This document shows, piece after piece, positions 1 to 43,013 of a stretch of DNA of 43,013 nucleotides. A model generated the notes under the pieces. It made no database searches. It had not been told where the DNA came from and saw nothing but the letters and a program-made list of their open reading frames with translations. Source of the DNA: Candidatus Lambdaproteobacteria bacterium (GTDB lineage: Bacteria; SAR324; JACQKK01); assembly GCA_016199125.1 (NCBI GenBank), contig JACQHH010000011.1:1-43013 (forward strand), in the 5' to 3' direction. Every line of letters starts with the position of its first letter. The first letter of the stretch is position 1. The translations under genes were made by a program, and so were the position numbers.

Positions 1-537
1 TCGCTGGAGGTGGTGGTCTATGCCCGGGAGTACGCGCTGGCCGGCGACCTGCTTAAGCAGGACGAGCCGCTGCTGGTGCAGGGCCGCGTGAACGTGCGCG
101 ACGAGGAGATCAGCGTGCGCGCCGAGAAGGTGCGCTCGCTCAGCGAGTACCGGGCCGGCCAGGCCCGCCGGCTGCGCATCGCCCTGGACACGCCCCTGCC
201 CGATGAGCCCATGCGGCGGCTGGTAGGGGCCCTGGCCAAGTCTCCGGGCCCCTGCCAGGTGGAGTTGGCCGTGCTCACCGCCTGTGGGCACCGCGTGATC
301 CTGGACTGCGGGCTGGGCGTGGTGCCCACGGACGAGCTGCTGGAAGAGCTGGAGATGCTGCTGCCGACGCAGGCCCTGAGCTTTGCGTATGCCCAGGAGG
401 GCGTCACGCGCGACGATGGCTCCGCGGGGCGCGGGGGTCGGCCCCGCCCTGCGCCTGCGCCAACGCAGGACGCGCCGCCCGCCCTCGGGCAAGGCTATCG
501 CTACGTCGGCGAGGAGGACGCGGTCGGCATGGGTTGA
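1..537 (+). CDS. dnaE: DNA polymerase III alpha subunit, C-terminal fragment (5' end lies outside the window)
   Basis: Frame 1 is open from base 1 (LEVVVYAREYALAGDLL...). The pattern LLVQGRVNVRDEEISVRAEKVRSL...VELAVL...VILDCG...VPTDELLEELEMLL is typical of the DnaE OB-fold/C-terminal region. Pro/Ala-rich tail, stop at 535-537. Confidence 0.7.
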   Translation, partial: SLEVVVYAREYALAGDLLKQDEPLLVQGRVNVRDEEISVRAEKVRSLSEYRAGQARRLRIALDTPLPDEPMRRLVGALAKSPGPCQVELAVLTACGHRVILDCGLGVVPTDELLEELEMLLPTQALSFAYAQEGVTRDDGSAGRGGRPRPAPAPTQDAPPALGQGYRYVGEEDAVGMG

Positions 538-791
538 GCCGTCTCCGGCCAGCGCCCGGCGTCGCTCCCGCACCCTGGAGCGCCCTGCATCGTTGAGCAG
601 CACCCGCACGCCGGCCCCCGCTTACTGCGCAGGGGTCCCGCGGTGCCCCGCGCCATTCCCCATGCAATCGTCGCGACACTTGCGGACCCGGCGGCGGACC
701 GCGCGCTCGTCGTCCTCCCGTTGCCGCTCAAGTTTCCGCACCGTGCGCCGATAGTCCGGGCAGGGGATCCGATCAACCACAAGAGGACAAC

Positions 792-1334
792 ATGCGACAT
801 CTACTGGGCGTGATCGCGGCCTGCGCGATCGTTTTATGGGCCGCAACGCCAGCCCACGCGTGGTCCATCTCCGCAGACGTGCCCTACGCCAGTTCCGTCA
901 CGTTCAAAGGAACCAACAGCGGAGACCTGAACTTTGCAGCCAGCTCGCTGGGCGGCAACATCGTCAGCATCGGCACGCCCTGGTGGGTGGGGGTGACCCT
1001 TGAGAACTACGCGACCCATCTCCGCGACGTACCGGCGGACATGGGCCAGAAGATCGACCTCGAATTGACCACGACCATGAACAGCGTCTTCCTCGATCTG
1101 CCGACGCCCCTGATCAGCGTGGTGCTGGGCTACGGCCAAGGTACGATTGAAGAAAAGCGGCTGGATGCGAAGTGGAACGCCAAGCAGTACTTCGCACGCC
1201 TGGGACTCAACATCAGCGCCTCGTTCGAGGTGCATGCGGGCCTGAACCGCGGCTTGGCCACCTATGACCAGGAAGGCGGCACGCCCGATTTTGAATTCGA
1301 AACCATGACTGCCGGCCTCAAATTCAACTTCTGA
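792..1334 (+). CDS. small secreted beta-barrel outer-membrane protein, paralog A
   Basis: Signal peptide MRHLLGVIAACAIVLWAATPAHA. Alternating beta-strand pattern and C-terminal ...GLKFNF ending in Phe (outer-membrane beta-signal). AGAGGA RBS upstream of ATG 792. Paralog of 1569..2102. Confidence 0.7.
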   Translation: MRHLLGVIAACAIVLWAATPAHAWSISADVPYASSVTFKGTNSGDLNFAASSLGGNIVSIGTPWWVGVTLENYATHLRDVPADMGQKIDLELTTTMNSVFLDLPTPLISVVLGYGQGTIEEKRLDAKWNAKQYFARLGLNISASFEVHAGLNRGLATYDQEGGTPDFEFETMTAGLKFNF

Positions 1335-1568
1335 GCGTCGCCGCCTCCGCCATTCCCCGAGGCTGCGACATATCCCCAGACGGGCGGAATTCCCTTTCAT
1401 ACCAATTCAGTACGTCATGCGAGCGAGAATTTTCGCGGCCCTGCGGGAGGGTCGGGGCGCGAATTTCGCATCTCGCACAGGATAGGCCCCAGCGCGCGGT
1501 CAGCGTGCAGACGCAGGCCCTGTGCGCCGCCGAGGCGGCAAGGAATTTCACAAGAAAATAGAGGACCC

Positions 1569-2102
1569 ATGCGGCATCTTCTGGGCGTCATCGCGGCATT
1601 CGCGATCGTATTGTGGGCCGTCACGCCAGCCCATGCCATTTCGCTCTCCCTCGATATTCCCTATTCCAATACGATCACCAGCACCGGCCCCGGCGGCGAG
1701 ACCTACAACGGCGAATCGGTCGGCGGGTACATCGTCGGCATCAGCACGCCCTGGTGGGTGGGCGTATCGCATGAGGACTACCAGAGCACAATCTCGATTG
1801 ACGTTGGAGCGCCCACGAAATTCGAACTCGATGTCAGCACGGTCATGAACAACGTGTACCTGGAATTGCCGGTACCGGTGATCAGCGCGGCCATCGGCTA
1901 TGGCGTCGGGACGTTGACCATCTCGGCAAGCGGCGATTCGGACGATTACGCCGCCACGCAGTATTTTGCGCGCCTGGGGCTGAGGCTGGCCATGATGTGG
2001 GATGTGCACGTGGGTTACCACACCGGTACCGCCACGGGTTCCGGCACCAACGACGATCTCGAATTCACGACCATGACGCTGGGTGTCGGCGCGAGCTTCT
2101 GA
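1569..2102 (+). CDS. small secreted beta-barrel outer-membrane protein, paralog B
   Basis: Signal peptide MRHLLGVIAAFAIVLWAVTPAHA (21/23 identical to paralog A). Shares the GTPWWVGV/ISTPWWVGV, QYFARLGL and EFxTMT motifs. C-terminal ...GVGASF. AGAGGA RBS. Confidence 0.7.
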   Translation: MRHLLGVIAAFAIVLWAVTPAHAISLSLDIPYSNTITSTGPGGETYNGESVGGYIVGISTPWWVGVSHEDYQSTISIDVGAPTKFELDVSTVMNNVYLELPVPVISAAIGYGVGTLTISASGDSDDYAATQYFARLGLRLAMMWDVHVGYHTGTATGSGTNDDLEFTTMTLGVGASF

Positions 2103-2385
2103 CCCTGTTCCGATCCAGCGGCCGGGCCACCGGATCGCCGCAAGGCGGCCGGGGCCCTCCCCCGCATGTGCGGCAAGCGCCGCACACACGGCGTGTTGCA
2201 CCACCCGCAAATGCCCCGCAATCGATTCGTTTGACCGCTCCTCCTGGGACGGATAGATTTTTCGTGTGCAGGTGCAGGTCGGCCATCGAGGCTGCCCGCG
2301 CCAACACGACGCCGGCGCACACCCGCGCCGACCGACCGCGGCACACTTGATCCCGCCCGACACGCCCCAGACGTGCAAGGAGCCC

Positions 2386-3231
2386 ATGCCCAAGCGCACA
2401 CCCACGCCCACCCGGCAGACCGTCACGCTGGACGGCGTGGAGCTGCAATTGGCCCACCCGGACGAGTTCACGCCGCACTGGGTCGGTCAGGAGGAGCTGG
2501 TCAAGCAGCTCGCCGCCGCGTGGCTGGTCGTGGACGAGGCGGATCTGCCGCTGAATCCGCGCCTGATCGGCAAGCCGGGCGTGGGCAAGACCTCCCTGGC
2601 CTATGCCACGGCGCGCGCGCTGGGGCGCGAGGTGTACCTGTTCCAGGCCACCATGGACACGCGCCCGGAGGACCTGATCGTCACCCCCGTGATCTCCGAC
2701 AATCAGCGCATCAAGTACGTGGCCAGTCCCGTGGTCACGGCCATGCTGCGCGGGGGGGTGTGCATCGTGGACGAGGGCAACCGCATGGGCGAGAAGTGCT
2801 GGGCGTCCCTGGCGCCGTTGCTGGACGCACGGCGCTACGTGGAATCCATCGTGGCGGGGATCAAGATCAAGGCCCATGCGGACTTCCGCTTCTGCGCCAC
2901 CATGAACGAGGACGCCTCGACCTTCGACCTGCCGGAATACATCCACTCGCGCCTGCAACCGCAGATCGTGGTGGATTTTCCCGAGGCCGACGAGGAGCTG
3001 CGCATCCTGCGCGACAACCTGCCCTTCGCCGACGAGGACGTGCTGCGCTACGTGGTGGAGTTTCTGCAGCGGGCGCACCACAGCGACGAGCCGTTCACCG
3101 TGCGGGACGGGATCAACGTGGCCCGTTACGCCCTCAAGCTGATGCGCGGCAACGGGGCCCATGCGCTGGCGGCCTACCGCCAGTCGCTGGCCATGGTGCT
3201 GGGCCAGGACGTCATGGGCTTTTCCGAGTAG
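2386..3231 (+). CDS. AAA+ ATPase, CbbQ/NorQ/MoxR-like (AAA_5 type)
   Basis: Walker A GKPGVGKT, Walker B CIVDEGNR, sensor region FCATMN. ATG 2386 is preceded by CAAGGAG. The track ORF start at 2266 is an upstream extension without an RBS. Confidence 0.85.
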   Translation: MPKRTPTPTRQTVTLDGVELQLAHPDEFTPHWVGQEELVKQLAAAWLVVDEADLPLNPRLIGKPGVGKTSLAYATARALGREVYLFQATMDTRPEDLIVTPVISDNQRIKYVASPVVTAMLRGGVCIVDEGNRMGEKCWASLAPLLDARRYVESIVAGIKIKAHADFRFCATMNEDASTFDLPEYIHSRLQPQIVVDFPEADEELRILRDNLPFADEDVLRYVVEFLQRAHHSDEPFTVRDGINVARYALKLMRGNGAHALAAYRQSLAMVLGQDVMGFSE

Positions 3232-3292
3232 CCTCCCGGCGATTGACGGGGCGCACACGCCGGCCCATCGCCATCGCTCCCGCTCCCACCAT

Positions 3293-4747
3293 TCAGTGCC
3301 CGCGACGCCGCAGCAGCAGCACGCGCGAGATGCCCAGCGAGCGCCAAGCGGCCTGCGGCCCGGCTGCGGGCGATGCCATGGCCGGCGTGGCGGGCCGGGC
3401 CGGCGCTACGGGCTTGGCGGGCGTGGACGCCTGGGGCGCGGAGGCCAGGGTCGGGAGCCGGTAGCGCATGGCCGCCGGCAGCGCCGCCGCGCCGGCTGGG
3501 GCGCCCGGCGCCACCGTGGGGGGCATTGCCCGCAGGCGGGCGATCTGCGCCGGGCCGGCGCGATTGACCCACACGTTGAGCAGCACGGACAGCAGGCACA
3601 CGCCGCCCATCAGCAGATACAGCAGGTGGAAGTCGATCACCTCCAGCAGCACCCCGCCGATGTAGGGAAACAGCCCCGCCCCGCCACCGAAGAAGCCGTG
3701 ATAGAGGATGGCCGAGCGGCCCATCTCCTCGGGCCGCTGCAGCTCGAACAGGCGTGCCGTGCTGGTGGGGCCCAGCAGTCCATGGCTGACGCCCGCCACG
3801 ATCCCGCACGCGCCCAGCAGGATATAGCCCTGGGAGAATCCCAGCAGCAGGAAGCTCAGGGCATAGCCCGCGAGCGCCGTGGAGATCATGGTGGGCGTGC
3901 CCAGCCACAGCACCAGGGGGCGGATGGTGGCGCGGGTGAGCACCGAGCCGATGCCGTAGCCCGCAAACAGCACGCTGGCATAGGCCAGGCCTAGCGAGGC
4001 CGTGTAGTTCTTGCCGAAGGCGAAGAAGATGCCGAAGGCCCCGCCGAACACCGTGGTGATGGCGAGCATGAGCCACGTGGCGCGGCGCGAGAGCAGCCGC
4101 AACTGCCCCACGAACGAAGGCGCCCCCGCCGGGGCCATCTGGCTGTGGGGCACCAGCAGAAACAGCACCAGCGCCACCATGGCGATGACCTGCATGCTGA
4201 TGAACACCGGCAGGTAGGCGTCGGGGTCGGCCGGGTTGGCCTGGAGGTTGAGAATCATCTCCGAAACGAACGGCCCGGCATAGGCGGCAAACACGAAGCC
4301 GATGCCCATGTAGGCCAGCACTTCGGTCCTGCGCTGCGGCGGTCCCAGCTCCACGGCCCAGGCATAGACCAGTGGAAAGCCCAGGCCCGAGGTGACGCCG
4401 TGCAGGATGCGCACGGCAAAATACCATTCCGGGGCCGCACGGTAGGCCGCGATGGCGATGGCGTTGCCCACCAGGAAGGGCACCATGTAGGCCGTGACCA
4501 ACCACTTGCGCTTGCCGGCGTCCCCCAGGTGCCCCAGCAGCACCACGCTCAGGAACGTCGCCAGCCCGAACGAGCCGGCCACGGCCCCGTAGAACGACTC
4601 GCTCGTGCCCCGCAGCTCCAGGTAGTAGGGCAGCAGGAAATAGCCGTTGTAGTTCATGTTGAACAGCATCGCGCCGAAGAACAGCAGCACGAAGTTGCGG
4701 TCGAGCAGGCGCTGCGCGGGAGCGCTGGCTGCGGGGGCGGTGTTCAT
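3293..4747 (-). CDS. MFS transporter with Pro/Ala-rich C-terminal tail
   Basis: Starts MNTAPAAS... (ATG complement at 4745-4747, AAGGG RBS). About 12 hydrophobic spans with an MFS-like GHLGDAGKRK loop between TM2 and TM3. The remainder of the 910-aa track ORF is antisense to the LLM gene. Confidence 0.85.
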   Translation of the reverse strand: MNTAPAASAPAQRLLDRNFVLLFFGAMLFNMNYNGYFLLPYYLELRGTSESFYGAVAGSFGLATFLSVVLLGHLGDAGKRKWLVTAYMVPFLVGNAIAIAAYRAAPEWYFAVRILHGVTSGLGFPLVYAWAVELGPPQRRTEVLAYMGIGFVFAAYAGPFVSEMILNLQANPADPDAYLPVFISMQVIAMVALVLFLLVPHSQMAPAGAPSFVGQLRLLSRRATWLMLAITTVFGGAFGIFFAFGKNYTASLGLAYASVLFAGYGIGSVLTRATIRPLVLWLGTPTMISTALAGYALSFLLLGFSQGYILLGACGIVAGVSHGLLGPTSTARLFELQRPEEMGRSAILYHGFFGGGAGLFPYIGGVLLEVIDFHLLYLLMGGVCLLSVLLNVWVNRAGPAQIARLRAMPPTVAPGAPAGAAALPAAMRYRLPTLASAPQASTPAKPVAPARPATPAMASPAAGPQAAWRSLGISRVLLLRRRGH

Positions 4748-4781
4748 GAACCCTTGCTGCAAGGACGCTTGGGATGCGGCG

Positions 4782-4807
4782 CCGTGCGCCGAGGTCGTGG
4801 CGCACGG
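4782..4807. promoter_or_regulatory. perfect 9-bp inverted repeat (CCGTGCGCC-N8-GGCGCACGG) in the divergent MFS/LLM intergenic region; candidate operator
   Basis: Base pairing checked position by position. Lies 35 nt upstream of the MFS start and ~290 nt upstream of the LLM start. Confidence 0.3.
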
Positions 4808-5098
4808 ACGCCGGCCGGTGGCGCTCCCGTCTACCACGGGGCTCCCCATCCGGCAAATCCTGCGCGGCGCCATGACGGCAGGGGCGGATGCGCCACGCGC
4901 CTTGTGCCGGCCGCGCGGGCGCGTGCGGCGGAAGGGCGGGGGCGGACGTGGGGACCATGGACGAATGCCGCGCGTTCTGTTAGGGCTGACGGCGCAGGGG
5001 CGGCCCGAGCGCCTCGTGCGACCCCTTTCGCCGGCAGCGGGCGCCGCTCCCGGCCGTCCCGCCGGCGCGCGCCCGGCCTTTTTCCACGGGGAGCCCCC

Positions 5099-6034
5099 AT
5101 GCAGATCGGATTCAACCTGGACAACCGTGGGCCTGACGCCACGCCGGAAAACATGCTCGCCTTCACGCTGGCCGCCGACCGGCTGGGCTTCTCCTCGCTG
5201 GCCGTCAGCGACCACATCGTGCTGGTGCGCGGGCACACCGACAAGTATCCCTACAGCGCCACCGGCGAGATCGACCTGAACGCCTGGACGCCCTGGAACG
5301 ACACGCTGGGGCTGATCGGCTTCATGGCCGGCAAGACCGAGCGCGTGCGGTTCGGCTCCAGTGTGCTGATCCTGCCCTACCGCAATCCCCTGGTCACCGC
5401 CAAGTGGTTCGCCACCGTGGACCGGCTCAGCGGCGGGCGGCTGTTCATGGGGGCCGGCACGGGCTGGTGGCGTGAGGAATTCGAGGCGCTGGGCATCGGC
5501 GAGCAGTTTGCCGAGCGTGGCGCGCGCACCGACGAATACCTGCGCATTTGCAAAAACCTGTGGACGCAGCACACCCCCGCCTTCGAGGGACAATTCTTCA
5601 AGTATGCGAATCTCGTGGCCGAGCCCAAGCCGGCCCAGGCGGGCGGCCCGCCCATCTGGATCGGGGGCCACACGCCCCGCGCACTGCGGCGCATGGCCGA
5701 GTTCGGCGACGTGTGGCATCCGGTGGTGCTCACGCCGCCGGCCGACCTGAATCCACGGGAGCTGGGCGAAAAACGGCGGCGGCTGGAGCGGCTCTACGCG
5801 GAGCGCGGGCGCGATCCGGGCAGTATCCGCATCGCCCCCAAGACCCATCTGCATTTCACCGACAGGCGCAACCGCCCCATGTCGGGCACGCCCGGACAGA
5901 TCGTGGAGGATCTGCTGGCCTACCAGGCCCAGGGCGTGGGCGAGTTCATCTTTTACGTGCCCGGCGCCAGCGAGCCGGAAAAGCTGGACAACGTGCACCG
6001 CATCGCCGAGGAAATCCTGCCCCACGTGCGGTAG
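5099..6034 (+). CDS. LLM-class (luciferase-like) oxidoreductase, F420-dependent-type subfamily
   Basis: MQIGFNLDN...LGFSSLAVSDHIV...RFGSSVLILPYRNPLVTAKWFATVDRLSGGRLFMGAGTGWWREEFEALG...PPIWIGGHTPRALRRMAEFGDVWHP matches the luciferase-like TIM-barrel pattern. GGGGAG RBS before ATG 5099. Confidence 0.85.
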   Translation: MQIGFNLDNRGPDATPENMLAFTLAADRLGFSSLAVSDHIVLVRGHTDKYPYSATGEIDLNAWTPWNDTLGLIGFMAGKTERVRFGSSVLILPYRNPLVTAKWFATVDRLSGGRLFMGAGTGWWREEFEALGIGEQFAERGARTDEYLRICKNLWTQHTPAFEGQFFKYANLVAEPKPAQAGGPPIWIGGHTPRALRRMAEFGDVWHPVVLTPPADLNPRELGEKRRRLERLYAERGRDPGSIRIAPKTHLHFTDRRNRPMSGTPGQIVEDLLAYQAQGVGEFIFYVPGASEPEKLDNVHRIAEEILPHVR

Positions 6035-6206
6035 CCACGGCGGCGCGCCCCGTAGCTTGTCATACGCGCGGGGGCGTGTACGCTGAACTGGGATGCGGCG
6101 TGAGCCGTGGTGCGCCGCCCGCGCGGCGGCGCGGCCAGCGCCGACTCCATGTCCATCTCCCCAAGACGATCCCGCGAGCTGTCAAACTCTCCAGCGAGGA
6201 TGGCCC

Positions 6207-6848
6207 ATGAGCGAGCCGGTGAAGATCCAGGTGTTTTCCGATTACGTCTGACCGTGGTGCTACCTCAGTACCGGGCGTATTGAGAAATTGCAGCGGGAAT
6301 ACGACATCGAAATCGAATGGGTGCACTTTCCCCTGCACCCGGAAACCCCGCAGGAAGGCGTGACGCTGGAGGCGCTGTTTGCCGGGCGCGACTACGACAT
6401 CGCGGCGGCGCAGCAGCGCATGCAGGGCCTGATGCAGCAGGAGGGCCTGCCCTACAGCGCGCGCAACATGACCTACAACAGCCGCCTGGCGCAGGAACTG
6501 GGCAAGTGGGCCGACAGCATCGGCCGGGGCGAGGCGCTGCACGACGCGCTGTTCCGCGCGTTCTTCGTGGATCTGGTCAACCTGGCCGAGCCGGACAACC
6601 TGCTCAGGATCGCGGCGTCCGTGGGACTGCCCGTGGACCAGGCGCGCGAGGTGCTGGAACAACGCACCTTCAAGGAGCAGGTCAACCGCGATTGGGCGCT
6701 CTCCATGCAACTGGGGATCACCGGCGTGCCCACCTTCGTGGCCGGCGGCTACAAGGTGGTGGGCGCCCAGCCCTACGAGGTGCTGCAGCAACTCATGCAG
6801 GCCGCCGAGGCGCGCCGGCGCGACGCCCCGGCCGGCGACGGCGAGTGA
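6207..6848 (+). CDS. DsbA/FrnE-like thiol:disulfide oxidoreductase with in-frame TGA (6249-6251) at the first redox Cys; probable selenoprotein (U-P-W-C)
   Basis: ATG 6207 with GAGGA RBS 6 nt upstream. Translation is MSEPVKIQVFSDYV-TGA-PWCYLSTGRIEKLQREYDIEIEWVHFPLHPE..., in the same frame as track ORF 6288..6848. FSDxxCPWCY is the canonical DsbA/FrnE N-terminal active site. C-terminal GITGVPTFV is the cis-Pro loop. Confidence 0.7.
6264..6284 (+). promoter_or_regulatory. candidate bacterial SECIS hairpin for the TGA at 6249
   Basis: CUCAGUAC/GUAUUGAG forms an 8-bp stem (one G-U pair) with apical loop CGGGC. The stem starts 12 nt after the TGA and the loop starts 23 nt from the U of UGA. Confidence 0.5.
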
Positions 6849-6897
6849 GCGCGCGGCCAGGGACGCCGGGGCGTCACCCCCTCGGGCGGCCGAGGCG

Positions 6898-7839
6898 CTA
6901 GCGCGTCATGCCCGCGATGGCCAGGGGGGCGGCTTTGCGGCGCGCCGCATAGGTGCGCGCCTGCTCGGCGATGTCGAAGCCGGCCAGGCGGTTCCACCCT
7001 TGCATCAGCTCCCGCGTGACAGGCCCCGGGCGCTCTGCGCCGATGGGCTGCCCATTGAGCGATCCCACCGGCATCAGGCAATAGCTGGTGGTGGTGACGA
7101 AGGCCTCGTCGGCCGTGTGCAGGTCATAGGGCTGCAGGCGCCGCTCGCTCAGCGGCAGTCCCGTCTCGCGGATCAGCTCCAGCGTGGTGTTGCGCGTGAC
7201 CCCTTCCAGGATCGCCCGCGCCTCGGGCGTGGCGATGCGCCCGCCCTTGACCACGAAGATGTTGCCGTAGAGCACCTCGGCCAAGTCGCCGTGCTCGTCC
7301 AGCAGCAGCCCCAGGGCCTTGGAGTTGATGGTCTTGGCCTCGATGTCCGCCAGCACCAGGTGCATGCGGCTCACGCACTTCACCTTGGGGTCCAGCCCGC
7401 CGGAGGCGCTGGCGCGCACGCTGGGGATCACCAGCGGCACGCCCTGGGTGTAGTGCTCCGCCACGCGCTCGAAGAGCAGCGGCTCCATGATCACGCTGGC
7501 AAAGCCCGGCCCAGGGGCCGTGGGCGGGCCGCCGCCGCGGCTGATGGTCTGCGTGACCCAGAAATCGCCGTATTCCTCCACCAGGGGCTGGTTGCGGGCC
7601 ACAGTCTCCTCGGTGATGCGCCCCAGCTCTTGCATGCTCAGGCCGGGCGCGATTCGCGTGTAGGCCAGCGAGCGCGCCAGGCGCTCCAGGTGCTGCGTCA
7701 GGCGGAACACCCGGCCGCCGAAGGTGCGCTCCGTGTCGAACACGGCGTCGCCCAGGCGGTAGCCCCGCTGGTTGAGCGGCATCATGGCCTTGCTGGCCGG
7801 CACGAATTCCCCGTTGACCCAGTACGTGATCTCTTGCAT
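6898..7839 (-). CDS. PLP fold-type IV aminotransferase (branched-chain amino acid / D-amino acid aminotransferase family)
   Basis: 313 aa. Pattern MQEITYWVNGEFVPASKAMMPLNQRGYRLGDAVFDTERTF...VKCVSRMHLVLADIEA...GNIFVVKGGRIATP...ILEGVTRNTTLEL is typical of class IV aminotransferases. Confidence 0.85.
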   Translation of the reverse strand: MQEITYWVNGEFVPASKAMMPLNQRGYRLGDAVFDTERTFGGRVFRLTQHLERLARSLAYTRIAPGLSMQELGRITEETVARNQPLVEEYGDFWVTQTISRGGGPPTAPGPGFASVIMEPLLFERVAEHYTQGVPLVIPSVRASASGGLDPKVKCVSRMHLVLADIEAKTINSKALGLLLDEHGDLAEVLYGNIFVVKGGRIATPEARAILEGVTRNTTLELIRETGLPLSERRLQPYDLHTADEAFVTTTSYCLMPVGSLNGQPIGAERPGPVTRELMQGWNRLAGFDIAEQARTYAARRKAAPLAIAGMTR

Positions 7840-8084
7840 GGCGCGGCATCCTCAATGGTGGTCGCAAAGTTGGGCGTCGCCCATGCCATAGCATATTTGA
7901 CGCCGCGGCGCGCCGGGCGGCATGCGTGTCGCTGTGCGACGCCCGTCGATTCCACCCCGGCCCTGTGGTAGGGTGCCTGGGCGACGGCCTCCCCGCCGCA
8001 TATTGTTCATCGCACGGTGACGCGACACAGTGCCGGTGCACCGCGACGTGCCGCGTGCGATGTCACCCCCCAACGGATGTCCCC

Positions 8085-9422
8085 ATGGCTGGCGGACGCT
8101 ACCCCGATCCCGATTCGCGCTCGGCGCAGCTTCACCGGCGCGCCCAGCAGGTGCTGCCCGGGGGCAACAGCCGGCTCACCGTGTCCATGTCGCCCTATCC
8201 GGTCTATGCCCGGCAAGGCGCCGGCTTCCGCCTGGTGGACGAGGACGGCGTGGAGCGCATCGACTTCTACAACAACGCCACCTCGCTGATCCATGGCCAC
8301 GCGCACCCGGCCATCGTGGAGGCCGTCACGGCGCAGATCGCGCGCGGCACGGCCTTCGCCCATCCCACCGAGGCGGAGATCGCCCTGGCCGAACTGCTCT
8401 GCGCGCGGGCGCCGGGCTTCGAACAGGTGCGCTTCTGCAACTCGGGCACGGAGGCGGTGATGAACGCCATCAAGGCGGCGCGGGCCTTCACGGGCCGCCC
8501 GCGCATCGCCAAGTGCGAGGGAGTCTACCACGGCAGCTACGACCCGGTGGAGGTGAGCCTGGATTCCCCGCCGTCGGCCTGGGGCGTGCCCGATCCGCTG
8601 CCGGTCGCCTACGCCCGGGGCACGCCGCCCGGCGTGCTGCAGGGCGTGGTGGTGCTGCCCTTCAATGACACCGAACGCAGCCGGGCCCTGCTGGAGGCCG
8701 CGGCCGGGGAGCTGGCCGCCGTGGTGATCGACCTGCTGCCCAGCCGCCTGGGCATGGAGCTGGCCTCGCCGGAGTTCCTGGCCATGCTGCGCGAAGTGAC
8801 GCGGCGCCACGGCATCGTGCTCATCGTCGACGAGGTGATCAGCTTCCGTTCGGGGCCCACGGGCCTGCAGGGGGTGCTGGGCGTGCAGCCCGACCTGACG
8901 GCGCTGGGCAAGATCATCGGCGGCGGCTTTCCCGTGGGTGCCGTGGCCGGGCGGCGCGAGATCATGGCCATGTTCGATGCCGGAGCGGGCAAGGCCCCCC
9001 TGCCTCATGCGGGCACTTACAACGGCAATCCGGTGACCATGGTGGCCGGGCGCGCGGCCATGGAACTGCTCACGCCCGACGCCTTCGCGGCCCTCAACGC
9101 CCTGGGGGAGCACACGCGCGCGCTGCTGGAGGCGGTGCTGCGGGAAACCGGCACACCCGGCGCCGCCGCGGGGGTGGGGTCGCTGTTCATGCTGCGCCTG
9201 GGCGCTGCGCCGCCGGGCTACCGCAGCCAATACCCCACGCCGGAGCGGCAGGCACGCAAGCTGGCCCTGGCCCAACATCTGCTGGATCACGGCATCGCCA
9301 TGAATCCCTCGCTGATGGGCGCCATCTCCACGCCCATGACCCCCGCCCAGCCGGCGGCCCTCGCGGCGGCTGTGCGCAGCGGGCTGGCTCAGGCGGCGGC
9401 CCAGGCCCTGCCCCTGCCTTAG
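8085..9422 (+). CDS. class III aminotransferase, glutamate-1-semialdehyde 2,1-aminomutase-like
   Basis: Starts MAGGRYPD... Motifs LPGGNSR, FCNSGTEAVMNAIKAARAFTGR, LIVDEVISFR and LGKIIGGGFPVGA (PLP-binding Lys). Sequence upstream of 8085 in the track ORF looks non-coding. Confidence 0.85.
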   Translation: MAGGRYPDPDSRSAQLHRRAQQVLPGGNSRLTVSMSPYPVYARQGAGFRLVDEDGVERIDFYNNATSLIHGHAHPAIVEAVTAQIARGTAFAHPTEAEIALAELLCARAPGFEQVRFCNSGTEAVMNAIKAARAFTGRPRIAKCEGVYHGSYDPVEVSLDSPPSAWGVPDPLPVAYARGTPPGVLQGVVVLPFNDTERSRALLEAAAGELAAVVIDLLPSRLGMELASPEFLAMLREVTRRHGIVLIVDEVISFRSGPTGLQGVLGVQPDLTALGKIIGGGFPVGAVAGRREIMAMFDAGAGKAPLPHAGTYNGNPVTMVAGRAAMELLTPDAFAALNALGEHTRALLEAVLRETGTPGAAAGVGSLFMLRLGAAPPGYRSQYPTPERQARKLALAQHLLDHGIAMNPSLMGAISTPMTPAQPAALAAAVRSGLAQAAAQALPLP

Positions 9423-9644
9423 CGGCGTGCCGGTCGGCGCAGCGCCCCGGCGGCGCAGCGGTCACGCCATTGACAGCGGGCGCCGCATGGGGAATGAGGA
9501 AGCTGGACAAGCTATCGCGCGCTGCACGGCAGTGCATGCATGGGCGCGGGCACCGGACACCTCACGTTGCCGGCCCGTGCCGACCCGGGCGGAGGCCATC
9601 GGCATTCGATGGCGATCGCTCCGCCGCAACCACGGAGGCGTAAA

Positions 9645-10403
9645 ATGAGCATGGAAGGCAAAGTGGCCGTGATCACCGGCGCGGCACGCGGGCTGGGCGC
9701 GGCGTTCGCGCAGGAACTGAGCGGCATGGGCATGGCCGTGGTCGTATGCGATGTGCGCGACTGCGACGAGACCGCGGCGGCCGTGAAGAAAAGCGGTGGC
9801 AAGGCCCTCTCCTCCAAGGTGGACGTGACCAGCGCCGAGAGCGCCCAGGTCATGGCCGCGGCCGCCGTCAAGGCGTTCGGGCGCATCGACGTGCTGGTGA
9901 ACAATGCCGCCATGTACGGCAACCTGCACAACGGGCGCTTCACCGATCTGGACGAGCAGGAATGGGACGCCTGCATGGCCGTCAATGTGAAGGGCCTGTG
10001 GCAGTGCGCCAAGGCCTGCGTGCCGTCCATGCGCGAGCAGGGCGGCGGCAGCGTGATCAACATCAGCTCCCTGGCCGCCATCTTCGGCATGCCCAACGCC
10101 CTGCACTACGCCACCTCCAAGGGCGCCGTGATCGGCTTCACACGAGCCCTGGCGCGGGAGTTGGGCCGCGACAACATCCGCGTCAACGCCATCGCCCCGA
10201 GCATGGTGTGGACCCCCGGCACGCGCGAGATCATGGGCAACCAGGTGGATCGCTTTGCCGAGGTGGTGCGCAACGGGCAGACGTTGCGTCGCAACCTGGA
10301 GACCGACGACCTGGTGGGCACCGTGGCCTACCTGGCCGGCGACATGAGCAAATTCGTGACCGGCCAGACCATCATGGTCGACGGCGGCACGGTGTACCTG
10401 TAA
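9645..10403 (+). CDS. short-chain dehydrogenase/reductase (SDR), paralog 1
   Basis: GGAGG RBS then ATG 9645. TGAARGLG cofactor motif, NNAA, NISS, catalytic YATSK. Confidence 0.9.
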   Translation: MSMEGKVAVITGAARGLGAAFAQELSGMGMAVVVCDVRDCDETAAAVKKSGGKALSSKVDVTSAESAQVMAAAAVKAFGRIDVLVNNAAMYGNLHNGRFTDLDEQEWDACMAVNVKGLWQCAKACVPSMREQGGGSVINISSLAAIFGMPNALHYATSKGAVIGFTRALARELGRDNIRVNAIAPSMVWTPGTREIMGNQVDRFAEVVRNGQTLRRNLETDDLVGTVAYLAGDMSKFVTGQTIMVDGGTVYL

Positions 10404-10467
10404 CCCGGCCGCGCGTGCGGGAGACGGCCGCCGGCCGGCGGTGCCGGCGATGAGGGAGGGCGTGCGC

Positions 10468-11226
10468 ATGGAGCAGGCGCAGCGGGTGGCCATTGTCACC
10501 GGCGCGGCGCGGGGCCTGGGGGCGGGCTATGCCCAGGCCCTGGCCCAGGCCGGCTACGCCGTCACCGTCACGGACTTGCGGGACTGCGCCGCCACGCGCG
10601 AGTCCATTGCCGCGGCGGGCGGTCGCGTGCTGGCCCTGCACACCGATGTGACCCGCGCCGCCGACACCCGCGCCATGGCCGAGGCCACCGTGGCCGAGTT
10701 CGGCCGCATCGACGTGCTGGTCAACAACGCCGGCGCATTCAGCAACCTCACCAACAGCCGCTTCGAGAAGATCCGCGAGGAGGAGTGGGACCTGGCCTTT
10801 GCCGTCAACGTCAAGGGCCCCTGGCAGTGCGCCAAGGCCGTGGTGCCGCACATGCGCGCCGCGGGCGGCGGCAGCATCGTCAACATCAGCTCCATGGCCT
10901 CGGTCTTCGGGCGGCCCTTTTTCCTGCACTACGGAGCCTCCAAGGGCGCCGTGATCGGCCTCACGCGGGCCCTGGCGCGCGAGCTGGGCCGCGACAACAT
11001 CCGCGTCAACGCCATCGCCCCGGTGATGACCGACACCCCCGGCATGCGCGAGACGGTGGGCGAACACTTTGCCGAGCTGGCCGAGGCCACCCTCAAGAAC
11101 CAGTGCCTGCGCAAGACCCTGGAGGTGAGCGACCAAGTGGGCACGGTGCTCTACCTGGCCGGCGACATGAGCCGCTTCGTCACGGGCCAGACCCTGATGG
11201 TCGACGGCGGCACGGTGTTCCTGTAG
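10468..11226 (+). CDS. short-chain dehydrogenase/reductase (SDR), paralog 2
   Basis: GAGGGAGGG RBS then ATG 10468. TGAARGLG, NNAG, NISS, YGASK. Roughly half of residues are identical to the preceding SDR. Confidence 0.9.
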   Translation: MEQAQRVAIVTGAARGLGAGYAQALAQAGYAVTVTDLRDCAATRESIAAAGGRVLALHTDVTRAADTRAMAEATVAEFGRIDVLVNNAGAFSNLTNSRFEKIREEEWDLAFAVNVKGPWQCAKAVVPHMRAAGGGSIVNISSMASVFGRPFFLHYGASKGAVIGLTRALARELGRDNIRVNAIAPVMTDTPGMRETVGEHFAELAEATLKNQCLRKTLEVSDQVGTVLYLAGDMSRFVTGQTLMVDGGTVFL

Positions 11227-11372
11227 GGACCGCATGCCCATCCCTGCGGGGGCCCGTCGCGCCGGCGCGACCGGCTCCCGCACAGACGCTCTCGCTCCGG
11301 CACGCGGTGCGGGCCGCTGTGCGTTGAAGCGGAATCAAGGGAGTGGAAGATCGTTGAGCGGCACACGCCGAC

Positions 11373-12146
11373 TCATTTCGACCAGTCCGGAATCTGCTTG
11401 GCCTTGAAGGCGGCCATGCCCTGCTGCCCTTCGGGTCCCTCGAACTGGGCCTTGGCCACGGCGCTGGCGGCGCGCAGGCTGTCGGCGAAGCCCATGTGCG
11501 GCACGTCACGCAGAAAGCGCTTGGCCTGGGCGATGGCCCCCGGCCCGCAGGCGGCGATATTGTCCAGGGTCTCCTGCACGCCCGCGTCAAGCCCCTGCGG
11601 CGGCACGACGCGATGCACCAGGTGCACGGCCAGCGCCTTGGACGCGTCGAGCGTCTCGCCAGTGAGGATCATCTGCTTGCCGGAGCCCAGCAACTGCTTG
11701 TGCGCGAACAGCACGCAGATATAGGCCGGCACCAGGCCGTAGCGCACCTCGGTGAGCGTGAAGCGCGCCGTCTCCACCGCCACCGCCACGTCGCAGGCGG
11801 CCACCATGGTCACGCCGCCGCCGTAGCAGTTGCCCTGCACGCGCCCGATGATGGGCTTGGAGGCGTTCCACATGACCTCCATCAACTCGGCGAAGGGCGC
11901 CTGGTCGGTGGGCCGCGCCCCGCCGAAGGTGCGTCCACCGCCGCCCTTCAGGTCAGCCCCCGCGCAGAAGGTGGGTCCCGTGCCGGTGAGCACGATGGCG
12001 CGCACCGCCGGGTCGCCATCGGCGCGCCGCATGCCCTCGGTGAGCGCCTCGGTCATGCCCAGGTTGAGCGTGTTGTGATTCTGGGGCGCTTGCAGCGTGA
12101 TCCACGCGGCCTGCGCGCGAAGCTCGTAACCGATGTGCTCATTCAT
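11373..12146 (-). CDS. enoyl-CoA hydratase/isomerase (crotonase) family protein
   Basis: 257 aa. VRAIVLTGTGPTFCAGADLKGG oxyanion-hole motif and GRVQGNCYGGGVTMVAACD. Confidence 0.9.
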   Translation of the reverse strand: MNEHIGYELRAQAAWITLQAPQNHNTLNLGMTEALTEGMRRADGDPAVRAIVLTGTGPTFCAGADLKGGGGRTFGGARPTDQAPFAELMEVMWNASKPIIGRVQGNCYGGGVTMVAACDVAVAVETARFTLTEVRYGLVPAYICVLFAHKQLLGSGKQMILTGETLDASKALAVHLVHRVVPPQGLDAGVQETLDNIAACGPGAIAQAKRFLRDVPHMGFADSLRAASAVAKAQFEGPEGQQGMAAFKAKQIPDWSK

Positions 12147-12236
12147 GGATGTTCCTGAGGATAAACGCGCGAAACGATGGGCCTTGCAGCGGGCCGCGGA
12201 CGCCCGGTGATCGCAGCCCGCCGGCAGCCGCAGCGC

Positions 12237-12608
12237 CTAATCGATGGGCATCTCGTGTTCTTCGCTGAGCCAGATGGGCGAGTTGGCCAGGTCGATGAAG
12301 TTCTTCTCATCGGCAAGCATTTCCTTGCCGGCGGCCTTGCCCTCGGGCGTGCTGAAGGCCTTGTTCATCTCCTCGCGGCTGGGCCACCACATCTCCGCCA
12401 CGCCATCGAAGCCCTGCGGCGCCTTGCGCGAGCCGCGCAGCACGTCGTTGATGCGGTCCTCCAGCGCGTGCAGTTGCACGTAGCGCGCAACGCGCATGGC
12501 CTTGGCATTCTTCCGCGCCAGCGCCGCGTGGTGCCCGTGCCAATAGCTGAAGAACTCCTCGCGGGAAAGCTGGGGCAGGCGGCGGATGCAAAACGTGAGC
12601 TTGATCAT
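12237..12608 (-). CDS. EthD domain protein
   Basis: Starts MIKLTFCIRRLPQLSREEFFSYWHGHHAAL... and continues ...GFDGVAEMWW..., which resembles the EthD family. The track ORF N-terminus (to 12686) lacks coding character. Confidence 0.7.
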   Translation of the reverse strand: MIKLTFCIRRLPQLSREEFFSYWHGHHAALARKNAKAMRVARYVQLHALEDRINDVLRGSRKAPQGFDGVAEMWWPSREEMNKAFSTPEGKAAGKEMLADEKNFIDLANSPIWLSEEHEMPID

Positions 12609-12740
12609 GCGCAATGTCTCCGGAAAGGCGGCGGGGCGCCGGCGGCTCGCCCGCCAGGGCTCAGGCGCGGGGCACAACCGGAGCATGGCCCGGGCGGCGT
12701 GCAGCGCGAGGCCCGCAAGCCGGGGCCTTGGCGCCCGCGT

Positions 12741-13217
12741 TCAGCCGCCGTAGTTGGCGCCGATTTCCTTGAGCGTGAGAATGTCCGCGGCGCCGTGCAG
12801 CCGGGCCTCGGTGACCTCGCCCACGAACACGGAATGGTCGCCGCGCTCCACGATCTCGTGGATGGTGCCGGCCACGTAGCCGGCCGCGGCGGTGAGCACG
12901 GGACTGCCGTTGCCCGCCAGGGCAAACTCGAACCCGCCGATCATGTTGCCCTGCGGGGCCACGGGCTTGAAGAAGGCATAGGCCATGTCCTTCTGGCCGC
13001 TCTTGAGCATGCTCAAGGCGAATTGGCGGGTGGCCTTGAGCAGAGCGTGTCCGCCCGCATCGGCCTTGACGCCCAGCACCACCAGCGGCGGCGCGAAGGA
13101 CGCCTGGGTGACCCAGTTGATGGTGGCCATGCTCATCGCCTCGCCCTGCTTGGCGCCGAGCACGTACAGGCCATAGGGAATCATGCGCAGCACAGTCTTC
13201 TTTGCCGCCTCGTCCAT
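12741..13217 (-). CDS. flavin reductase (FMN-binding split-barrel) family protein
   Basis: MDEAAKKTVLRMIPYGLYVLGAKQGEAMSMATINWVTQASFAPPLVVLGV...GDHSVFVGEV fits the flavin reductase-like domain pattern. Only the last 158 codons of the 499-aa track ORF are used. Confidence 0.85.
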   Translation of the reverse strand: MDEAAKKTVLRMIPYGLYVLGAKQGEAMSMATINWVTQASFAPPLVVLGVKADAGGHALLKATRQFALSMLKSGQKDMAYAFFKPVAPQGNMIGGFEFALAGNGSPVLTAAAGYVAGTIHEIVERGDHSVFVGEVTEARLHGAADILTLKEIGANYGG

Positions 13218-13661
13218 GGGGCCCTTCTTCAGTCGTTGTCGGTGGCAAGGCCCTCGGGCCGGGGATGCGCGGCGCGGGCGTGCCCATTTGCGCCCAAGCG
13301 GCGGCGCGGGCCTTGTGCTTGTGCGCCCGAACGGCGGCGCGCCGGCGGCCCCGTCTGCGGGCCGCGTGAATGCTTCATCGATACCCGGAGCGCCGCGGAT
13401 CGGCAATCCCAAATTGCGCGCGGCGCCGCGCGGGGTCCCGGCGCCGCCGGGCCGCACTGGCCGCGGCGGGACGAGACGATTGCCTGGCATCCGGGCGGAT
13501 GGTACAGCTTGAGGCATGATCCGGCCGGGCGTGCTGCCCGCGCCGGCGGCGCATGCCACGACGCGCCACGCGCCAATCCCGGCCGGCCGCTCCGGCGGCT
13601 GTCCCCGCACGGCCCGGTGTCCATGCAATCGTCCTCCCCGCCCTGTTATCTCGAGTCGTTT

Positions 13662-14120
13662 ATGGAGCCCCTGCTCACGCCGGAAATCCGTTCCGCCATC
13701 GGCCGGTCCCTGCCGCCCTTGAAGGTGGAGGTGCACCGCAGCGACATCCGCAAGTACGCCGTGGCTACCGGCCAGCGCCTGCGCAAGTACACGGACGGCG
13801 ACGAGGCGCCGCCGCTGCTGCTCTTCGGGCTGTTCCGCCCGGTGGTGCCGCGCGAGCGCATGCGCCCGGACGGCATCCAGGAAGACACGGCGCTGATCCC
13901 GGTGTTGCCCCTCAAGCGCATCATGGCCGGCGGCGTGGAAACCGAATACCACCGGCCCATCCGCGCGGGCGACGTGCTGGTCGCCACGCAGCGCCTGGTG
14001 GAGCTCTACGAGAAGGAGGGCTCCTCCGGGCCGCTGATCTTCATCGTCACGGAAAATCGCGTGGAAACCGAGGCCGGGGATCTGGTGGCCGTGGAACGCA
14101 CCACGCGTATCGCACGCTAG
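13662..14120 (+). CDS. hotdog-fold protein, MaoC/FAS1-like dehydratase N-terminal-type subunit
   Basis: MEPLLTPEIRSAIGRSLPPLKVEVHRSDIRKYAVATGQ...RIMAGGVETEYHRPIRAGDVL... The stop lies 8 nt before the next hotdog gene, suggesting a coupled pair. Confidence 0.7.
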   Translation: MEPLLTPEIRSAIGRSLPPLKVEVHRSDIRKYAVATGQRLRKYTDGDEAPPLLLFGLFRPVVPRERMRPDGIQEDTALIPVLPLKRIMAGGVETEYHRPIRAGDVLVATQRLVELYEKEGSSGPLIFIVTENRVETEAGDLVAVERTTRIAR

Positions 14121-14127
14121 AGGAACC

Positions 14128-14541
14128 ATGCCCCAATTCGCCAAGCTCAAGGTGGGCGATGCACTGCCCGAACGCCGGCGCACCGCGGACACCGTGACGC
14201 TGTTCATGTTCAATGCGGCCATCTGGAATCCGCACCGCATCCACTACGATCATCCCTACACCACCGAGGTGGAGCACCATCCGGCCCTGCTCATCGACGG
14301 TCCGCTGATCGGGGACTGGCTCTCGCAGACGGTGCTGGAGTGGTTGGGCGAGGACGGGGAGCTGACGTTTTTCCGCTATTCCAACCGCAAGGCCGCCTAC
14401 GTGAACGACGAGGTGGTCACCGGCGGAAACGTTGCCGCGATCGACGCGGACAAACGGGAGGTCACGCTGAGCCTGTTCGTGCGGGACAAGGACGGCGACA
14501 ACATCACCCCCGGAGGAGCCCGGGTGCGGCTGCGGGCCTAG
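14128..14541 (+). CDS. MaoC-like (R)-specific enoyl-CoA hydratase/dehydratase subunit
   Basis: AGGAA RBS. FMFNAAIWNPHRIHYDHPYT...LLIDGPLIGDWLSQ fits the MaoC hydratase motif region. Confidence 0.8.
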   Translation: MPQFAKLKVGDALPERRRTADTVTLFMFNAAIWNPHRIHYDHPYTTEVEHHPALLIDGPLIGDWLSQTVLEWLGEDGELTFFRYSNRKAAYVNDEVVTGGNVAAIDADKREVTLSLFVRDKDGDNITPGGARVRLRA

Positions 14542-14783
14542 CGGCGCTCCCCGCATTGGGCACCACCATCCGGGGGCGGCAAAGGGCCGGCGGAGCATCC
14601 CCTGGCAACCCCATGCCTGGCTGAAGGCGCTTGGCAGCCATTGATCCCGCGTGGGCCGGCGCGGCCGCCGTGCAGGATCGCTTGGCGGAACCACGGTGCC
14701 CCCGGAATGATTCGGGTGCCCGGTGAACACCACCCTGATCTGCGCCGGGCAGAACCCGGCTGAATGGCCAGAGGGAGTGCGCT

Positions 14784-15764
14784 GTGAAAGCGGTGGTCTG
14801 CACGCGGTACGGAGCGCCGGATGTCCTTGAGCTGAGGGAGTGGCCAAAGCCCGTTCCCAAGGCGCATGAGGTACTCGTCAGGATTTGCGCGACGACCGTT
14901 GATATTGGCGATGCCCGCATGCGGGCGCTTCGCGTGCCGCGCGGTCTTGGCATTCCGTCGCGGCTGATGCTCGGCATCTTCAAGCCGCGCCATCCGGTTT
15001 TCGGATTCAATTGCGCCGGCGAGATCGAGACCGTCGGCAAGGACGTCACGAGATTCAAGCCGGGCGATCAGGTCGTTGCGTCTGCCGGTCTCAAATTCGG
15101 CTGCCATGCGGAATATCGGAGCATCCCTGAGGACGGCGCCATCGTGCTCAAGCCAGGCAACGTCAGCCATGAAGAAGCCGCCGCCCTGTGCTTCGGTGGC
15201 ATCACAGCGATGATCTTCTTCAAAAGCGGAGCTCTCAAGCGTGGAGAGACCGTGCTCATCAACGGGGCCTCGGGTGCGGTGGGCACCGCCGCGGTGCAGA
15301 TGGCAAAACATCTCGGGGCGGAGGTTACGGGCGTGTGTGGCGCGGGCCACGTGGAGCTGGTGCGCTCGCTCGGCGCCGATCACGTCATCGACTACACCAG
15401 GGAGGACTTCACCAAGAGCGGCGTGACCTATGACCTCATCATGGACAATGTCGGCAACGCGCCTTTTTCGCGCGTCAAGCATCTGCTCAAGCCGGGCGGG
15501 CGGTTTCTGATGGTCATTGGCGATCTGCTGCAAATGATCGATGCGCGCTTTCGTAAGCAGGTGATCAACCCGGACGAGGGCACTGCCGCGGAGGTCTTCA
15601 CCGCAGAGAACTACGCCTCCCTCATGGCGCTCGCCGGGCAGGGGCATCTCAAGGCCGTGATCGACTCGACCTTTCCTTTGGAGCGCATCGCCGAGGCGCA
15701 TGCGCGCGTCGATGGCGGGCACAAGACAGGCAGCGTCGTGATCACCATTGCGCCCCACGCCTGA
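14784..15764 (+). CDS. NAD(P)-dependent MDR-family oxidoreductase (quinone oxidoreductase / alcohol dehydrogenase superfamily)
   Basis: GTG start with AGGGAG RBS. MKAVVCTRYGAPDVLEL..., FKPGDQV, LINGASGAVGTAAVQMAK nucleotide-binding motif. Confidence 0.85.
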   Translation: MKAVVCTRYGAPDVLELREWPKPVPKAHEVLVRICATTVDIGDARMRALRVPRGLGIPSRLMLGIFKPRHPVFGFNCAGEIETVGKDVTRFKPGDQVVASAGLKFGCHAEYRSIPEDGAIVLKPGNVSHEEAAALCFGGITAMIFFKSGALKRGETVLINGASGAVGTAAVQMAKHLGAEVTGVCGAGHVELVRSLGADHVIDYTREDFTKSGVTYDLIMDNVGNAPFSRVKHLLKPGGRFLMVIGDLLQMIDARFRKQVINPDEGTAAEVFTAENYASLMALAGQGHLKAVIDSTFPLERIAEAHARVDGGHKTGSVVITIAPHA

Positions 15765-15871
15765 GCCCCACTGGCGCCGCGGCGCATGGCGCCCGGCGGC
15801 CCCACGCCCGCAGCCGCCGCCGCTCGACCACCGACACCCTGACATTCCCACATTGCACGCCACGGAGGGAC

Positions 15872-17410
15872 ATGGGGCCTGCGGACCGCGCGGAACGCCT
15901 GCGGCGCGAGCTGGTGCTGGGCGTGGTCATGGTGGGCACGTTCATGGCCATCCTGGACGTCACCATCGTCAACGTGGTGATTCCGCACATCATGACCTCC
16001 TTCGGCGTGGGCGTGGACGAGGTGAAGTGGGTCTCTACGGCCTTCATGATCTCCCAGGCCGTGGTGATGCCCGCCACCGGCTGGCTGGGGCAGCGCTTCG
16101 GGCTGGGGCGGCTGTACATCGCCGAGTTGTTGGTCTTCACGGCCGGCTCCATGCTCTGCGCCACGGCGTGGAGCCTGAACATGCTCATCTTCTCGCGGGC
16201 GTTGCAGGCCGTGGGTGCCGGCGGGATTCTCACCACCAGCCTGGCCATCATCACCGACACGTATCCACCCCAGGAGCGCGGGCGGGCCATGGGCATCTGG
16301 GGAGTGGGCTTCATGGTGGGCTCGGACCTGGGCCCCACCCTGGGCGGCTTGCTGAGCGACTGGTTCAACTGGCGCTCCGTGTTCGCGGTCAACCTGCCCA
16401 TCGGCGCCGTCGCGCTGATGTTCGCCGCGGTGGCCCTGCCGCCGGGCCGGCAGCATCGCGAGACGCCCTTCGATTTCCGCGGCTTCGCCGTGATGGCCGC
16501 GCTACTCGTCGTGGGGCTGCTGACGGTCGAGTACGGTCAGGAGCAGGGCTGGGACTCGGGCATCATTCAGCTCGGACTGGCCGGCACCGCGGCCCTGTCC
16601 GTGCTGTTCGTGGCGGTCATGTGGGGCGCGCCCCATCCGCTGCTGCCCCTGCGGCTGTTCCGCTCGCTGGATTTCAGCCTGGTGATGGTGATCGGGGTGA
16701 TCCGGGCCATCCCCATGTTCGTGCCGCTGTTCATGGTGCCGCTGTTTCTGCAGAACGTGCAGGGGCGCGACACGCTGGAAACGGGGCTGCTGCTGATTCC
16801 TTCGGCGGTCACGCAGATGGTGGCCATGCCCATCGTGGGCATCGCCACCGACCGCTTCGGCCCGCGCTGGCTGGTGGTCGCGGGCGTGGCGATGTCCGCC
16901 GCCTGCCTGTACTACTTCGGCGCGATGGATCCGCTCTCCGGGCGCTGGGCGGCCGTCTATCCCCAGTTCTGGCGGGGACTGGGCATCTCCATCCTCTTCT
17001 CGTCGGTGAACACGGCGGGGTTGAACTCGGTGCGCCAGTCCGATGCGGGCACGGCCTCGTGGATGCTGAGCCTGCTCATGTCGGCCTCCGGCGCGGTGAC
17101 CATCGCGCTGCTGGGCACGCTGCTGCACACGACCGTCATCACGCAGACCGATCTGCTGGGCACCGCCGCCGCCTTGCAGACCCCGCCGCCCATCGCGCTC
17201 ACCGCGGCCGCCAAGGCCCAGGGCTATTCGGAGCGCGAGGCGGTGGCCGTGGCGCGGAGCCTGTTGCAGCGCCAGATCGGGCAGCAGGCCACGGCGCGCG
17301 CGTTTCAGCACCAGTTCCTGCTCATGGCGGGGCTGACCCTGCTGGCGCTGCTACCCTCGCTGCTGCTCTCTTCCCGGCGCGAGCTGCTGGCCCGCGCGGG
17401 GCACGGGTAG
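15872..17410 (+). CDS. MFS transporter, DHA2 (EmrB/QacA-like, 14-TMS) family
   Basis: GGAGGG RBS. FMAILDVTIVNVVIP, GWLGQRFGLGR, RALQAVGAGG. 512 aa with about 14 hydrophobic spans. Confidence 0.9.
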   Translation: MGPADRAERLRRELVLGVVMVGTFMAILDVTIVNVVIPHIMTSFGVGVDEVKWVSTAFMISQAVVMPATGWLGQRFGLGRLYIAELLVFTAGSMLCATAWSLNMLIFSRALQAVGAGGILTTSLAIITDTYPPQERGRAMGIWGVGFMVGSDLGPTLGGLLSDWFNWRSVFAVNLPIGAVALMFAAVALPPGRQHRETPFDFRGFAVMAALLVVGLLTVEYGQEQGWDSGIIQLGLAGTAALSVLFVAVMWGAPHPLLPLRLFRSLDFSLVMVIGVIRAIPMFVPLFMVPLFLQNVQGRDTLETGLLLIPSAVTQMVAMPIVGIATDRFGPRWLVVAGVAMSAACLYYFGAMDPLSGRWAAVYPQFWRGLGISILFSSVNTAGLNSVRQSDAGTASWMLSLLMSASGAVTIALLGTLLHTTVITQTDLLGTAAALQTPPPIALTAAAKAQGYSEREAVAVARSLLQRQIGQQATARAFQHQFLLMAGLTLLALLPSLLLSSRRELLARAGHG

Positions 17411-17428
17411 AACGGTCCGCGGCATGCG

Positions 17429-18202
17429 TCAGACGATACCCATGGAGCCGCCGTCCACGCGGATGGCCTGGCCCGTGACGAAGCTGGCCGCCTCGGAGAC
17501 CAGAAAGCCGGCCACCTTGGCGATTTCGGCCGGCTCGCCCACGCGGTGCAGCGCCGAGTTGCGCAGGAACTTCTCGGTGTGCGCGGGGGGCATGCGGTTG
17601 GTGACGCGGGTCTTGATCACGCCGGGGCAGATGGCGTTGACGCGGATGCCCCGCGGCCCGGCCTCGGCGGCCAGGGACATGGTGAAGTTGATCAGCGCCG
17701 CCTTGCTCAGCCCGTAGATGCTCATCTGCGGCGAAGGCTCGTAGCCCATCACGGAGGAGATGAAGATGATGCTGCCCGCGCCGCGCTGGTACATGGCGGG
17801 CAGGGCGGCGCGGGTCACGTTGAGCGCCCCCTTCAGCGTGACCTCGATCTCCTGGTCGCACTGCTCGGGCAGGATGTCGTGGAACTGCTTCAGCCCCCAG
17901 CGGGCCAGGGTCAGCGCCGCGGCATTGACCAGGGTGTCCAGGCGCCCCTCGGCGGCGATCAGCTTGTCCAGCACCGCCTTGCACTGGGCCTTGTCGGTCA
18001 CGTCCAGCACGGCGGCGCGGGCGTCGAGGCCCTCGGATTTCAATTGCTCCACGGAACGCTGGGCGGGGGCCAGCTCGCGGTCGGTGACCAGCACGCGATG
18101 GCCGCGTTCGCCCATTTCCCGCGCCAGCGCCAGCCCGATTCCCGGATCGTAGTCCGGCCACCAGCCCGCGCCGGTGACCAATGCGATTGGCTTGTCGCCC
18201 AT
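17429..18202 (-). CDS. short-chain dehydrogenase/reductase (SDR)
   Basis: Starts MGDKPIALVTGAG...; NAAA, ISSVMG, YGLSKAAL, VNAICPG. Only the last 257 codons of the 863-aa track ORF are used. Confidence 0.85.
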   Translation of the reverse strand: MGDKPIALVTGAGWWPDYDPGIGLALAREMGERGHRVLVTDRELAPAQRSVEQLKSEGLDARAAVLDVTDKAQCKAVLDKLIAAEGRLDTLVNAAALTLARWGLKQFHDILPEQCDQEIEVTLKGALNVTRAALPAMYQRGAGSIIFISSVMGYEPSPQMSIYGLSKAALINFTMSLAAEAGPRGIRVNAICPGVIKTRVTNRMPPAHTEKFLRNSALHRVGEPAEIAKVAGFLVSEAASFVTGQAIRVDGGSMGIV

Positions 18203-18580
18203 GAATGCTCCTTGTGATTGGGGGGTCGATCTGTGCGCGTCCGCCTTTGTCATCGCCGGATCAGGTCGGTGCCGCGTGCCTGCGGCGGCCGGTGCATCCT
18301 TGCCGCGCCGGCGGCGCGCCCCCTCCGACACACCACAACGCGCGGCGAAGATCAACTGCCGCGCGACGCCGGTTCCGCTTCGCCCCCCTGCCGGTCCGCG
18401 CCCGGCCGCGGAATGCGGCGGAGCGCCGGCGCGCGGACGCGTCCTCGGGTCGCCGGCGTCGCGCGGCCTCCTGGGCGGGATGGACAAGGGCTTGCATGGC
18501 AGAAGGCATTGACATCGCTTGCGTGCCCGGGCGGATCGATGCCGCGCCGGCGCGACGCGTGGACTTTTCCGCCGAACCCC

Positions 18581-20179
18581 ATGTCCGACCAGACGTTGCC
18601 CAACCCAACTCCCGTCACTCCAGCCAACGCCCCCCGCTCGGTATCGGCCTCCATCCGCGGATGGCTGCTGCCGCTGGCGGTGATCGTCGTGACCAGCCTG
18701 ATGGTGTTCCTGTTCACCAGTGTCGTGGATTTTGCGCTCAGCGTCACGGAGGTGAGCTTCTGGCGCACGCTGTTCCTCAGCGACGGCTCGTCGGTGAGCG
18801 GGGATGTCGGCAACCTGGCCGAGGTGCTGATCGGCGTGTTGGGTCTGACGCTGACCGTGGTGGCCATCGTGGTGCAACTGGCCTCGCAACGCTACACGCC
18901 CAAGCTGATCGACCTGTTCCTGGCGGACCGCGTGACCGTGGTGACGTTCCTGGGCATGGTCTTCGCTTCGGTGTATTGCATCTGGATCATCTATTCCATC
19001 CGCAACCACTACACGCCGGTGTTCGGCAGCCTGGTGCTGATTGCCATCACCACCGTCATGCTGGCCTTGCTGATCCCATACTTCCGCTACGTGTTCCAGT
19101 TCCTCACGCCCACCAACATCCTGGAGACCATCGAGCGCAACTTCATGGCGGCCGTGAAGCAGGCGGGCAGCGCCAACGGCGGCGGGCTGGAACGGCAGAA
19201 GCACGCCGTCATCAACAACATCGAGCAGGTCACGGACATCGCCCTGAGCGCGGTGACCCAGGTGGACCGCAACGTCTCGCTGCTGAGCATCAACACGCTG
19301 GCCAGCATCCTGAGCAGCTACATCGAGGCCAAGCGCGCCCTGCCGGCCACGTGGTACCGGCCGCGCAGCGAGCATTTCATCTCCATTTCCGCCGAATTCT
19401 TCGACGATATTTCCGACCGCCGGGTGTGGGTGGAGGCGCGCGGGCTGATGGACCTGGAGTTGATCTTTACCCAGTCCCTGAAGAACATGCCCGATGCCGT
19501 CAGCGCCATCGCCACCAACACGCGCCAGGTGGCCCTGGCCGCGCTGGCCCACGACGACGACGAGTCGGCCTATCTGTGCATCGAGTACTTCAACACCTTC
19601 CTGCGCCGCGCCATCAACGACAAGAACCAGCGCGCGGTGTTTTCCCTGCTCTACCAGTACCGGCGCATGGCCGAGGCCATGCTGGAACGGCGCCTGAACC
19701 TGGCCGAGGAGATCGCCGGGTTCTTCAAGTACTACGGCAACGAGACCCTGCGCGTGGGCATGCCCTTCCTGATGGTCGTGGCGGCCATGGACATCAGCAC
19801 GCTGCTGCAGCGCGGCTACGCCCTGGGCGTCTCGCCCCTGGAGCCCATCCTGGAAAACTTTCTGCAAATGGGGCACCTGCCCGAGCTGGAAAAGGTGGGC
19901 TTCGCCCACAAGGGGGTGACCAAGGCGCACATGATCCTGGCCACGCACCTGCTGGCCCAGGACGGCGATTCGCCCACCCTGCACCGCATCCGCGACAGCC
20001 TGCTGCGCCATTCCCAGCAATGGCTGCGCGAAACGCGCGACGAGCTGCTGGGCGTGACCAAGCAGAAGTTCTGGGAGATCACCGACCGCGGCGGCATCAA
20101 CTTCGAGTACCTGGAGCCGGAAATGAAAACGTGGCTCAACCGCTTCTGCGACGACTACCTCACGACAGCCTCCGCCTGA
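18581..20179 (+). CDS. membrane protein, DUF2254-like (N-terminal 4-TM region plus large soluble domain)
   Basis: Start MSDQTLPN chosen as the first ATG before the TM region. VVQLASQRYTPKLIDLF resembles the DUF2254 signature. The family name is recalled from memory. Confidence 0.6.
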   Translation: MSDQTLPNPTPVTPANAPRSVSASIRGWLLPLAVIVVTSLMVFLFTSVVDFALSVTEVSFWRTLFLSDGSSVSGDVGNLAEVLIGVLGLTLTVVAIVVQLASQRYTPKLIDLFLADRVTVVTFLGMVFASVYCIWIIYSIRNHYTPVFGSLVLIAITTVMLALLIPYFRYVFQFLTPTNILETIERNFMAAVKQAGSANGGGLERQKHAVINNIEQVTDIALSAVTQVDRNVSLLSINTLASILSSYIEAKRALPATWYRPRSEHFISISAEFFDDISDRRVWVEARGLMDLELIFTQSLKNMPDAVSAIATNTRQVALAALAHDDDESAYLCIEYFNTFLRRAINDKNQRAVFSLLYQYRRMAEAMLERRLNLAEEIAGFFKYYGNETLRVGMPFLMVVAAMDISTLLQRGYALGVSPLEPILENFLQMGHLPELEKVGFAHKGVTKAHMILATHLLAQDGDSPTLHRIRDSLLRHSQQWLRETRDELLGVTKQKFWEITDRGGINFEYLEPEMKTWLNRFCDDYLTTASA

Positions 20180-20270
20180 GCCGCGCTGCGCATCGCACCG
20201 GCGGCGTCCGCTGCCGCCGCCCCAAGGCTCGGCCGCATGCCGTCCCGCCGGTTCGGCAACGCGCCGCGCG

Positions 20271-20300
20271 TTGACATTTTCCGTCCCCCCTTCTTAAGCT
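20271..20300 (+). promoter_or_regulatory. candidate sigma70-type promoter for the quinone oxidoreductase gene
   Basis: Perfect TTGACA at 20271-20276, an 18-nt spacer, then TAAGCT. About 45 nt upstream of ATG 20347. Confidence 0.3.
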
Positions 20301-20346
20301 TGCCCGTTCGCCGCACCATCCAGACCAACCATCCGTGGAGGGCCGC

Positions 20347-21330
20347 ATGTTCCGGGCCATGCTGTGCAAGGACTACTCGGGTCCTCAGGGCCTGGCGCTG
20401 GGCGAACTGCCGCGGGAGCCGCTGGGGGACGACGACGTGCGCGTGGCGGTGCACGTGGCCGGCGTGGGCTTTGCCGACATCCTGGTCACTCAGGGCCAGT
20501 ACCAGCTCAAGCCGCCTACGCCCTTCGCTCCCGGCGGCGAATGTGCCGGGGAGGTGCTGGACGTGGGCCCCGCCGTGAAGTACGTGGCGCCGGGCGACCG
20601 CGTCATGTGCGGCCGCGCGGTGGGCGCCTTCGCCGAGGAAATCGTGGTGCAGGAGAAGCACGTCACGCGCCTGCCGGACGGCGTGGCGTACACCCAGGCT
20701 GCGGCGCTGCGCTCGGCCTACGGCACGGGCTATTACGCGCTGCAGCACCGCGGGCACCTGCAGCCCGGCGAGGTGCTGCTGGTACACGCGGCCGCCGGGG
20801 CCGTGGGTCTGGCGGCGGTGGACCTGGGGCGCATGATGGGCGCCAGGGTCATCGGCACGGTGGGCAGCGACGAGAAGGCGGCCGCGGTGCGCGCGGCGGG
20901 CGTGGAGCACGTCATCAATTATCGCCGCACGCCCCGGCTGCGCGACGAGGTCAAGGCCCTCACCGCAGACCGCGGCGCCGACGTGATCTACGACCCGGTG
21001 GGGGGCGACCTGTTCGACGAGTCCCTGCGCTGCATCGCCTGGGGCGGGCGCCTGCTGGTGATCGGCTTCGCCTCGGGGCGCATCCCCAGCGCACCGGCCA
21101 ACCTGGCCCTGGTGAAGAACATGTCCATCGTGGGTGTGTACTTCGGCTCCTGGGTGGATCACGAGCCGCTGCGCCTGCGGGCGCACTACGAGCAGATCCT
21201 GCAGTGGTGCGCCGCGGGCCGCATCACACCCCACATCTCCAGCGTGCGGCCCCTGGAGCAGGCCGGGCAGGCCCTGCTGGACCTGGCCGCGCGGCAGGTG
21301 GTGGGCAAGGTGGTGCTCCAGGTGCGCTGA
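20347..21330 (+). CDS. NADPH:quinone oxidoreductase (zeta-crystallin-like MDR)
   Basis: GGAGGG RBS. MFRAMLCKDYSGPQGL..., GFADILVTQGQYQ, VHAAAGAVGLAAVDLGR. Confidence 0.85.
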   Translation: MFRAMLCKDYSGPQGLALGELPREPLGDDDVRVAVHVAGVGFADILVTQGQYQLKPPTPFAPGGECAGEVLDVGPAVKYVAPGDRVMCGRAVGAFAEEIVVQEKHVTRLPDGVAYTQAAALRSAYGTGYYALQHRGHLQPGEVLLVHAAAGAVGLAAVDLGRMMGARVIGTVGSDEKAAAVRAAGVEHVINYRRTPRLRDEVKALTADRGADVIYDPVGGDLFDESLRCIAWGGRLLVIGFASGRIPSAPANLALVKNMSIVGVYFGSWVDHEPLRLRAHYEQILQWCAAGRITPHISSVRPLEQAGQALLDLAARQVVGKVVLQVR

Positions 21331-21454
21331 GCAACCCTCCGGCGGCGGCACTCGGCGCACAGGCCTGCCCCGATGCTCCGCTGGCGGATAGGTCCGCCCG
21401 CGCATGCCCCTCGGCGGGAGGGCAGTGCAGGGCGCCATCCGCCCGGCGGCGGCC

Positions 21455-21631
21455 CTAGCGCGACAGCGCCGCCGGCAACACGGGCACGGCCTGCTGCGGC
21501 AGCGCATAGTCCCGCTTGGGCATGTCGCGGCGGGGCGGAGGATCGTGATAGGGCCCGCGCGAGGGGCAGCCCGTCAGCAGCAGCACCGCGCCCAGCAGCC
21601 CCAGGCCGATCATCCAGCGTTTTGGTCGCAT
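21455..21631 (-). CDS. small lipoprotein (58 aa), Pro-rich
   Basis: MRPKRWMIGLGLLGAVLLLTGC has a lipobox L-T-G-C. Lies downstream of the chemoreceptor gene on the same strand. Confidence 0.5.
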   Translation of the reverse strand: MRPKRWMIGLGLLGAVLLLTGCPSRGPYHDPPPRRDMPKRDYALPQQAVPVLPAALSR

Positions 21632-21787
21632 GATGTTGCTCCTGAGTGGAATCGAGGTGGACTCGGGCAAGCGGCCGTCCCGCCCAGACCTGGATCAGAG
21701 GCATCTCCATCCCGGGTGGAGCCTGCCCGGCCGGAGAGAAACCGTGTCCGCTCCGGCTGCACGTTGCCGGAAGAGGGGCCGCTGAGT

Positions 21788-23830
21788 TCAGGTCAGGCGG
21801 CGCTTGGCCTGCCCATCATCGCCCTGTGCCGAGGGCAGCACCAATTCCGACGAATTGGTGGCCAGACGTCGGGTACCGGCGCCGTTATCGTAGGTCACCC
21901 CGGTCAGCTTGGCGAGGCTCTCCACCATGCGCGCCAACTCATCGGATTGACCGGCCAACTGCTCGCTGGTCGCGGCCACTTCTTCGGAATTGGCGGCACT
22001 GCCCTGCGTCATGCTGTCCATCTGGGTTACTGCGGTGTTGACCTGGCTGATGCCCCGCGATTGCTCACCGGTCGCCGTGGCTACCTCGTCCACCAGTCCC
22101 ACCACTTTTTGAATGGCCCCGTGGATTTTGCCCAGCAGGCCTTCCACTTCCGTGGCCGTGACCACGCTGGTATCGGCCTTCGCCTTGGAGGACTCGATGA
22201 GCTGGCTGGTGGTGCGGGCGGCTTCGGCGCTGCGCGAGGCCAGGTTGCGTACCTCCTCGGCCACCACGGCGAAGCCCTTGCCCGCATCGCCCGCCCGTGC
22301 GGCCTCCACGGCGGCGTTGAGCGCCAGCAGGTTGGTCTGGAAGGCAATCTCGTCGATGGTCTTGATGATCTTGCCGGTTTCGTTGGACGAGCTTTTGACC
22401 TCGTTGATCGCCCGTACCATGCGCGCGATGGACTGCGTACCGTCCTCCACGTACCGATACGCCTCCTGGGTCAAGTCGTTGGCCAGCTTGCTGTTGGCGG
22501 CGTTCTGCTGCGTCATGGCCGAAATTTCTTCCATGGTGGAGGAGGTTTCCTGCAACGTGGCCGCCTGCTGCGACGACGCAGAGGCCAGCGCCTGGCTGGA
22601 GGAGGTCAGTTGATCGGCGGCGCTGGCCACCTGCTCGGAAGCGGCGGACATGCCGTGAATGACCTGGCGTAACGGCTGAATCACCGAATTGGTGAGCAGG
22701 CGGGCGATGAACGGCACCAGCAGGAGCAACAGCACCACGCCGGCCAGGCCGGTTCCCCCTAGAATCCAATCCAGCCGGTCGATGGCGGCGAAGGCCTCCG
22801 CCGTGTCGATTTCCGCCAGGAACGCCCAACGCACGCCAAAGACGTCCAGCGGCTGATACGCGCTGAGCACCGAACTGCCGTTGTAATTGACGATGACCCC
22901 GCTGTCCGTCTTCCCCGCCAGCGCCGCCTCGACGGCGGTCGTTTGCGCCCTGCCGGCCTGCGGATTCTTGAAGGAGGCCGCCAACGCATGGTTGACCGGG
23001 TCCCGGTGCGCGTCGGAGCGCATGAGGTGATCCGGCCCTACCAGGTAAGTCTCGCCGGTTTTGCCCAGGCCCGTGCGCTCGGACATGATCGCATTGATGC
23101 GGTCCAGAGGAAGCTGGAAAATCAGCACGCCCTGCAATTCGTTGCCCATGTAGATCGGGGCGCCCACGAACGCAGCCGGCGCATCATCGGCCGGCCCATA
23201 GGGCTGCACGTCGGCAAAGATCACGGCGTCGTGGCGCTTGGCGTTGCGCGCCGTCTCGTAGACGCGGCCGATGTTTTCCTTGGCGTAAGGGCCATCGACC
23301 AGGCTGGTGCCGAAGTCCACTTTCTTGGAAACCGAGTAGACAATGTCGCCGCTGGTCGCATGCACCAGATAGATGTCGTAGAAGCCGAACTTGTCTTTGA
23401 AGCTGCGAATGGAGGGGTGGCGCCCGCCATGCGCTTGGGCATAGAGGCTGTCCCCCTCGACTGTAGTCAACTTGGCCCGTTCGCCAGCCGGAAAGGAATT
23501 GTTCGTGATGTAAAGCTCCTGCAGGCGGGTTTTTGCACGCTCGGACCGGCCCTCGCCCAGTTCCATGAAGGCCCAACTGAAATCCTGCATCGCCTGCAGA
23601 ATGGTCTGGTCTTCCGACATGTAAACCACTTGATTTTTGATGGTCTCGATGTACTCCGCGATTTGCCGGCTCTTGACGTCACGCAGCGACATGAGCTGAT
23701 TGAACGCCTGATTTCTCAATGCACCGGATGCGTAATAGCGATTGATCATGCCGCTGATCAGCAGTGGCAGAATCCCCACCAGCAGGAACAGAATCAGCAG
23801 CTTGGTGCCTAATTTCACGGCGGGCTCCAT
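21788..23830 (-). CDS. methyl-accepting chemotaxis protein with periplasmic Cache-type sensor domain
   Basis: 680 aa. N-terminal TM, ~280-aa periplasmic domain, second TM, HAMP, then the highly conserved signalling hairpin ...[43 protein letters not shown]... Confidence 0.9.
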
Positions 23831-23919
23831 ATTGTTCGGTCTGAAATGCGACCGTTCGGAACGGCGAAGGTGAGCACCGGATTCGCCGCGGCGACCCGAG
23901 AATTCTCATGCTACATAAC

Positions 23920-23940
23920 GAACCAAATTGCCGTTGGTTC
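23920..23940. promoter_or_regulatory. 7-bp perfect palindrome GAACCAA-N7-TTGGTTC upstream of the chemoreceptor gene; candidate operator
   Basis: Read directly from the sequence. Sits in a locally AT-richer stretch ~90 nt upstream of the MCP start codon. Confidence 0.3.
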
Positions 23941-24028
23941 CCTTGATTTGCGTAGCCGTGCGGATGCCGCAACCCGACACCGTTCCGCAACGCGGGTGGA
24001 TGGAGCCGCGGCAGCGGACACTGCGCGA

Positions 24029-24074
24029 GGGATGGCCCGGTGCGCCGTCACCACGGGGATGGCCCGGTGCGCCG
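24029..24074. repeat. 19-nt perfect direct repeat GGGATGGCCCGGTGCGCCG x2 (24029-24047 and 24056-24074)
   Basis: Position-by-position comparison. Located 7 nt beyond the carboxyltransferase stop and upstream of the MCP gene. Confidence 0.6.
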
Positions 24075-24080
24075 CTGGGT

Positions 24081-25742
24081 TCAGAACCCGGTGGGCCAGT
24101 TGGCCAGGTGGCGCGCGCTGCGGCCGCGCTGGCCGTCGGCACCCCGTGCGCGCTGCAACGCCGCGATCAGCTCCGCCCGCGTCTCGCGGGGATCGACGAT
24201 CGTGTCCACCTCGTGAATCTCCGCCGCCTCCCAGGGCTGGTTGGCCGTGTTGATCACCTCCAGGTAGCGCGCGCGGTCGGCCTCGGGGTCGGTGGACTCC
24301 TGCAGCTTGGTGCCGAAGACCACGCTCACCGCGCCGTCGGGAGCCATGAAGGATACATCCGCCGTGGGCCAGGCGATGAGCATGTCGGCGCTCATGCCCG
24401 CCCCGATCATGTTGCGGTGCGCGATGCCGTAGGACTTGCGCACGATCACGCCGATGCGCGGCACGGTGCTCTGATGCCAGGCGTCCAGGTAGGTCATGAT
24501 CTTCAGCGGCAGCTTGCGCTCCTCGGCGGCCTTGCTCACGTAGAAGCCCGGCGTATCGTGAAAGGTCACCATGGGGATGTGGTAGGAGTCGCACAGGCAG
24601 ATGAACGAGGTGGCCTTTTCGCAGGCCGCCGGGCCCATGGCCCCCGCATGATGCATGGAATTGTTGGCCAGGATGCCCACCGTGTGCCCGTCCAGCCGCG
24701 CCAGGGCGGTGATCAGGCTACGGTCGTAGAGCGGCTTGAGCTCCAGCACGCCGCCGTCGTCGAAGACCACGTCCAGCACCTTGTGCATGTCGAAGGCCAC
24801 CCGGCCGGAGGCGGGCAGGATCTTCAGCAGATCCTCCTGCGGGCGCCGGGGCGCCCGGGCCGGGTCCACCACGGGCGGCAGCTCGCCGGCGTTGGAGGGC
24901 AGATAGCCCAGCACCTGCCGCACCAGCGCGAAGCAGTGCGCCTCGTCCTCGGCGAAGAGGTCCACCTGCCCGGTCGTGCGGGCGTGCACTTCCCAGCCGC
25001 CCAGCTCCTCCTTGGAGACGCGCTCGCCGGTGGCATCGCCCAGGATGCGCGGGCCGGCCACGGCCATCACGCAGCCCTTGACCATCACCACTACGTCCGC
25101 CCGCGCGGCGGTCCAGCTCGGGTCGCCGTAGCAGTCGCCCAGGATGCAGGCCACCACGGGCACCTGGCGCCGCCGCGGCTGGCCGTAGTTGACGCGGGCC
25201 ATGCGCATCATGTTGGCCGACCCCATGTTGTCCGGCATGCGCACGCCCGCCGCGTCGCCCAGGTTGACCACGGGATAGCCCTTGCGGATGGCGTATTCCA
25301 CGTGCTGCTTGACCTTGAGCATGGCCAGCCGCCCGCCCGCGCCGGCCAGCACCGTGGCGTCATCGGCGGTGAGGAACACGCGTCGCCCCTCGATGAGCCC
25401 ATCCCCGCAGATCTTGCCCTCCGCCGGCGTCTTGGGGCGCATCTCGGGCAGCTCGCTACGGGCGAGCGGGGCGTACTCGTGGAAGGTGTCCACATCGAGC
25501 AGGCGCGCGATGCGCTCGCGGGCGGTGAGCCTTCCCCTGGCATGCTGCTTGGCGATCTTCTCCGCCCCGCCCATCTCCAGCGCCTCGGCGCGCTTTGCAG
25601 CCAGCGTGCGCAGGCCGTGGGGATCGTCCTGCAGGGTGGGCGCCGGGCCGCCCGCAGCGGCTGCGCCGGGGGTCGCCGACGAAGTCGCGGGGGGAGGCGT
25701 GGACTCGCGGTGCGAATTGGGGATGGGCTTGCGTTCGGTCAT
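24081..25742 (-). CDS. acyl-CoA carboxylase carboxyltransferase subunit (propionyl-CoA carboxylase beta / methylmalonyl-CoA decarboxylase alpha family)
   Basis: Starts MTERKP...; GRLTARERIARLLD, two crotonase-like CT halves, ARLDGHTVGILANN, PMVTFHDTPGF. Has a Pro/Ala-rich N-terminal extension. Confidence 0.9.
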   Translation of the reverse strand: MTERKPIPNSHRESTPPPATSSATPGAAAAGGPAPTLQDDPHGLRTLAAKRAEALEMGGAEKIAKQHARGRLTARERIARLLDVDTFHEYAPLARSELPEMRPKTPAEGKICGDGLIEGRRVFLTADDATVLAGAGGRLAMLKVKQHVEYAIRKGYPVVNLGDAAGVRMPDNMGSANMMRMARVNYGQPRRRQVPVVACILGDCYGDPSWTAARADVVVMVKGCVMAVAGPRILGDATGERVSKEELGGWEVHARTTGQVDLFAEDEAHCFALVRQVLGYLPSNAGELPPVVDPARAPRRPQEDLLKILPASGRVAFDMHKVLDVVFDDGGVLELKPLYDRSLITALARLDGHTVGILANNSMHHAGAMGPAACEKATSFICLCDSYHIPMVTFHDTPGFYVSKAAEERKLPLKIMTYLDAWHQSTVPRIGVIVRKSYGIAHRNMIGAGMSADMLIAWPTADVSFMAPDGAVSVVFGTKLQESTDPEADRARYLEVINTANQPWEAAEIHEVDTIVDPRETRAELIAALQRARGADGQRGRSARHLANWPTGF

Positions 25743-25938
25743 GGGGGGAGCTCCAGGAGGCGCAACGGCCGGAACAGGGCGGCCGGCATGGCGCCGCGCC
25801 CCCTCCCCCCGGTCGGGCGGGCCGGCGCCCCCGCCGTGCCTGTACGGCCACCGCGGCCGGTCGGACACGCCGCGCGGCCGTTGCGGCGGGGCGTGCTCCA
25901 TGTACCGCATACCTGGAATCAGGCGCGCCGTGCAAGGC

Positions 25939-27036
25939 TCAGGCGGTCCTGGCGAACTCCGGCGTCGGCACCTGCACCTGCTTGAGCAGGGGCATCACCT
26001 CCCGGGCGAAGCAGGTCATGTTGCGCTCCGCCTCGCTCCAGGGCATGCCCGAGTAGCTGAGGATGGCCATGAACCCGTTATGGCCGATCAGCTTGTGCTG
26101 ATACATGATCTTCTCGTAGACCTGCTCCGGTGTGCCGAAGGGCATCAGGTCGGTGAGGAAATTGACCACGCCGTCGATGCCCAGCTCGGCCACCTTGTCC
26201 TGGAAGCCCTTGCCGTAGAACTCGTAGCCCTTCACGTTGCGCAGGTGGTCCTTGTTGAACTCGTAGTGCTTGATCACCGAGCGGTAGTAGTCGCCGATGT
26301 ACTTGCGGCCCAGCTCCTGGGCGCGGCCCTCGTCCTGGTCCACGAATGTCCAGCCGGCCACCAGCGGCGGCGGGGCATCGACCCCGTTGGCTGCGCGGAA
26401 GAACGTGTTGTAGTTGACGATGTCCTTCTCCACGGTCTTCCAGGGCTTCTGCGGAACGACCAGGATACCCACGCCCAGCTTGGCCATCAGCGGCAGGGAT
26501 TCGGGCGAGACGGCGGCGGCGTAGGTGCGGCCGCGGAAGCTCTTGAAGGGCGCCGGGCGGATGTCGCGCCGGGGCTGCTTGACATACTGGCCGTCGTGCT
26601 CCACGTAGCCGCGCTCCAGGCCCTCCAGCACCATCTGCGCATATTCCACGAAGGTCTCGCGGGACTCGTTCATGTCCAGGCGGAAGCCGTCGAATTCCAC
26701 CCGCCCCACGCCGCGGCCGATGCCCAGGATCATGCGCCCGCCGGAGAGATTGTCCAGCATGGACACCTGCTCGGCCACGCGCACGGGATCGTGCCAGGGC
26801 AGCACCACCACCATGGAGCCCAGCTTGATGGTCCTGGTGCGGCCGGCCATGTAGCTGAGGAACTGCACCACATCCGGGCACATGGTGTAGTCGGTGAAGT
26901 GATGCTCCACGGACCACACGGATTCGAAGCCCAGCGGCTCCGCCATGCAGGCCAGGCGCAGCTCGTTTTCGTACACCTCGCGGTCCGGGAGCCGACGCTC
27001 CGGGTTCTGGAAAATCGCGGAATAGCCTACGTGCAT
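25939..27036 (-). CDS. LLM-class flavin-dependent monooxygenase (bacterial luciferase family)
   Basis: Starts MHVGYSAIFQN...; LGFESVWSVEHHFTDY, KLGSMVVVLPWHDPVRVAEQVSMLDNLSGGRMILGIGRG. AGGGGGG RBS. Confidence 0.9.
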   Translation of the reverse strand: MHVGYSAIFQNPERRLPDREVYENELRLACMAEPLGFESVWSVEHHFTDYTMCPDVVQFLSYMAGRTRTIKLGSMVVVLPWHDPVRVAEQVSMLDNLSGGRMILGIGRGVGRVEFDGFRLDMNESRETFVEYAQMVLEGLERGYVEHDGQYVKQPRRDIRPAPFKSFRGRTYAAAVSPESLPLMAKLGVGILVVPQKPWKTVEKDIVNYNTFFRAANGVDAPPPLVAGWTFVDQDEGRAQELGRKYIGDYYRSVIKHYEFNKDHLRNVKGYEFYGKGFQDKVAELGIDGVVNFLTDLMPFGTPEQVYEKIMYQHKLIGHNGFMAILSYSGMPWSEAERNMTCFAREVMPLLKQVQVPTPEFARTA

Positions 27037-27082
27037 GGAACTGCCCCCCTGAGGCGATGAACTGGGCACTGCTGGAACGTGC

Positions 27083-27098
27083 GCGGGGCGGCCGGGCG
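27083..27098. repeat. left copy of the direct repeat GCGGGGCGGCC(-)GGGCG flanking the low-GC island; part of a GC hairpin at 27087-27108
   Basis: Compared base by base with 27855-27871: 11/11 identical, then a 1-nt indel, then 5/5 identical. Confidence 0.5.
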
Positions 27099-27218
27099 TC
27101 GGGCCGCCTGATGGATGATTGGATAAAGGTTTTCGATATCACGAATTACCGGCCCCGTTAAGACTTATTGCGGAAGTATGTACTTGACCGAAGAATTGGC
27201 CGGTCCTAGCGTCCAAAC

Positions 27219-27776
27219 ATGCAACTACCGGACGGAAAGACGGGTGAATTTGTTGTTGGCGTTGCTGCGAGCCTCTTCGCGGCAATGATAATCATGATTT
27301 TCCGATTGTTCACGATGTTGACACTTCCAGACACAATCCTGTTGCTGGTGATCGGAGTCCCTGCGTGCTTCTTTTTCATATTATTAGGGATGAATCAGTA
27401 TCGGAATTGGGCGAGCGGCAGACACGCTAAGCAAGCGATCGAAGATGCGTCAGTCGGTTCGAGGCCCGAGCAGCGCGTGGTTGACCAACTAGCGCGATTA
27501 CGGTCTGACGCAATTCACGATCTTCTAAATCGCCTGGTGGGAAGTGAAGAAGAGTTGCGGCGCTTTGTGGCCGATCATGAAGAATGGCGGCAGCGCGTGC
27601 TTGCGTTATTGCGAGAAAATTTTGCGGAAGCAATCATTCTAACTTTTGATCGCCTTGGCTCTGTGCCAGTCCGCCGATTTGGACATGCCTACAACCCGTT
27701 CCACTCTCATCAGTTGGACATGCTGTCCCTCCGACTCGAAATTATCCAAAGGATCGTAGATCGTTATTCAGCCTGA
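27219..27776 (+). CDS. orphan membrane protein (two N-terminal TM helices plus helical cytoplasmic domain), function unknown
   Basis: The only sizeable ORF in a ~48% GC island (hand count of 27241-27420). Hydrophobic spans VVGVAASLFAAMIIMIF and ILLLVIGVPACFFFILLG. I recognise no family. Confidence 0.55.
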   Translation: MQLPDGKTGEFVVGVAASLFAAMIIMIFRLFTMLTLPDTILLLVIGVPACFFFILLGMNQYRNWASGRHAKQAIEDASVGSRPEQRVVDQLARLRSDAIHDLLNRLVGSEEELRRFVADHEEWRQRVLALLRENFAEAIILTFDRLGSVPVRRFGHAYNPFHSHQLDMLSLRLEIIQRIVDRYSA

Positions 27777-27854
27777 TCTTCTCGGTGTGGGGCCATCCCT
27801 CCTTCTGCCTCTTTTTTCAACGCCTTCTCAACAGCAGATGGCCAATCGGACATT

Positions 27855-27878
27855 GCGGGGCGGCCAGGGCGGCCCCGC
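27855..27878. terminator. GC-rich hairpin (GCGGGGC-N10-GCCCCGC) between convergent genes; also the right copy of the island-flanking repeat
   Basis: 7-bp perfect stem. Lies between the stop of the orphan gene (27776) and the stop of the EamA gene (27882). No clear U-tract follows. Confidence 0.35.
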
Positions 27879-27881
27879 CGC

Positions 27882-28913
27882 TCAGCGCCCGTAGAGGCTG
27901 ACCACCGCCACGCCCAGCAGGGCCACGGCGCCGCCGGCGAAGACGAGCGGGCTGGGCACCTCTCCCAGCCACGCGAAGGCGATGGTCACTGCGGCCACCG
28001 GCATCACGTACATGGCGCTGGTGACCTTGGCCGCCATGGCCCGCGACAGCGCATAGGACCACGTGGCGAAGGCCACGGCGATGGGAAACAGGCCCAGGTA
28101 GATCATGGCCAGCGTGGCCGACAGCGGGGCAGCCAGGATCGCCGCCGGGGCCCGCACCAGGAGCGGCAGCATGACCAATGCCCCGCCCCACACCGCGTAA
28201 CAGGTGAGCTGCAGGCCGCTGTAGCGTCGATGGTAGGGCTTCTGGAACACGAAGAAGATGGACTGGCAGAAGGCGCTGAGCACCACCAGCCCGGCGCCCG
28301 GCTCCAGCCGGAAGCCCCGTCCCTCGCCCAGGGCGATCAGGCCCACGCCGGAGAAGCTCACCAGGATGCCCAGCCAGCCCCACAGGCGCAGCCGCTCGCG
28401 GATGAACAGCCACGCCAGGATGGTGGAGAAGATGGGGATGGTGCCGACCAGGAAACTGCCGGCGCCCGCGCTCACCGAGCGCAGCCCATAGGTCATGGCC
28501 AGCCCGCTGAGGGCAAAGGCCGAGGTGCCGAAGAGCAGACACACCGGCCAGTCGCGCCAGCGGGGCAGGGGCATGCGCACCACGGCGGCGAACACGGCCA
28601 TCCCCAGGGCCCCGTACACCAGCCGCAGCGTGGCGATGTCCAGCGGGGCATAGTGCGGCAGCACGTAGCGCGTGGAGGGAAAGGCCGAGCCCCACAGCAG
28701 GATGGTCACCAGCACGGCCGCCAGCGTGGGCCCGTCGATGCGCCGTGCCGGGCGCGGCCGAGATTCGGCGGCCGCGGCCACCGGCGCGCCCAGGACGCTC
28801 GGCCCCGGGGGCGCATCCTCGGCGGGCGGGAACGATTCCAGGGGGTCCGTCACGGGCGGCGCTCCGGGAGAATGGCGCGAAGACTGCGGGCGCGTGCGCC
28901 ACCCTAGCACCAT
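27882..28913 (-). CDS. EamA/DMT-family transporter
   Basis: About 10 hydrophobic spans with two EamA-like repeats (LLWGSAFPSTRY..., LGLFPIAVAFATWSYAL). The start is uncertain: ATG 28913 gives a ~60-aa Pro-rich N-terminus. Confidence 0.8.
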   Translation of the reverse strand: MVLGWRTRPQSSRHSPGAPPVTDPLESFPPAEDAPPGPSVLGAPVAAAAESRPRPARRIDGPTLAAVLVTILLWGSAFPSTRYVLPHYAPLDIATLRLVYGALGMAVFAAVVRMPLPRWRDWPVCLLFGTSAFALSGLAMTYGLRSVSAGAGSFLVGTIPIFSTILAWLFIRERLRLWGWLGILVSFSGVGLIALGEGRGFRLEPGAGLVVLSAFCQSIFFVFQKPYHRRYSGLQLTCYAVWGGALVMLPLLVRAPAAILAAPLSATLAMIYLGLFPIAVAFATWSYALSRAMAAKVTSAMYVMPVAAVTIAFAWLGEVPSPLVFAGGAVALLGVAVVSLYGR

Positions 28914-29014
28914 CCGGGCCGGCGCTGTCCAGTGGCCCCGCCGGGGTCAGAGCACCGGGGCGGGCGCGGGCAGGCCCTCGGGCACGCACGCGGGGCGGGG
29001 CGAGCCTCCGGGCT

Positions 29015-29656
29015 TCAGCCGTCGGCCTGGGCGGGCCCATCGACCGGGCACACGGCCCTGCCGCGGTAGAAATACGTGTGGGTGCGCGGACCTTTGATGT
29101 AGAAATTTTCCAGGCTCTGCACGTGCAGCCCGGCGCCGGCGATAAGGTCGTCGATCTTGCGATTGATGTTGCAGCCGCCGCTGACGAAGCGTTGCAGGCC
29201 GTTGAGGCGCTGCTGCCAGCGCGCCACGCCCGCATCGGGCGAGAGCCCGTGCTCCACGAAATGCACGCGGCCGCCGGGCTTGAGCACGCGGCGGATTTCG
29301 CGCAGGGCCTGCTCGGGGTGCGGGATGGTGCACAAGGTCCAGGTCATGCAGGCATCGTCGAACGTGCCGTCCGCGAAGGGCAGCGCCTCGGCCGAGGCCG
29401 TGTGCACCGCCACGGGCAGCGCGGTGGCGGCGATCTCCTTGCGCGCCAGGCGGGCCGCCAGGGGCGAGGGATCCACGCCGTCCAGCGAGGTCACCTGCGG
29501 CGGATAGTGGCGCAGGTTGAGCCCGTTGCCGAAGCCCACCTCCAGCACCCGCCCACGCGCCCCGGCCAGTGCGAGCTGCCGCTGCTCCTGCATGTCCTTG
29601 CCGCGCATGGCGCAGAGGATCAGGTACGGCAGAATCCTGCGCTCGTAAAAGCCCAT
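29015..29656 (-). CDS. class I SAM-dependent methyltransferase
   Basis: VLEVGFGNGLN motif I and LKPGGRVHFVEH. 213 aa. Confidence 0.85.
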   Translation of the reverse strand: MGFYERRILPYLILCAMRGKDMQEQRQLALAGARGRVLEVGFGNGLNLRHYPPQVTSLDGVDPSPLAARLARKEIAATALPVAVHTASAEALPFADGTFDDACMTWTLCTIPHPEQALREIRRVLKPGGRVHFVEHGLSPDAGVARWQQRLNGLQRFVSGGCNINRKIDDLIAGAGLHVQSLENFYIKGPRTHTYFYRGRAVCPVDGPAQADG

Positions 29657-29686
29657 GTTGCGTCCCCCTGAAAGTGTCGCGCAGCG

Positions 29687-30073
29687 TTATTGGTGCACCA
29701 GGCCCGACTCGGCCACGTCGTTGTACACCTCCTGCCGCTCGATGCGCCCGTCCCGCACGAGAAAGATGTCCACGTAGCGGATGCCGTCGAAGCGCGCCCC
29801 TTTCAACGTGATGCCATGGAGCGTGCCCTGTTGGATCACGCGCACGGCCCCGTCGGCCATGGCATACGCCTCCGCCTCGCGGTAATGCTTCCTGACCGCG
29901 GTGTAGCGCGTGCGTCCGTAGTCGATGATGTCGTTGAGCTCGCCGGTGCGAAACTCGCCGGGGAAGACGATCTGCACGCCGTCGGCCAGGCACGCGCGCG
30001 CCTCCTCCACGCGGCGCTCTGCCATCAGGTCCAGGTAGCGGCGCACCAGCTCCTTCGCGTCCTGCTCGGTCAT
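29687..30073 (-). CDS. SnoaL-like / NTF2-fold protein
   Basis: Starts MTEQDAKELVRRYLDLMAERRVEEARACLADGV... and ends ...DIFLVRDGRIERQEVYND, typical of the SnoaL-like fold. 128 aa. Confidence 0.65.
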   Translation of the reverse strand: MTEQDAKELVRRYLDLMAERRVEEARACLADGVQIVFPGEFRTGELNDIIDYGRTRYTAVRKHYREAEAYAMADGAVRVIQQGTLHGITLKGARFDGIRYVDIFLVRDGRIERQEVYNDVAESGLVHQ

Positions 30074-30111
30074 GGGGGCTCCTCGTGGGTTTGGGTTGCG
30101 GTCGGCGCGGG

Positions 30112-30969
30112 TCATCCCTCGAAGCGCGGCGGCTCCCACCAGGGATAGAACGCCGGCAGGTCCGCGCTGGGACTGGCTGTGAAGCGCGGCGGGCGCTTTT
30201 CCAGGAAAGCCCGGATGCCCTCCTGGGCATCGGCCCGCCCGGCCACGTCGCGGATCACGCGCGACTCCACGCGGTGCGCGGCCATGGGGTGCTCGGCGGC
30301 CAGCATCTTCCACAGCATCTGCCGCGAGAGCGCCACCGAGAGCGCCGAGGTGTTGGCGGCGATCTGCAAGGCCAGCGCCCGCGCGGCCGCCAGCAGCCCG
30401 TCGGCCGGATGTACCTCGCTGACCAGGCCGTGGGCCAGCGCCTCGTCGGCCCCGAACACCTCGCCGCTGTAGATCCAGCGCAGGGCTTGGGAAATGCCCA
30501 CCAGGCGCGGTAGGAACCAACTGCTGCACGCCTCCGGGACGATGCCCACGCGCGCGAAGACCAGCCCGAAGCGGGCGCTGTCCGCCGCCAGGCGGATGTC
30601 CATGCCCAGGGTCATGGTCAGCCCCACGCCGATGGCCGGGCCGTTGATCGCGGCGATGACCGGCTTGGTGCAGTCGAAGATGCGCAGGGTCAGCACGCCG
30701 CCGGTCTCGCGGTGCGGGGCATCGCCGCTGCGTTCAGCGTTGCGGCGAAAGGTCTCCTCGCCGCCGGAAAGATCGGCACCGGCGCAAAAGGCGCGGCCGG
30801 CACCGGTGACGATGATGGCGCGCACGTCGTCGTCCGCATCGGCCCGGTCGAAGGCGTGCAGCAGCTCGGTGAACAGCTCCTGGTTGAAGGCGTTGAGCTT
30901 CTGCGGGCGGTTCAGCGTGAGGGTCAGGATGCGTTCCGCCACCTCGTAGCGGATGGTCTGGTAGTCCAC
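30112..30969 (-). CDS. enoyl-CoA hydratase/isomerase (crotonase) family protein
   Basis: GTG start after GGAGAA. ILTLTLNRPQKLNAFN, VRAIIVTGAGRAFCAGADL, AAINGPAIGVGLTM. Confidence 0.85.
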   Translation of the reverse strand: MDYQTIRYEVAERILTLTLNRPQKLNAFNQELFTELLHAFDRADADDDVRAIIVTGAGRAFCAGADLSGGEETFRRNAERSGDAPHRETGGVLTLRIFDCTKPVIAAINGPAIGVGLTMTLGMDIRLAADSARFGLVFARVGIVPEACSSWFLPRLVGISQALRWIYSGEVFGADEALAHGLVSEVHPADGLLAAARALALQIAANTSALSVALSRQMLWKMLAAEHPMAAHRVESRVIRDVAGRADAQEGIRAFLEKRPPRFTASPSADLPAFYPWWEPPRFEG

Positions 30970-31220
30970 GGGTTCTCCTGGCGTGGGACGTTGCCCCGGC
31001 CCATTGTGCACCGGATGCCCGAGGGATACCAAGCCACCCGCCACCTGTCATCCCGCCGGACCCTGGCCGCCCGCGGTGACCCGCAATACCGACACCGCCA
31101 CGAGAGGCCGCGGAGATGAAAGCGACGGGCAAATGTGGTACAACATGGCGCTTGCGGGGCCAGGTGGCCTCGGGGGACAGAGTGGATGGCAGAAGGATTC
31201 CTAAATCGGGAGACAGATCA

Positions 31221-32459
31221 ATGACTTTCCAATTCATTCGCCAGGCGGTGTGCAAGGGCACCCTGGCACTGGCCGCGTTGGCGCTTGCCTATGGCGCCAC
31301 GCCGGCGCACGCAGCAGATCCGATCAAGGTCGGATTCGTGGGCGGTATATCCGGATTTTGCGCGTCGACCATCGGCCCATCCGTCAACGCCGTGAAACTG
31401 GCGGAAGAAGAGATCAACGCCGCCGGCGGCATCAATGGACGGCCTCTGGAGCTGCTGATCCGCGATTCCAAATCCAAGCCCGACGAGGGCGCCAAGCAGG
31501 CCCGTGACCTGATCGAGAACGAAAAGGTGCACATGATCATGGGGCCGTGCAGCAGCTCCGTGTGGCTGGCGATCAGCCCCATGGCCAAGGAATACAAGGT
31601 GCCGCTGGTCAGCGCGGCGGCCGGTTCCCACCGCGGCACGGTCGATTTCGGCCATCCCTACATCTATCAGGGCCAGCAGAATGCGCAGATGGATGCCAAC
31701 GCGGCCGCGGAATATTTCACCCTGAAGGGCTGGAACAACGTGGTCACAATCGGCCTGGACTACGAGTGGGGCCATTCCTTCGTGGACATGTTTGTCGAAC
31801 GGTTCAAGAAGATCAACGCCAAGGCCAACGTCAAGAAGCAGCTCTGGCCCAAGTTCGGCGAATCGAACATGACGTCGTTCATCACCGCCACGCTTGCGGA
31901 GAACCCGGATGCCGTGTTCGCGGCCTCGTTCGGCCCCACGTCCACGGCGCTGTTCAAGCAGGGCAATGCCTATGGGCTGTCCAAGCGCACAAACCTGGTG
32001 ACCATCATGACCTACAAGGAGCTGGCGCCTCTGGCGGGGGACATGCCGGATGGCTTCATCGGCATTTCGCGCATTCCCTTCTGGGCCATGCCCAACGAGA
32101 AGGGCCGGGCGTACGTGCGGAAGTACAAGGAGCGCTTCGGCGACTATCCGGACGACTTCGGCACGATCGCCTATGACGTGCTGCACCATTTCGCCGAGGG
32201 CTACCGGCGCAACGGCGGCACCGATCCGGACAAGCTGCGCGTGACCATGTCCTCGTTCACCTACGAGGGCGTGCGCGGTCCGGTGAGCTTCCGCTTCATC
32301 GACAACACCATTCAGGCGCCGTCGCTGATCGGCATCACCAAGAAGCTGCCCGAGTATCCGTTCTCGATCCTGACGGACATCGCCTACATCCCGTCCGACA
32401 AGACCCTGCCCAGCGAGGCGGAGGTGAATGCCGCGCGGGCGGCAGCCGCCAAGCAGTAG
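31221..32459 (+). CDS. ABC transporter periplasmic substrate-binding protein, LivK/branched-chain amino acid type
   Basis: Signal peptide ...ALAYGATPAHAADPIKVGFVGGISG. NAAGGINGRPLELLIRDSKSKPD is typical of the Peripla_BP_6 fold. No permease or ATPase gene is adjacent. Confidence 0.85.
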   Translation: MTFQFIRQAVCKGTLALAALALAYGATPAHAADPIKVGFVGGISGFCASTIGPSVNAVKLAEEEINAAGGINGRPLELLIRDSKSKPDEGAKQARDLIENEKVHMIMGPCSSSVWLAISPMAKEYKVPLVSAAAGSHRGTVDFGHPYIYQGQQNAQMDANAAAEYFTLKGWNNVVTIGLDYEWGHSFVDMFVERFKKINAKANVKKQLWPKFGESNMTSFITATLAENPDAVFAASFGPTSTALFKQGNAYGLSKRTNLVTIMTYKELAPLAGDMPDGFIGISRIPFWAMPNEKGRAYVRKYKERFGDYPDDFGTIAYDVLHHFAEGYRRNGGTDPDKLRVTMSSFTYEGVRGPVSFRFIDNTIQAPSLIGITKKLPEYPFSILTDIAYIPSDKTLPSEAEVNAARAAAAKQ

Positions 32460-32500
32460 CCGCCGTGGCATAGGCCAGGCACACTCCCGGTTTGCGGCGC

Positions 32501-32529
32501 CGGCGTTGCACGTGTCGTGCGACGCCGGT
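32501..32529 (+). terminator. candidate terminator hairpin downstream of the binding-protein gene
   Basis: 13-bp stem CCGGCGUUGCACG/CGUGCGACGCCGG (one G-U pair) with loop UGU, followed by UUGCUG. Lies 42 nt after the stop. Confidence 0.45.
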
Positions 32530-32659
32530 TGCTGCGGTCCGGGGCCGGCCCCCGCCGTGGCAAGCCCTCCCCAGCGTTGCGTGAGCAGCGCCCCGTTGCA
32601 GCAGCGCGTCCGGGTGCACAGCGGTTTGGCCGGCGTCCTGCGCGGCCGGTTTCCTCCGG

Positions 32660-33712
32660 CTATGGCGTCGGTTCGGGAACGCCCGCAGGCTCGCTTCCGA
32701 AGCGCCACACCACCCGCACAAAGTTCTCCACGCGCAGGCTTTCGTAGGTGCGCGGCACCCGCGCAATCACCACGCCGCCGCTGAACACAGGCGCCTGGGC
32801 ATCGACGTTGACCAGGGTGCTGCTCTGCCCGAAGTCCACAGTGAGGGTGCGGCTGAGCTCCATGGAAAAGGTCGTCGCCGTGCTGTTCTCGGTGCGGGCC
32901 AGATCGGAGGTGAAGCCCTCGCTGGACTGGGCGCGGGTGTAGCTGGCGCCGATGCCGCTGTCCCGATCCAGAGCCAGACCGATCCGCAGGCGCTGCACGT
33001 CGCCCGTGGTGCTCTTCTTGCTCACGGTCTGGCCGCCCACCGCGGGAGCCTCCAGATGGCGCAGCACCAGGGACAGGCTCAAGTCGGAGCCCTCGCCCAG
33101 AAACAGGCCCGCATCGTAGGACACCACGTCGAACTCGTAGCGTTCGCGGGCGAACAGCGTGGGGTCGGTGATCCGCAGGGTCAGCACCTCACGCCCGCGG
33201 GTGAGCCCCACGCGAAAAATCCCCAGGCGGTAGAACAGCCCCACCGCGTAAGCCAGATCGGATTGCGTGTGGGCCTCGTAGGCGTCGATGATAAAGCGCT
33301 CCGCCCGATACGACTTGCTCACCACGACGGTCAGGCGCTGCCGATCCCCCAGATCGAAGCCGACACCGAGGAAGGCGACATTCTCCACCGCATGCTCGGC
33401 GATGTCGAAGGAGAGGGTCTCCTCCGAAAAATCACGGGTACCGGTCCCGCCGCCATATGTGGCAAAATCGCCCACGATCACCAGGGTCGCGCTGCGGGAG
33501 ACCTGGCTCTGCGAGGTGCGCTCGTCCGTGAGGCCGCTGCTCCTGGCTTCCGAATCGTTGCTGATGCCCGCCTCGGAGATGGTCAGCCGCGTGTCCGGCA
33601 GGAAGGCCTGATCGGCGGGATCGAAGCGCTGCGCCGCCGCGGGCGCCGCCGCCAGGGCCAGCAGGCCACTCAGCAGGCACGGGACAACCAGGATATGGAA
33701 ACGTGGCACCAT
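32660..33712 (-). CDS. secreted beta-rich protein of unknown function (possible outer-membrane protein)
   Basis: Signal peptide MVPRFHILVVPCLLSGLLALAAAPAAAQ. Repeated amphipathic beta-strand pattern. I recognise no family. Confidence 0.6.
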   Translation of the reverse strand: MVPRFHILVVPCLLSGLLALAAAPAAAQRFDPADQAFLPDTRLTISEAGISNDSEARSSGLTDERTSQSQVSRSATLVIVGDFATYGGGTGTRDFSEETLSFDIAEHAVENVAFLGVGFDLGDRQRLTVVVSKSYRAERFIIDAYEAHTQSDLAYAVGLFYRLGIFRVGLTRGREVLTLRITDPTLFARERYEFDVVSYDAGLFLGEGSDLSLSLVLRHLEAPAVGGQTVSKKSTTGDVQRLRIGLALDRDSGIGASYTRAQSSEGFTSDLARTENSTATTFSMELSRTLTVDFGQSSTLVNVDAQAPVFSGGVVIARVPRTYESLRVENFVRVVWRFGSEPAGVPEPTP

Positions 33713-33857
33713 GCCGATCCCTCGACGGTGAGCAAACCATCACAGTTTGGTATCGGCTGAACGGAGACAACATTGAGCGGCCACGGCGCGGCAGCGCGCC
33801 GCGGCGTTGAGCGGTACGGACATGCCGCACGGCAGGGGTGATGGGAGGAATACGACG

Positions 33858-34163
33858 ATGAAGAACGTGCTGTTGCTGGCCCGCAAGGGCATCGATCTGG
33901 ACCAGGTGCGGGCGCTCGTCGACACGTCGAACCTGACACTGTTCGCCGGTACCGGCTTTGCCGATGCCCGCCGCGCGTTGGAGCAGGCGCGCATGGATCT
34001 GGTGATCATGGGCGCCGGGCTGGACCTGGACGTGCGCCTGTCCATCGTGCGGCACATCTTCGTGCACAGCAGCGGCACCTCGGTGCACATGAAGGATCGC
34101 GACTCCGGGCCGCAGGGCATGCTGCCCTTCGTCGCCGCCGTGCTGGGCGCGCTGGGCCGCTGA
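33858..34163 (+). CDS. hypothetical protein (101 aa)
   Basis: GGGAGG RBS then ATG 33858. MKNVLLLARKGIDLDQVRAL.... High GC3. No recognisable motif. Confidence 0.45.
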   Translation: MKNVLLLARKGIDLDQVRALVDTSNLTLFAGTGFADARRALEQARMDLVIMGAGLDLDVRLSIVRHIFVHSSGTSVHMKDRDSGPQGMLPFVAAVLGALGR

Positions 34164-34222
34164 GGGACCCGTGGCCGCGGGAGGAGCCTGGCACTGCCCT
34201 GGCGGTGCGCCGGGCGCCTGGC

Positions 34223-34636
34223 TCAGGGCAACAGGGCCTCGGCCTCGATCTCCACCAGCGCGTGGCGATCCACCAGGGCCCCCACCTGCACCAGCGTGCT
34301 GGCGGGAAAATGCTTGCCCATGTGTGTGCGCCACGCCTCGCCCAGGGCCGCGCCCGCTTGGCGGTAGGCTTCCATGTCCGTGACGTAGATGCGCAGCGCG
34401 ATGATGTTGCCGGCGTCGCCCCCAGCCGCGCGCACCAGGGCCACCACGTTGCCCAGGGCCTGCGCCCATTGCTCGGCGAAGCCCAGGGCGGGATCCACAT
34501 CGCCCGCGCCGCCGCGCCGGGCCACCTGCCCCGCCACGGCCACCACGGTGCCCCCCCGGCCCCGCACCGCGTAGGAAAATCCGCGGGCGCGCTGCCAGCC
34601 GTCGGGAAGAATGCTCGCAAAGCCAATATCGCTCAT
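34223..34636 (-). CDS. RidA/YjgF/endoribonuclease L-PSP family protein
   Basis: Starts MSDIGFASILPDGW...; VAVAGQVA..., IRIYVTDM..., PASTLVQVGALV...LVEIEAEA. Confidence 0.85.
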   Translation of the reverse strand: MSDIGFASILPDGWQRARGFSYAVRGRGGTVVAVAGQVARRGGAGDVDPALGFAEQWAQALGNVVALVRAAGGDAGNIIALRIYVTDMEAYRQAGAALGEAWRTHMGKHFPASTLVQVGALVDRHALVEIEAEALLP

Positions 34637-34950
34637 CGGTGCTCCTGCAGGAATTTGTATAGGTCTCCAGTGGGCGCCGCGCGCCGTGCAACGGGGGTGG
34701 CCGCGCGCGGAAACAGTTAGAGCCGATCGGCGGGGGGAAGGCAAGCGGGCGGGGCGCGCGTCAGACCACGGGGGCTCAAGCGCACGCGCGCAGTCGGCGG
34801 CGGAATGCGCTGCGCCGGTGGCTCGCAAGAAACCGTGTGCGGGGAGAAGTGGGCACGCGCAGCCTGCCTGACCCGCCGTGGGCAGCCCTTCAGAACTGCA
34901 AATCTCTGAAATTATTGAGACTTTGTTCCGGTTGCCGGGATGGCGGCGCT

Positions 34951-35274
34951 TCAGGCCCCCAGGCCATTGACGGACTGAACGTCCGCGGGCATGTGCTGGT
35001 ACTGATCGCTGACGCGACGTTCTCCGCGGCGACGATCCAGGATCTGGCGCCAAGCTTCGCGTACTTTTTCGTCCAGAGGATTTCGTCGCGGATTGGCGTT
35101 CTCGCTGGAATCGTCATACAGGCCCACGCGATGCCGCTGCTTCCGCCGGTCGTCACCCCGACGATTGAGCTCAGACTTGTTCGGCATTTGATCTCTGTCC
35201 TGTTCCCGCACGGCTGCATCCTTCGACCGGATTGTCCCCAGCATGACTATGGATACCACAATCCGCACTGTCAT
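34951..35274 (-). CDS. hypothetical small Arg-rich protein with N-terminal hydrophobic segment (tentative)
   Basis: MTVRIVVSIVMLGTIRSK...RRGDDRRKQRHR...RRRGERR. Located in a ~50-55% GC patch. Codon GC3 is only ~55-70%, and competing ORFs exist in other frames. Confidence 0.3.
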   Translation of the reverse strand: MTVRIVVSIVMLGTIRSKDAAVREQDRDQMPNKSELNRRGDDRRKQRHRVGLYDDSSENANPRRNPLDEKVREAWRQILDRRRGERRVSDQYQHMPADVQSVNGLGA

Positions 35275-35435
35275 GAAAAGCGCCGAGGGTGCCGCGGAGA
35301 CGAGCGGCGCGTCCGCGCGGCAGGGGACCCTCCATAGGCCCTCCATAGGTAAGAACGCCGCGGGCGGGGAAGGGGTCCATCGGCCTTCGCAAAGAGCAAC
35401 CCGGCCCGTGCAAACGCCCAGCCGGCGTGCCGCGC

Positions 35436-36266
35436 TCATTCGCAGGGGCGCACATCAGCGGCCAGGTGGAAGGAGCTGAGCAGGCCGTTCACCTCCCGTG
35501 GGCGCTCGTACTGGGCCCAGTGGCCCGTGGCGGGCAGGATGTGAATGGGCACATCGGGCAGGATGGCCCGGGTGTGCTCCAGGCGGCTGGCCAGGCTGGG
35601 ATTGGCCGTGCGGTCGCGCTCGCCCCAGATGAGCTGCAACGGGCAGCGGATGCGCGCCAGGTTGCCCGGCGTCACATCGGCCCAGCTCAGTTGCCAGTTG
35701 CGGAAGCGCGCGCGCTCGATGTCGCTGCGGTAAAGGGCCACGGTGGCATCGTCCACGGCCTCGGGGCGGTGCAGCATCATGTCCTGCACATTGTGCCGGA
35801 ACACCGCATCCAGCTCCGCCTCGCTCATGCCGGGCTTGCGTTTCCGGAGCACGATCTCGCGTCCCACCGGGGGGCCGAAGCCGCTGGGGGCCAGCAGGGT
35901 CAGCGCCCGCACGCGCTGAGGCAGACGCACGGCCACGCCGCCGGCCATCAGCCCGCCATAGGAAAATCCGGCCAGGTGAAAAGGCGCCTGCCCCGGCAGC
36001 AGCGTGCGGAGGGTCTCGCAGACCAGCTCCACATAGGTGTCCATGTCCGTGCCCGGGGGAATGTCGCCGGAATCCCCGTAGCCTGGCAGGTCGGGCACGA
36101 CGACCGAGAAGTGCTCCGCGAGCGGGCCCACGTTGCGCGCCCAATGCCCGCGCGAGCCGGAGCCCCCGTGCAGCAGCACCAGCGTGCGCGGATGCTCGCC
36201 CCAGCGGGCATGGGCGATGGTCAGCGGCGCTCCGCCGCAGGCAATCTGGATCGTGCCGGTGTGCAT
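35436..36266 (-). CDS. alpha/beta-fold hydrolase
   Basis: Starts MHTGTIQ...; LVLLHGGSGS oxyanion region, nucleophile elbow GFSYGG, C-terminal ...ATGHWAQYERP (catalytic His). Confidence 0.85.
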   Translation of the reverse strand: MHTGTIQIACGGAPLTIAHARWGEHPRTLVLLHGGSGSRGHWARNVGPLAEHFSVVVPDLPGYGDSGDIPPGTDMDTYVELVCETLRTLLPGQAPFHLAGFSYGGLMAGGVAVRLPQRVRALTLLAPSGFGPPVGREIVLRKRKPGMSEAELDAVFRHNVQDMMLHRPEAVDDATVALYRSDIERARFRNWQLSWADVTPGNLARIRCPLQLIWGERDRTANPSLASRLEHTRAILPDVPIHILPATGHWAQYERPREVNGLLSSFHLAADVRPCE

Positions 36267-36634
36267 GGCCAATGTCGTTTCCTTGCCATAAAGGGCCACC
36301 CCCCGGAGAATTCCCGCGCGGGTCGGGGGGCGCCCGCCCGCCGCGGCATCGTCCTGAGGCAAACCACAATTCCGCCGCCTTGTAAACACGGCCCGCGGCG
36401 GGCCGCGGCGCAGGCAGGGCGACCCGCGCGCGGCGTGCCCGGCGGTACGGCGAGGCGCCCGCCCGCGCGCGCCGCCATGTGACGCCGGTCACGCCGGGGC
36501 AAGACCTCCACGTTACAATCGTGGGCGTGGCATTGACTTCTCCCGCCCCCGCGCGCTACCCGTCGTGCTCGAAGGGGTGTGCCCCGCAACGCCCCGCACG
36601 CAACAACGCACCGAACTTCCCGGACACCGGCCCC

Positions 36635-37771
36635 ATGGATTTTCAGTTCAGCCCCGAGCACGAGCAGATCCGCGAAACCGTGCGGCGCTTCTCGCAAAAC
36701 GAGATCGCCCCGCTGGTGGAGGAAGCGGAAGAGACGGAGACCTTTCCGCGCGAGATCTTCAAGAAGTGGGCGGCGCTGGGCCTGCTGGGCGTACGCTACC
36801 CGGAAGAGGACGGCGGCACGGGCTTCGACAAGATCTCCGACTGCATCGTGCGCGAAGAGACCAGCCGCGTGTCCCAGACCTTCGCGGCCACCTGGTCGGC
36901 CCACACGCACCTGGGCATCTGGCCGCTGTGGAAGGGCGGGACGCGGGAGCAGAAGGAGCGCTTCTTCAAGCCCGCGCTGCGCGGGGAGCTGCTCAGCGGC
37001 TTCGGCCTGAGCGAGCCGGACGGCGGCTCGGACATCCGGGCCCTGCGCACGCGCGCGGACAAGGTGGAAGGCGGCTACCGGCTCAACGGCAGCAAGACCT
37101 TCATCACCAACGCCCCCTTTGCCGATTTTCTCATGCTCGCGGCGCGCACGCGCCCGGAGCTGACGGCCGACGCGGTGAGCCTGTTCATCGTGGAGCTGCC
37201 CAACCCGGGCTTCGCCATCAGCAAGCTGAAGAAGGAGAGCATCCGCGGCTCGGAGACGGGCCTGATCTACATCGAGGATGCCTTTGTGCCGGACGACTGC
37301 CTGCTGGGCGGACGCGAAGGCACCTATCCCATCATCCTGGATTCGCTGGCCGAGAACCGGGTGGGCATCTCCGCCAACTGCCTGGGCATGGCCAAGGCCG
37401 CCTTCGAAGCCTCGTGCACCTACGCGCGCACGCGCGTGGTGCGCGGCAAGACCATCGGCAAGTACCAGGCCATCGCGCACAAGCTGGCCAACATGGCGGC
37501 GGAAATCGAGGCCATGCAGTGGCTGGTGTACTACGGCGCCTGGCGCGTGGACCAGGGCACCATGGACATCGTCACCGCGGCCAAGGTGAAGCTCATCGCC
37601 AGCGAGGCGGCGGTGCGCATCAGCGAGGAGGCCATCCGCATCCACGGCGGCTCGGGCCTCATGCGCGAAACCGGGCTGGGCCGCATCCACCGCGACAGCC
37701 TCGTGTACATCATCGGCGAGGGCACCAGCGAGATCCAGCGCAACATCATCGCCCGCGACCTGAACCTCTAG
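36635..37771 (+). CDS. acyl-CoA dehydrogenase
   Basis: Starts MDFQFSPEHEQIRETVRRF...; GFGLSEPDGGSD, YRLNGSKTFITN, IHGGSGLMRE, IGEGTSEIQRNIIAR. Confidence 0.9.
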   Translation: MDFQFSPEHEQIRETVRRFSQNEIAPLVEEAEETETFPREIFKKWAALGLLGVRYPEEDGGTGFDKISDCIVREETSRVSQTFAATWSAHTHLGIWPLWKGGTREQKERFFKPALRGELLSGFGLSEPDGGSDIRALRTRADKVEGGYRLNGSKTFITNAPFADFLMLAARTRPELTADAVSLFIVELPNPGFAISKLKKESIRGSETGLIYIEDAFVPDDCLLGGREGTYPIILDSLAENRVGISANCLGMAKAAFEASCTYARTRVVRGKTIGKYQAIAHKLANMAAEIEAMQWLVYYGAWRVDQGTMDIVTAAKVKLIASEAAVRISEEAIRIHGGSGLMRETGLGRIHRDSLVYIIGEGTSEIQRNIIARDLNL

Positions 37772-37827
37772 GCCCGGAAATCCCGCTTGCAGGGCGCCTT
37801 GGCGCCCCGCGTGGGCGCCGCGCGGCG

Positions 37828-37856
37828 TTGACATCGCCGGGGCAAGGGACGAAAAT
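37828..37856 (+). promoter_or_regulatory. candidate sigma70-type promoter preceding a ~290-nt leader of the thioesterase gene
   Basis: Perfect TTGACA (37828-37833), a 17-nt spacer, then GAAAAT (37851-37856). Confidence 0.4.
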
Positions 37857-38155
37857 CAAAGTGGGGGAACCGCGCCAGCGAGGCGCGGCCCGCGCGCCGG
37901 GCGAGTCCCGGCAGGACTTGGGAAAGGCGACCGATGGGAGGTGTGACAGACGAGCCGCAGGTGTCGCCCCAGAGGCGGCACTGAGTGCCGGAGCAAAGCT
38001 CCGAAGAACGTCCCCGTGAGGACAAGCCGTTGCTCGAGATGACACAACGGCGCCCAAGCCAGCCCTCCGCCGGGACCCCATGGCCAGGGGTCGCGCCGGG
38101 GGGCAATCCATTTCGTGCGCCGGCCCGGGCGCCGTAGACATTCTTGCGAGGTGCC

Positions 38156-38578
38156 ATGGCCATGCTCAAGCGCGAACCCGGCTGGAACCCCTTCGTGGAA
38201 TCCATCGGCCTGCACATTCAATCGGCGGAGGGCGGGACGTGCCGGGGGGAGTTGGAAATCGTGCCGACGCTGCACAACCCCTTCCAGAGCGTGCACGGCG
38301 GCGCCGTGTTCAGCATGGCCGACTGCTGCATGGCCGAGGCCGTGTTCAGCCTGCTCGGCGAGGGCCAGATCTGCAGCACCATCGAGAACAAGGTCAACTT
38401 CATCCACGGCGCCGGCGGCGGGCGCCTGCGCTGCGAAGCCCAGGTGCAGCACCGGGGCCGCAGCACGGCCGTGGCGACTGCCACGGTCAGCGATGGCGCG
38501 CGCGTGATTGCCCGGCTGCAAGGCACCTTTGCCATCCTCGACCGTGCAACGCACGCGACTCCGCCCGGCCGGCCCTAG
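38156..38578 (+). CDS. PaaI-family hotdog thioesterase
   Basis: GAGGTG RBS. SVHGGAVFSMADCCMAEAV and TIENKVNFIHG are typical of the PaaI/4HBT class. Confidence 0.85.
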   Translation: MAMLKREPGWNPFVESIGLHIQSAEGGTCRGELEIVPTLHNPFQSVHGGAVFSMADCCMAEAVFSLLGEGQICSTIENKVNFIHGAGGGRLRCEAQVQHRGRSTAVATATVSDGARVIARLQGTFAILDRATHATPPGRP

Positions 38579-39483
38579 GCCGTGGCCCGCCGCCCGGTGA
38601 CAAAGTAGATGCCGCCGAAGATCAGGGCGATGCCCAGGGCGTGATAAAGGTGCGGCTGCTCGCCCAGGAAGGCCACGGCCATCGCCGCGGTGAAGACCGG
38701 GATCAGGTGCAGGAACAGCCCCGCCCGGTTGGCGCCCACGATGGCCACGGCGCGGTTCCACAGCCAGTAGGCCAGCACCGAGCCCAGCAGGCTCACGTAG
38801 AGGATGGTGCCCAGGGTCGCGGCGTTGTAGGACGAGCGCGCTCCGGCCAGCTCGTCGTAAATGAACACGGGGAGCAGCAGCAGCGTGCCCACCAGGATGA
38901 TCGCCGCCAGCATGGTGGCCCCCGGCAGCTCCGACTTGTAGCGCCGCAGCAGCACGGTGTACGTGCCCCACATGGGCACCGTCACCAGCGCCACCAGGTC
39001 CCCGGGGTTCATGCGCAGATGGAGCAGCACCGAGGGGTCCCCGCGCGAAATGATGGCCAGCACGCCGATCAGCGAGATCAGCACCCCCAGCCCCTGCCGC
39101 GGCGAAAGGCGCTCGCCGATCCACGCCCAGGCGATGAGCACAATCACGATGGGCGTCATGGAACTGATGATGGACACGTTCATGGCCAGGGTCATGCTCA
39201 GCGCCACGTAGAGCAGGGAGTGGAACAGGGCCACGCCCATCGTCCCCAGCACCACGAACACCTTCCAGTCGCGCAGGATGATGCGCCGTGCAGCCCAGAG
39301 CTGCGGCGCCAGCAGCGGCACGAACACCAGCGACGAGACGCCCCAGCGCCAGAAGTTGAGGGAGACGGGCGTGATCTGCTCGTGCACCGCCCGGGCCAGC
39401 AGGATGTTCCCGGCCCAGATCAGGGCCACCAGGGTCAGGTGGGCATAGGGCGACTCCAACAATCGCCGCGGGCGGATCTTCAT
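38575..39483 (-). CDS. EamA/DMT-family transporter
   Basis: Starts MKIRPRRLL.... Ten hydrophobic spans and duplicated EamA repeats. Its stop overlaps the thioesterase stop by 4 nt (CTAG). Confidence 0.85.
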   Translation of the reverse strand: MKIRPRRLLESPYAHLTLVALIWAGNILLARAVHEQITPVSLNFWRWGVSSLVFVPLLAPQLWAARRIILRDWKVFVVLGTMGVALFHSLLYVALSMTLAMNVSIISSMTPIVIVLIAWAWIGERLSPRQGLGVLISLIGVLAIISRGDPSVLLHLRMNPGDLVALVTVPMWGTYTVLLRRYKSELPGATMLAAIILVGTLLLLPVFIYDELAGARSSYNAATLGTILYVSLLGSVLAYWLWNRAVAIVGANRAGLFLHLIPVFTAAMAVAFLGEQPHLYHALGIALIFGGIYFVTGRRATA

Positions 39484-39583
39484 GCAATGACCTTGCTCGG
39501 GACGTGACGCAGGGGGCGGCAGCCCGCGGCAGGTCCTGGGGCCTGCCCACGGGCCGCGGGAGCGCATCGGGGGTGCCGCGGGG

Positions 39584-42091
39584 CTACCAGATGGCCTCGG
39601 CCGCGCGCAGGCGGGCCAGTTCCGCATCGTCCAGGGCCAGCACCTCGCGCAGCACTTCGTCGGTGTGCTCGCCCATCAACGGGGCGCGGGCGCGCACCCC
39701 GTTGGGTCCGCGCGTGAGGCGCCAGGGGATGCCCGTGTGCGTGCGCACCCCCACCTCGGGATGGGGCAGCCGGCTGAAGAAGCCGCGGGCGTGCAAGTGC
39801 GGATTTTCCGCCAGCTCGCCCGTGTCGATCACCGGGAAGGACGGCACGCCGTGGGATTGCAGCACTTCGGTGGCCTCCCAGCGATCCTGGGTGACCGTCC
39901 ACGTGCTGACGATCTCCTCCAGGGCGCGCTCGTTGGCCTTGCGCGCCGTGGCGGTGGCAAAGCGCGCATCGCCGGCCAGGTCCGCGCGGCCCAGCGCCCG
40001 GCACAGGCCCTGCCATTGCGCCTCGTCGGTCACGGCGATGGAGACCCAGGCGTCGTCGCCAACGCAGCGGAAGCAGTTGTGCGGCGCGTACAGCGGGTCG
40101 CGGTTGCCCAGGTAGGGATAGGGCGGATGCCCCAGCGCCGCATTGATCCAGCCTTCGAAGGCGTTGTTGATCATGGACTCCCACAGGGAGACGTCCACGA
40201 TCTGCCCGCCCCCGTGACGCTGGCGGGCCACCAGGGAAGCCAGCACACCATAGGCGGCGTAGATGCCGGCATTGGGGTCGCCATAGCCGGTGGCCGCGTA
40301 CTGGGGCGGCTCGCTGCCCTGGGGTTCGGCCACCAGCCCGGCAAAGGGCACGACCGTGGGGCCGTAGGCGATGTAGTCCTTGAGCGGGCCGGATTGGCCG
40401 AAGCCGGAGACCGTGACCACGATCATGTTGGGGTTGATGCGCCGCAGCTCCTGCGCACCCAGCCCGAAGCGCTCCATGACCCCCGTGGAAAAGTTGCTCG
40501 CCGCCACGTCGCACACCGCCGCCAGGCGCTTGATCAGCGCCAGGCCCTCGGGGTGCTTGATGTCGATCTGCACGCTCTTCTTGGACTGGGCGTACTCGTT
40601 GAAGAAGCCGCCGCGGTTCAGCCCGCCTTCCATGCCTTCGGGATAGATGGCGAAGCGGCGTGTGAAGTCGGGCCGCAGGGGCGATTCGATCTTGATCACC
40701 TCGGCGCCCAGGTGCGCCATCTGCTCGGTGCAGTGCGGCCCGGCCCAGTACCAGGTCAGATCGAGCACGCGCACACCTTGCAGCGGCAGCCGCGCCGAGC
40801 CGTTGCCCGCCGCGCCATTGCCGGCGACCGGACGCTCCTTGGCCGTGGCCGCGGCTTGCTGGCCCGTTTTGGCCGCTGCGGCTTGCCGGCCCGCTTTGGC
40901 CCCCCGGCCGGCGCCGGCGGCCTGCGTGCCGTTGCGCGCGAGCAGACGCGGGAGTTCGGCCCGAGCCTCGTCCAGCCGCGGGGCCGGCAGGCGCACGTCC
41001 CACCAGCGGTGCTGCAGCACGAAGGGCGGGCCGGGCATGGGAATCTCCCCCGCCACCGGATGCTGCTGGCGATGCACAAAGCCGCGGGCCAGCAGATGCG
41101 CGTTCTCGAACAGGTCCGCCGGCCGGTAGAGCATGGTCGCGCAGATGTGGTTCTGCTGCAGGGCATGGAACAGCTCCTCGGCGCGCCACGTGCTCGTCCA
41201 GGCTTCCAGGAGGGCGTTCATCTCCTCCACGTGCGCGCCGCGGTCCCAGCCGGTGCGGAAGCGCTCGGCCTTGGCCCACTCCGGGTCGCCCATCATGCCC
41301 ACCAGGCGCTGCCACTGGTCTTCCTCCGGACAGACAATGAACAGGTAGCCGTCCTGGCAGCGGTAATATTGCACCGGGGCGAACATGCGCGGCTTGTAGC
41401 GGTTGATCACGCGCCCGGCGTAGGTGAATTCCACGAAGTTCGGGCCGTGGAAAGAAGCATTGACCGAGTGCACCGACAGGTCGATGTGCTCACCCTGCCC
41501 GTGCTCCCGCGCGCCGTAGTGGGCGCCCAAAGCCGCCACCGCCCCGTAGACGCCCCCCTGGATGTCCGCCTGGTGCCCGAAGAACTTCACCGGCGGCTGG
41601 CCCTTGATGTCGATGGGATCGGCGAACACCCAGCTCAGCCCGCTGGCGTGGAACAGGTTGAGGTCCACCGCCGCGAAATCCTTGTAGGGGCCGGTGAGGC
41701 CATAGGGCGTGATGCTGAGCACGACCAGGCGCCGATTGAGCGCCGCAAAGCGCTCGTAGTCCAGGCGCAGGCGCGTCATCTCGCGGGGAATGAAATTGTG
41801 CAGCAGAATGTCGGCCTGCGCCGCCAGCTCGTCCAGGGCGCGCTGGCCCGCGGCGGTCTCCAGGTCCAGCACCACGGAGCGCTTGTTGGCGTTGAGCACC
41901 AGGAACAGGCCGCTGGCCTCGGGGTCGGGCTTGCCGTGGGGAAAGGGGCCCCGCTGGCGGGCCGCGTCGCCTGCGGGCGGCTCCACCTTGACCACGGTCG
42001 CGCCCAGGTCGGCCAGCAGCTTGCCCGCCGCCGGCGCCGAGACCCAGCCCCCCAGCTCCACCACGTTCAGTCCTTGCAAGCCACTTCCCAT
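39584..42091 (-). CDS. tandem-fused family III CoA-transferase (two CaiB/BaiF domains in one 835-aa chain)
   Basis: GGAGGTG RBS. N-half: GLNVVELGGWVSAPAAGKLLADLGATVVKVEPP...HQADIQGG. Ala/Gly/Gln-rich linker (~residues 385-435). C-half: VRVLDLTWYWAGPHCTEQMAHLGAEVIKIESP...GYGDPNAG. Both halves keep the Asp-containing motif. Confidence 0.85.
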   Translation of the reverse strand: MGSGLQGLNVVELGGWVSAPAAGKLLADLGATVVKVEPPAGDAARQRGPFPHGKPDPEASGLFLVLNANKRSVVLDLETAAGQRALDELAAQADILLHNFIPREMTRLRLDYERFAALNRRLVVLSITPYGLTGPYKDFAAVDLNLFHASGLSWVFADPIDIKGQPPVKFFGHQADIQGGVYGAVAALGAHYGAREHGQGEHIDLSVHSVNASFHGPNFVEFTYAGRVINRYKPRMFAPVQYYRCQDGYLFIVCPEEDQWQRLVGMMGDPEWAKAERFRTGWDRGAHVEEMNALLEAWTSTWRAEELFHALQQNHICATMLYRPADLFENAHLLARGFVHRQQHPVAGEIPMPGPPFVLQHRWWDVRLPAPRLDEARAELPRLLARNGTQAAGAGRGAKAGRQAAAAKTGQQAAATAKERPVAGNGAAGNGSARLPLQGVRVLDLTWYWAGPHCTEQMAHLGAEVIKIESPLRPDFTRRFAIYPEGMEGGLNRGGFFNEYAQSKKSVQIDIKHPEGLALIKRLAAVCDVAASNFSTGVMERFGLGAQELRRINPNMIVVTVSGFGQSGPLKDYIAYGPTVVPFAGLVAEPQGSEPPQYAATGYGDPNAGIYAAYGVLASLVARQRHGGGQIVDVSLWESMINNAFEGWINAALGHPPYPYLGNRDPLYAPHNCFRCVGDDAWVSIAVTDEAQWQGLCRALGRADLAGDARFATATARKANERALEEIVSTWTVTQDRWEATEVLQSHGVPSFPVIDTGELAENPHLHARGFFSRLPHPEVGVRTHTGIPWRLTRGPNGVRARAPLMGEHTDEVLREVLALDDAELARLRAAEAIW

Positions 42092-42370
42092 CGCACCTCC
42101 AACGCCTGCGCGTGACCGGCGGAAACCGGCCGCGCGGGCCTCTGATTGACTCCCCCCAATCTTTTTATTGAGCGGGTTTGCGGCCCCGCTTGTCAAGCAT
42201 GGAATGCCCTCAAGCGCGCAAATGCGGCAGAATTGCACGGCTTTGCAGGGGCCCGCGGCGCTCACGTTGCCGGGTGGCGCCGAGGGTTCAGTTTCCGCGC
42301 GGCGATGTGCTATGTACATCCATCACTTGACGAGACTGAGGCACAGGCAACCCACCCCCCGGAGAGCATC

Positions 42371-43013
42371 ATGGGCGCACAGGGCAACGAGGTCATCTAC
42401 GACGTGGTCTGGCCACGCGGCGAAAAATCCCTCACCGTCACGCAACTGGCCAAGCGGCTGGATTCCCTGGAAGGCAAGACCGTCGCGGAGCTGTGGGACT
42501 ACCTGTTCCGTGGCGACGAAATCTTTCCCATCCTGGAAGAGGAGCTGACCAAGCGCTACCCCGGCATCAAGTTCGTGCGCTACGACACCTTCGGCAGCAC
42601 CCACGGCGACGAGGAGCACGCCGTGCTGGCCGCGCTGCCGGCCCAGCTCAAGGAGCTGGGCGTGGATGCGGTAATCTCCGGCATGGCCTGCTGAGGGAGC
42701 TGTACGCCCGCCGTGCTGCGGGCAAGCGCCATTGCCGAAGGGGCCGGAGTGCCCACCGCCTCGCTGACCTGCGAGGGCTTTCTGGGCCAGGCGGCCACGA
42801 CCAGCTCGGGGCTGGGCATGCCCAACCTGCCCGTGGCCAAGGTGCCCGGGCACGTGGACGTGCAGACCCCCGAGGAGCTGCGGGCCAACGTGGTGGCCGT
42901 CACGCTGGATGCCGTGGTCAGCAACCTCACGGTGGATCCGGACGAGGTGCAGGCCGTCTCCGACCCGGGGCCCGGCGACATCGTGTTCCAGGGCACCTTC
43001 GAGGAGGTGATCA
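42371..43013 (+). CDS. C-U-G-S-C motif protein with in-frame TGA (42692-42694); probable selenoprotein of the 'UGSC' type; 3' end lies outside the window
   Basis: GGAGAG RBS then ATG 42371. ...GVDAVISGMAC-TGA-GSCTPAVLRASAIAEGAGVPTASLTCEGFLGQ...NLPVAKVPGHVDVQTPEEL.... The frame stays open for ~106 codons after the TGA up to base 43013, with the same GC3-rich codon usage. Confidence 0.7.
42706..42723 (+). promoter_or_regulatory. candidate bacterial SECIS hairpin for the TGA at 42692
   Basis: GCCCGC/GCGGGC forms a perfect 6-bp G-C-rich stem with loop CGUGCU. The stem starts 11 nt after the TGA and the loop starts 20 nt from the U of UGA. Confidence 0.55.

Follow-up and report, generated by a model that had tools for sequence, protein, structure and literature searches.

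A family of 'DsbA-like' selenoproteins (COG2761) with a UxxC motif and a predicted bacterial SECIS (bSECIS) was reported from the Sargasso Sea metagenome in 2005 (PMC1088965), and members were then described in genomes such as Anaeromyxobacter and Desulfovibrio (PMC1794560). A 2026 review lists these proteins as DsbA-like form 1, with the Pfam domain PF01323 and the UxxC motif (PMC13188914). Selenocysteine (Sec) occupies the first position of that motif, homologues with Cys are widespread, and a bSECIS-like hairpin lies directly 3' of the UGA. The gene described in this work shares these features with form 1 and differs from it in nothing essential, the present instance coming from a 69% GC genome. 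It lies at positions 6207–6848 of the window, the whole stretch of 43,013 nt of DNA that was analysed. With a probability of roughly 0.9, as judged from sequence comparison, it encodes a FrnE-type (COG2761, DSBA-domain) thiol-disulfide oxidoreductase with a U-P-W-C site, in which the UGA at 6249–6251 is recoded as selenocysteine. Each of the sequence-level marks of form 1 was found, namely PF01323, a UGA at the first position of CxxC, homologues with Cys and orthologues with TGA. The gene is therefore another member of the DsbA-like UxxC family, whose biology has been known since 2005, and not a new kind; its placement in form 1 would follow from COG/Pfam and motif, not from sequence comparison with the published AACY01178397 and NIP15863.1.

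The coding sequence, which like its component features is on the forward strand, comprises 213 codons including that for Sec15 and ends at a TGA stop (6846–6848). From an ATG at 6207–6209 the frame reads MSEPVKIQVFSDYV, the TGA at 6249–6251 and then PWCYLSTGRIEKL..., and continues uninterrupted to the stop. A Shine-Dalgarno-like GAGGA (6196–6200) lies 6 nt before the ATG, and similar motifs are likewise placed in related loci (GAGGAG in L001, GGAGG in L002). Direct reading of the sequence and its translation thus confirmed the original observation that this ATG and its ribosome binding site open a frame running through the TGA. Another in-frame ATG at 6093, which opens a 52-codon ORF ending at the same TGA (6093–6251), was considered as the start and rejected, given that all homologues start at the position of the ATG at 6207 (M-S/A/T-E-P...).

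The read-through product contains a complete DSBA domain (Pfam PF01323, residues 7–197, profile positions 2–190 of 191, E = 2.6e-36). Among solved structures, the nearest relative is FrnE of Deinococcus radiodurans (E = 7e-29 over residues 2–208), a cytoplasmic disulfide oxidoreductase/isomerase (PDB 5cnw/5cp1). The two proteins are homologous over their full length, have the N-terminal SD-x-x-[C/U]-PWCY site and the GVP loop in common, and are both without a signal peptide. When they are aligned, SDIACPWCY of FrnE lies over SDYV-TGA-PWCY of the window, with the TGA falling on the first, nucleophilic Cys of CPWC exactly as had been claimed. Within the redox motif (TGA CCG TGG TGC, 6249–6260), P16, W17 and C18 are invariant in the homologue alignment (A1). 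The same holds for T172, G173, V174 and P175 of a T-G-V-P-T-F loop (residues 172–177, 6720–6737), which in FrnE is matched by ITGVPFF, and the window protein also retains the remaining residues that are invariant in the family. We take this loop to occupy the cis-proline loop position of thioredoxin-fold enzymes. FrnE differs from the window protein in having Cys, not Sec, at the active site and in being 260 aa long as against 213. It presumably also carries a second Cys pair in a C-terminal tail. Such a tail is absent from the window protein, in which Cys18 is the only Cys besides Sec15; its last residue is 213, and the alignment extends no further than residue 226 of the 260 in FrnE.

The active site is reached at residue 15, directly after MSEPVKIQVFSDYV, and a hydrophobic leader is absent. 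A signal peptide would not fit ahead of an active site in this position, and from this a cytoplasmic location is inferred. The periplasmic DsbA of Escherichia coli shares the thioredoxin fold with its inserted helical domain and shows weak similarity in the C-terminal half (E about 1e-5), but it has a signal peptide and a CPHC motif, whereas the window protein has no signal peptide, carries UPWC and groups with the FrnE branch. The window protein thus appears to belong to the cytoplasmic FrnE branch and should not be taken as the periplasmic disulfide-forming enzyme. No NCBIfam model scored at or above its cutoff; a partial C-terminal match to NF041057, which describes a thioredoxin-like (seleno)lipoprotein family, ranked highest with 44.9 bits against a cutoff of 190.

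The ORF list had started the gene at an internal TTG (6288–6290), a false start that leaves a 186-aa product without the active site, and the expectation that standard annotation would truncate the gene was borne out in public data. Exactly this 186-aa product, starting MQREYDIE..., is stored in a public protein collection (P0001), and related proteins are truncated as well (P0002, P0006, P0062, P0106 and others). These entries and the output of the ORF callers are what speaks for the 186-aa product being the real protein and the upstream frame a coincidence. Such a product would lack the first 27 residues, and with them the entire redox motif and the initial strand of the DSBA domain, and the truncated calls in relatives begin at arbitrary, differing positions. 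Furthermore, protein-level conservation of the 14 codons upstream of the TGA extends over 80 loci, and the start, 14 codons ahead of the TGA, is conserved too. Translation from the TTG is on these grounds exceedingly improbable as an account of the gene.

The distribution of the TGA was assessed in a genome scan with one genome per bacterial species, in which the best 80 of more than 600 matching loci were examined. The Sec15 codon was TGA in 77 and TGT or TGC in three of these best 80 species-representative loci, and TGA was also present in L001–L004. The carriers are labelled as Alpha-, Beta- and Gammaproteobacteria, Rokubacteria/Methylomirabilota, SAR324, Acidobacteriota, Planctomycetota and (Candidatus) Cybelea. 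Loci with TGT or TGC were L020, L038, L060, L086, L087 and L088, and among the best 120 database proteins were 97 with Cys, five with Trp and two with Gly at the Sec15 site and 15 that were N-terminally truncated. The proposed alignment with Cys- and Sec-containing FrnE/DsbA homologues was run, and a pairing of Sec with Cys was seen at the TGA codon.

The nearest relatives with both the TGA and the same hairpin are L001 (85% amino-acid identity, labelled SAR324_JACQHH01) and L003/L004, and they come from independent samples. This, together with the codons typical of the Sec forms (AGT, CGT and ATT) that the window carries and that the Cys forms checked never keep all together, argues against a sequencing or assembly error in a true TGC or TGT codon. 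The window is a single metagenome-type contig, which is the point in favour of an error, but the probability of one is judged to be negligible. L001 and L003/L004 also share the gene order of the window, consisting of an AAA ATPase, an MFS protein, a luciferase-like protein, DSBA, two aminotransferases, two SDRs and an enoyl-CoA hydratase. Given that this neighbourhood is conserved only among close relatives, it offers no functional lead.

A few entries depart from the Sec/Cys pattern. In one metagenome contig (L085, 498–500; protein P0005) the TGA is replaced by CGA (Arg) and the SECIS hairpin is fully intact; this is either a sequencing error or a recent mutation that inactivates or alters the product. 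The Sec-type peptide LST[GV]RIEK occurs in just two 'Cys' proteins, P0003 and P0056, both of which stem from a catalogue of read-assembled proteins. The Cys in these two may be an artefact, which is suspected for P0056 because the other members of its cluster are truncated to 176 aa, as is typical of TGA forms.

For the segment upstream of the TGA, 80 coding sequences of the TGA form were analysed. Exactly 14 codons precede the TGA in 76 of them, and 75 start with ATG. Nucleotide diversity at the first, second and third codon positions is 0.343, 0.144 and 0.469 for codons 2–14 and 0.228, 0.204 and 0.491 for the rest of the gene, so that the pattern of third above first above second position is common to both. 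The 13 codons upstream of the TGA therefore appear to evolve as coding sequence. No additional stop or frame disruption was present in any of the 80 sequences extracted. This bears on the possibility that the gene is a decaying pseudogene, in which a nonsense mutation in the catalytic Cys codon has abolished function. A single substitution turns TGY into TGA, the CGA of L085 shows that the site can mutate, and no Sec machinery was seen in the 43-kb window. These points are set against the TGA in 77 of the best 80 of more than 600 species-level loci, across phyla, the substitutions of coding type on both sides of the TGA, the intact catalytic residues and GVP loop, and the synonymous-site constraint on the hairpin set out below. 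The coding-type pattern upstream and the lack of any other stop exclude a decaying pseudogene, a reading that the comparative data effectively refute and that we consider very unlikely. Orthologues with further frame disruptions and no conserved hairpin had been named in advance as evidence for such decay; none of the 80 was disrupted, and the hairpin was kept.

The published bSECIS model describes a loop of 3–9 nt, an upper stem of 4–16 bp and a UGA-to-loop distance of 16–37 nt (PMC13188914, Fig. 2). It further expects one of the first two loop bases to be G, as a rule with G or U after it, and a minimum free energy (MFE) of at most −7.5 kcal/mol (PMC13188914). In the window, CTCAGTAC (6264–6271) pairs with GTATTGAG (6277–6284) around the loop CGGGC (6272–6276). 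The resulting hairpin (6264–6284) has eight pairs including one G-U, begins 12 nt downstream of the TGA and occurs in the MFE fold of 6249–6310, and its geometry as originally described was reproduced both from the sequence and in that fold. With a loop of 5 nt, a stem of 8 bp and a UGA-to-loop distance of 20 nt (6252–6271), it falls within the published limits. The loop C-G-G-G-C provides the G followed by G or U, and the MFE of −7.5 kcal/mol for the hairpin alone is borderline, lying exactly at the threshold. The spacing and G-containing loop that had been described as expected of a bacterial SECIS are thus in agreement with the published model, and the synonymous constraint and compensatory changes described below add to this. 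Bacterial SECIS elements, such as that of E. coli fdhF, and the bSECISearch consensus have in common with the window hairpin a stem-loop that lies within the coding region a short way 3' of the UGA, a small apical loop carrying G and then G/U and a UGA-to-loop distance within 16–37 nt (PMC13188914). The window hairpin is unrelated in sequence to the fdhF element, and its stability only just reaches what the model demands.

Taken by itself, the window sequence gives an unremarkable fold, with a z-score of −0.42 against shuffles in this 69% GC DNA and an MFE of −16.1 kcal/mol for the 62-nt context containing the hairpin. It is therefore only by comparison with related loci that the hairpin can be told from chance. 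Across 70 distinct TGA-form sequences, 92.9% of the stem cells are paired. The inner seven pairs are kept in 66–70 of the 70 and the eighth, which the window has, in about half. Compensatory changes were found at two pairs in this set, from U-A to C-G in four sequences and from A-U to G-C in one; the support from covariation thus comes from five sequences because the stem is invariant at most positions. Among 78 loci, 77 have G or T as the third base of the loop, the exception being L026 with the loop GGTCC and an extended stem.

The codons that form the hairpin are constrained beyond their meaning. Codons 20–25 are near-fixed in the TGA forms (CTC in 99%, AGT in 94%, ACC in 99%, GTG or GGG, CGT in 100% and ATT in 90%), and invariant Leu, Arg and Thr residues elsewhere in the same alignment use four to six codons each. 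No other run of six codons in the gene has so little third-position diversity (0.059 versus a median of 0.483). The codon for Arg24 is CGT in 80 of 80 Sec forms and CGC in all six Cys forms examined. In these six Cys-form loci only three to six of the eight stem pairs are left and the hairpin is broken. The peptide encoded by the segment is constant in the TGA forms (LST[GV]RIEK) and varies freely in the Cys forms (LASARVAR, LGSARVAR, LSTARIER and others). Third-position diversity, compensatory changes and loss of the hairpin in the Cys forms together indicate conservation at the level of the RNA beyond what the protein needs. This comparative evidence argues strongly for the hairpin at 6264–6284 being a bSECIS-type element. 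In Rfam, neither a scan of the whole window at gathering thresholds nor a permissive scan of 6200–6340 (E up to 10) gave a match, and therefore no curated SECIS model covers the hairpin.

A competing 7-bp hairpin can be drawn nearer the UGA (6255–6275), in which UGGUGCU pairs with AGUACCG around the loop ACCUC. It overlaps the 5' arm of the SECIS stem, with which it is mutually exclusive, and its bases are also invariant across the family. It was rejected as the real element given that its loop is 10 nt from the UGA, there is no G in the first two loop positions, and the fixed CGT and ATT codons and the co-variation of T21 with A31 would be left unexplained.

Genes for Sec insertion were sought in the window and in related loci. 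In the 43-kb window, ARAGORN found no tRNA, and hence no tRNA-Sec, Pfam scans of 30 large ORFs gave no SelA, SelB or SelD domains, and tblastn with the SelB of L032 gave no match. A tblastn search of the window with E. coli SelD likewise gave no match, a weak negative given that the query was approximate. Two related loci, both Burkholderiales-like MAG contigs, do carry such genes. L032 (region 1–3609) contains the C-terminal part of selA (1–519; TIGR00474, E = 3e-54), a complete selB (516–2423; TIGR00475, 433.7 bits versus a cutoff of 242, with the SelB winged-helix domains present) and a tRNA-SeC with the anticodon TCA (2376–2471), and the TGA-form gene begins at 3001, ~530 bp downstream. 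L042 (1–1290) contains the end of selB, a tRNA-SeC (68–163) and then the TGA-form gene at 689. The TGA-form gene is physically linked to selB and selC in these two relatives, and in L032 to the end of selA as well.

The linkage also bears on whether the UGA is read as a standard amino acid, either under a reassigned code (Trp in table 4, Gly in table 25) or by near-cognate read-through. Public gene callers did give W in five homologues and G in two, and this is what the reading has in its favour. However, the one W case checked (P0045, locus L089 1364–1366) is a TGA in the DNA of an otherwise ordinary gene, and Trp or Gly at the position of the nucleophile would inactivate a CxxC enzyme. The conserved SECIS-type hairpin and the adjacent selB and tRNA-Sec in relatives, with the selA end in L032, likewise argue against it. 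Among 23 likely genes of the window, a rough gene set, the stops are TAG in 11, TGA in 11 including the FrnE-like gene, and TAA in one. Since TGA ends 11 of the 23, it is not reassigned in the window, and decoding as a standard amino acid is considered highly improbable. The share of TAG looks high for 69% GC DNA, an impression that may not hold given the rough gene set. A scan of the window for other in-frame TGA codons with coding-like flanks returned two ordinary gene ends only, using an insensitive filter that did not pick up even the DsbA gene, whose segment upstream of the TGA is too short for it.

Incorporation of selenocysteine, the preferred reading, had originally been put forward as probable. 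It is supported by the position of the TGA in the active site, its conservation, the coding signature upstream, the constraint on the hairpin and the linkage to sel genes in relatives. With the ribosome at the UGA, the hairpin at 6264–6284 would recruit SelB-GTP carrying Sec-tRNA(Sec), bound at the apical loop, and in this organism Sec15 would be inserted instead of termination taking place. In the protein, Sec15 would act as the attacking nucleophile, and a selenenylsulfide with Cys18 would replace the disulfide in cytoplasmic thiol-disulfide exchange. The gene flags the organism as a likely selenium user.

A wider and speculative possibility, to which we give a low probability, is that the Sec form is a single lineage with a near-invariant 21-nt SECIS that has passed by horizontal transfer into at least eight phyla. 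It might travel in some genomes with selA-selB-selC as a minimal 'selenium cassette' (L032, L042), and the 5' end up to the hairpin might be a site at which small elements insert, regenerating it (the three copies in L069).

The value of the locus is practical, consisting of a correction to annotation and a sharply defined, family-specific SECIS signature. Many orthologues in public collections are N-terminally truncated without the active site or carry W, G or R at the Sec position, and neither NCBIfam nor Rfam has a model that recognizes the family or its SECIS. Entries with W or G stored at this position are P0045, P0064, P0066, P0087, P0109, P0115, P0028 and P0095, which we take to be TGA translated under other codes (4 or 25). 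A family-specific model for re-annotation could draw on the near-invariant hairpin CTCAGTACCGKGCGTATTGA 12 nt after the TGA, with the Sec-form-specific codons AGT for Ser, CGT for Arg and ATT for Ile and the peptide LST[GV]RIEK as further markers.

In L069, the first 74 nt of the Sec-DsbA gene are present in three copies (670–743, 1915–1988 and 3001–3074, within the region 670–3074), which diverge within the 3' arm of the SECIS hairpin. Two inserts of ~1.1–1.2 kb lie between the copies and carry unassigned ORFs with CxxC-rich motifs. The arrangement looks like insertions that regenerate the 5' end of the gene. A tRNA-Leu(cag) adjoins the first of the copies and likewise adjoins the intact gene in L083.

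Follow-up and report, generated by a model that had tools for sequence, protein, structure and literature searches.

Two in-frame TGA codons on a SAR324-like contig very probably encode selenocysteine in genes of known bacterial selenoprotein families

We analyzed a 43,013-nt contig assigned to a Candidatus Lambdaproteobacteria bacterium (hereafter, the window, which is the whole stretch). Two of its genes contain an in-frame TGA followed closely by a hairpin, and we are confident that both TGAs are selenocysteine (Sec) codons and that the genes are intact members of two established families of bacterial selenoproteins, DsbA-like and UGSC (Table 1). The decisive evidence for the Sec reading is comparative, as judged from aligned relatives: conservation of the TGA and the hairpin, covariation in the stems, selection, and homologues with Cys at the Sec position. 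A sequence-only reading of the window had proposed both Sec codons, and the proposal was strongly supported by evidence that went beyond this reading: the conservation of TGA and hairpin, covariation, frozen codons, dN/dS, Cys at the aligned position in other homologues, and membership in published families. The finding is correct, in our judgment, but ordinary, because both selenoprotein families were described years ago (2005-2008). To the selenoprotein field it brings neither a new family or mechanism nor a new open question.

Table 1. Features proposed for the two sites (positions in the window).
Feature	Position	Strand	Remarks
DsbA/FrnE-like thiol-disulfide oxidoreductase gene	6207..6848	+	213 codons including Sec; PF01323; ATG at 6207, stop codon at 6846-6848
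In-frame TGA, read as selenocysteine	6249..6251	+	residue 15 of the DsbA protein
Proposed SECIS hairpin 1	6264..6284	+	stem CUCAGUAC/GUAUUGAG, 6264-6271 with 6277-6284; loop CGGGC, 6272-6276
UGSC-family selenoprotein gene, 5' part only	42371..43013	+	214 codons; ATG at 42371; runs off contig end; PF24696
In-frame TGA, read as selenocysteine	42692..42694	+	residue 108 of the UGSC protein
Proposed SECIS hairpin 2	42706..42723	+	stem GCCCGC/GCGGGC, 42706-42711 with 42718-42723; loop CGUGCU

The start codon of the DsbA gene is preceded by a ribosome-binding site (GAGGA, 8 nt 5' of the ATG) and followed by 14 codons, the TGA, and an open frame up to the stop codon. Translation across the TGA gave ...FSDYV-U-PWC-YLSTGRIEKL, in which U-P-W-C is the active-site motif. 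The protein matched PF01323 with its U-x-x-C in place (E = 2.6e-36, 125.6 bits against a cutoff of 25.6), and no signal peptide was found in it. The best match among solved structures was FrnE of D. radiodurans (5CNW, E = 7e-29), which aligned over residues 2-208 and placed the Sec opposite the first Cys of the FrnE CPWC motif. Cys was also found at the aligned position in the homologues P0123, P0144, P0169, P0213, P0194, and L043. The product would be a cytoplasmic FrnE-type oxidoreductase of the DsbA fold with UPWC as its active site.

In the UGSC gene, 107 codons separate the ATG from the TGA, and the frame is still open at the window end. The translation around the TGA was ...VISGMAC-U-GSC-TPAVLRAS, with the motif C-U-G-S-C. 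The earlier observation that each candidate Sec stands beside a second Cys held for both proteins, with Cys homologues aligning at the Sec. The UGSC protein matched PF24696 over profile positions 1-171 of 172 (E = 1.3e-30, 107.2 bits against a cutoff of 25). Against the NCBIfam model NF041046, the truncated long-form protein with U replaced by C scored 54.4 bits, under the curated cutoff of 125; judged by this score, it is a relative of the NF041046 family and not an equivalog by the NCBI criterion. The defining feature of the long form, a fusion with 'Unknown_1', is that the UGSC domain is followed by a conserved C-terminal domain, about 300 residues long. In the window, 106 residues 3' of the Sec aligned with long-form relatives (P0010, P0044, P0051, P0069) before the gene leaves the contig. 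No PDB relative of the protein was found, and its C-terminal domain matched no Pfam family. We regard the protein as a putative redox domain of the Trx-like kind, probably joined to a long C-terminal domain that is uncharacterised.

Both proteins are mis-annotated in databases, as the sequence-only reading had suspected. The gene call for DsbA (P0121) begins only at 6288, downstream of the TGA, and so misses the active site, while UGSC homologues are mostly deposited as half-proteins with ...GMAC as their last residues or MLRASA as their first. The problem is well known. Standard gene callers treat TGA as a stop, which produces a DsbA fragment without the active site and two UGSC half-genes. 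Two gene models are corrected here, the DsbA entry without its active site and the split UGSC gene. No third TGA-split gene was found in the 43-kb window by a composition filter and inspection of the gaps in the gene map. A TGA at 17431, considered as a third candidate, was rejected as the normal stop of an SDR gene.

Both hairpins were found as the sequence-only reading had placed them, and at both sites the described hairpin was the minimum-free-energy structure. Hairpin 1 has 8 bp including one G.U, a spacer of 12 nt (6252-6263), a UGA-to-loop distance of 20 nt, and an energy of -7.5 kcal/mol. Hairpin 2 has 6 bp, a spacer of 11 nt, a UGA-to-loop distance of 17 nt, and an energy of -11.2 kcal/mol. 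The bacterial SECIS (bSECIS) consensus asks for a loop of 3-9 nt with a G among the first two positions and then G or U, a stem of 4-16 bp, a UGA-to-loop distance of 16-37 nt, and a minimum free energy of -7.5 kcal/mol or lower (PMC13188914). Both hairpins fit this consensus, hairpin 1 as a borderline case exactly at the energy threshold. The consensus is permissive, and one Cys-form DsbA locus formally fits it too. Searches of Rfam gave no SECIS-type match, either in the whole window at the gathering threshold or around both sites at an E-value threshold.

The sequence-only reading had argued that two hairpins of shared geometry behind TGA codons were unlikely to arise by chance. Geometry alone turned out to be a weak argument: 30 of 1011 TGA trinucleotides in the window (3.0%) were followed by a hairpin with a spacer of 10-13 nt, a stem of at least 6 bp, and a loop of 4-7 nt. 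Arbitrary positions gave the same rate. When a G was required among the first two loop positions, the rate in the window fell to 1.9%. Folding energies of both hairpins were not better than those of dinucleotide shuffles (z = -0.8 to +1.3). A single TGA with a hairpin is therefore unremarkable. Energies did not discriminate Sec-type from Cys-type DsbA either (-3.4 to -13.9 kcal/mol for Cys forms, a mean of -7.7 kcal/mol for Sec forms). Cys-type homologues in GC-rich genomes also folded hairpins as well as Sec forms did.

Only four TGAs in the window had coding-like composition on both sides: the gene ends at 535 and 12743, and the two candidates. Both candidates carry a hairpin, for which the chance is roughly 0.03 x 0.03. 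This result was obtained with a looser composition filter; stricter filters missed both candidates, since GC2 and GC3 are distorted locally by the codons of the hairpins. The window provides a worked example for GC-rich DNA: conservation across genomes is diagnostic, and a TGA plus hairpin is not.

The TGA was present at the same codon in 79 of the 80 nearest genome loci of DsbA, and in the further locus L002. The nearest loci came from Alpha-, Beta-, and Gammaproteobacteria, Rokubacteria/Methylomirabilota, SAR324, Acidobacteriota, Planctomycetota, Verrucomicrobiia, Dormiibacterota, and Cybelea, and those with the TGA span about ten phyla with 60-67% protein identity. Cys-form loci (L043, L166, L167, L168) have TGC or TGT at the Sec codon. 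For UGSC, the TGA was at the same codon in all 80 of the nearest metagenome loci, and homology spanned it in every one. These loci were searched with an N-terminal alignment, as the alignment with half-proteins was too gappy.

Both hairpins were also kept at the sequence level, as CUCAGUAC-CG(G/U)GC-GUAUUGAG among DsbA relatives and as GCCCGC-CGUG(U/C)U-GCGGGC among UGSC relatives. Pair 21-31 of hairpin 1 was UA in 64 sequences and CG in 6, and pair 15-32 of hairpin 2 was GC in 47, AU in 5, and GU in 3; neither was ever broken. Over both stems, the compensatory changes seen were UA to CG (6 sequences), AU to GC (1), and GC to AU (5), and pairing at these positions was never lost. Codons within the hairpins were nearly frozen: CTC and CGT were 100% fixed, AGT 92%, and ATT 89% in hairpin 1, and CCC, GCC, GTG, and CGG were 100% fixed in hairpin 2. 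This synonymous freezing was confined to hairpin codons, and invariant residues elsewhere used 4-6 codons. Gene neighbourhoods were not conserved between the window and the related loci, L002 excepted.

We considered whether the two genes could be relics, inherited or acquired by a lineage that later lost Sec decoding, and now be truncated pseudogenes. None of selA, selB, selC (tRNA-Sec), and selD was found in the window, which is the whole 43-kb contig, and two marine SAR324 single-cell genomes were classed as 'orphan SelD' in 2016 (PMC5029168). In one SAR324 MAG the UGSC gene is disrupted, and Sec use may accordingly differ between members of SAR324. Both reading frames in the window are, however, intact 3' of the TGA with strong GC3 bias, and this in two independent genes. 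For the sequence 3' of the TGA, dN/dS was 0.17 when DsbA was compared with the syntenic relative L002 and 0.13 when UGSC was compared with L083, which indicates purifying selection. Hairpin 1 was nucleotide-identical in the closest relative, L002, while flanking synonymous sites differed. These results make a relic improbable. In some related loci, Sec machinery was found next to the genes: in L074 and L076 the Sec-form DsbA gene directly follows selB and tRNA-Sec, tRNA-Sec was also found in L029, and SelA adjoins UGSC in L144.

The TGAs could also be ordinary stops, each separating a short upstream frame from a separately initiated downstream frame, so that split proteins result; gene callers annotate both sites in this way. 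The DsbA gene would then give a peptide of only 14 residues upstream and, downstream, a product with no CxxC active site, whereas homology with full-length Cys forms and FrnE is continuous over the TGA. Moreover, about 160 relatives keep the TGA unchanged, although a stop codon would be free to change to TAA or TAG. We judge ordinary stops to be very improbable. A code in which TGA means Trp or Gly throughout the genome is hardly credible, for about 19 of the 31 credible window genes have TGA as their stop, in the place expected from their homologues, which indicates the standard code, and only two TGAs are in frame, both aligned to Cys and not to Trp or Gly. An error of sequencing or assembly that turned TGC or TGT into TGA would take only a single-base change, but is just as hard to credit with the same TGA in about 160 independent assemblies.

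With both TGAs read as Sec codons, the hairpin 11-12 nt 3' of each UGA would act as a bacterial SECIS element. Following the established bacterial pathway, it would bind the SelB.GTP.Sec-tRNA(Sec) complex and bring it to the UGA in the A site, and Sec would be inserted instead of the nucleophilic Cys of the U-x-x-C redox motif. We infer that selA, selB, selC, and selD are present in the genome of this organism and that it does insert Sec. An uncultured, high-GC SAR324-like organism is thereby flagged as a probable selenocysteine user.

Two further ideas are offered tentatively, and we doubt that they hold. The Sec-form FrnE/DsbA gene might move horizontally as a client of the Sec trait, an idea based on SECIS nucleotides that are almost frozen against 60-67% protein identity over about ten phyla, and on the position of the gene directly after selB and tRNA-Sec in some Burkholderiales-like MAGs. 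If so, a selB-selC-dsbA(Sec) cassette or the lone gene would spread among Sec-competent genomes, and the SAR324-like organism would have acquired its Sec-form DsbA by such spread. In a related idea, the CG(U/G)G loop start and the 11-12 nt spacing, which are common to two unrelated families, might reflect a code of SelB recognition that is narrower than the permissive consensus in the literature.

The proposed SECIS elements share with the E. coli fdhF type a stem-loop inside the reading frame whose upper stem begins 11-12 nt after the UGA, and with the fdhF type and the bSECIS model a small apical loop with G and then G/U in its first positions. They differ from the fdhF element in having no sequence similarity to it and no evident bulged U. 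In 1998, Liu et al. reportedly found that a distance of 11 nt downstream is required for the minimal fdhF element of E. coli. FrnE of D. radiodurans, a cytoplasmic disulfide isomerase, uses Cys and has a C-terminal CxxxxC tail. The DsbA protein of the window shares with FrnE the active site in register with CPWC over the aligned residues 2-208, but has Sec and an unrelated Arg/Asp/Ala-rich tail.

Both families are included in a 2026 catalogue of selenoproteins (PMC13188914). In the GOS study of 2008, Zhang and Gladyshev described DsbA 1 as well as a UGSC-containing protein fused to 'Unknown_1', the latter with 255 Sec and 21 Cys forms (PMC2398784). The UGSC protein of the window shares with this family (NF041046, PF24696), in which Sec forms predominate over Cys forms, the C-U-G-S-C motif and a near-full PF24696 match. 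It may also have the conserved uncharacterised C-terminal domain of the fusion, its gene being cut by the contig end, and it differs in its NF041046 score (54 bits against the cutoff of 125). A DsbA-like UxxC selenoprotein was reported in 2005 by Zhang, Fomenko, and Gladyshev (PMC1088965). A published representative of the DsbA-like form 1 ('DsbA 1'; FrnE-type, COG2761) is NIP15863.1. With this form, the DsbA gene of the window shares PF01323, Sec at the first Cys of CPWC, a SECIS element directly 3' of the Sec codon within the coding region, and widespread Cys forms. It differs in nothing essential; the window copy lies on a 69% GC SAR324-like contig, whereas the published form came from marine surface plankton.

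Two genes in the window, which is a whole contig of 43,013 bp with about 69% GC, are each interrupted by a single in-frame TGA. GC3 was 0.86-0.92 on either side of the TGA at both sites. The sequence-only reading had described a hairpin just downstream of each TGA, and its positions, spacers, stems and loops were reproduced by folding, in which both hairpins were the minimum-free-energy structures. Both also lie within the bSECIS consensus, which comprises a loop of 3-9 nt with G within the first two positions followed by G or U, a stem of 4-16 bp, a UGA-to-loop distance of 16-37 nt and an MFE of -7.5 kcal/mol or lower (PMC13188914).

Features of the window (L002, the closest related contig)
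Feature	Position	Strand	Description
Paralogous gene pair	792-1334, 1569-2102	+	about 180 codons each; near-identical signal-peptide-like N-termini (MRHLLGVIAA.AIVLWA.TPAHA); third copy in L002
910-codon ORF	3293-6025	-	partly spurious, from synteny with L002
MFS transporter gene	ends near 4700	-	from synteny with L002
Luciferase-like monooxygenase gene	5098-6034	+	just upstream of gene 1; from synteny with L002
Gene 1, DsbA/FrnE-like	6207-6848	+	GAGGA 5' of ATG 6207; MSEPVKIQVFSDYV - TGA (6249-6251) - PWCYLSTGRIEKL...; stop 6846-6848
Hairpin 1	6264-6284	+	12-nt spacer; stem CUCAGUAC/GUAUUGAG; loop CGGGC; UGA-to-loop 20 nt; -7.5 kcal/mol
Short-chain dehydrogenase gene	17429 to about 18200	-	inside an open frame of 954 codons, which overlaps the + strand gene 18218-20179; this GC-rich window has many long, overlapping ORFs that are spurious
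ORF in stretch of lower GC	27219-27776		lacks the genome's GC3 bias; GC about 0.61 vs 0.69 over about 27100-27900; may be foreign or non-coding DNA
911-codon gene	39584-42319	-	divergent from gene 2; by eye, the translation resembles a fusion of two family-III (CaiB/BaiF-type) CoA-transferase domains
Gene 2, UGSC family	42371 to window end	+	ATG 42371; 107 codons to ...VISGMAC; TGA (42692-42694); GSCTPAVLRAS... up to contig end
Hairpin 2	42706-42723	+	11-nt spacer; stem GCCCGC/GCGGGC; loop CGUGCU; UGA-to-loop 17 nt; -11.2 kcal/mol

Gene 1 matched PF01323 (DSBA; E = 2.6e-36) and aligned over its full length with Deinococcus FrnE (PDB 5CNW; E = 7e-29), placing the TGA at the first Cys of the FrnE CPWC active site. 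Gene 2 matched PF24696 (UGSC family; E = 1.3e-30) and scored 54 bits, under the equivalog cutoff of 125, against NCBIfam NF041046, 'UGSC family (seleno)protein'. For its C-terminal domain, the Pfam search returned no family and the PDB search no relative.

The systematic mis-annotation proposed from the sequence was evident in the protein database. UGSC relatives were mostly half-proteins, ending at ...GMAC or starting with MLRASA just past the motif, while DsbA relatives were of two kinds, Cys forms (CPWC) of full length and entries truncated at the N-terminus, among the latter a fragment from the window's own contig (P0121). Some entries carried other residues at the Sec position: Arg in one DsbA-like protein (P0125, DYVRPWC), and Arg-Arg (MARRGSC) or Leu (MACLGSC) in the UGSC relatives P0001 and P0005. 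These could reflect real changes of TGA to CGA or a Leu codon, or errors of translation in the source data.

A scan that took a single genome from each species gave the nearest 80 DsbA loci; 79 of them shared the TGA codon at this position, and the remaining one had TGC. The loci came from Alpha-, Beta- and Gammaproteobacteria, Rokubacteria/Methylomirabilota, SAR324, Acidobacteriota, Planctomycetota, Verrucomicrobiia, Dormiibacterota and Cybelea. The hairpin CUCAGUAC-CG(G/U)GC-GUAUUGAG was near-invariant, and its variation was compensatory: pair 21-31 was U-A in 64 distinct sequences, C-G in 6 and broken in none, pair 19-33 was A-U in 65 and G-C in 1, and pair 20-32 was G.U in 67 and G-C in 2. 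Codons inside the element were frozen (Leu CTC and Arg CGT 100%, Ser AGT 92%, Ile ATT 89%), whereas invariant Leu, Pro and Arg residues outside it used 4-6 codons, so that synonymous freezing was confined to the element. One related locus (L051) had a second, truncated DsbA 5' end with TGA (FLLEIFSDYV*PWCYLSTVRNEGG...) at about 420-520, with the intact gene following about 1.1 kb downstream.

All of the nearest 80 UGSC metagenome loci had TGA at the same codon and shared the hairpin GCCCGC-CGUG(U/C)U-GCGGGC with 11-nt spacing. Its outer pair covaried (G-C in 47 sequences, A-U in 5, G.U in 3, broken in none), and the Pro CCC, Ala GCC, Val GTG and Arg CGG codons inside it were each 100% fixed. 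Of 80 related loci, just one had the CoA-transferase-like gene beside UGSC; this pairing is not conserved.

The closest relative of the window was an ENA contig labelled SAR324 JACQHH01 (L002), with about 7 kb of synteny and a nucleotide identity of 82-89%. Downstream of the TGA, dN/dS was 0.17 for the DsbA gene against this contig and 0.13 for the UGSC gene against a related locus, L083; each TGA is thus followed by translated sequence.

It had also been argued that two such sites in one window were unlikely to arise by chance. For the geometry alone this had little force: a hairpin of the same geometry followed 3.0% of the window's TGA trinucleotides (n=1011), the frequency at arbitrary positions was the same, and neither hairpin was more stable than dinucleotide shuffles. 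Folding was also seen 3' of TGC/TGT in Cys-type DsbA homologues from GC-rich genomes, three of which (L043, L166, L168) had stable hairpins of -10 to -14 kcal/mol. That of L043, with 7 bp, a CGU loop and a distance of 26 nt to the codon, formally meets the bSECIS consensus, which shows that the consensus is a permissive filter. TGA plus hairpin, taken alone, hardly exceeds chance. The pair is non-random by the choice of its sites. Only four TGAs in the window had coding-like sequence on both flanks; those at 535 and 12743 were ordinary gene ends, and the remaining two were sites 1 and 2, each with a hairpin and each in a Cys-x-x-Cys-type context.

With TGA retention, covarying hairpins, frozen codons and low dN/dS supporting the Sec reading of both TGAs, we consider it very likely that they encode Sec in a Sec-competent organism. 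The main residual alternative, to which we assign a very small probability, is that both genes are relics in a lineage that lost the Sec machinery. No tRNA, sel gene or Rfam match was found in the window. Caution for the SAR324 lineage comes from two marine single-cell genomes classed as 'orphan SelD' in a 2016 survey (PMC5029168), and from the disrupted UGSC gene of one SAR324 MAG (L165, GCA_022574555.1, contig JACZRV010000072.1, 4273-4720). This gene reads ...GMAC-TGA-GSCTP, then jumps out of frame to ...EPEPRDIVFEG, a segment normally about 85 codons farther along, with loss of the SECIS; this reflects an internal deletion (pseudogene) or else a misassembly. When the relatives' loci were searched with E. 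coli SelA, SelB and SelD by tblastn and with ARAGORN for tRNA, a SelB C-terminus followed by tRNA-Sec(UCA) lay directly upstream of the Sec-type DsbA gene in L074 (4-966) and L076 (5-1006), and tRNA-Sec lay upstream of it in L029 (68-163), all three from Burkholderiales-like or uncultured MAGs. In a metagenome contig (L144, 957-2090), SelA adjoined the UGSC gene. This suggests that both client genes are physically linked with Sec machinery in some relatives.

If Sec is decoded here as in the established pathway of bacteria, SelB.GTP.Sec-tRNA(Sec) would bind the apical part of the hairpin just 3' of UGA, and the geometry common to the two hairpins would be what a single SelB requires. In each protein, Sec would take the place of the attacking Cys of a redox motif. 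The geometry of the window hairpins matches that of the minimal fdhF element of E. coli, whose spacing is 11 nt.

A 2005 study of the Sargasso Sea described DsbA-like (COG2761, UxxC) selenoproteins (PMC1088965), and the 2008 GOS analysis reported 'DsbA 1' (63 sequences) and 'UGSC-containing protein', the latter with 255 Sec vs 21 Cys forms and fused to a domain 'Unknown_1' (PMC2398784). The top 20 selenoprotein families of bacteria include both (PMC5029168), as does the 2026 catalogue (PMC13188914). The two genes each add a new, mis-annotated member to a known selenoprotein family, and the biology has already been described.

Follow-up and report, generated by a model that had tools for sequence, protein, structure and literature searches.

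The final 643 bases of a 43,013 bp window from Candidatus Lambdaproteobacteria (contig JACQHH010000011.1) very probably hold the start of a long-form UGSC-family selenoprotein gene of approximately 575 codons, in which an in-frame UGA would be read as selenocysteine (Sec) and the hairpin directly after it would serve as the SECIS element. The window is the whole stretch of DNA that was analysed, and it ends inside this gene. Judging from the comparative data there is little doubt that the UGA at 42692-42694 codes for Sec within a UGSC-family gene. The gene is an additional member of an already catalogued family, and the observation made in an earlier sequence-only reading of this DNA was correct and is not new. 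The gene itself brings no new principle and is ordinary for selenoprotein specialists; its candidate partners and the lack of a structural relative are useful leads.

Reading frame and family assignment

The gene was located on the plus strand from 42371 to 43013 by translation, by its match to Pfam PF24696 and by the read-through of orthologs. It is truncated by the end of the window. It starts with ATG (42371-42373), and a Shine-Dalgarno-like GGAGAG was read from the sequence 4 nt upstream (42361-42366, plus strand). The frame opens with MGAQGNEVIYDVVWPRG, runs to GVDAVISGMAC and the TGA at 42692-42694, and then continues as GSCTPAVLRASAIAEGAGVPTASLTCEGFLGQ. The predicted N-terminus of the product aligns with the N-termini of homologs. 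The sequence-only reading had claimed that a frame listed as ending at this TGA remains open and GC3-rich for about 106 codons. This was reproduced, with 106 codons open to position 43012, no stop before the window edge and a GC3 of 0.92, equal to that of the other coding sequence in the window. The codons TGC TGA GGG AGC TGT (42689-42703, plus strand) are invariant in 75 aligned orthologs and would encode the redox motif Cys-Sec-Gly-Ser-Cys. Complete orthologs read through to 565-610 aa, and the window therefore covers codons 1-214 of a gene for a long-form UGSC protein of approximately 575 aa. TGA closes 11 of the 22 Pfam-supported genes in the window and is therefore a normal stop here, not a reassigned codon.

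Profile searches were carried out using the read-through protein with U written as C. Pfam PF24696 (UGSC family) matched residues 11-187 with 107.2 bits (cutoff 25), covering profile positions 1-171 of 172, and the alignment runs across the TGA position. The sole NCBIfam match was NF041046, 'UGSC family (seleno)protein', with 54.4 bits, which is under the equivalog cutoff of 125. A full-length ortholog scored 53.3 bits against the same model. These scores place the window gene in a related long-form subfamily and not among the equivalogs of the seed proteins, and some long-form proteins already bear the NCBI name 'UGSC family (seleno)protein'. The family proposed from the sequence was thus recovered in Pfam and, below the equivalog level, in NCBIfam. 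The selenoprotein B families that had been suggested alongside it were not recovered in Pfam: PF07355 (GRDB) gave no match for 10 UGSC-domain proteins even at E ≤ 10, so membership of the GrdB/PrdB family was rejected. The only trace of GrdB/PrdB was a sub-threshold NCBIfam match to PrdB (E = 0.061) in the homolog P0003. Past residue 190 or so, no Pfam or NCBIfam match was obtained for the long-form orthologs. All complete orthologs have a C-terminal domain of approximately 380 aa in this region, of which the window covers only the first residues.

Since 2007 the 'UGSC-containing protein' has been listed among the predicted selenoproteins that have no known function (PMC1976440). The GOS study counted UGSC proteins among the most abundant selenoproteins predicted from environmental metagenomes, described the family as 'likely Trx-like' and reported a 'UGSC/Unknown_1' domain fusion (PMC2398784). 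Reviews of 2022 and 2026 still count UGSC as uncharacterised, so the literature from 2007 to 2026 agrees with the earlier remark that no function is established for the family. The window gene shares with the described family (PF24696, NF041046; Zhang & Gladyshev, PMC1976440, PMC2398784) the U-G-S-C at the Sec position, a SECIS directly past the UGA, a large excess of Sec forms over Cys forms and an abundance in environmental bacteria. It differs in scoring 54 bits on the 147-position NF041046 model (cutoff 125) and in being a long form of approximately 575 aa and not a stand-alone UGSC-domain protein. The fusion to a large C-terminal domain of unknown function was probably described in 2007-2008 as part of the family. 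The UGSC/Unknown_1 fusion (PMC2398784, Fig. S1A) likewise has a UGSC domain followed by a large conserved domain with a conserved Cys that is also found as a separate protein, and Unknown_1 may correspond to the C-terminal domain of the long form.

Conservation of the UGA codon

A scan of species-representative genomes returned more than 546 relatives, and the best 80 loci plus two more were used for the TGA counts. TGA was present at the UGSC codon in all 83 gene copies counted (approximately 81 loci, the best of the more than 546 relatives). The lineages bearing it include Alpha- and Betaproteobacteria, Methylomirabilota/Rokubacteria, Acidimicrobiia, Dehalococcoidia and Myxococcota, among others. 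The read-through ORFs of complete orthologs contain one Sec each and are open for approximately 470 codons beyond the TGA. The closest species-representative relatives are 70-72% identical to the window protein over its first 214 residues, and P0004, a short N fragment from a metagenome, reaches 80%. At these identities the window gene is a new member of the family. Look-ups of three window proteins by exact sequence gave no record, and an exact 45-mer from the window end had no match in metagenome contigs. Megablast of the last 7 kb of the window against plasmids gave no match, and tblastn against plasmids found only relatives at 28-30% identity.

Three homologs run uninterrupted through the TGA site with Cys in place of Sec. 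The motif is S-C-G-T-C in P0242 and P0247 and A-C-G-G-C in P0267. Together with the TGA orthologs they form a classical predicted Sec/Cys pair. The C-U-G-S-C motif named in the earlier reading, with Sec at the TGA, is borne out by this pairing, by the constant TGA and by the fit of the hairpin to the bacterial SECIS model given below.

Nearly all database homologs are split at the TGA. The N fragments are approximately 107-125 aa and end in GM[AG]C, while the C fragments are approximately 465 aa and begin at the Leu/Met of (M/V)LRAS. The TGA could accordingly be taken as a genuine stop separating two genes, one for a 107-aa protein and one for a protein of approximately 468 aa starting at Leu/Met116. 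Public gene callers divide the locus in this way in thousands of records, and TGA is an ordinary stop in the genes of the window. This arrangement is very improbable. Across 75 sequences the seven codons that separate the TGA from the supposed restart (G-S-C-T-P-A-V) remain in frame and do not vary. In the window translation would have to restart at CTG (Leu116), a codon outside the ATG/GTG/TTG starts. The Cys homologs are single continuous proteins, the Pfam UGSC model crosses the TGA (residues 11-187), and the AF2 model of a Cys form is one compact domain across the site. Homologs ending naturally at this position had been named as a possible objection, as had a lack of similarity in the sequence past the TGA. 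All complete copies are open for some 470 codons beyond it, and the PF24696 match extends past the TGA to residue 187. With the UGA read as Sec, a protein of approximately 575 aa is restored from what are now, for this gene and thousands of public relatives, two 'hypothetical proteins' divided at the Sec codon.

A TGA would also stand here if a TGC or TGT Cys codon had been misread in sequencing, or had been lost by an inactivating mutation that left a pseudogene. TGA is one base from either codon and Cys forms exist in the family. The identical TGA in 83 of 83 independent copies from many phyla, followed by an open, GC3-rich frame, leaves this explanation with a negligible probability.

The downstream hairpin and probable Sec decoding

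The candidate SECIS hairpin (42706-42723, plus strand) was identified from folding, from frozen synonymous sites and from the bacterial SECIS (bSECIS) criteria. The stem GCCCGC (42706-42711) pairs perfectly with GCGGGC (42718-42723) around the loop CGUGCU (42712-42717). It begins 11 nt past the TGA, as the sequence-only reading had described. The isolated 18-nt hairpin folds at -11.2 kcal/mol. Approximately 4% of all TGA triplets in the 68% GC window have a perfect 6-bp hairpin 5-20 nt downstream. Folding energies of the wider region were no better than those of shuffled sequences (z = +1.9 and -0.07), which is uninformative in DNA of 68% GC. The hairpin alone is unremarkable, and the case rests on the comparative data.

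Third-position entropy was calculated for each column of a codon alignment of 75 orthologs. The hairpin codons P-A-V-L-R (CCC GCC GTG YTG CGG) all had an entropy of zero. Among 101 near-invariant four-fold columns zero entropy was found only at P113, A114 and V115, the median elsewhere being 1.31 bits. Among 51 six-fold columns it was found only at L116 and R117. The codons of the invariant Gly, Ala and Ser residues flanking the hairpin vary freely. The inner 5 bp of the stem were identical in all 82 distinct sequences and the sixth pair was formed in 76 of them. This pattern indicates that the hairpin is under selection at the RNA level. No base-pair covariation was found in the hairpin among the 82 sequences, in which the inner five pairs are invariable, so the RNA evidence is one of conservation and not of compensatory change. 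Pairing in a possible lower stem is preserved only in part and the changes there are one-sided, and 139 of 500 shuffles reached the observed values. The covariation test for an extended 13-bp stem was not significant.

The hairpin was compared with the published bSECIS model (PMC13188914). This model sets a loop of 3-9 nt, an upper stem of 4-16 bp and a UGA-to-loop distance of 16-37 nt, and it demands a G in the first two loop positions and a minimum free energy (MFE) of -7.5 kcal/mol or lower (PMC13188914). The loop of 6 nt, stem of 6 bp, G at loop position 2 followed by U, spacing of 17 nt and energy of -11.2 kcal/mol all lie within these limits. A search of Rfam at a permissive threshold returned chance-level matches only, with no family fitting the hairpin. 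Like the fdhF-type bSECIS, the hairpin lies in the coding region just 3' of the UGA and has a small loop with G then U near its 5' side (PMC13188914, Fig. 2A). The 17 nt between UGA and loop and an MFE below -7.5 kcal/mol are further points of likeness. It differs from the Escherichia coli fdhF type in a stem of only 6 bp with a weak and variable lower extension. The SECIS loop of E. coli fdhF is GGUC, whereas that of the UGSC hairpin is CGUGYU.

Two Cys-form genes have other codons at the hairpin sites (CCG, GTC/ATC) and retain a 4-bp CCGG/CCGG remnant, a weak control at n = 2. GC-rich codons for P-A-x-x-R-A can pair to some extent in any case, which accounts for much of the Cys-form remnant.

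No selA, selB or selD gene and no tRNA gene, selC included, was found within the 43-kb window. A second candidate selenoprotein gene is present at 6207-6848. This encodes a DsbA-like protein with a U-P-W-C site (...VFSDYV-U-PWCY...), starting with ATG at 6207, with an in-frame TGA at 6249-6251 and a stop at 6846-6848. With this TGA read through, the match to Pfam DSBA rose from 87 to 126 bits and covered the complete profile, CxxC site included. Among 80 metagenomic orthologs, 75 have TGA and five have TGC or TGT. In the TGA forms CTCAGTACCGKGCGTATTGAG is invariant, giving an 8-bp stem with the loop CGKGC 20 nt past the UGA. In the five Cys forms the hairpin is lost and unrelated codons occupy its site. 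As the 43-kb window thus contains two independent Sec/Cys-paired genes, each with a SECIS hairpin, it is very probable that the host decodes Sec.

Translation of the UGA as Trp, Cys or Gly by a near-cognate or suppressor tRNA, with the hairpin as a generic stimulator of read-through, was also considered. The database translations of some relatives do show other residues at the site (AGGAC in P0003, ACLGSC in P0005), and these are probably translation artefacts of the records. Homologs have Cys in place of this residue, its U-x-x-C setting is typical of selenoproteins, and the hairpin fits a SelB-type bSECIS in loop size, G position and spacing. The family has long been recognised as a predicted selenoprotein, and the window carries the second Sec/Cys-paired gene with its own SECIS. 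Insertion of a residue other than Sec is very unlikely on these grounds. For insertion of Sec, the established bacterial mechanism would apply, in which SelB with Sec-tRNA(Sec) would bind the hairpin while the ribosome is at the UGA. Sec would then be inserted at the UGA to give the Cys-Sec-Gly-Ser-Cys centre.

Predicted structure, gene neighbourhood and function

AF2 models were built on the Cys-form homologs P0242 and P0247, and not on the window protein, using alignments of 76 and 94 sequences, respectively. The model of P0242 (394 aa) had a pLDDT of 85.4 and a pTM of 0.85, and that of P0247 (518 aa) a pLDDT of 87.6 and a pTM of 0.86. In the Cys-form model the UGSC domain consists of five alternating beta-alpha units in a single compact domain across the TGA-equivalent site. 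The domain thus appears to be alternating beta/alpha and Rossmann- or flavodoxin-like, which differs from the 'likely Trx-like' fold suggested in 2008. The latter was rejected on the AF2 Cys-form model (pLDDT 85), for which no thioredoxin fold was among the 50 best PDB matches listed. The Cys equivalent to U (Cys105) falls in the loop that joins strand 97-103 to helix 108-121, a helix opened by the second Cys. The model thus shows the geometry that is standard for redox-active pairs located where a helix begins. Foldseek searches of the PDB with the UGSC domain returned weak matches only (E ≥ 3e-3, TM ≤ 0.26), all to Rossmann- or flavodoxin-like proteins, namely azoreductase, phosphofructokinase and GT-B enzymes. 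The C-terminal domain of approximately 380 aa carries an invariant Cys in NGVMAGCRPEY, and it had no meaningful PDB match by fold or by profile search. No solved structure resembling either domain was found in these PDB searches.

The UGSC gene is divergent from a gene for a 911-aa tandem family III CoA-transferase across a gap of 51 bp. Past this in the window are genes for an EamA transporter, a 4HBT thioesterase, an acyl-CoA dehydrogenase and a hydrolase. The sequence-only reading had speculated that the adjacent CoA-transferase and acyl-CoA genes point to a Sec-dependent step on a CoA-linked or amino-acid-derived substrate, and had proposed that co-occurrence with CoA-transferases be examined. 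Across 82 related loci a family III CoA-transferase was within 10 kb in only 17, at approximately 30% identity and in scattered positions. EamA, thioesterase and RidA neighbours were essentially never shared. The adjacency is not conserved and a functional link to the CoA-transferase was rejected.

A related proposal is a GrdB/PrdB-like selenoprotein B that cleaves such a substrate in concert with the neighbouring CoA-transferase and acyl-CoA genes. GrdB and PrdB likewise use U-x-x-C. The grd system carries a thioredoxin-reductase-type gene, as do some UGSC loci, and a partner subunit is encoded alongside in both. The divergent CoA-transferase, the nearby acyl-CoA dehydrogenase and thioesterase genes and the weak PrdB match of P0003 are also in its favour. 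It is nevertheless improbable. The family has no detectable Pfam similarity to PF07355 in the 10 members searched, the CoA-transferase lies at variable distance in the few loci that have it, and the other neighbours are not conserved. UGSC genes also occur in aerobic soil and aquatic lineages and not in amino-acid-fermenting anaerobes, and no GrdA/GrdE/PrdA-type neighbours were seen at UGSC loci.

Neighbour clusters were found de novo for 77 loci. A paralog of the C-terminal domain (approximately 400 aa, approximately 30% identity) lies directly downstream on the same strand in 30 of these. The paralog and the C-terminal domain share the motifs W-x-D-G-L-P-x-V-P-P-T and N-x-V-M-A-G-C. A gene for a thioredoxin-reductase-like (TrxR-like) flavoprotein of approximately 310 aa is adjacent, co-directional and downstream in 16 of the 77 loci. 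The flavoprotein has a CxxC motif, and in NCBIfam it matches TIGR01292 (thioredoxin-disulfide reductase) best, with 234-249 bits along the whole model, which is short of the equivalog cutoff.

These recurrent neighbours, present in a minority of loci, point to a thiol/selenol oxidoreductase that is recycled by a dedicated reductase. That the UGSC protein is a thiol/selenol-dependent oxidoreductase coupled to the TrxR-like flavoprotein is the weakest step of the reading, drawn from gene neighbourhoods, and its likelihood is put at or a little under even. In such an enzyme Sec would sit at the end of a beta-strand before a helix opening with the second Cys, as in the AF2 Cys-form model, and the U-x-x-C pair would cycle between selenol/thiol and selenenylsulfide. 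Beyond the window the chain would continue into the C-terminal domain of approximately 380 aa, which has no known fold. A paralog of the enzyme's C-terminal domain may often act together with it, and the dedicated TrxR-like flavoprotein would re-reduce the enzyme using NAD(P)H. A wider and tentative suggestion, with the odds clearly against it, is that the long-form UGSC protein provides the catalytic subunit of a widespread selenoenzyme of several components that has not been described before. This would comprise the fusion protein, the C-domain paralog and the TrxR-like flavoprotein and would carry out NAD(P)H-driven reduction in aerobic soil and aquatic bacteria. The recurrence of the C-domain paralog and of the TrxR-like gene beside UGSC genes and the absence of a structural relative give a testable start for an abundant family that has long been without an assigned function. 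At the Cys-form locus of the distant homolog P0267 (L083) a Pyr_redox_2 TrxR-like gene, equal in size to those of the other loci, shares 4 nt with the start of the UGSC-type gene.

DsbA-like selenoprotein gene and stop codons of the window

From its sequence, the DsbA-like gene at 6207-6848 (+) is the predicted second selenoprotein gene of the window. It has an in-frame TGA at 6249-6251 within a U-P-W-C active site, and the translation around this codon, with TGA read as U, is MSEPVKIQVFSDYV-U-PWCY. Translated through the TGA, the product scored 126 bits against Pfam DSBA, compared with 87 bits without read-through. Among 80 metagenomic orthologs the Sec codon was TGA in 75 and a Cys codon in five. 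The hairpin CUCAGUAC-CGKGC-GUAUUGAG was unvarying among the TGA forms of these orthologs and was missing from the Cys forms.

The 22 Pfam-supported genes of the window ended in TGA (11), TAG (10) and TAA (1). The proportion of TAG seems high for a 68% GC genome.

Genes adjoining the UGSC gene

The gene at 39584-42319 (-) encodes a 911 aa product with two family III CoA-transferase domains in tandem, matching Pfam PF02515 in two stretches at 647 bits. Only 51 bp lie between the start of this gene and that of the divergent UGSC gene, so the promoters of the two genes must overlap or sit inside coding sequence.

In 16 of 77 related loci with a Sec-form homolog, the UGSC gene was adjoined by a co-directional gene for a thioredoxin-reductase-like flavoprotein. 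This protein is about 310 aa, contains CxxC and matched TIGR01292 at 234-249 bits, under the model cutoff. Examples among these loci are L072 (11714-12649), L027 (12902-13843) and L013 (12906-13835). In the Cys-form locus L083 the flavoprotein gene (5081-6004) overlaps the start of the UGSC-type gene by 4 nt.

A stand-alone paralog of the C-terminal domain was encoded immediately 3' of, and co-directionally with, the UGSC-fusion gene in 30 related loci, including L004 (11739-12959), L009 (11750-12928) and L027 (11717-12898); in the present contig this position falls beyond the window end. The paralog is about 400 aa with about 30% identity to the fusion C-terminal domain, and Pfam and NCBIfam searches gave no match.

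Sec codon in public records and a divergent fusion gene

The database translations of three relatives, the public protein records P0003, P0001 and P0005, show the Sec codon as Gly, Arg and Leu (AGGAC, ARRGSC and ACLGSC, respectively). These residues are probably an effect of record translation and not true substitutions.

Related loci L008 and L010 carried a second, divergent UGSC-like and C-domain fusion gene on the opposite strand, approximately 3 kb upstream (about 6356-8100 (-) and 6749-8500 (-), respectively). An in-frame TGA is present in this gene as well (GVGH-U-STC-APAV). Its hairpin has the apical loop GGUC, 17 nt past the UGA, and is unlike that of the first fusion gene.
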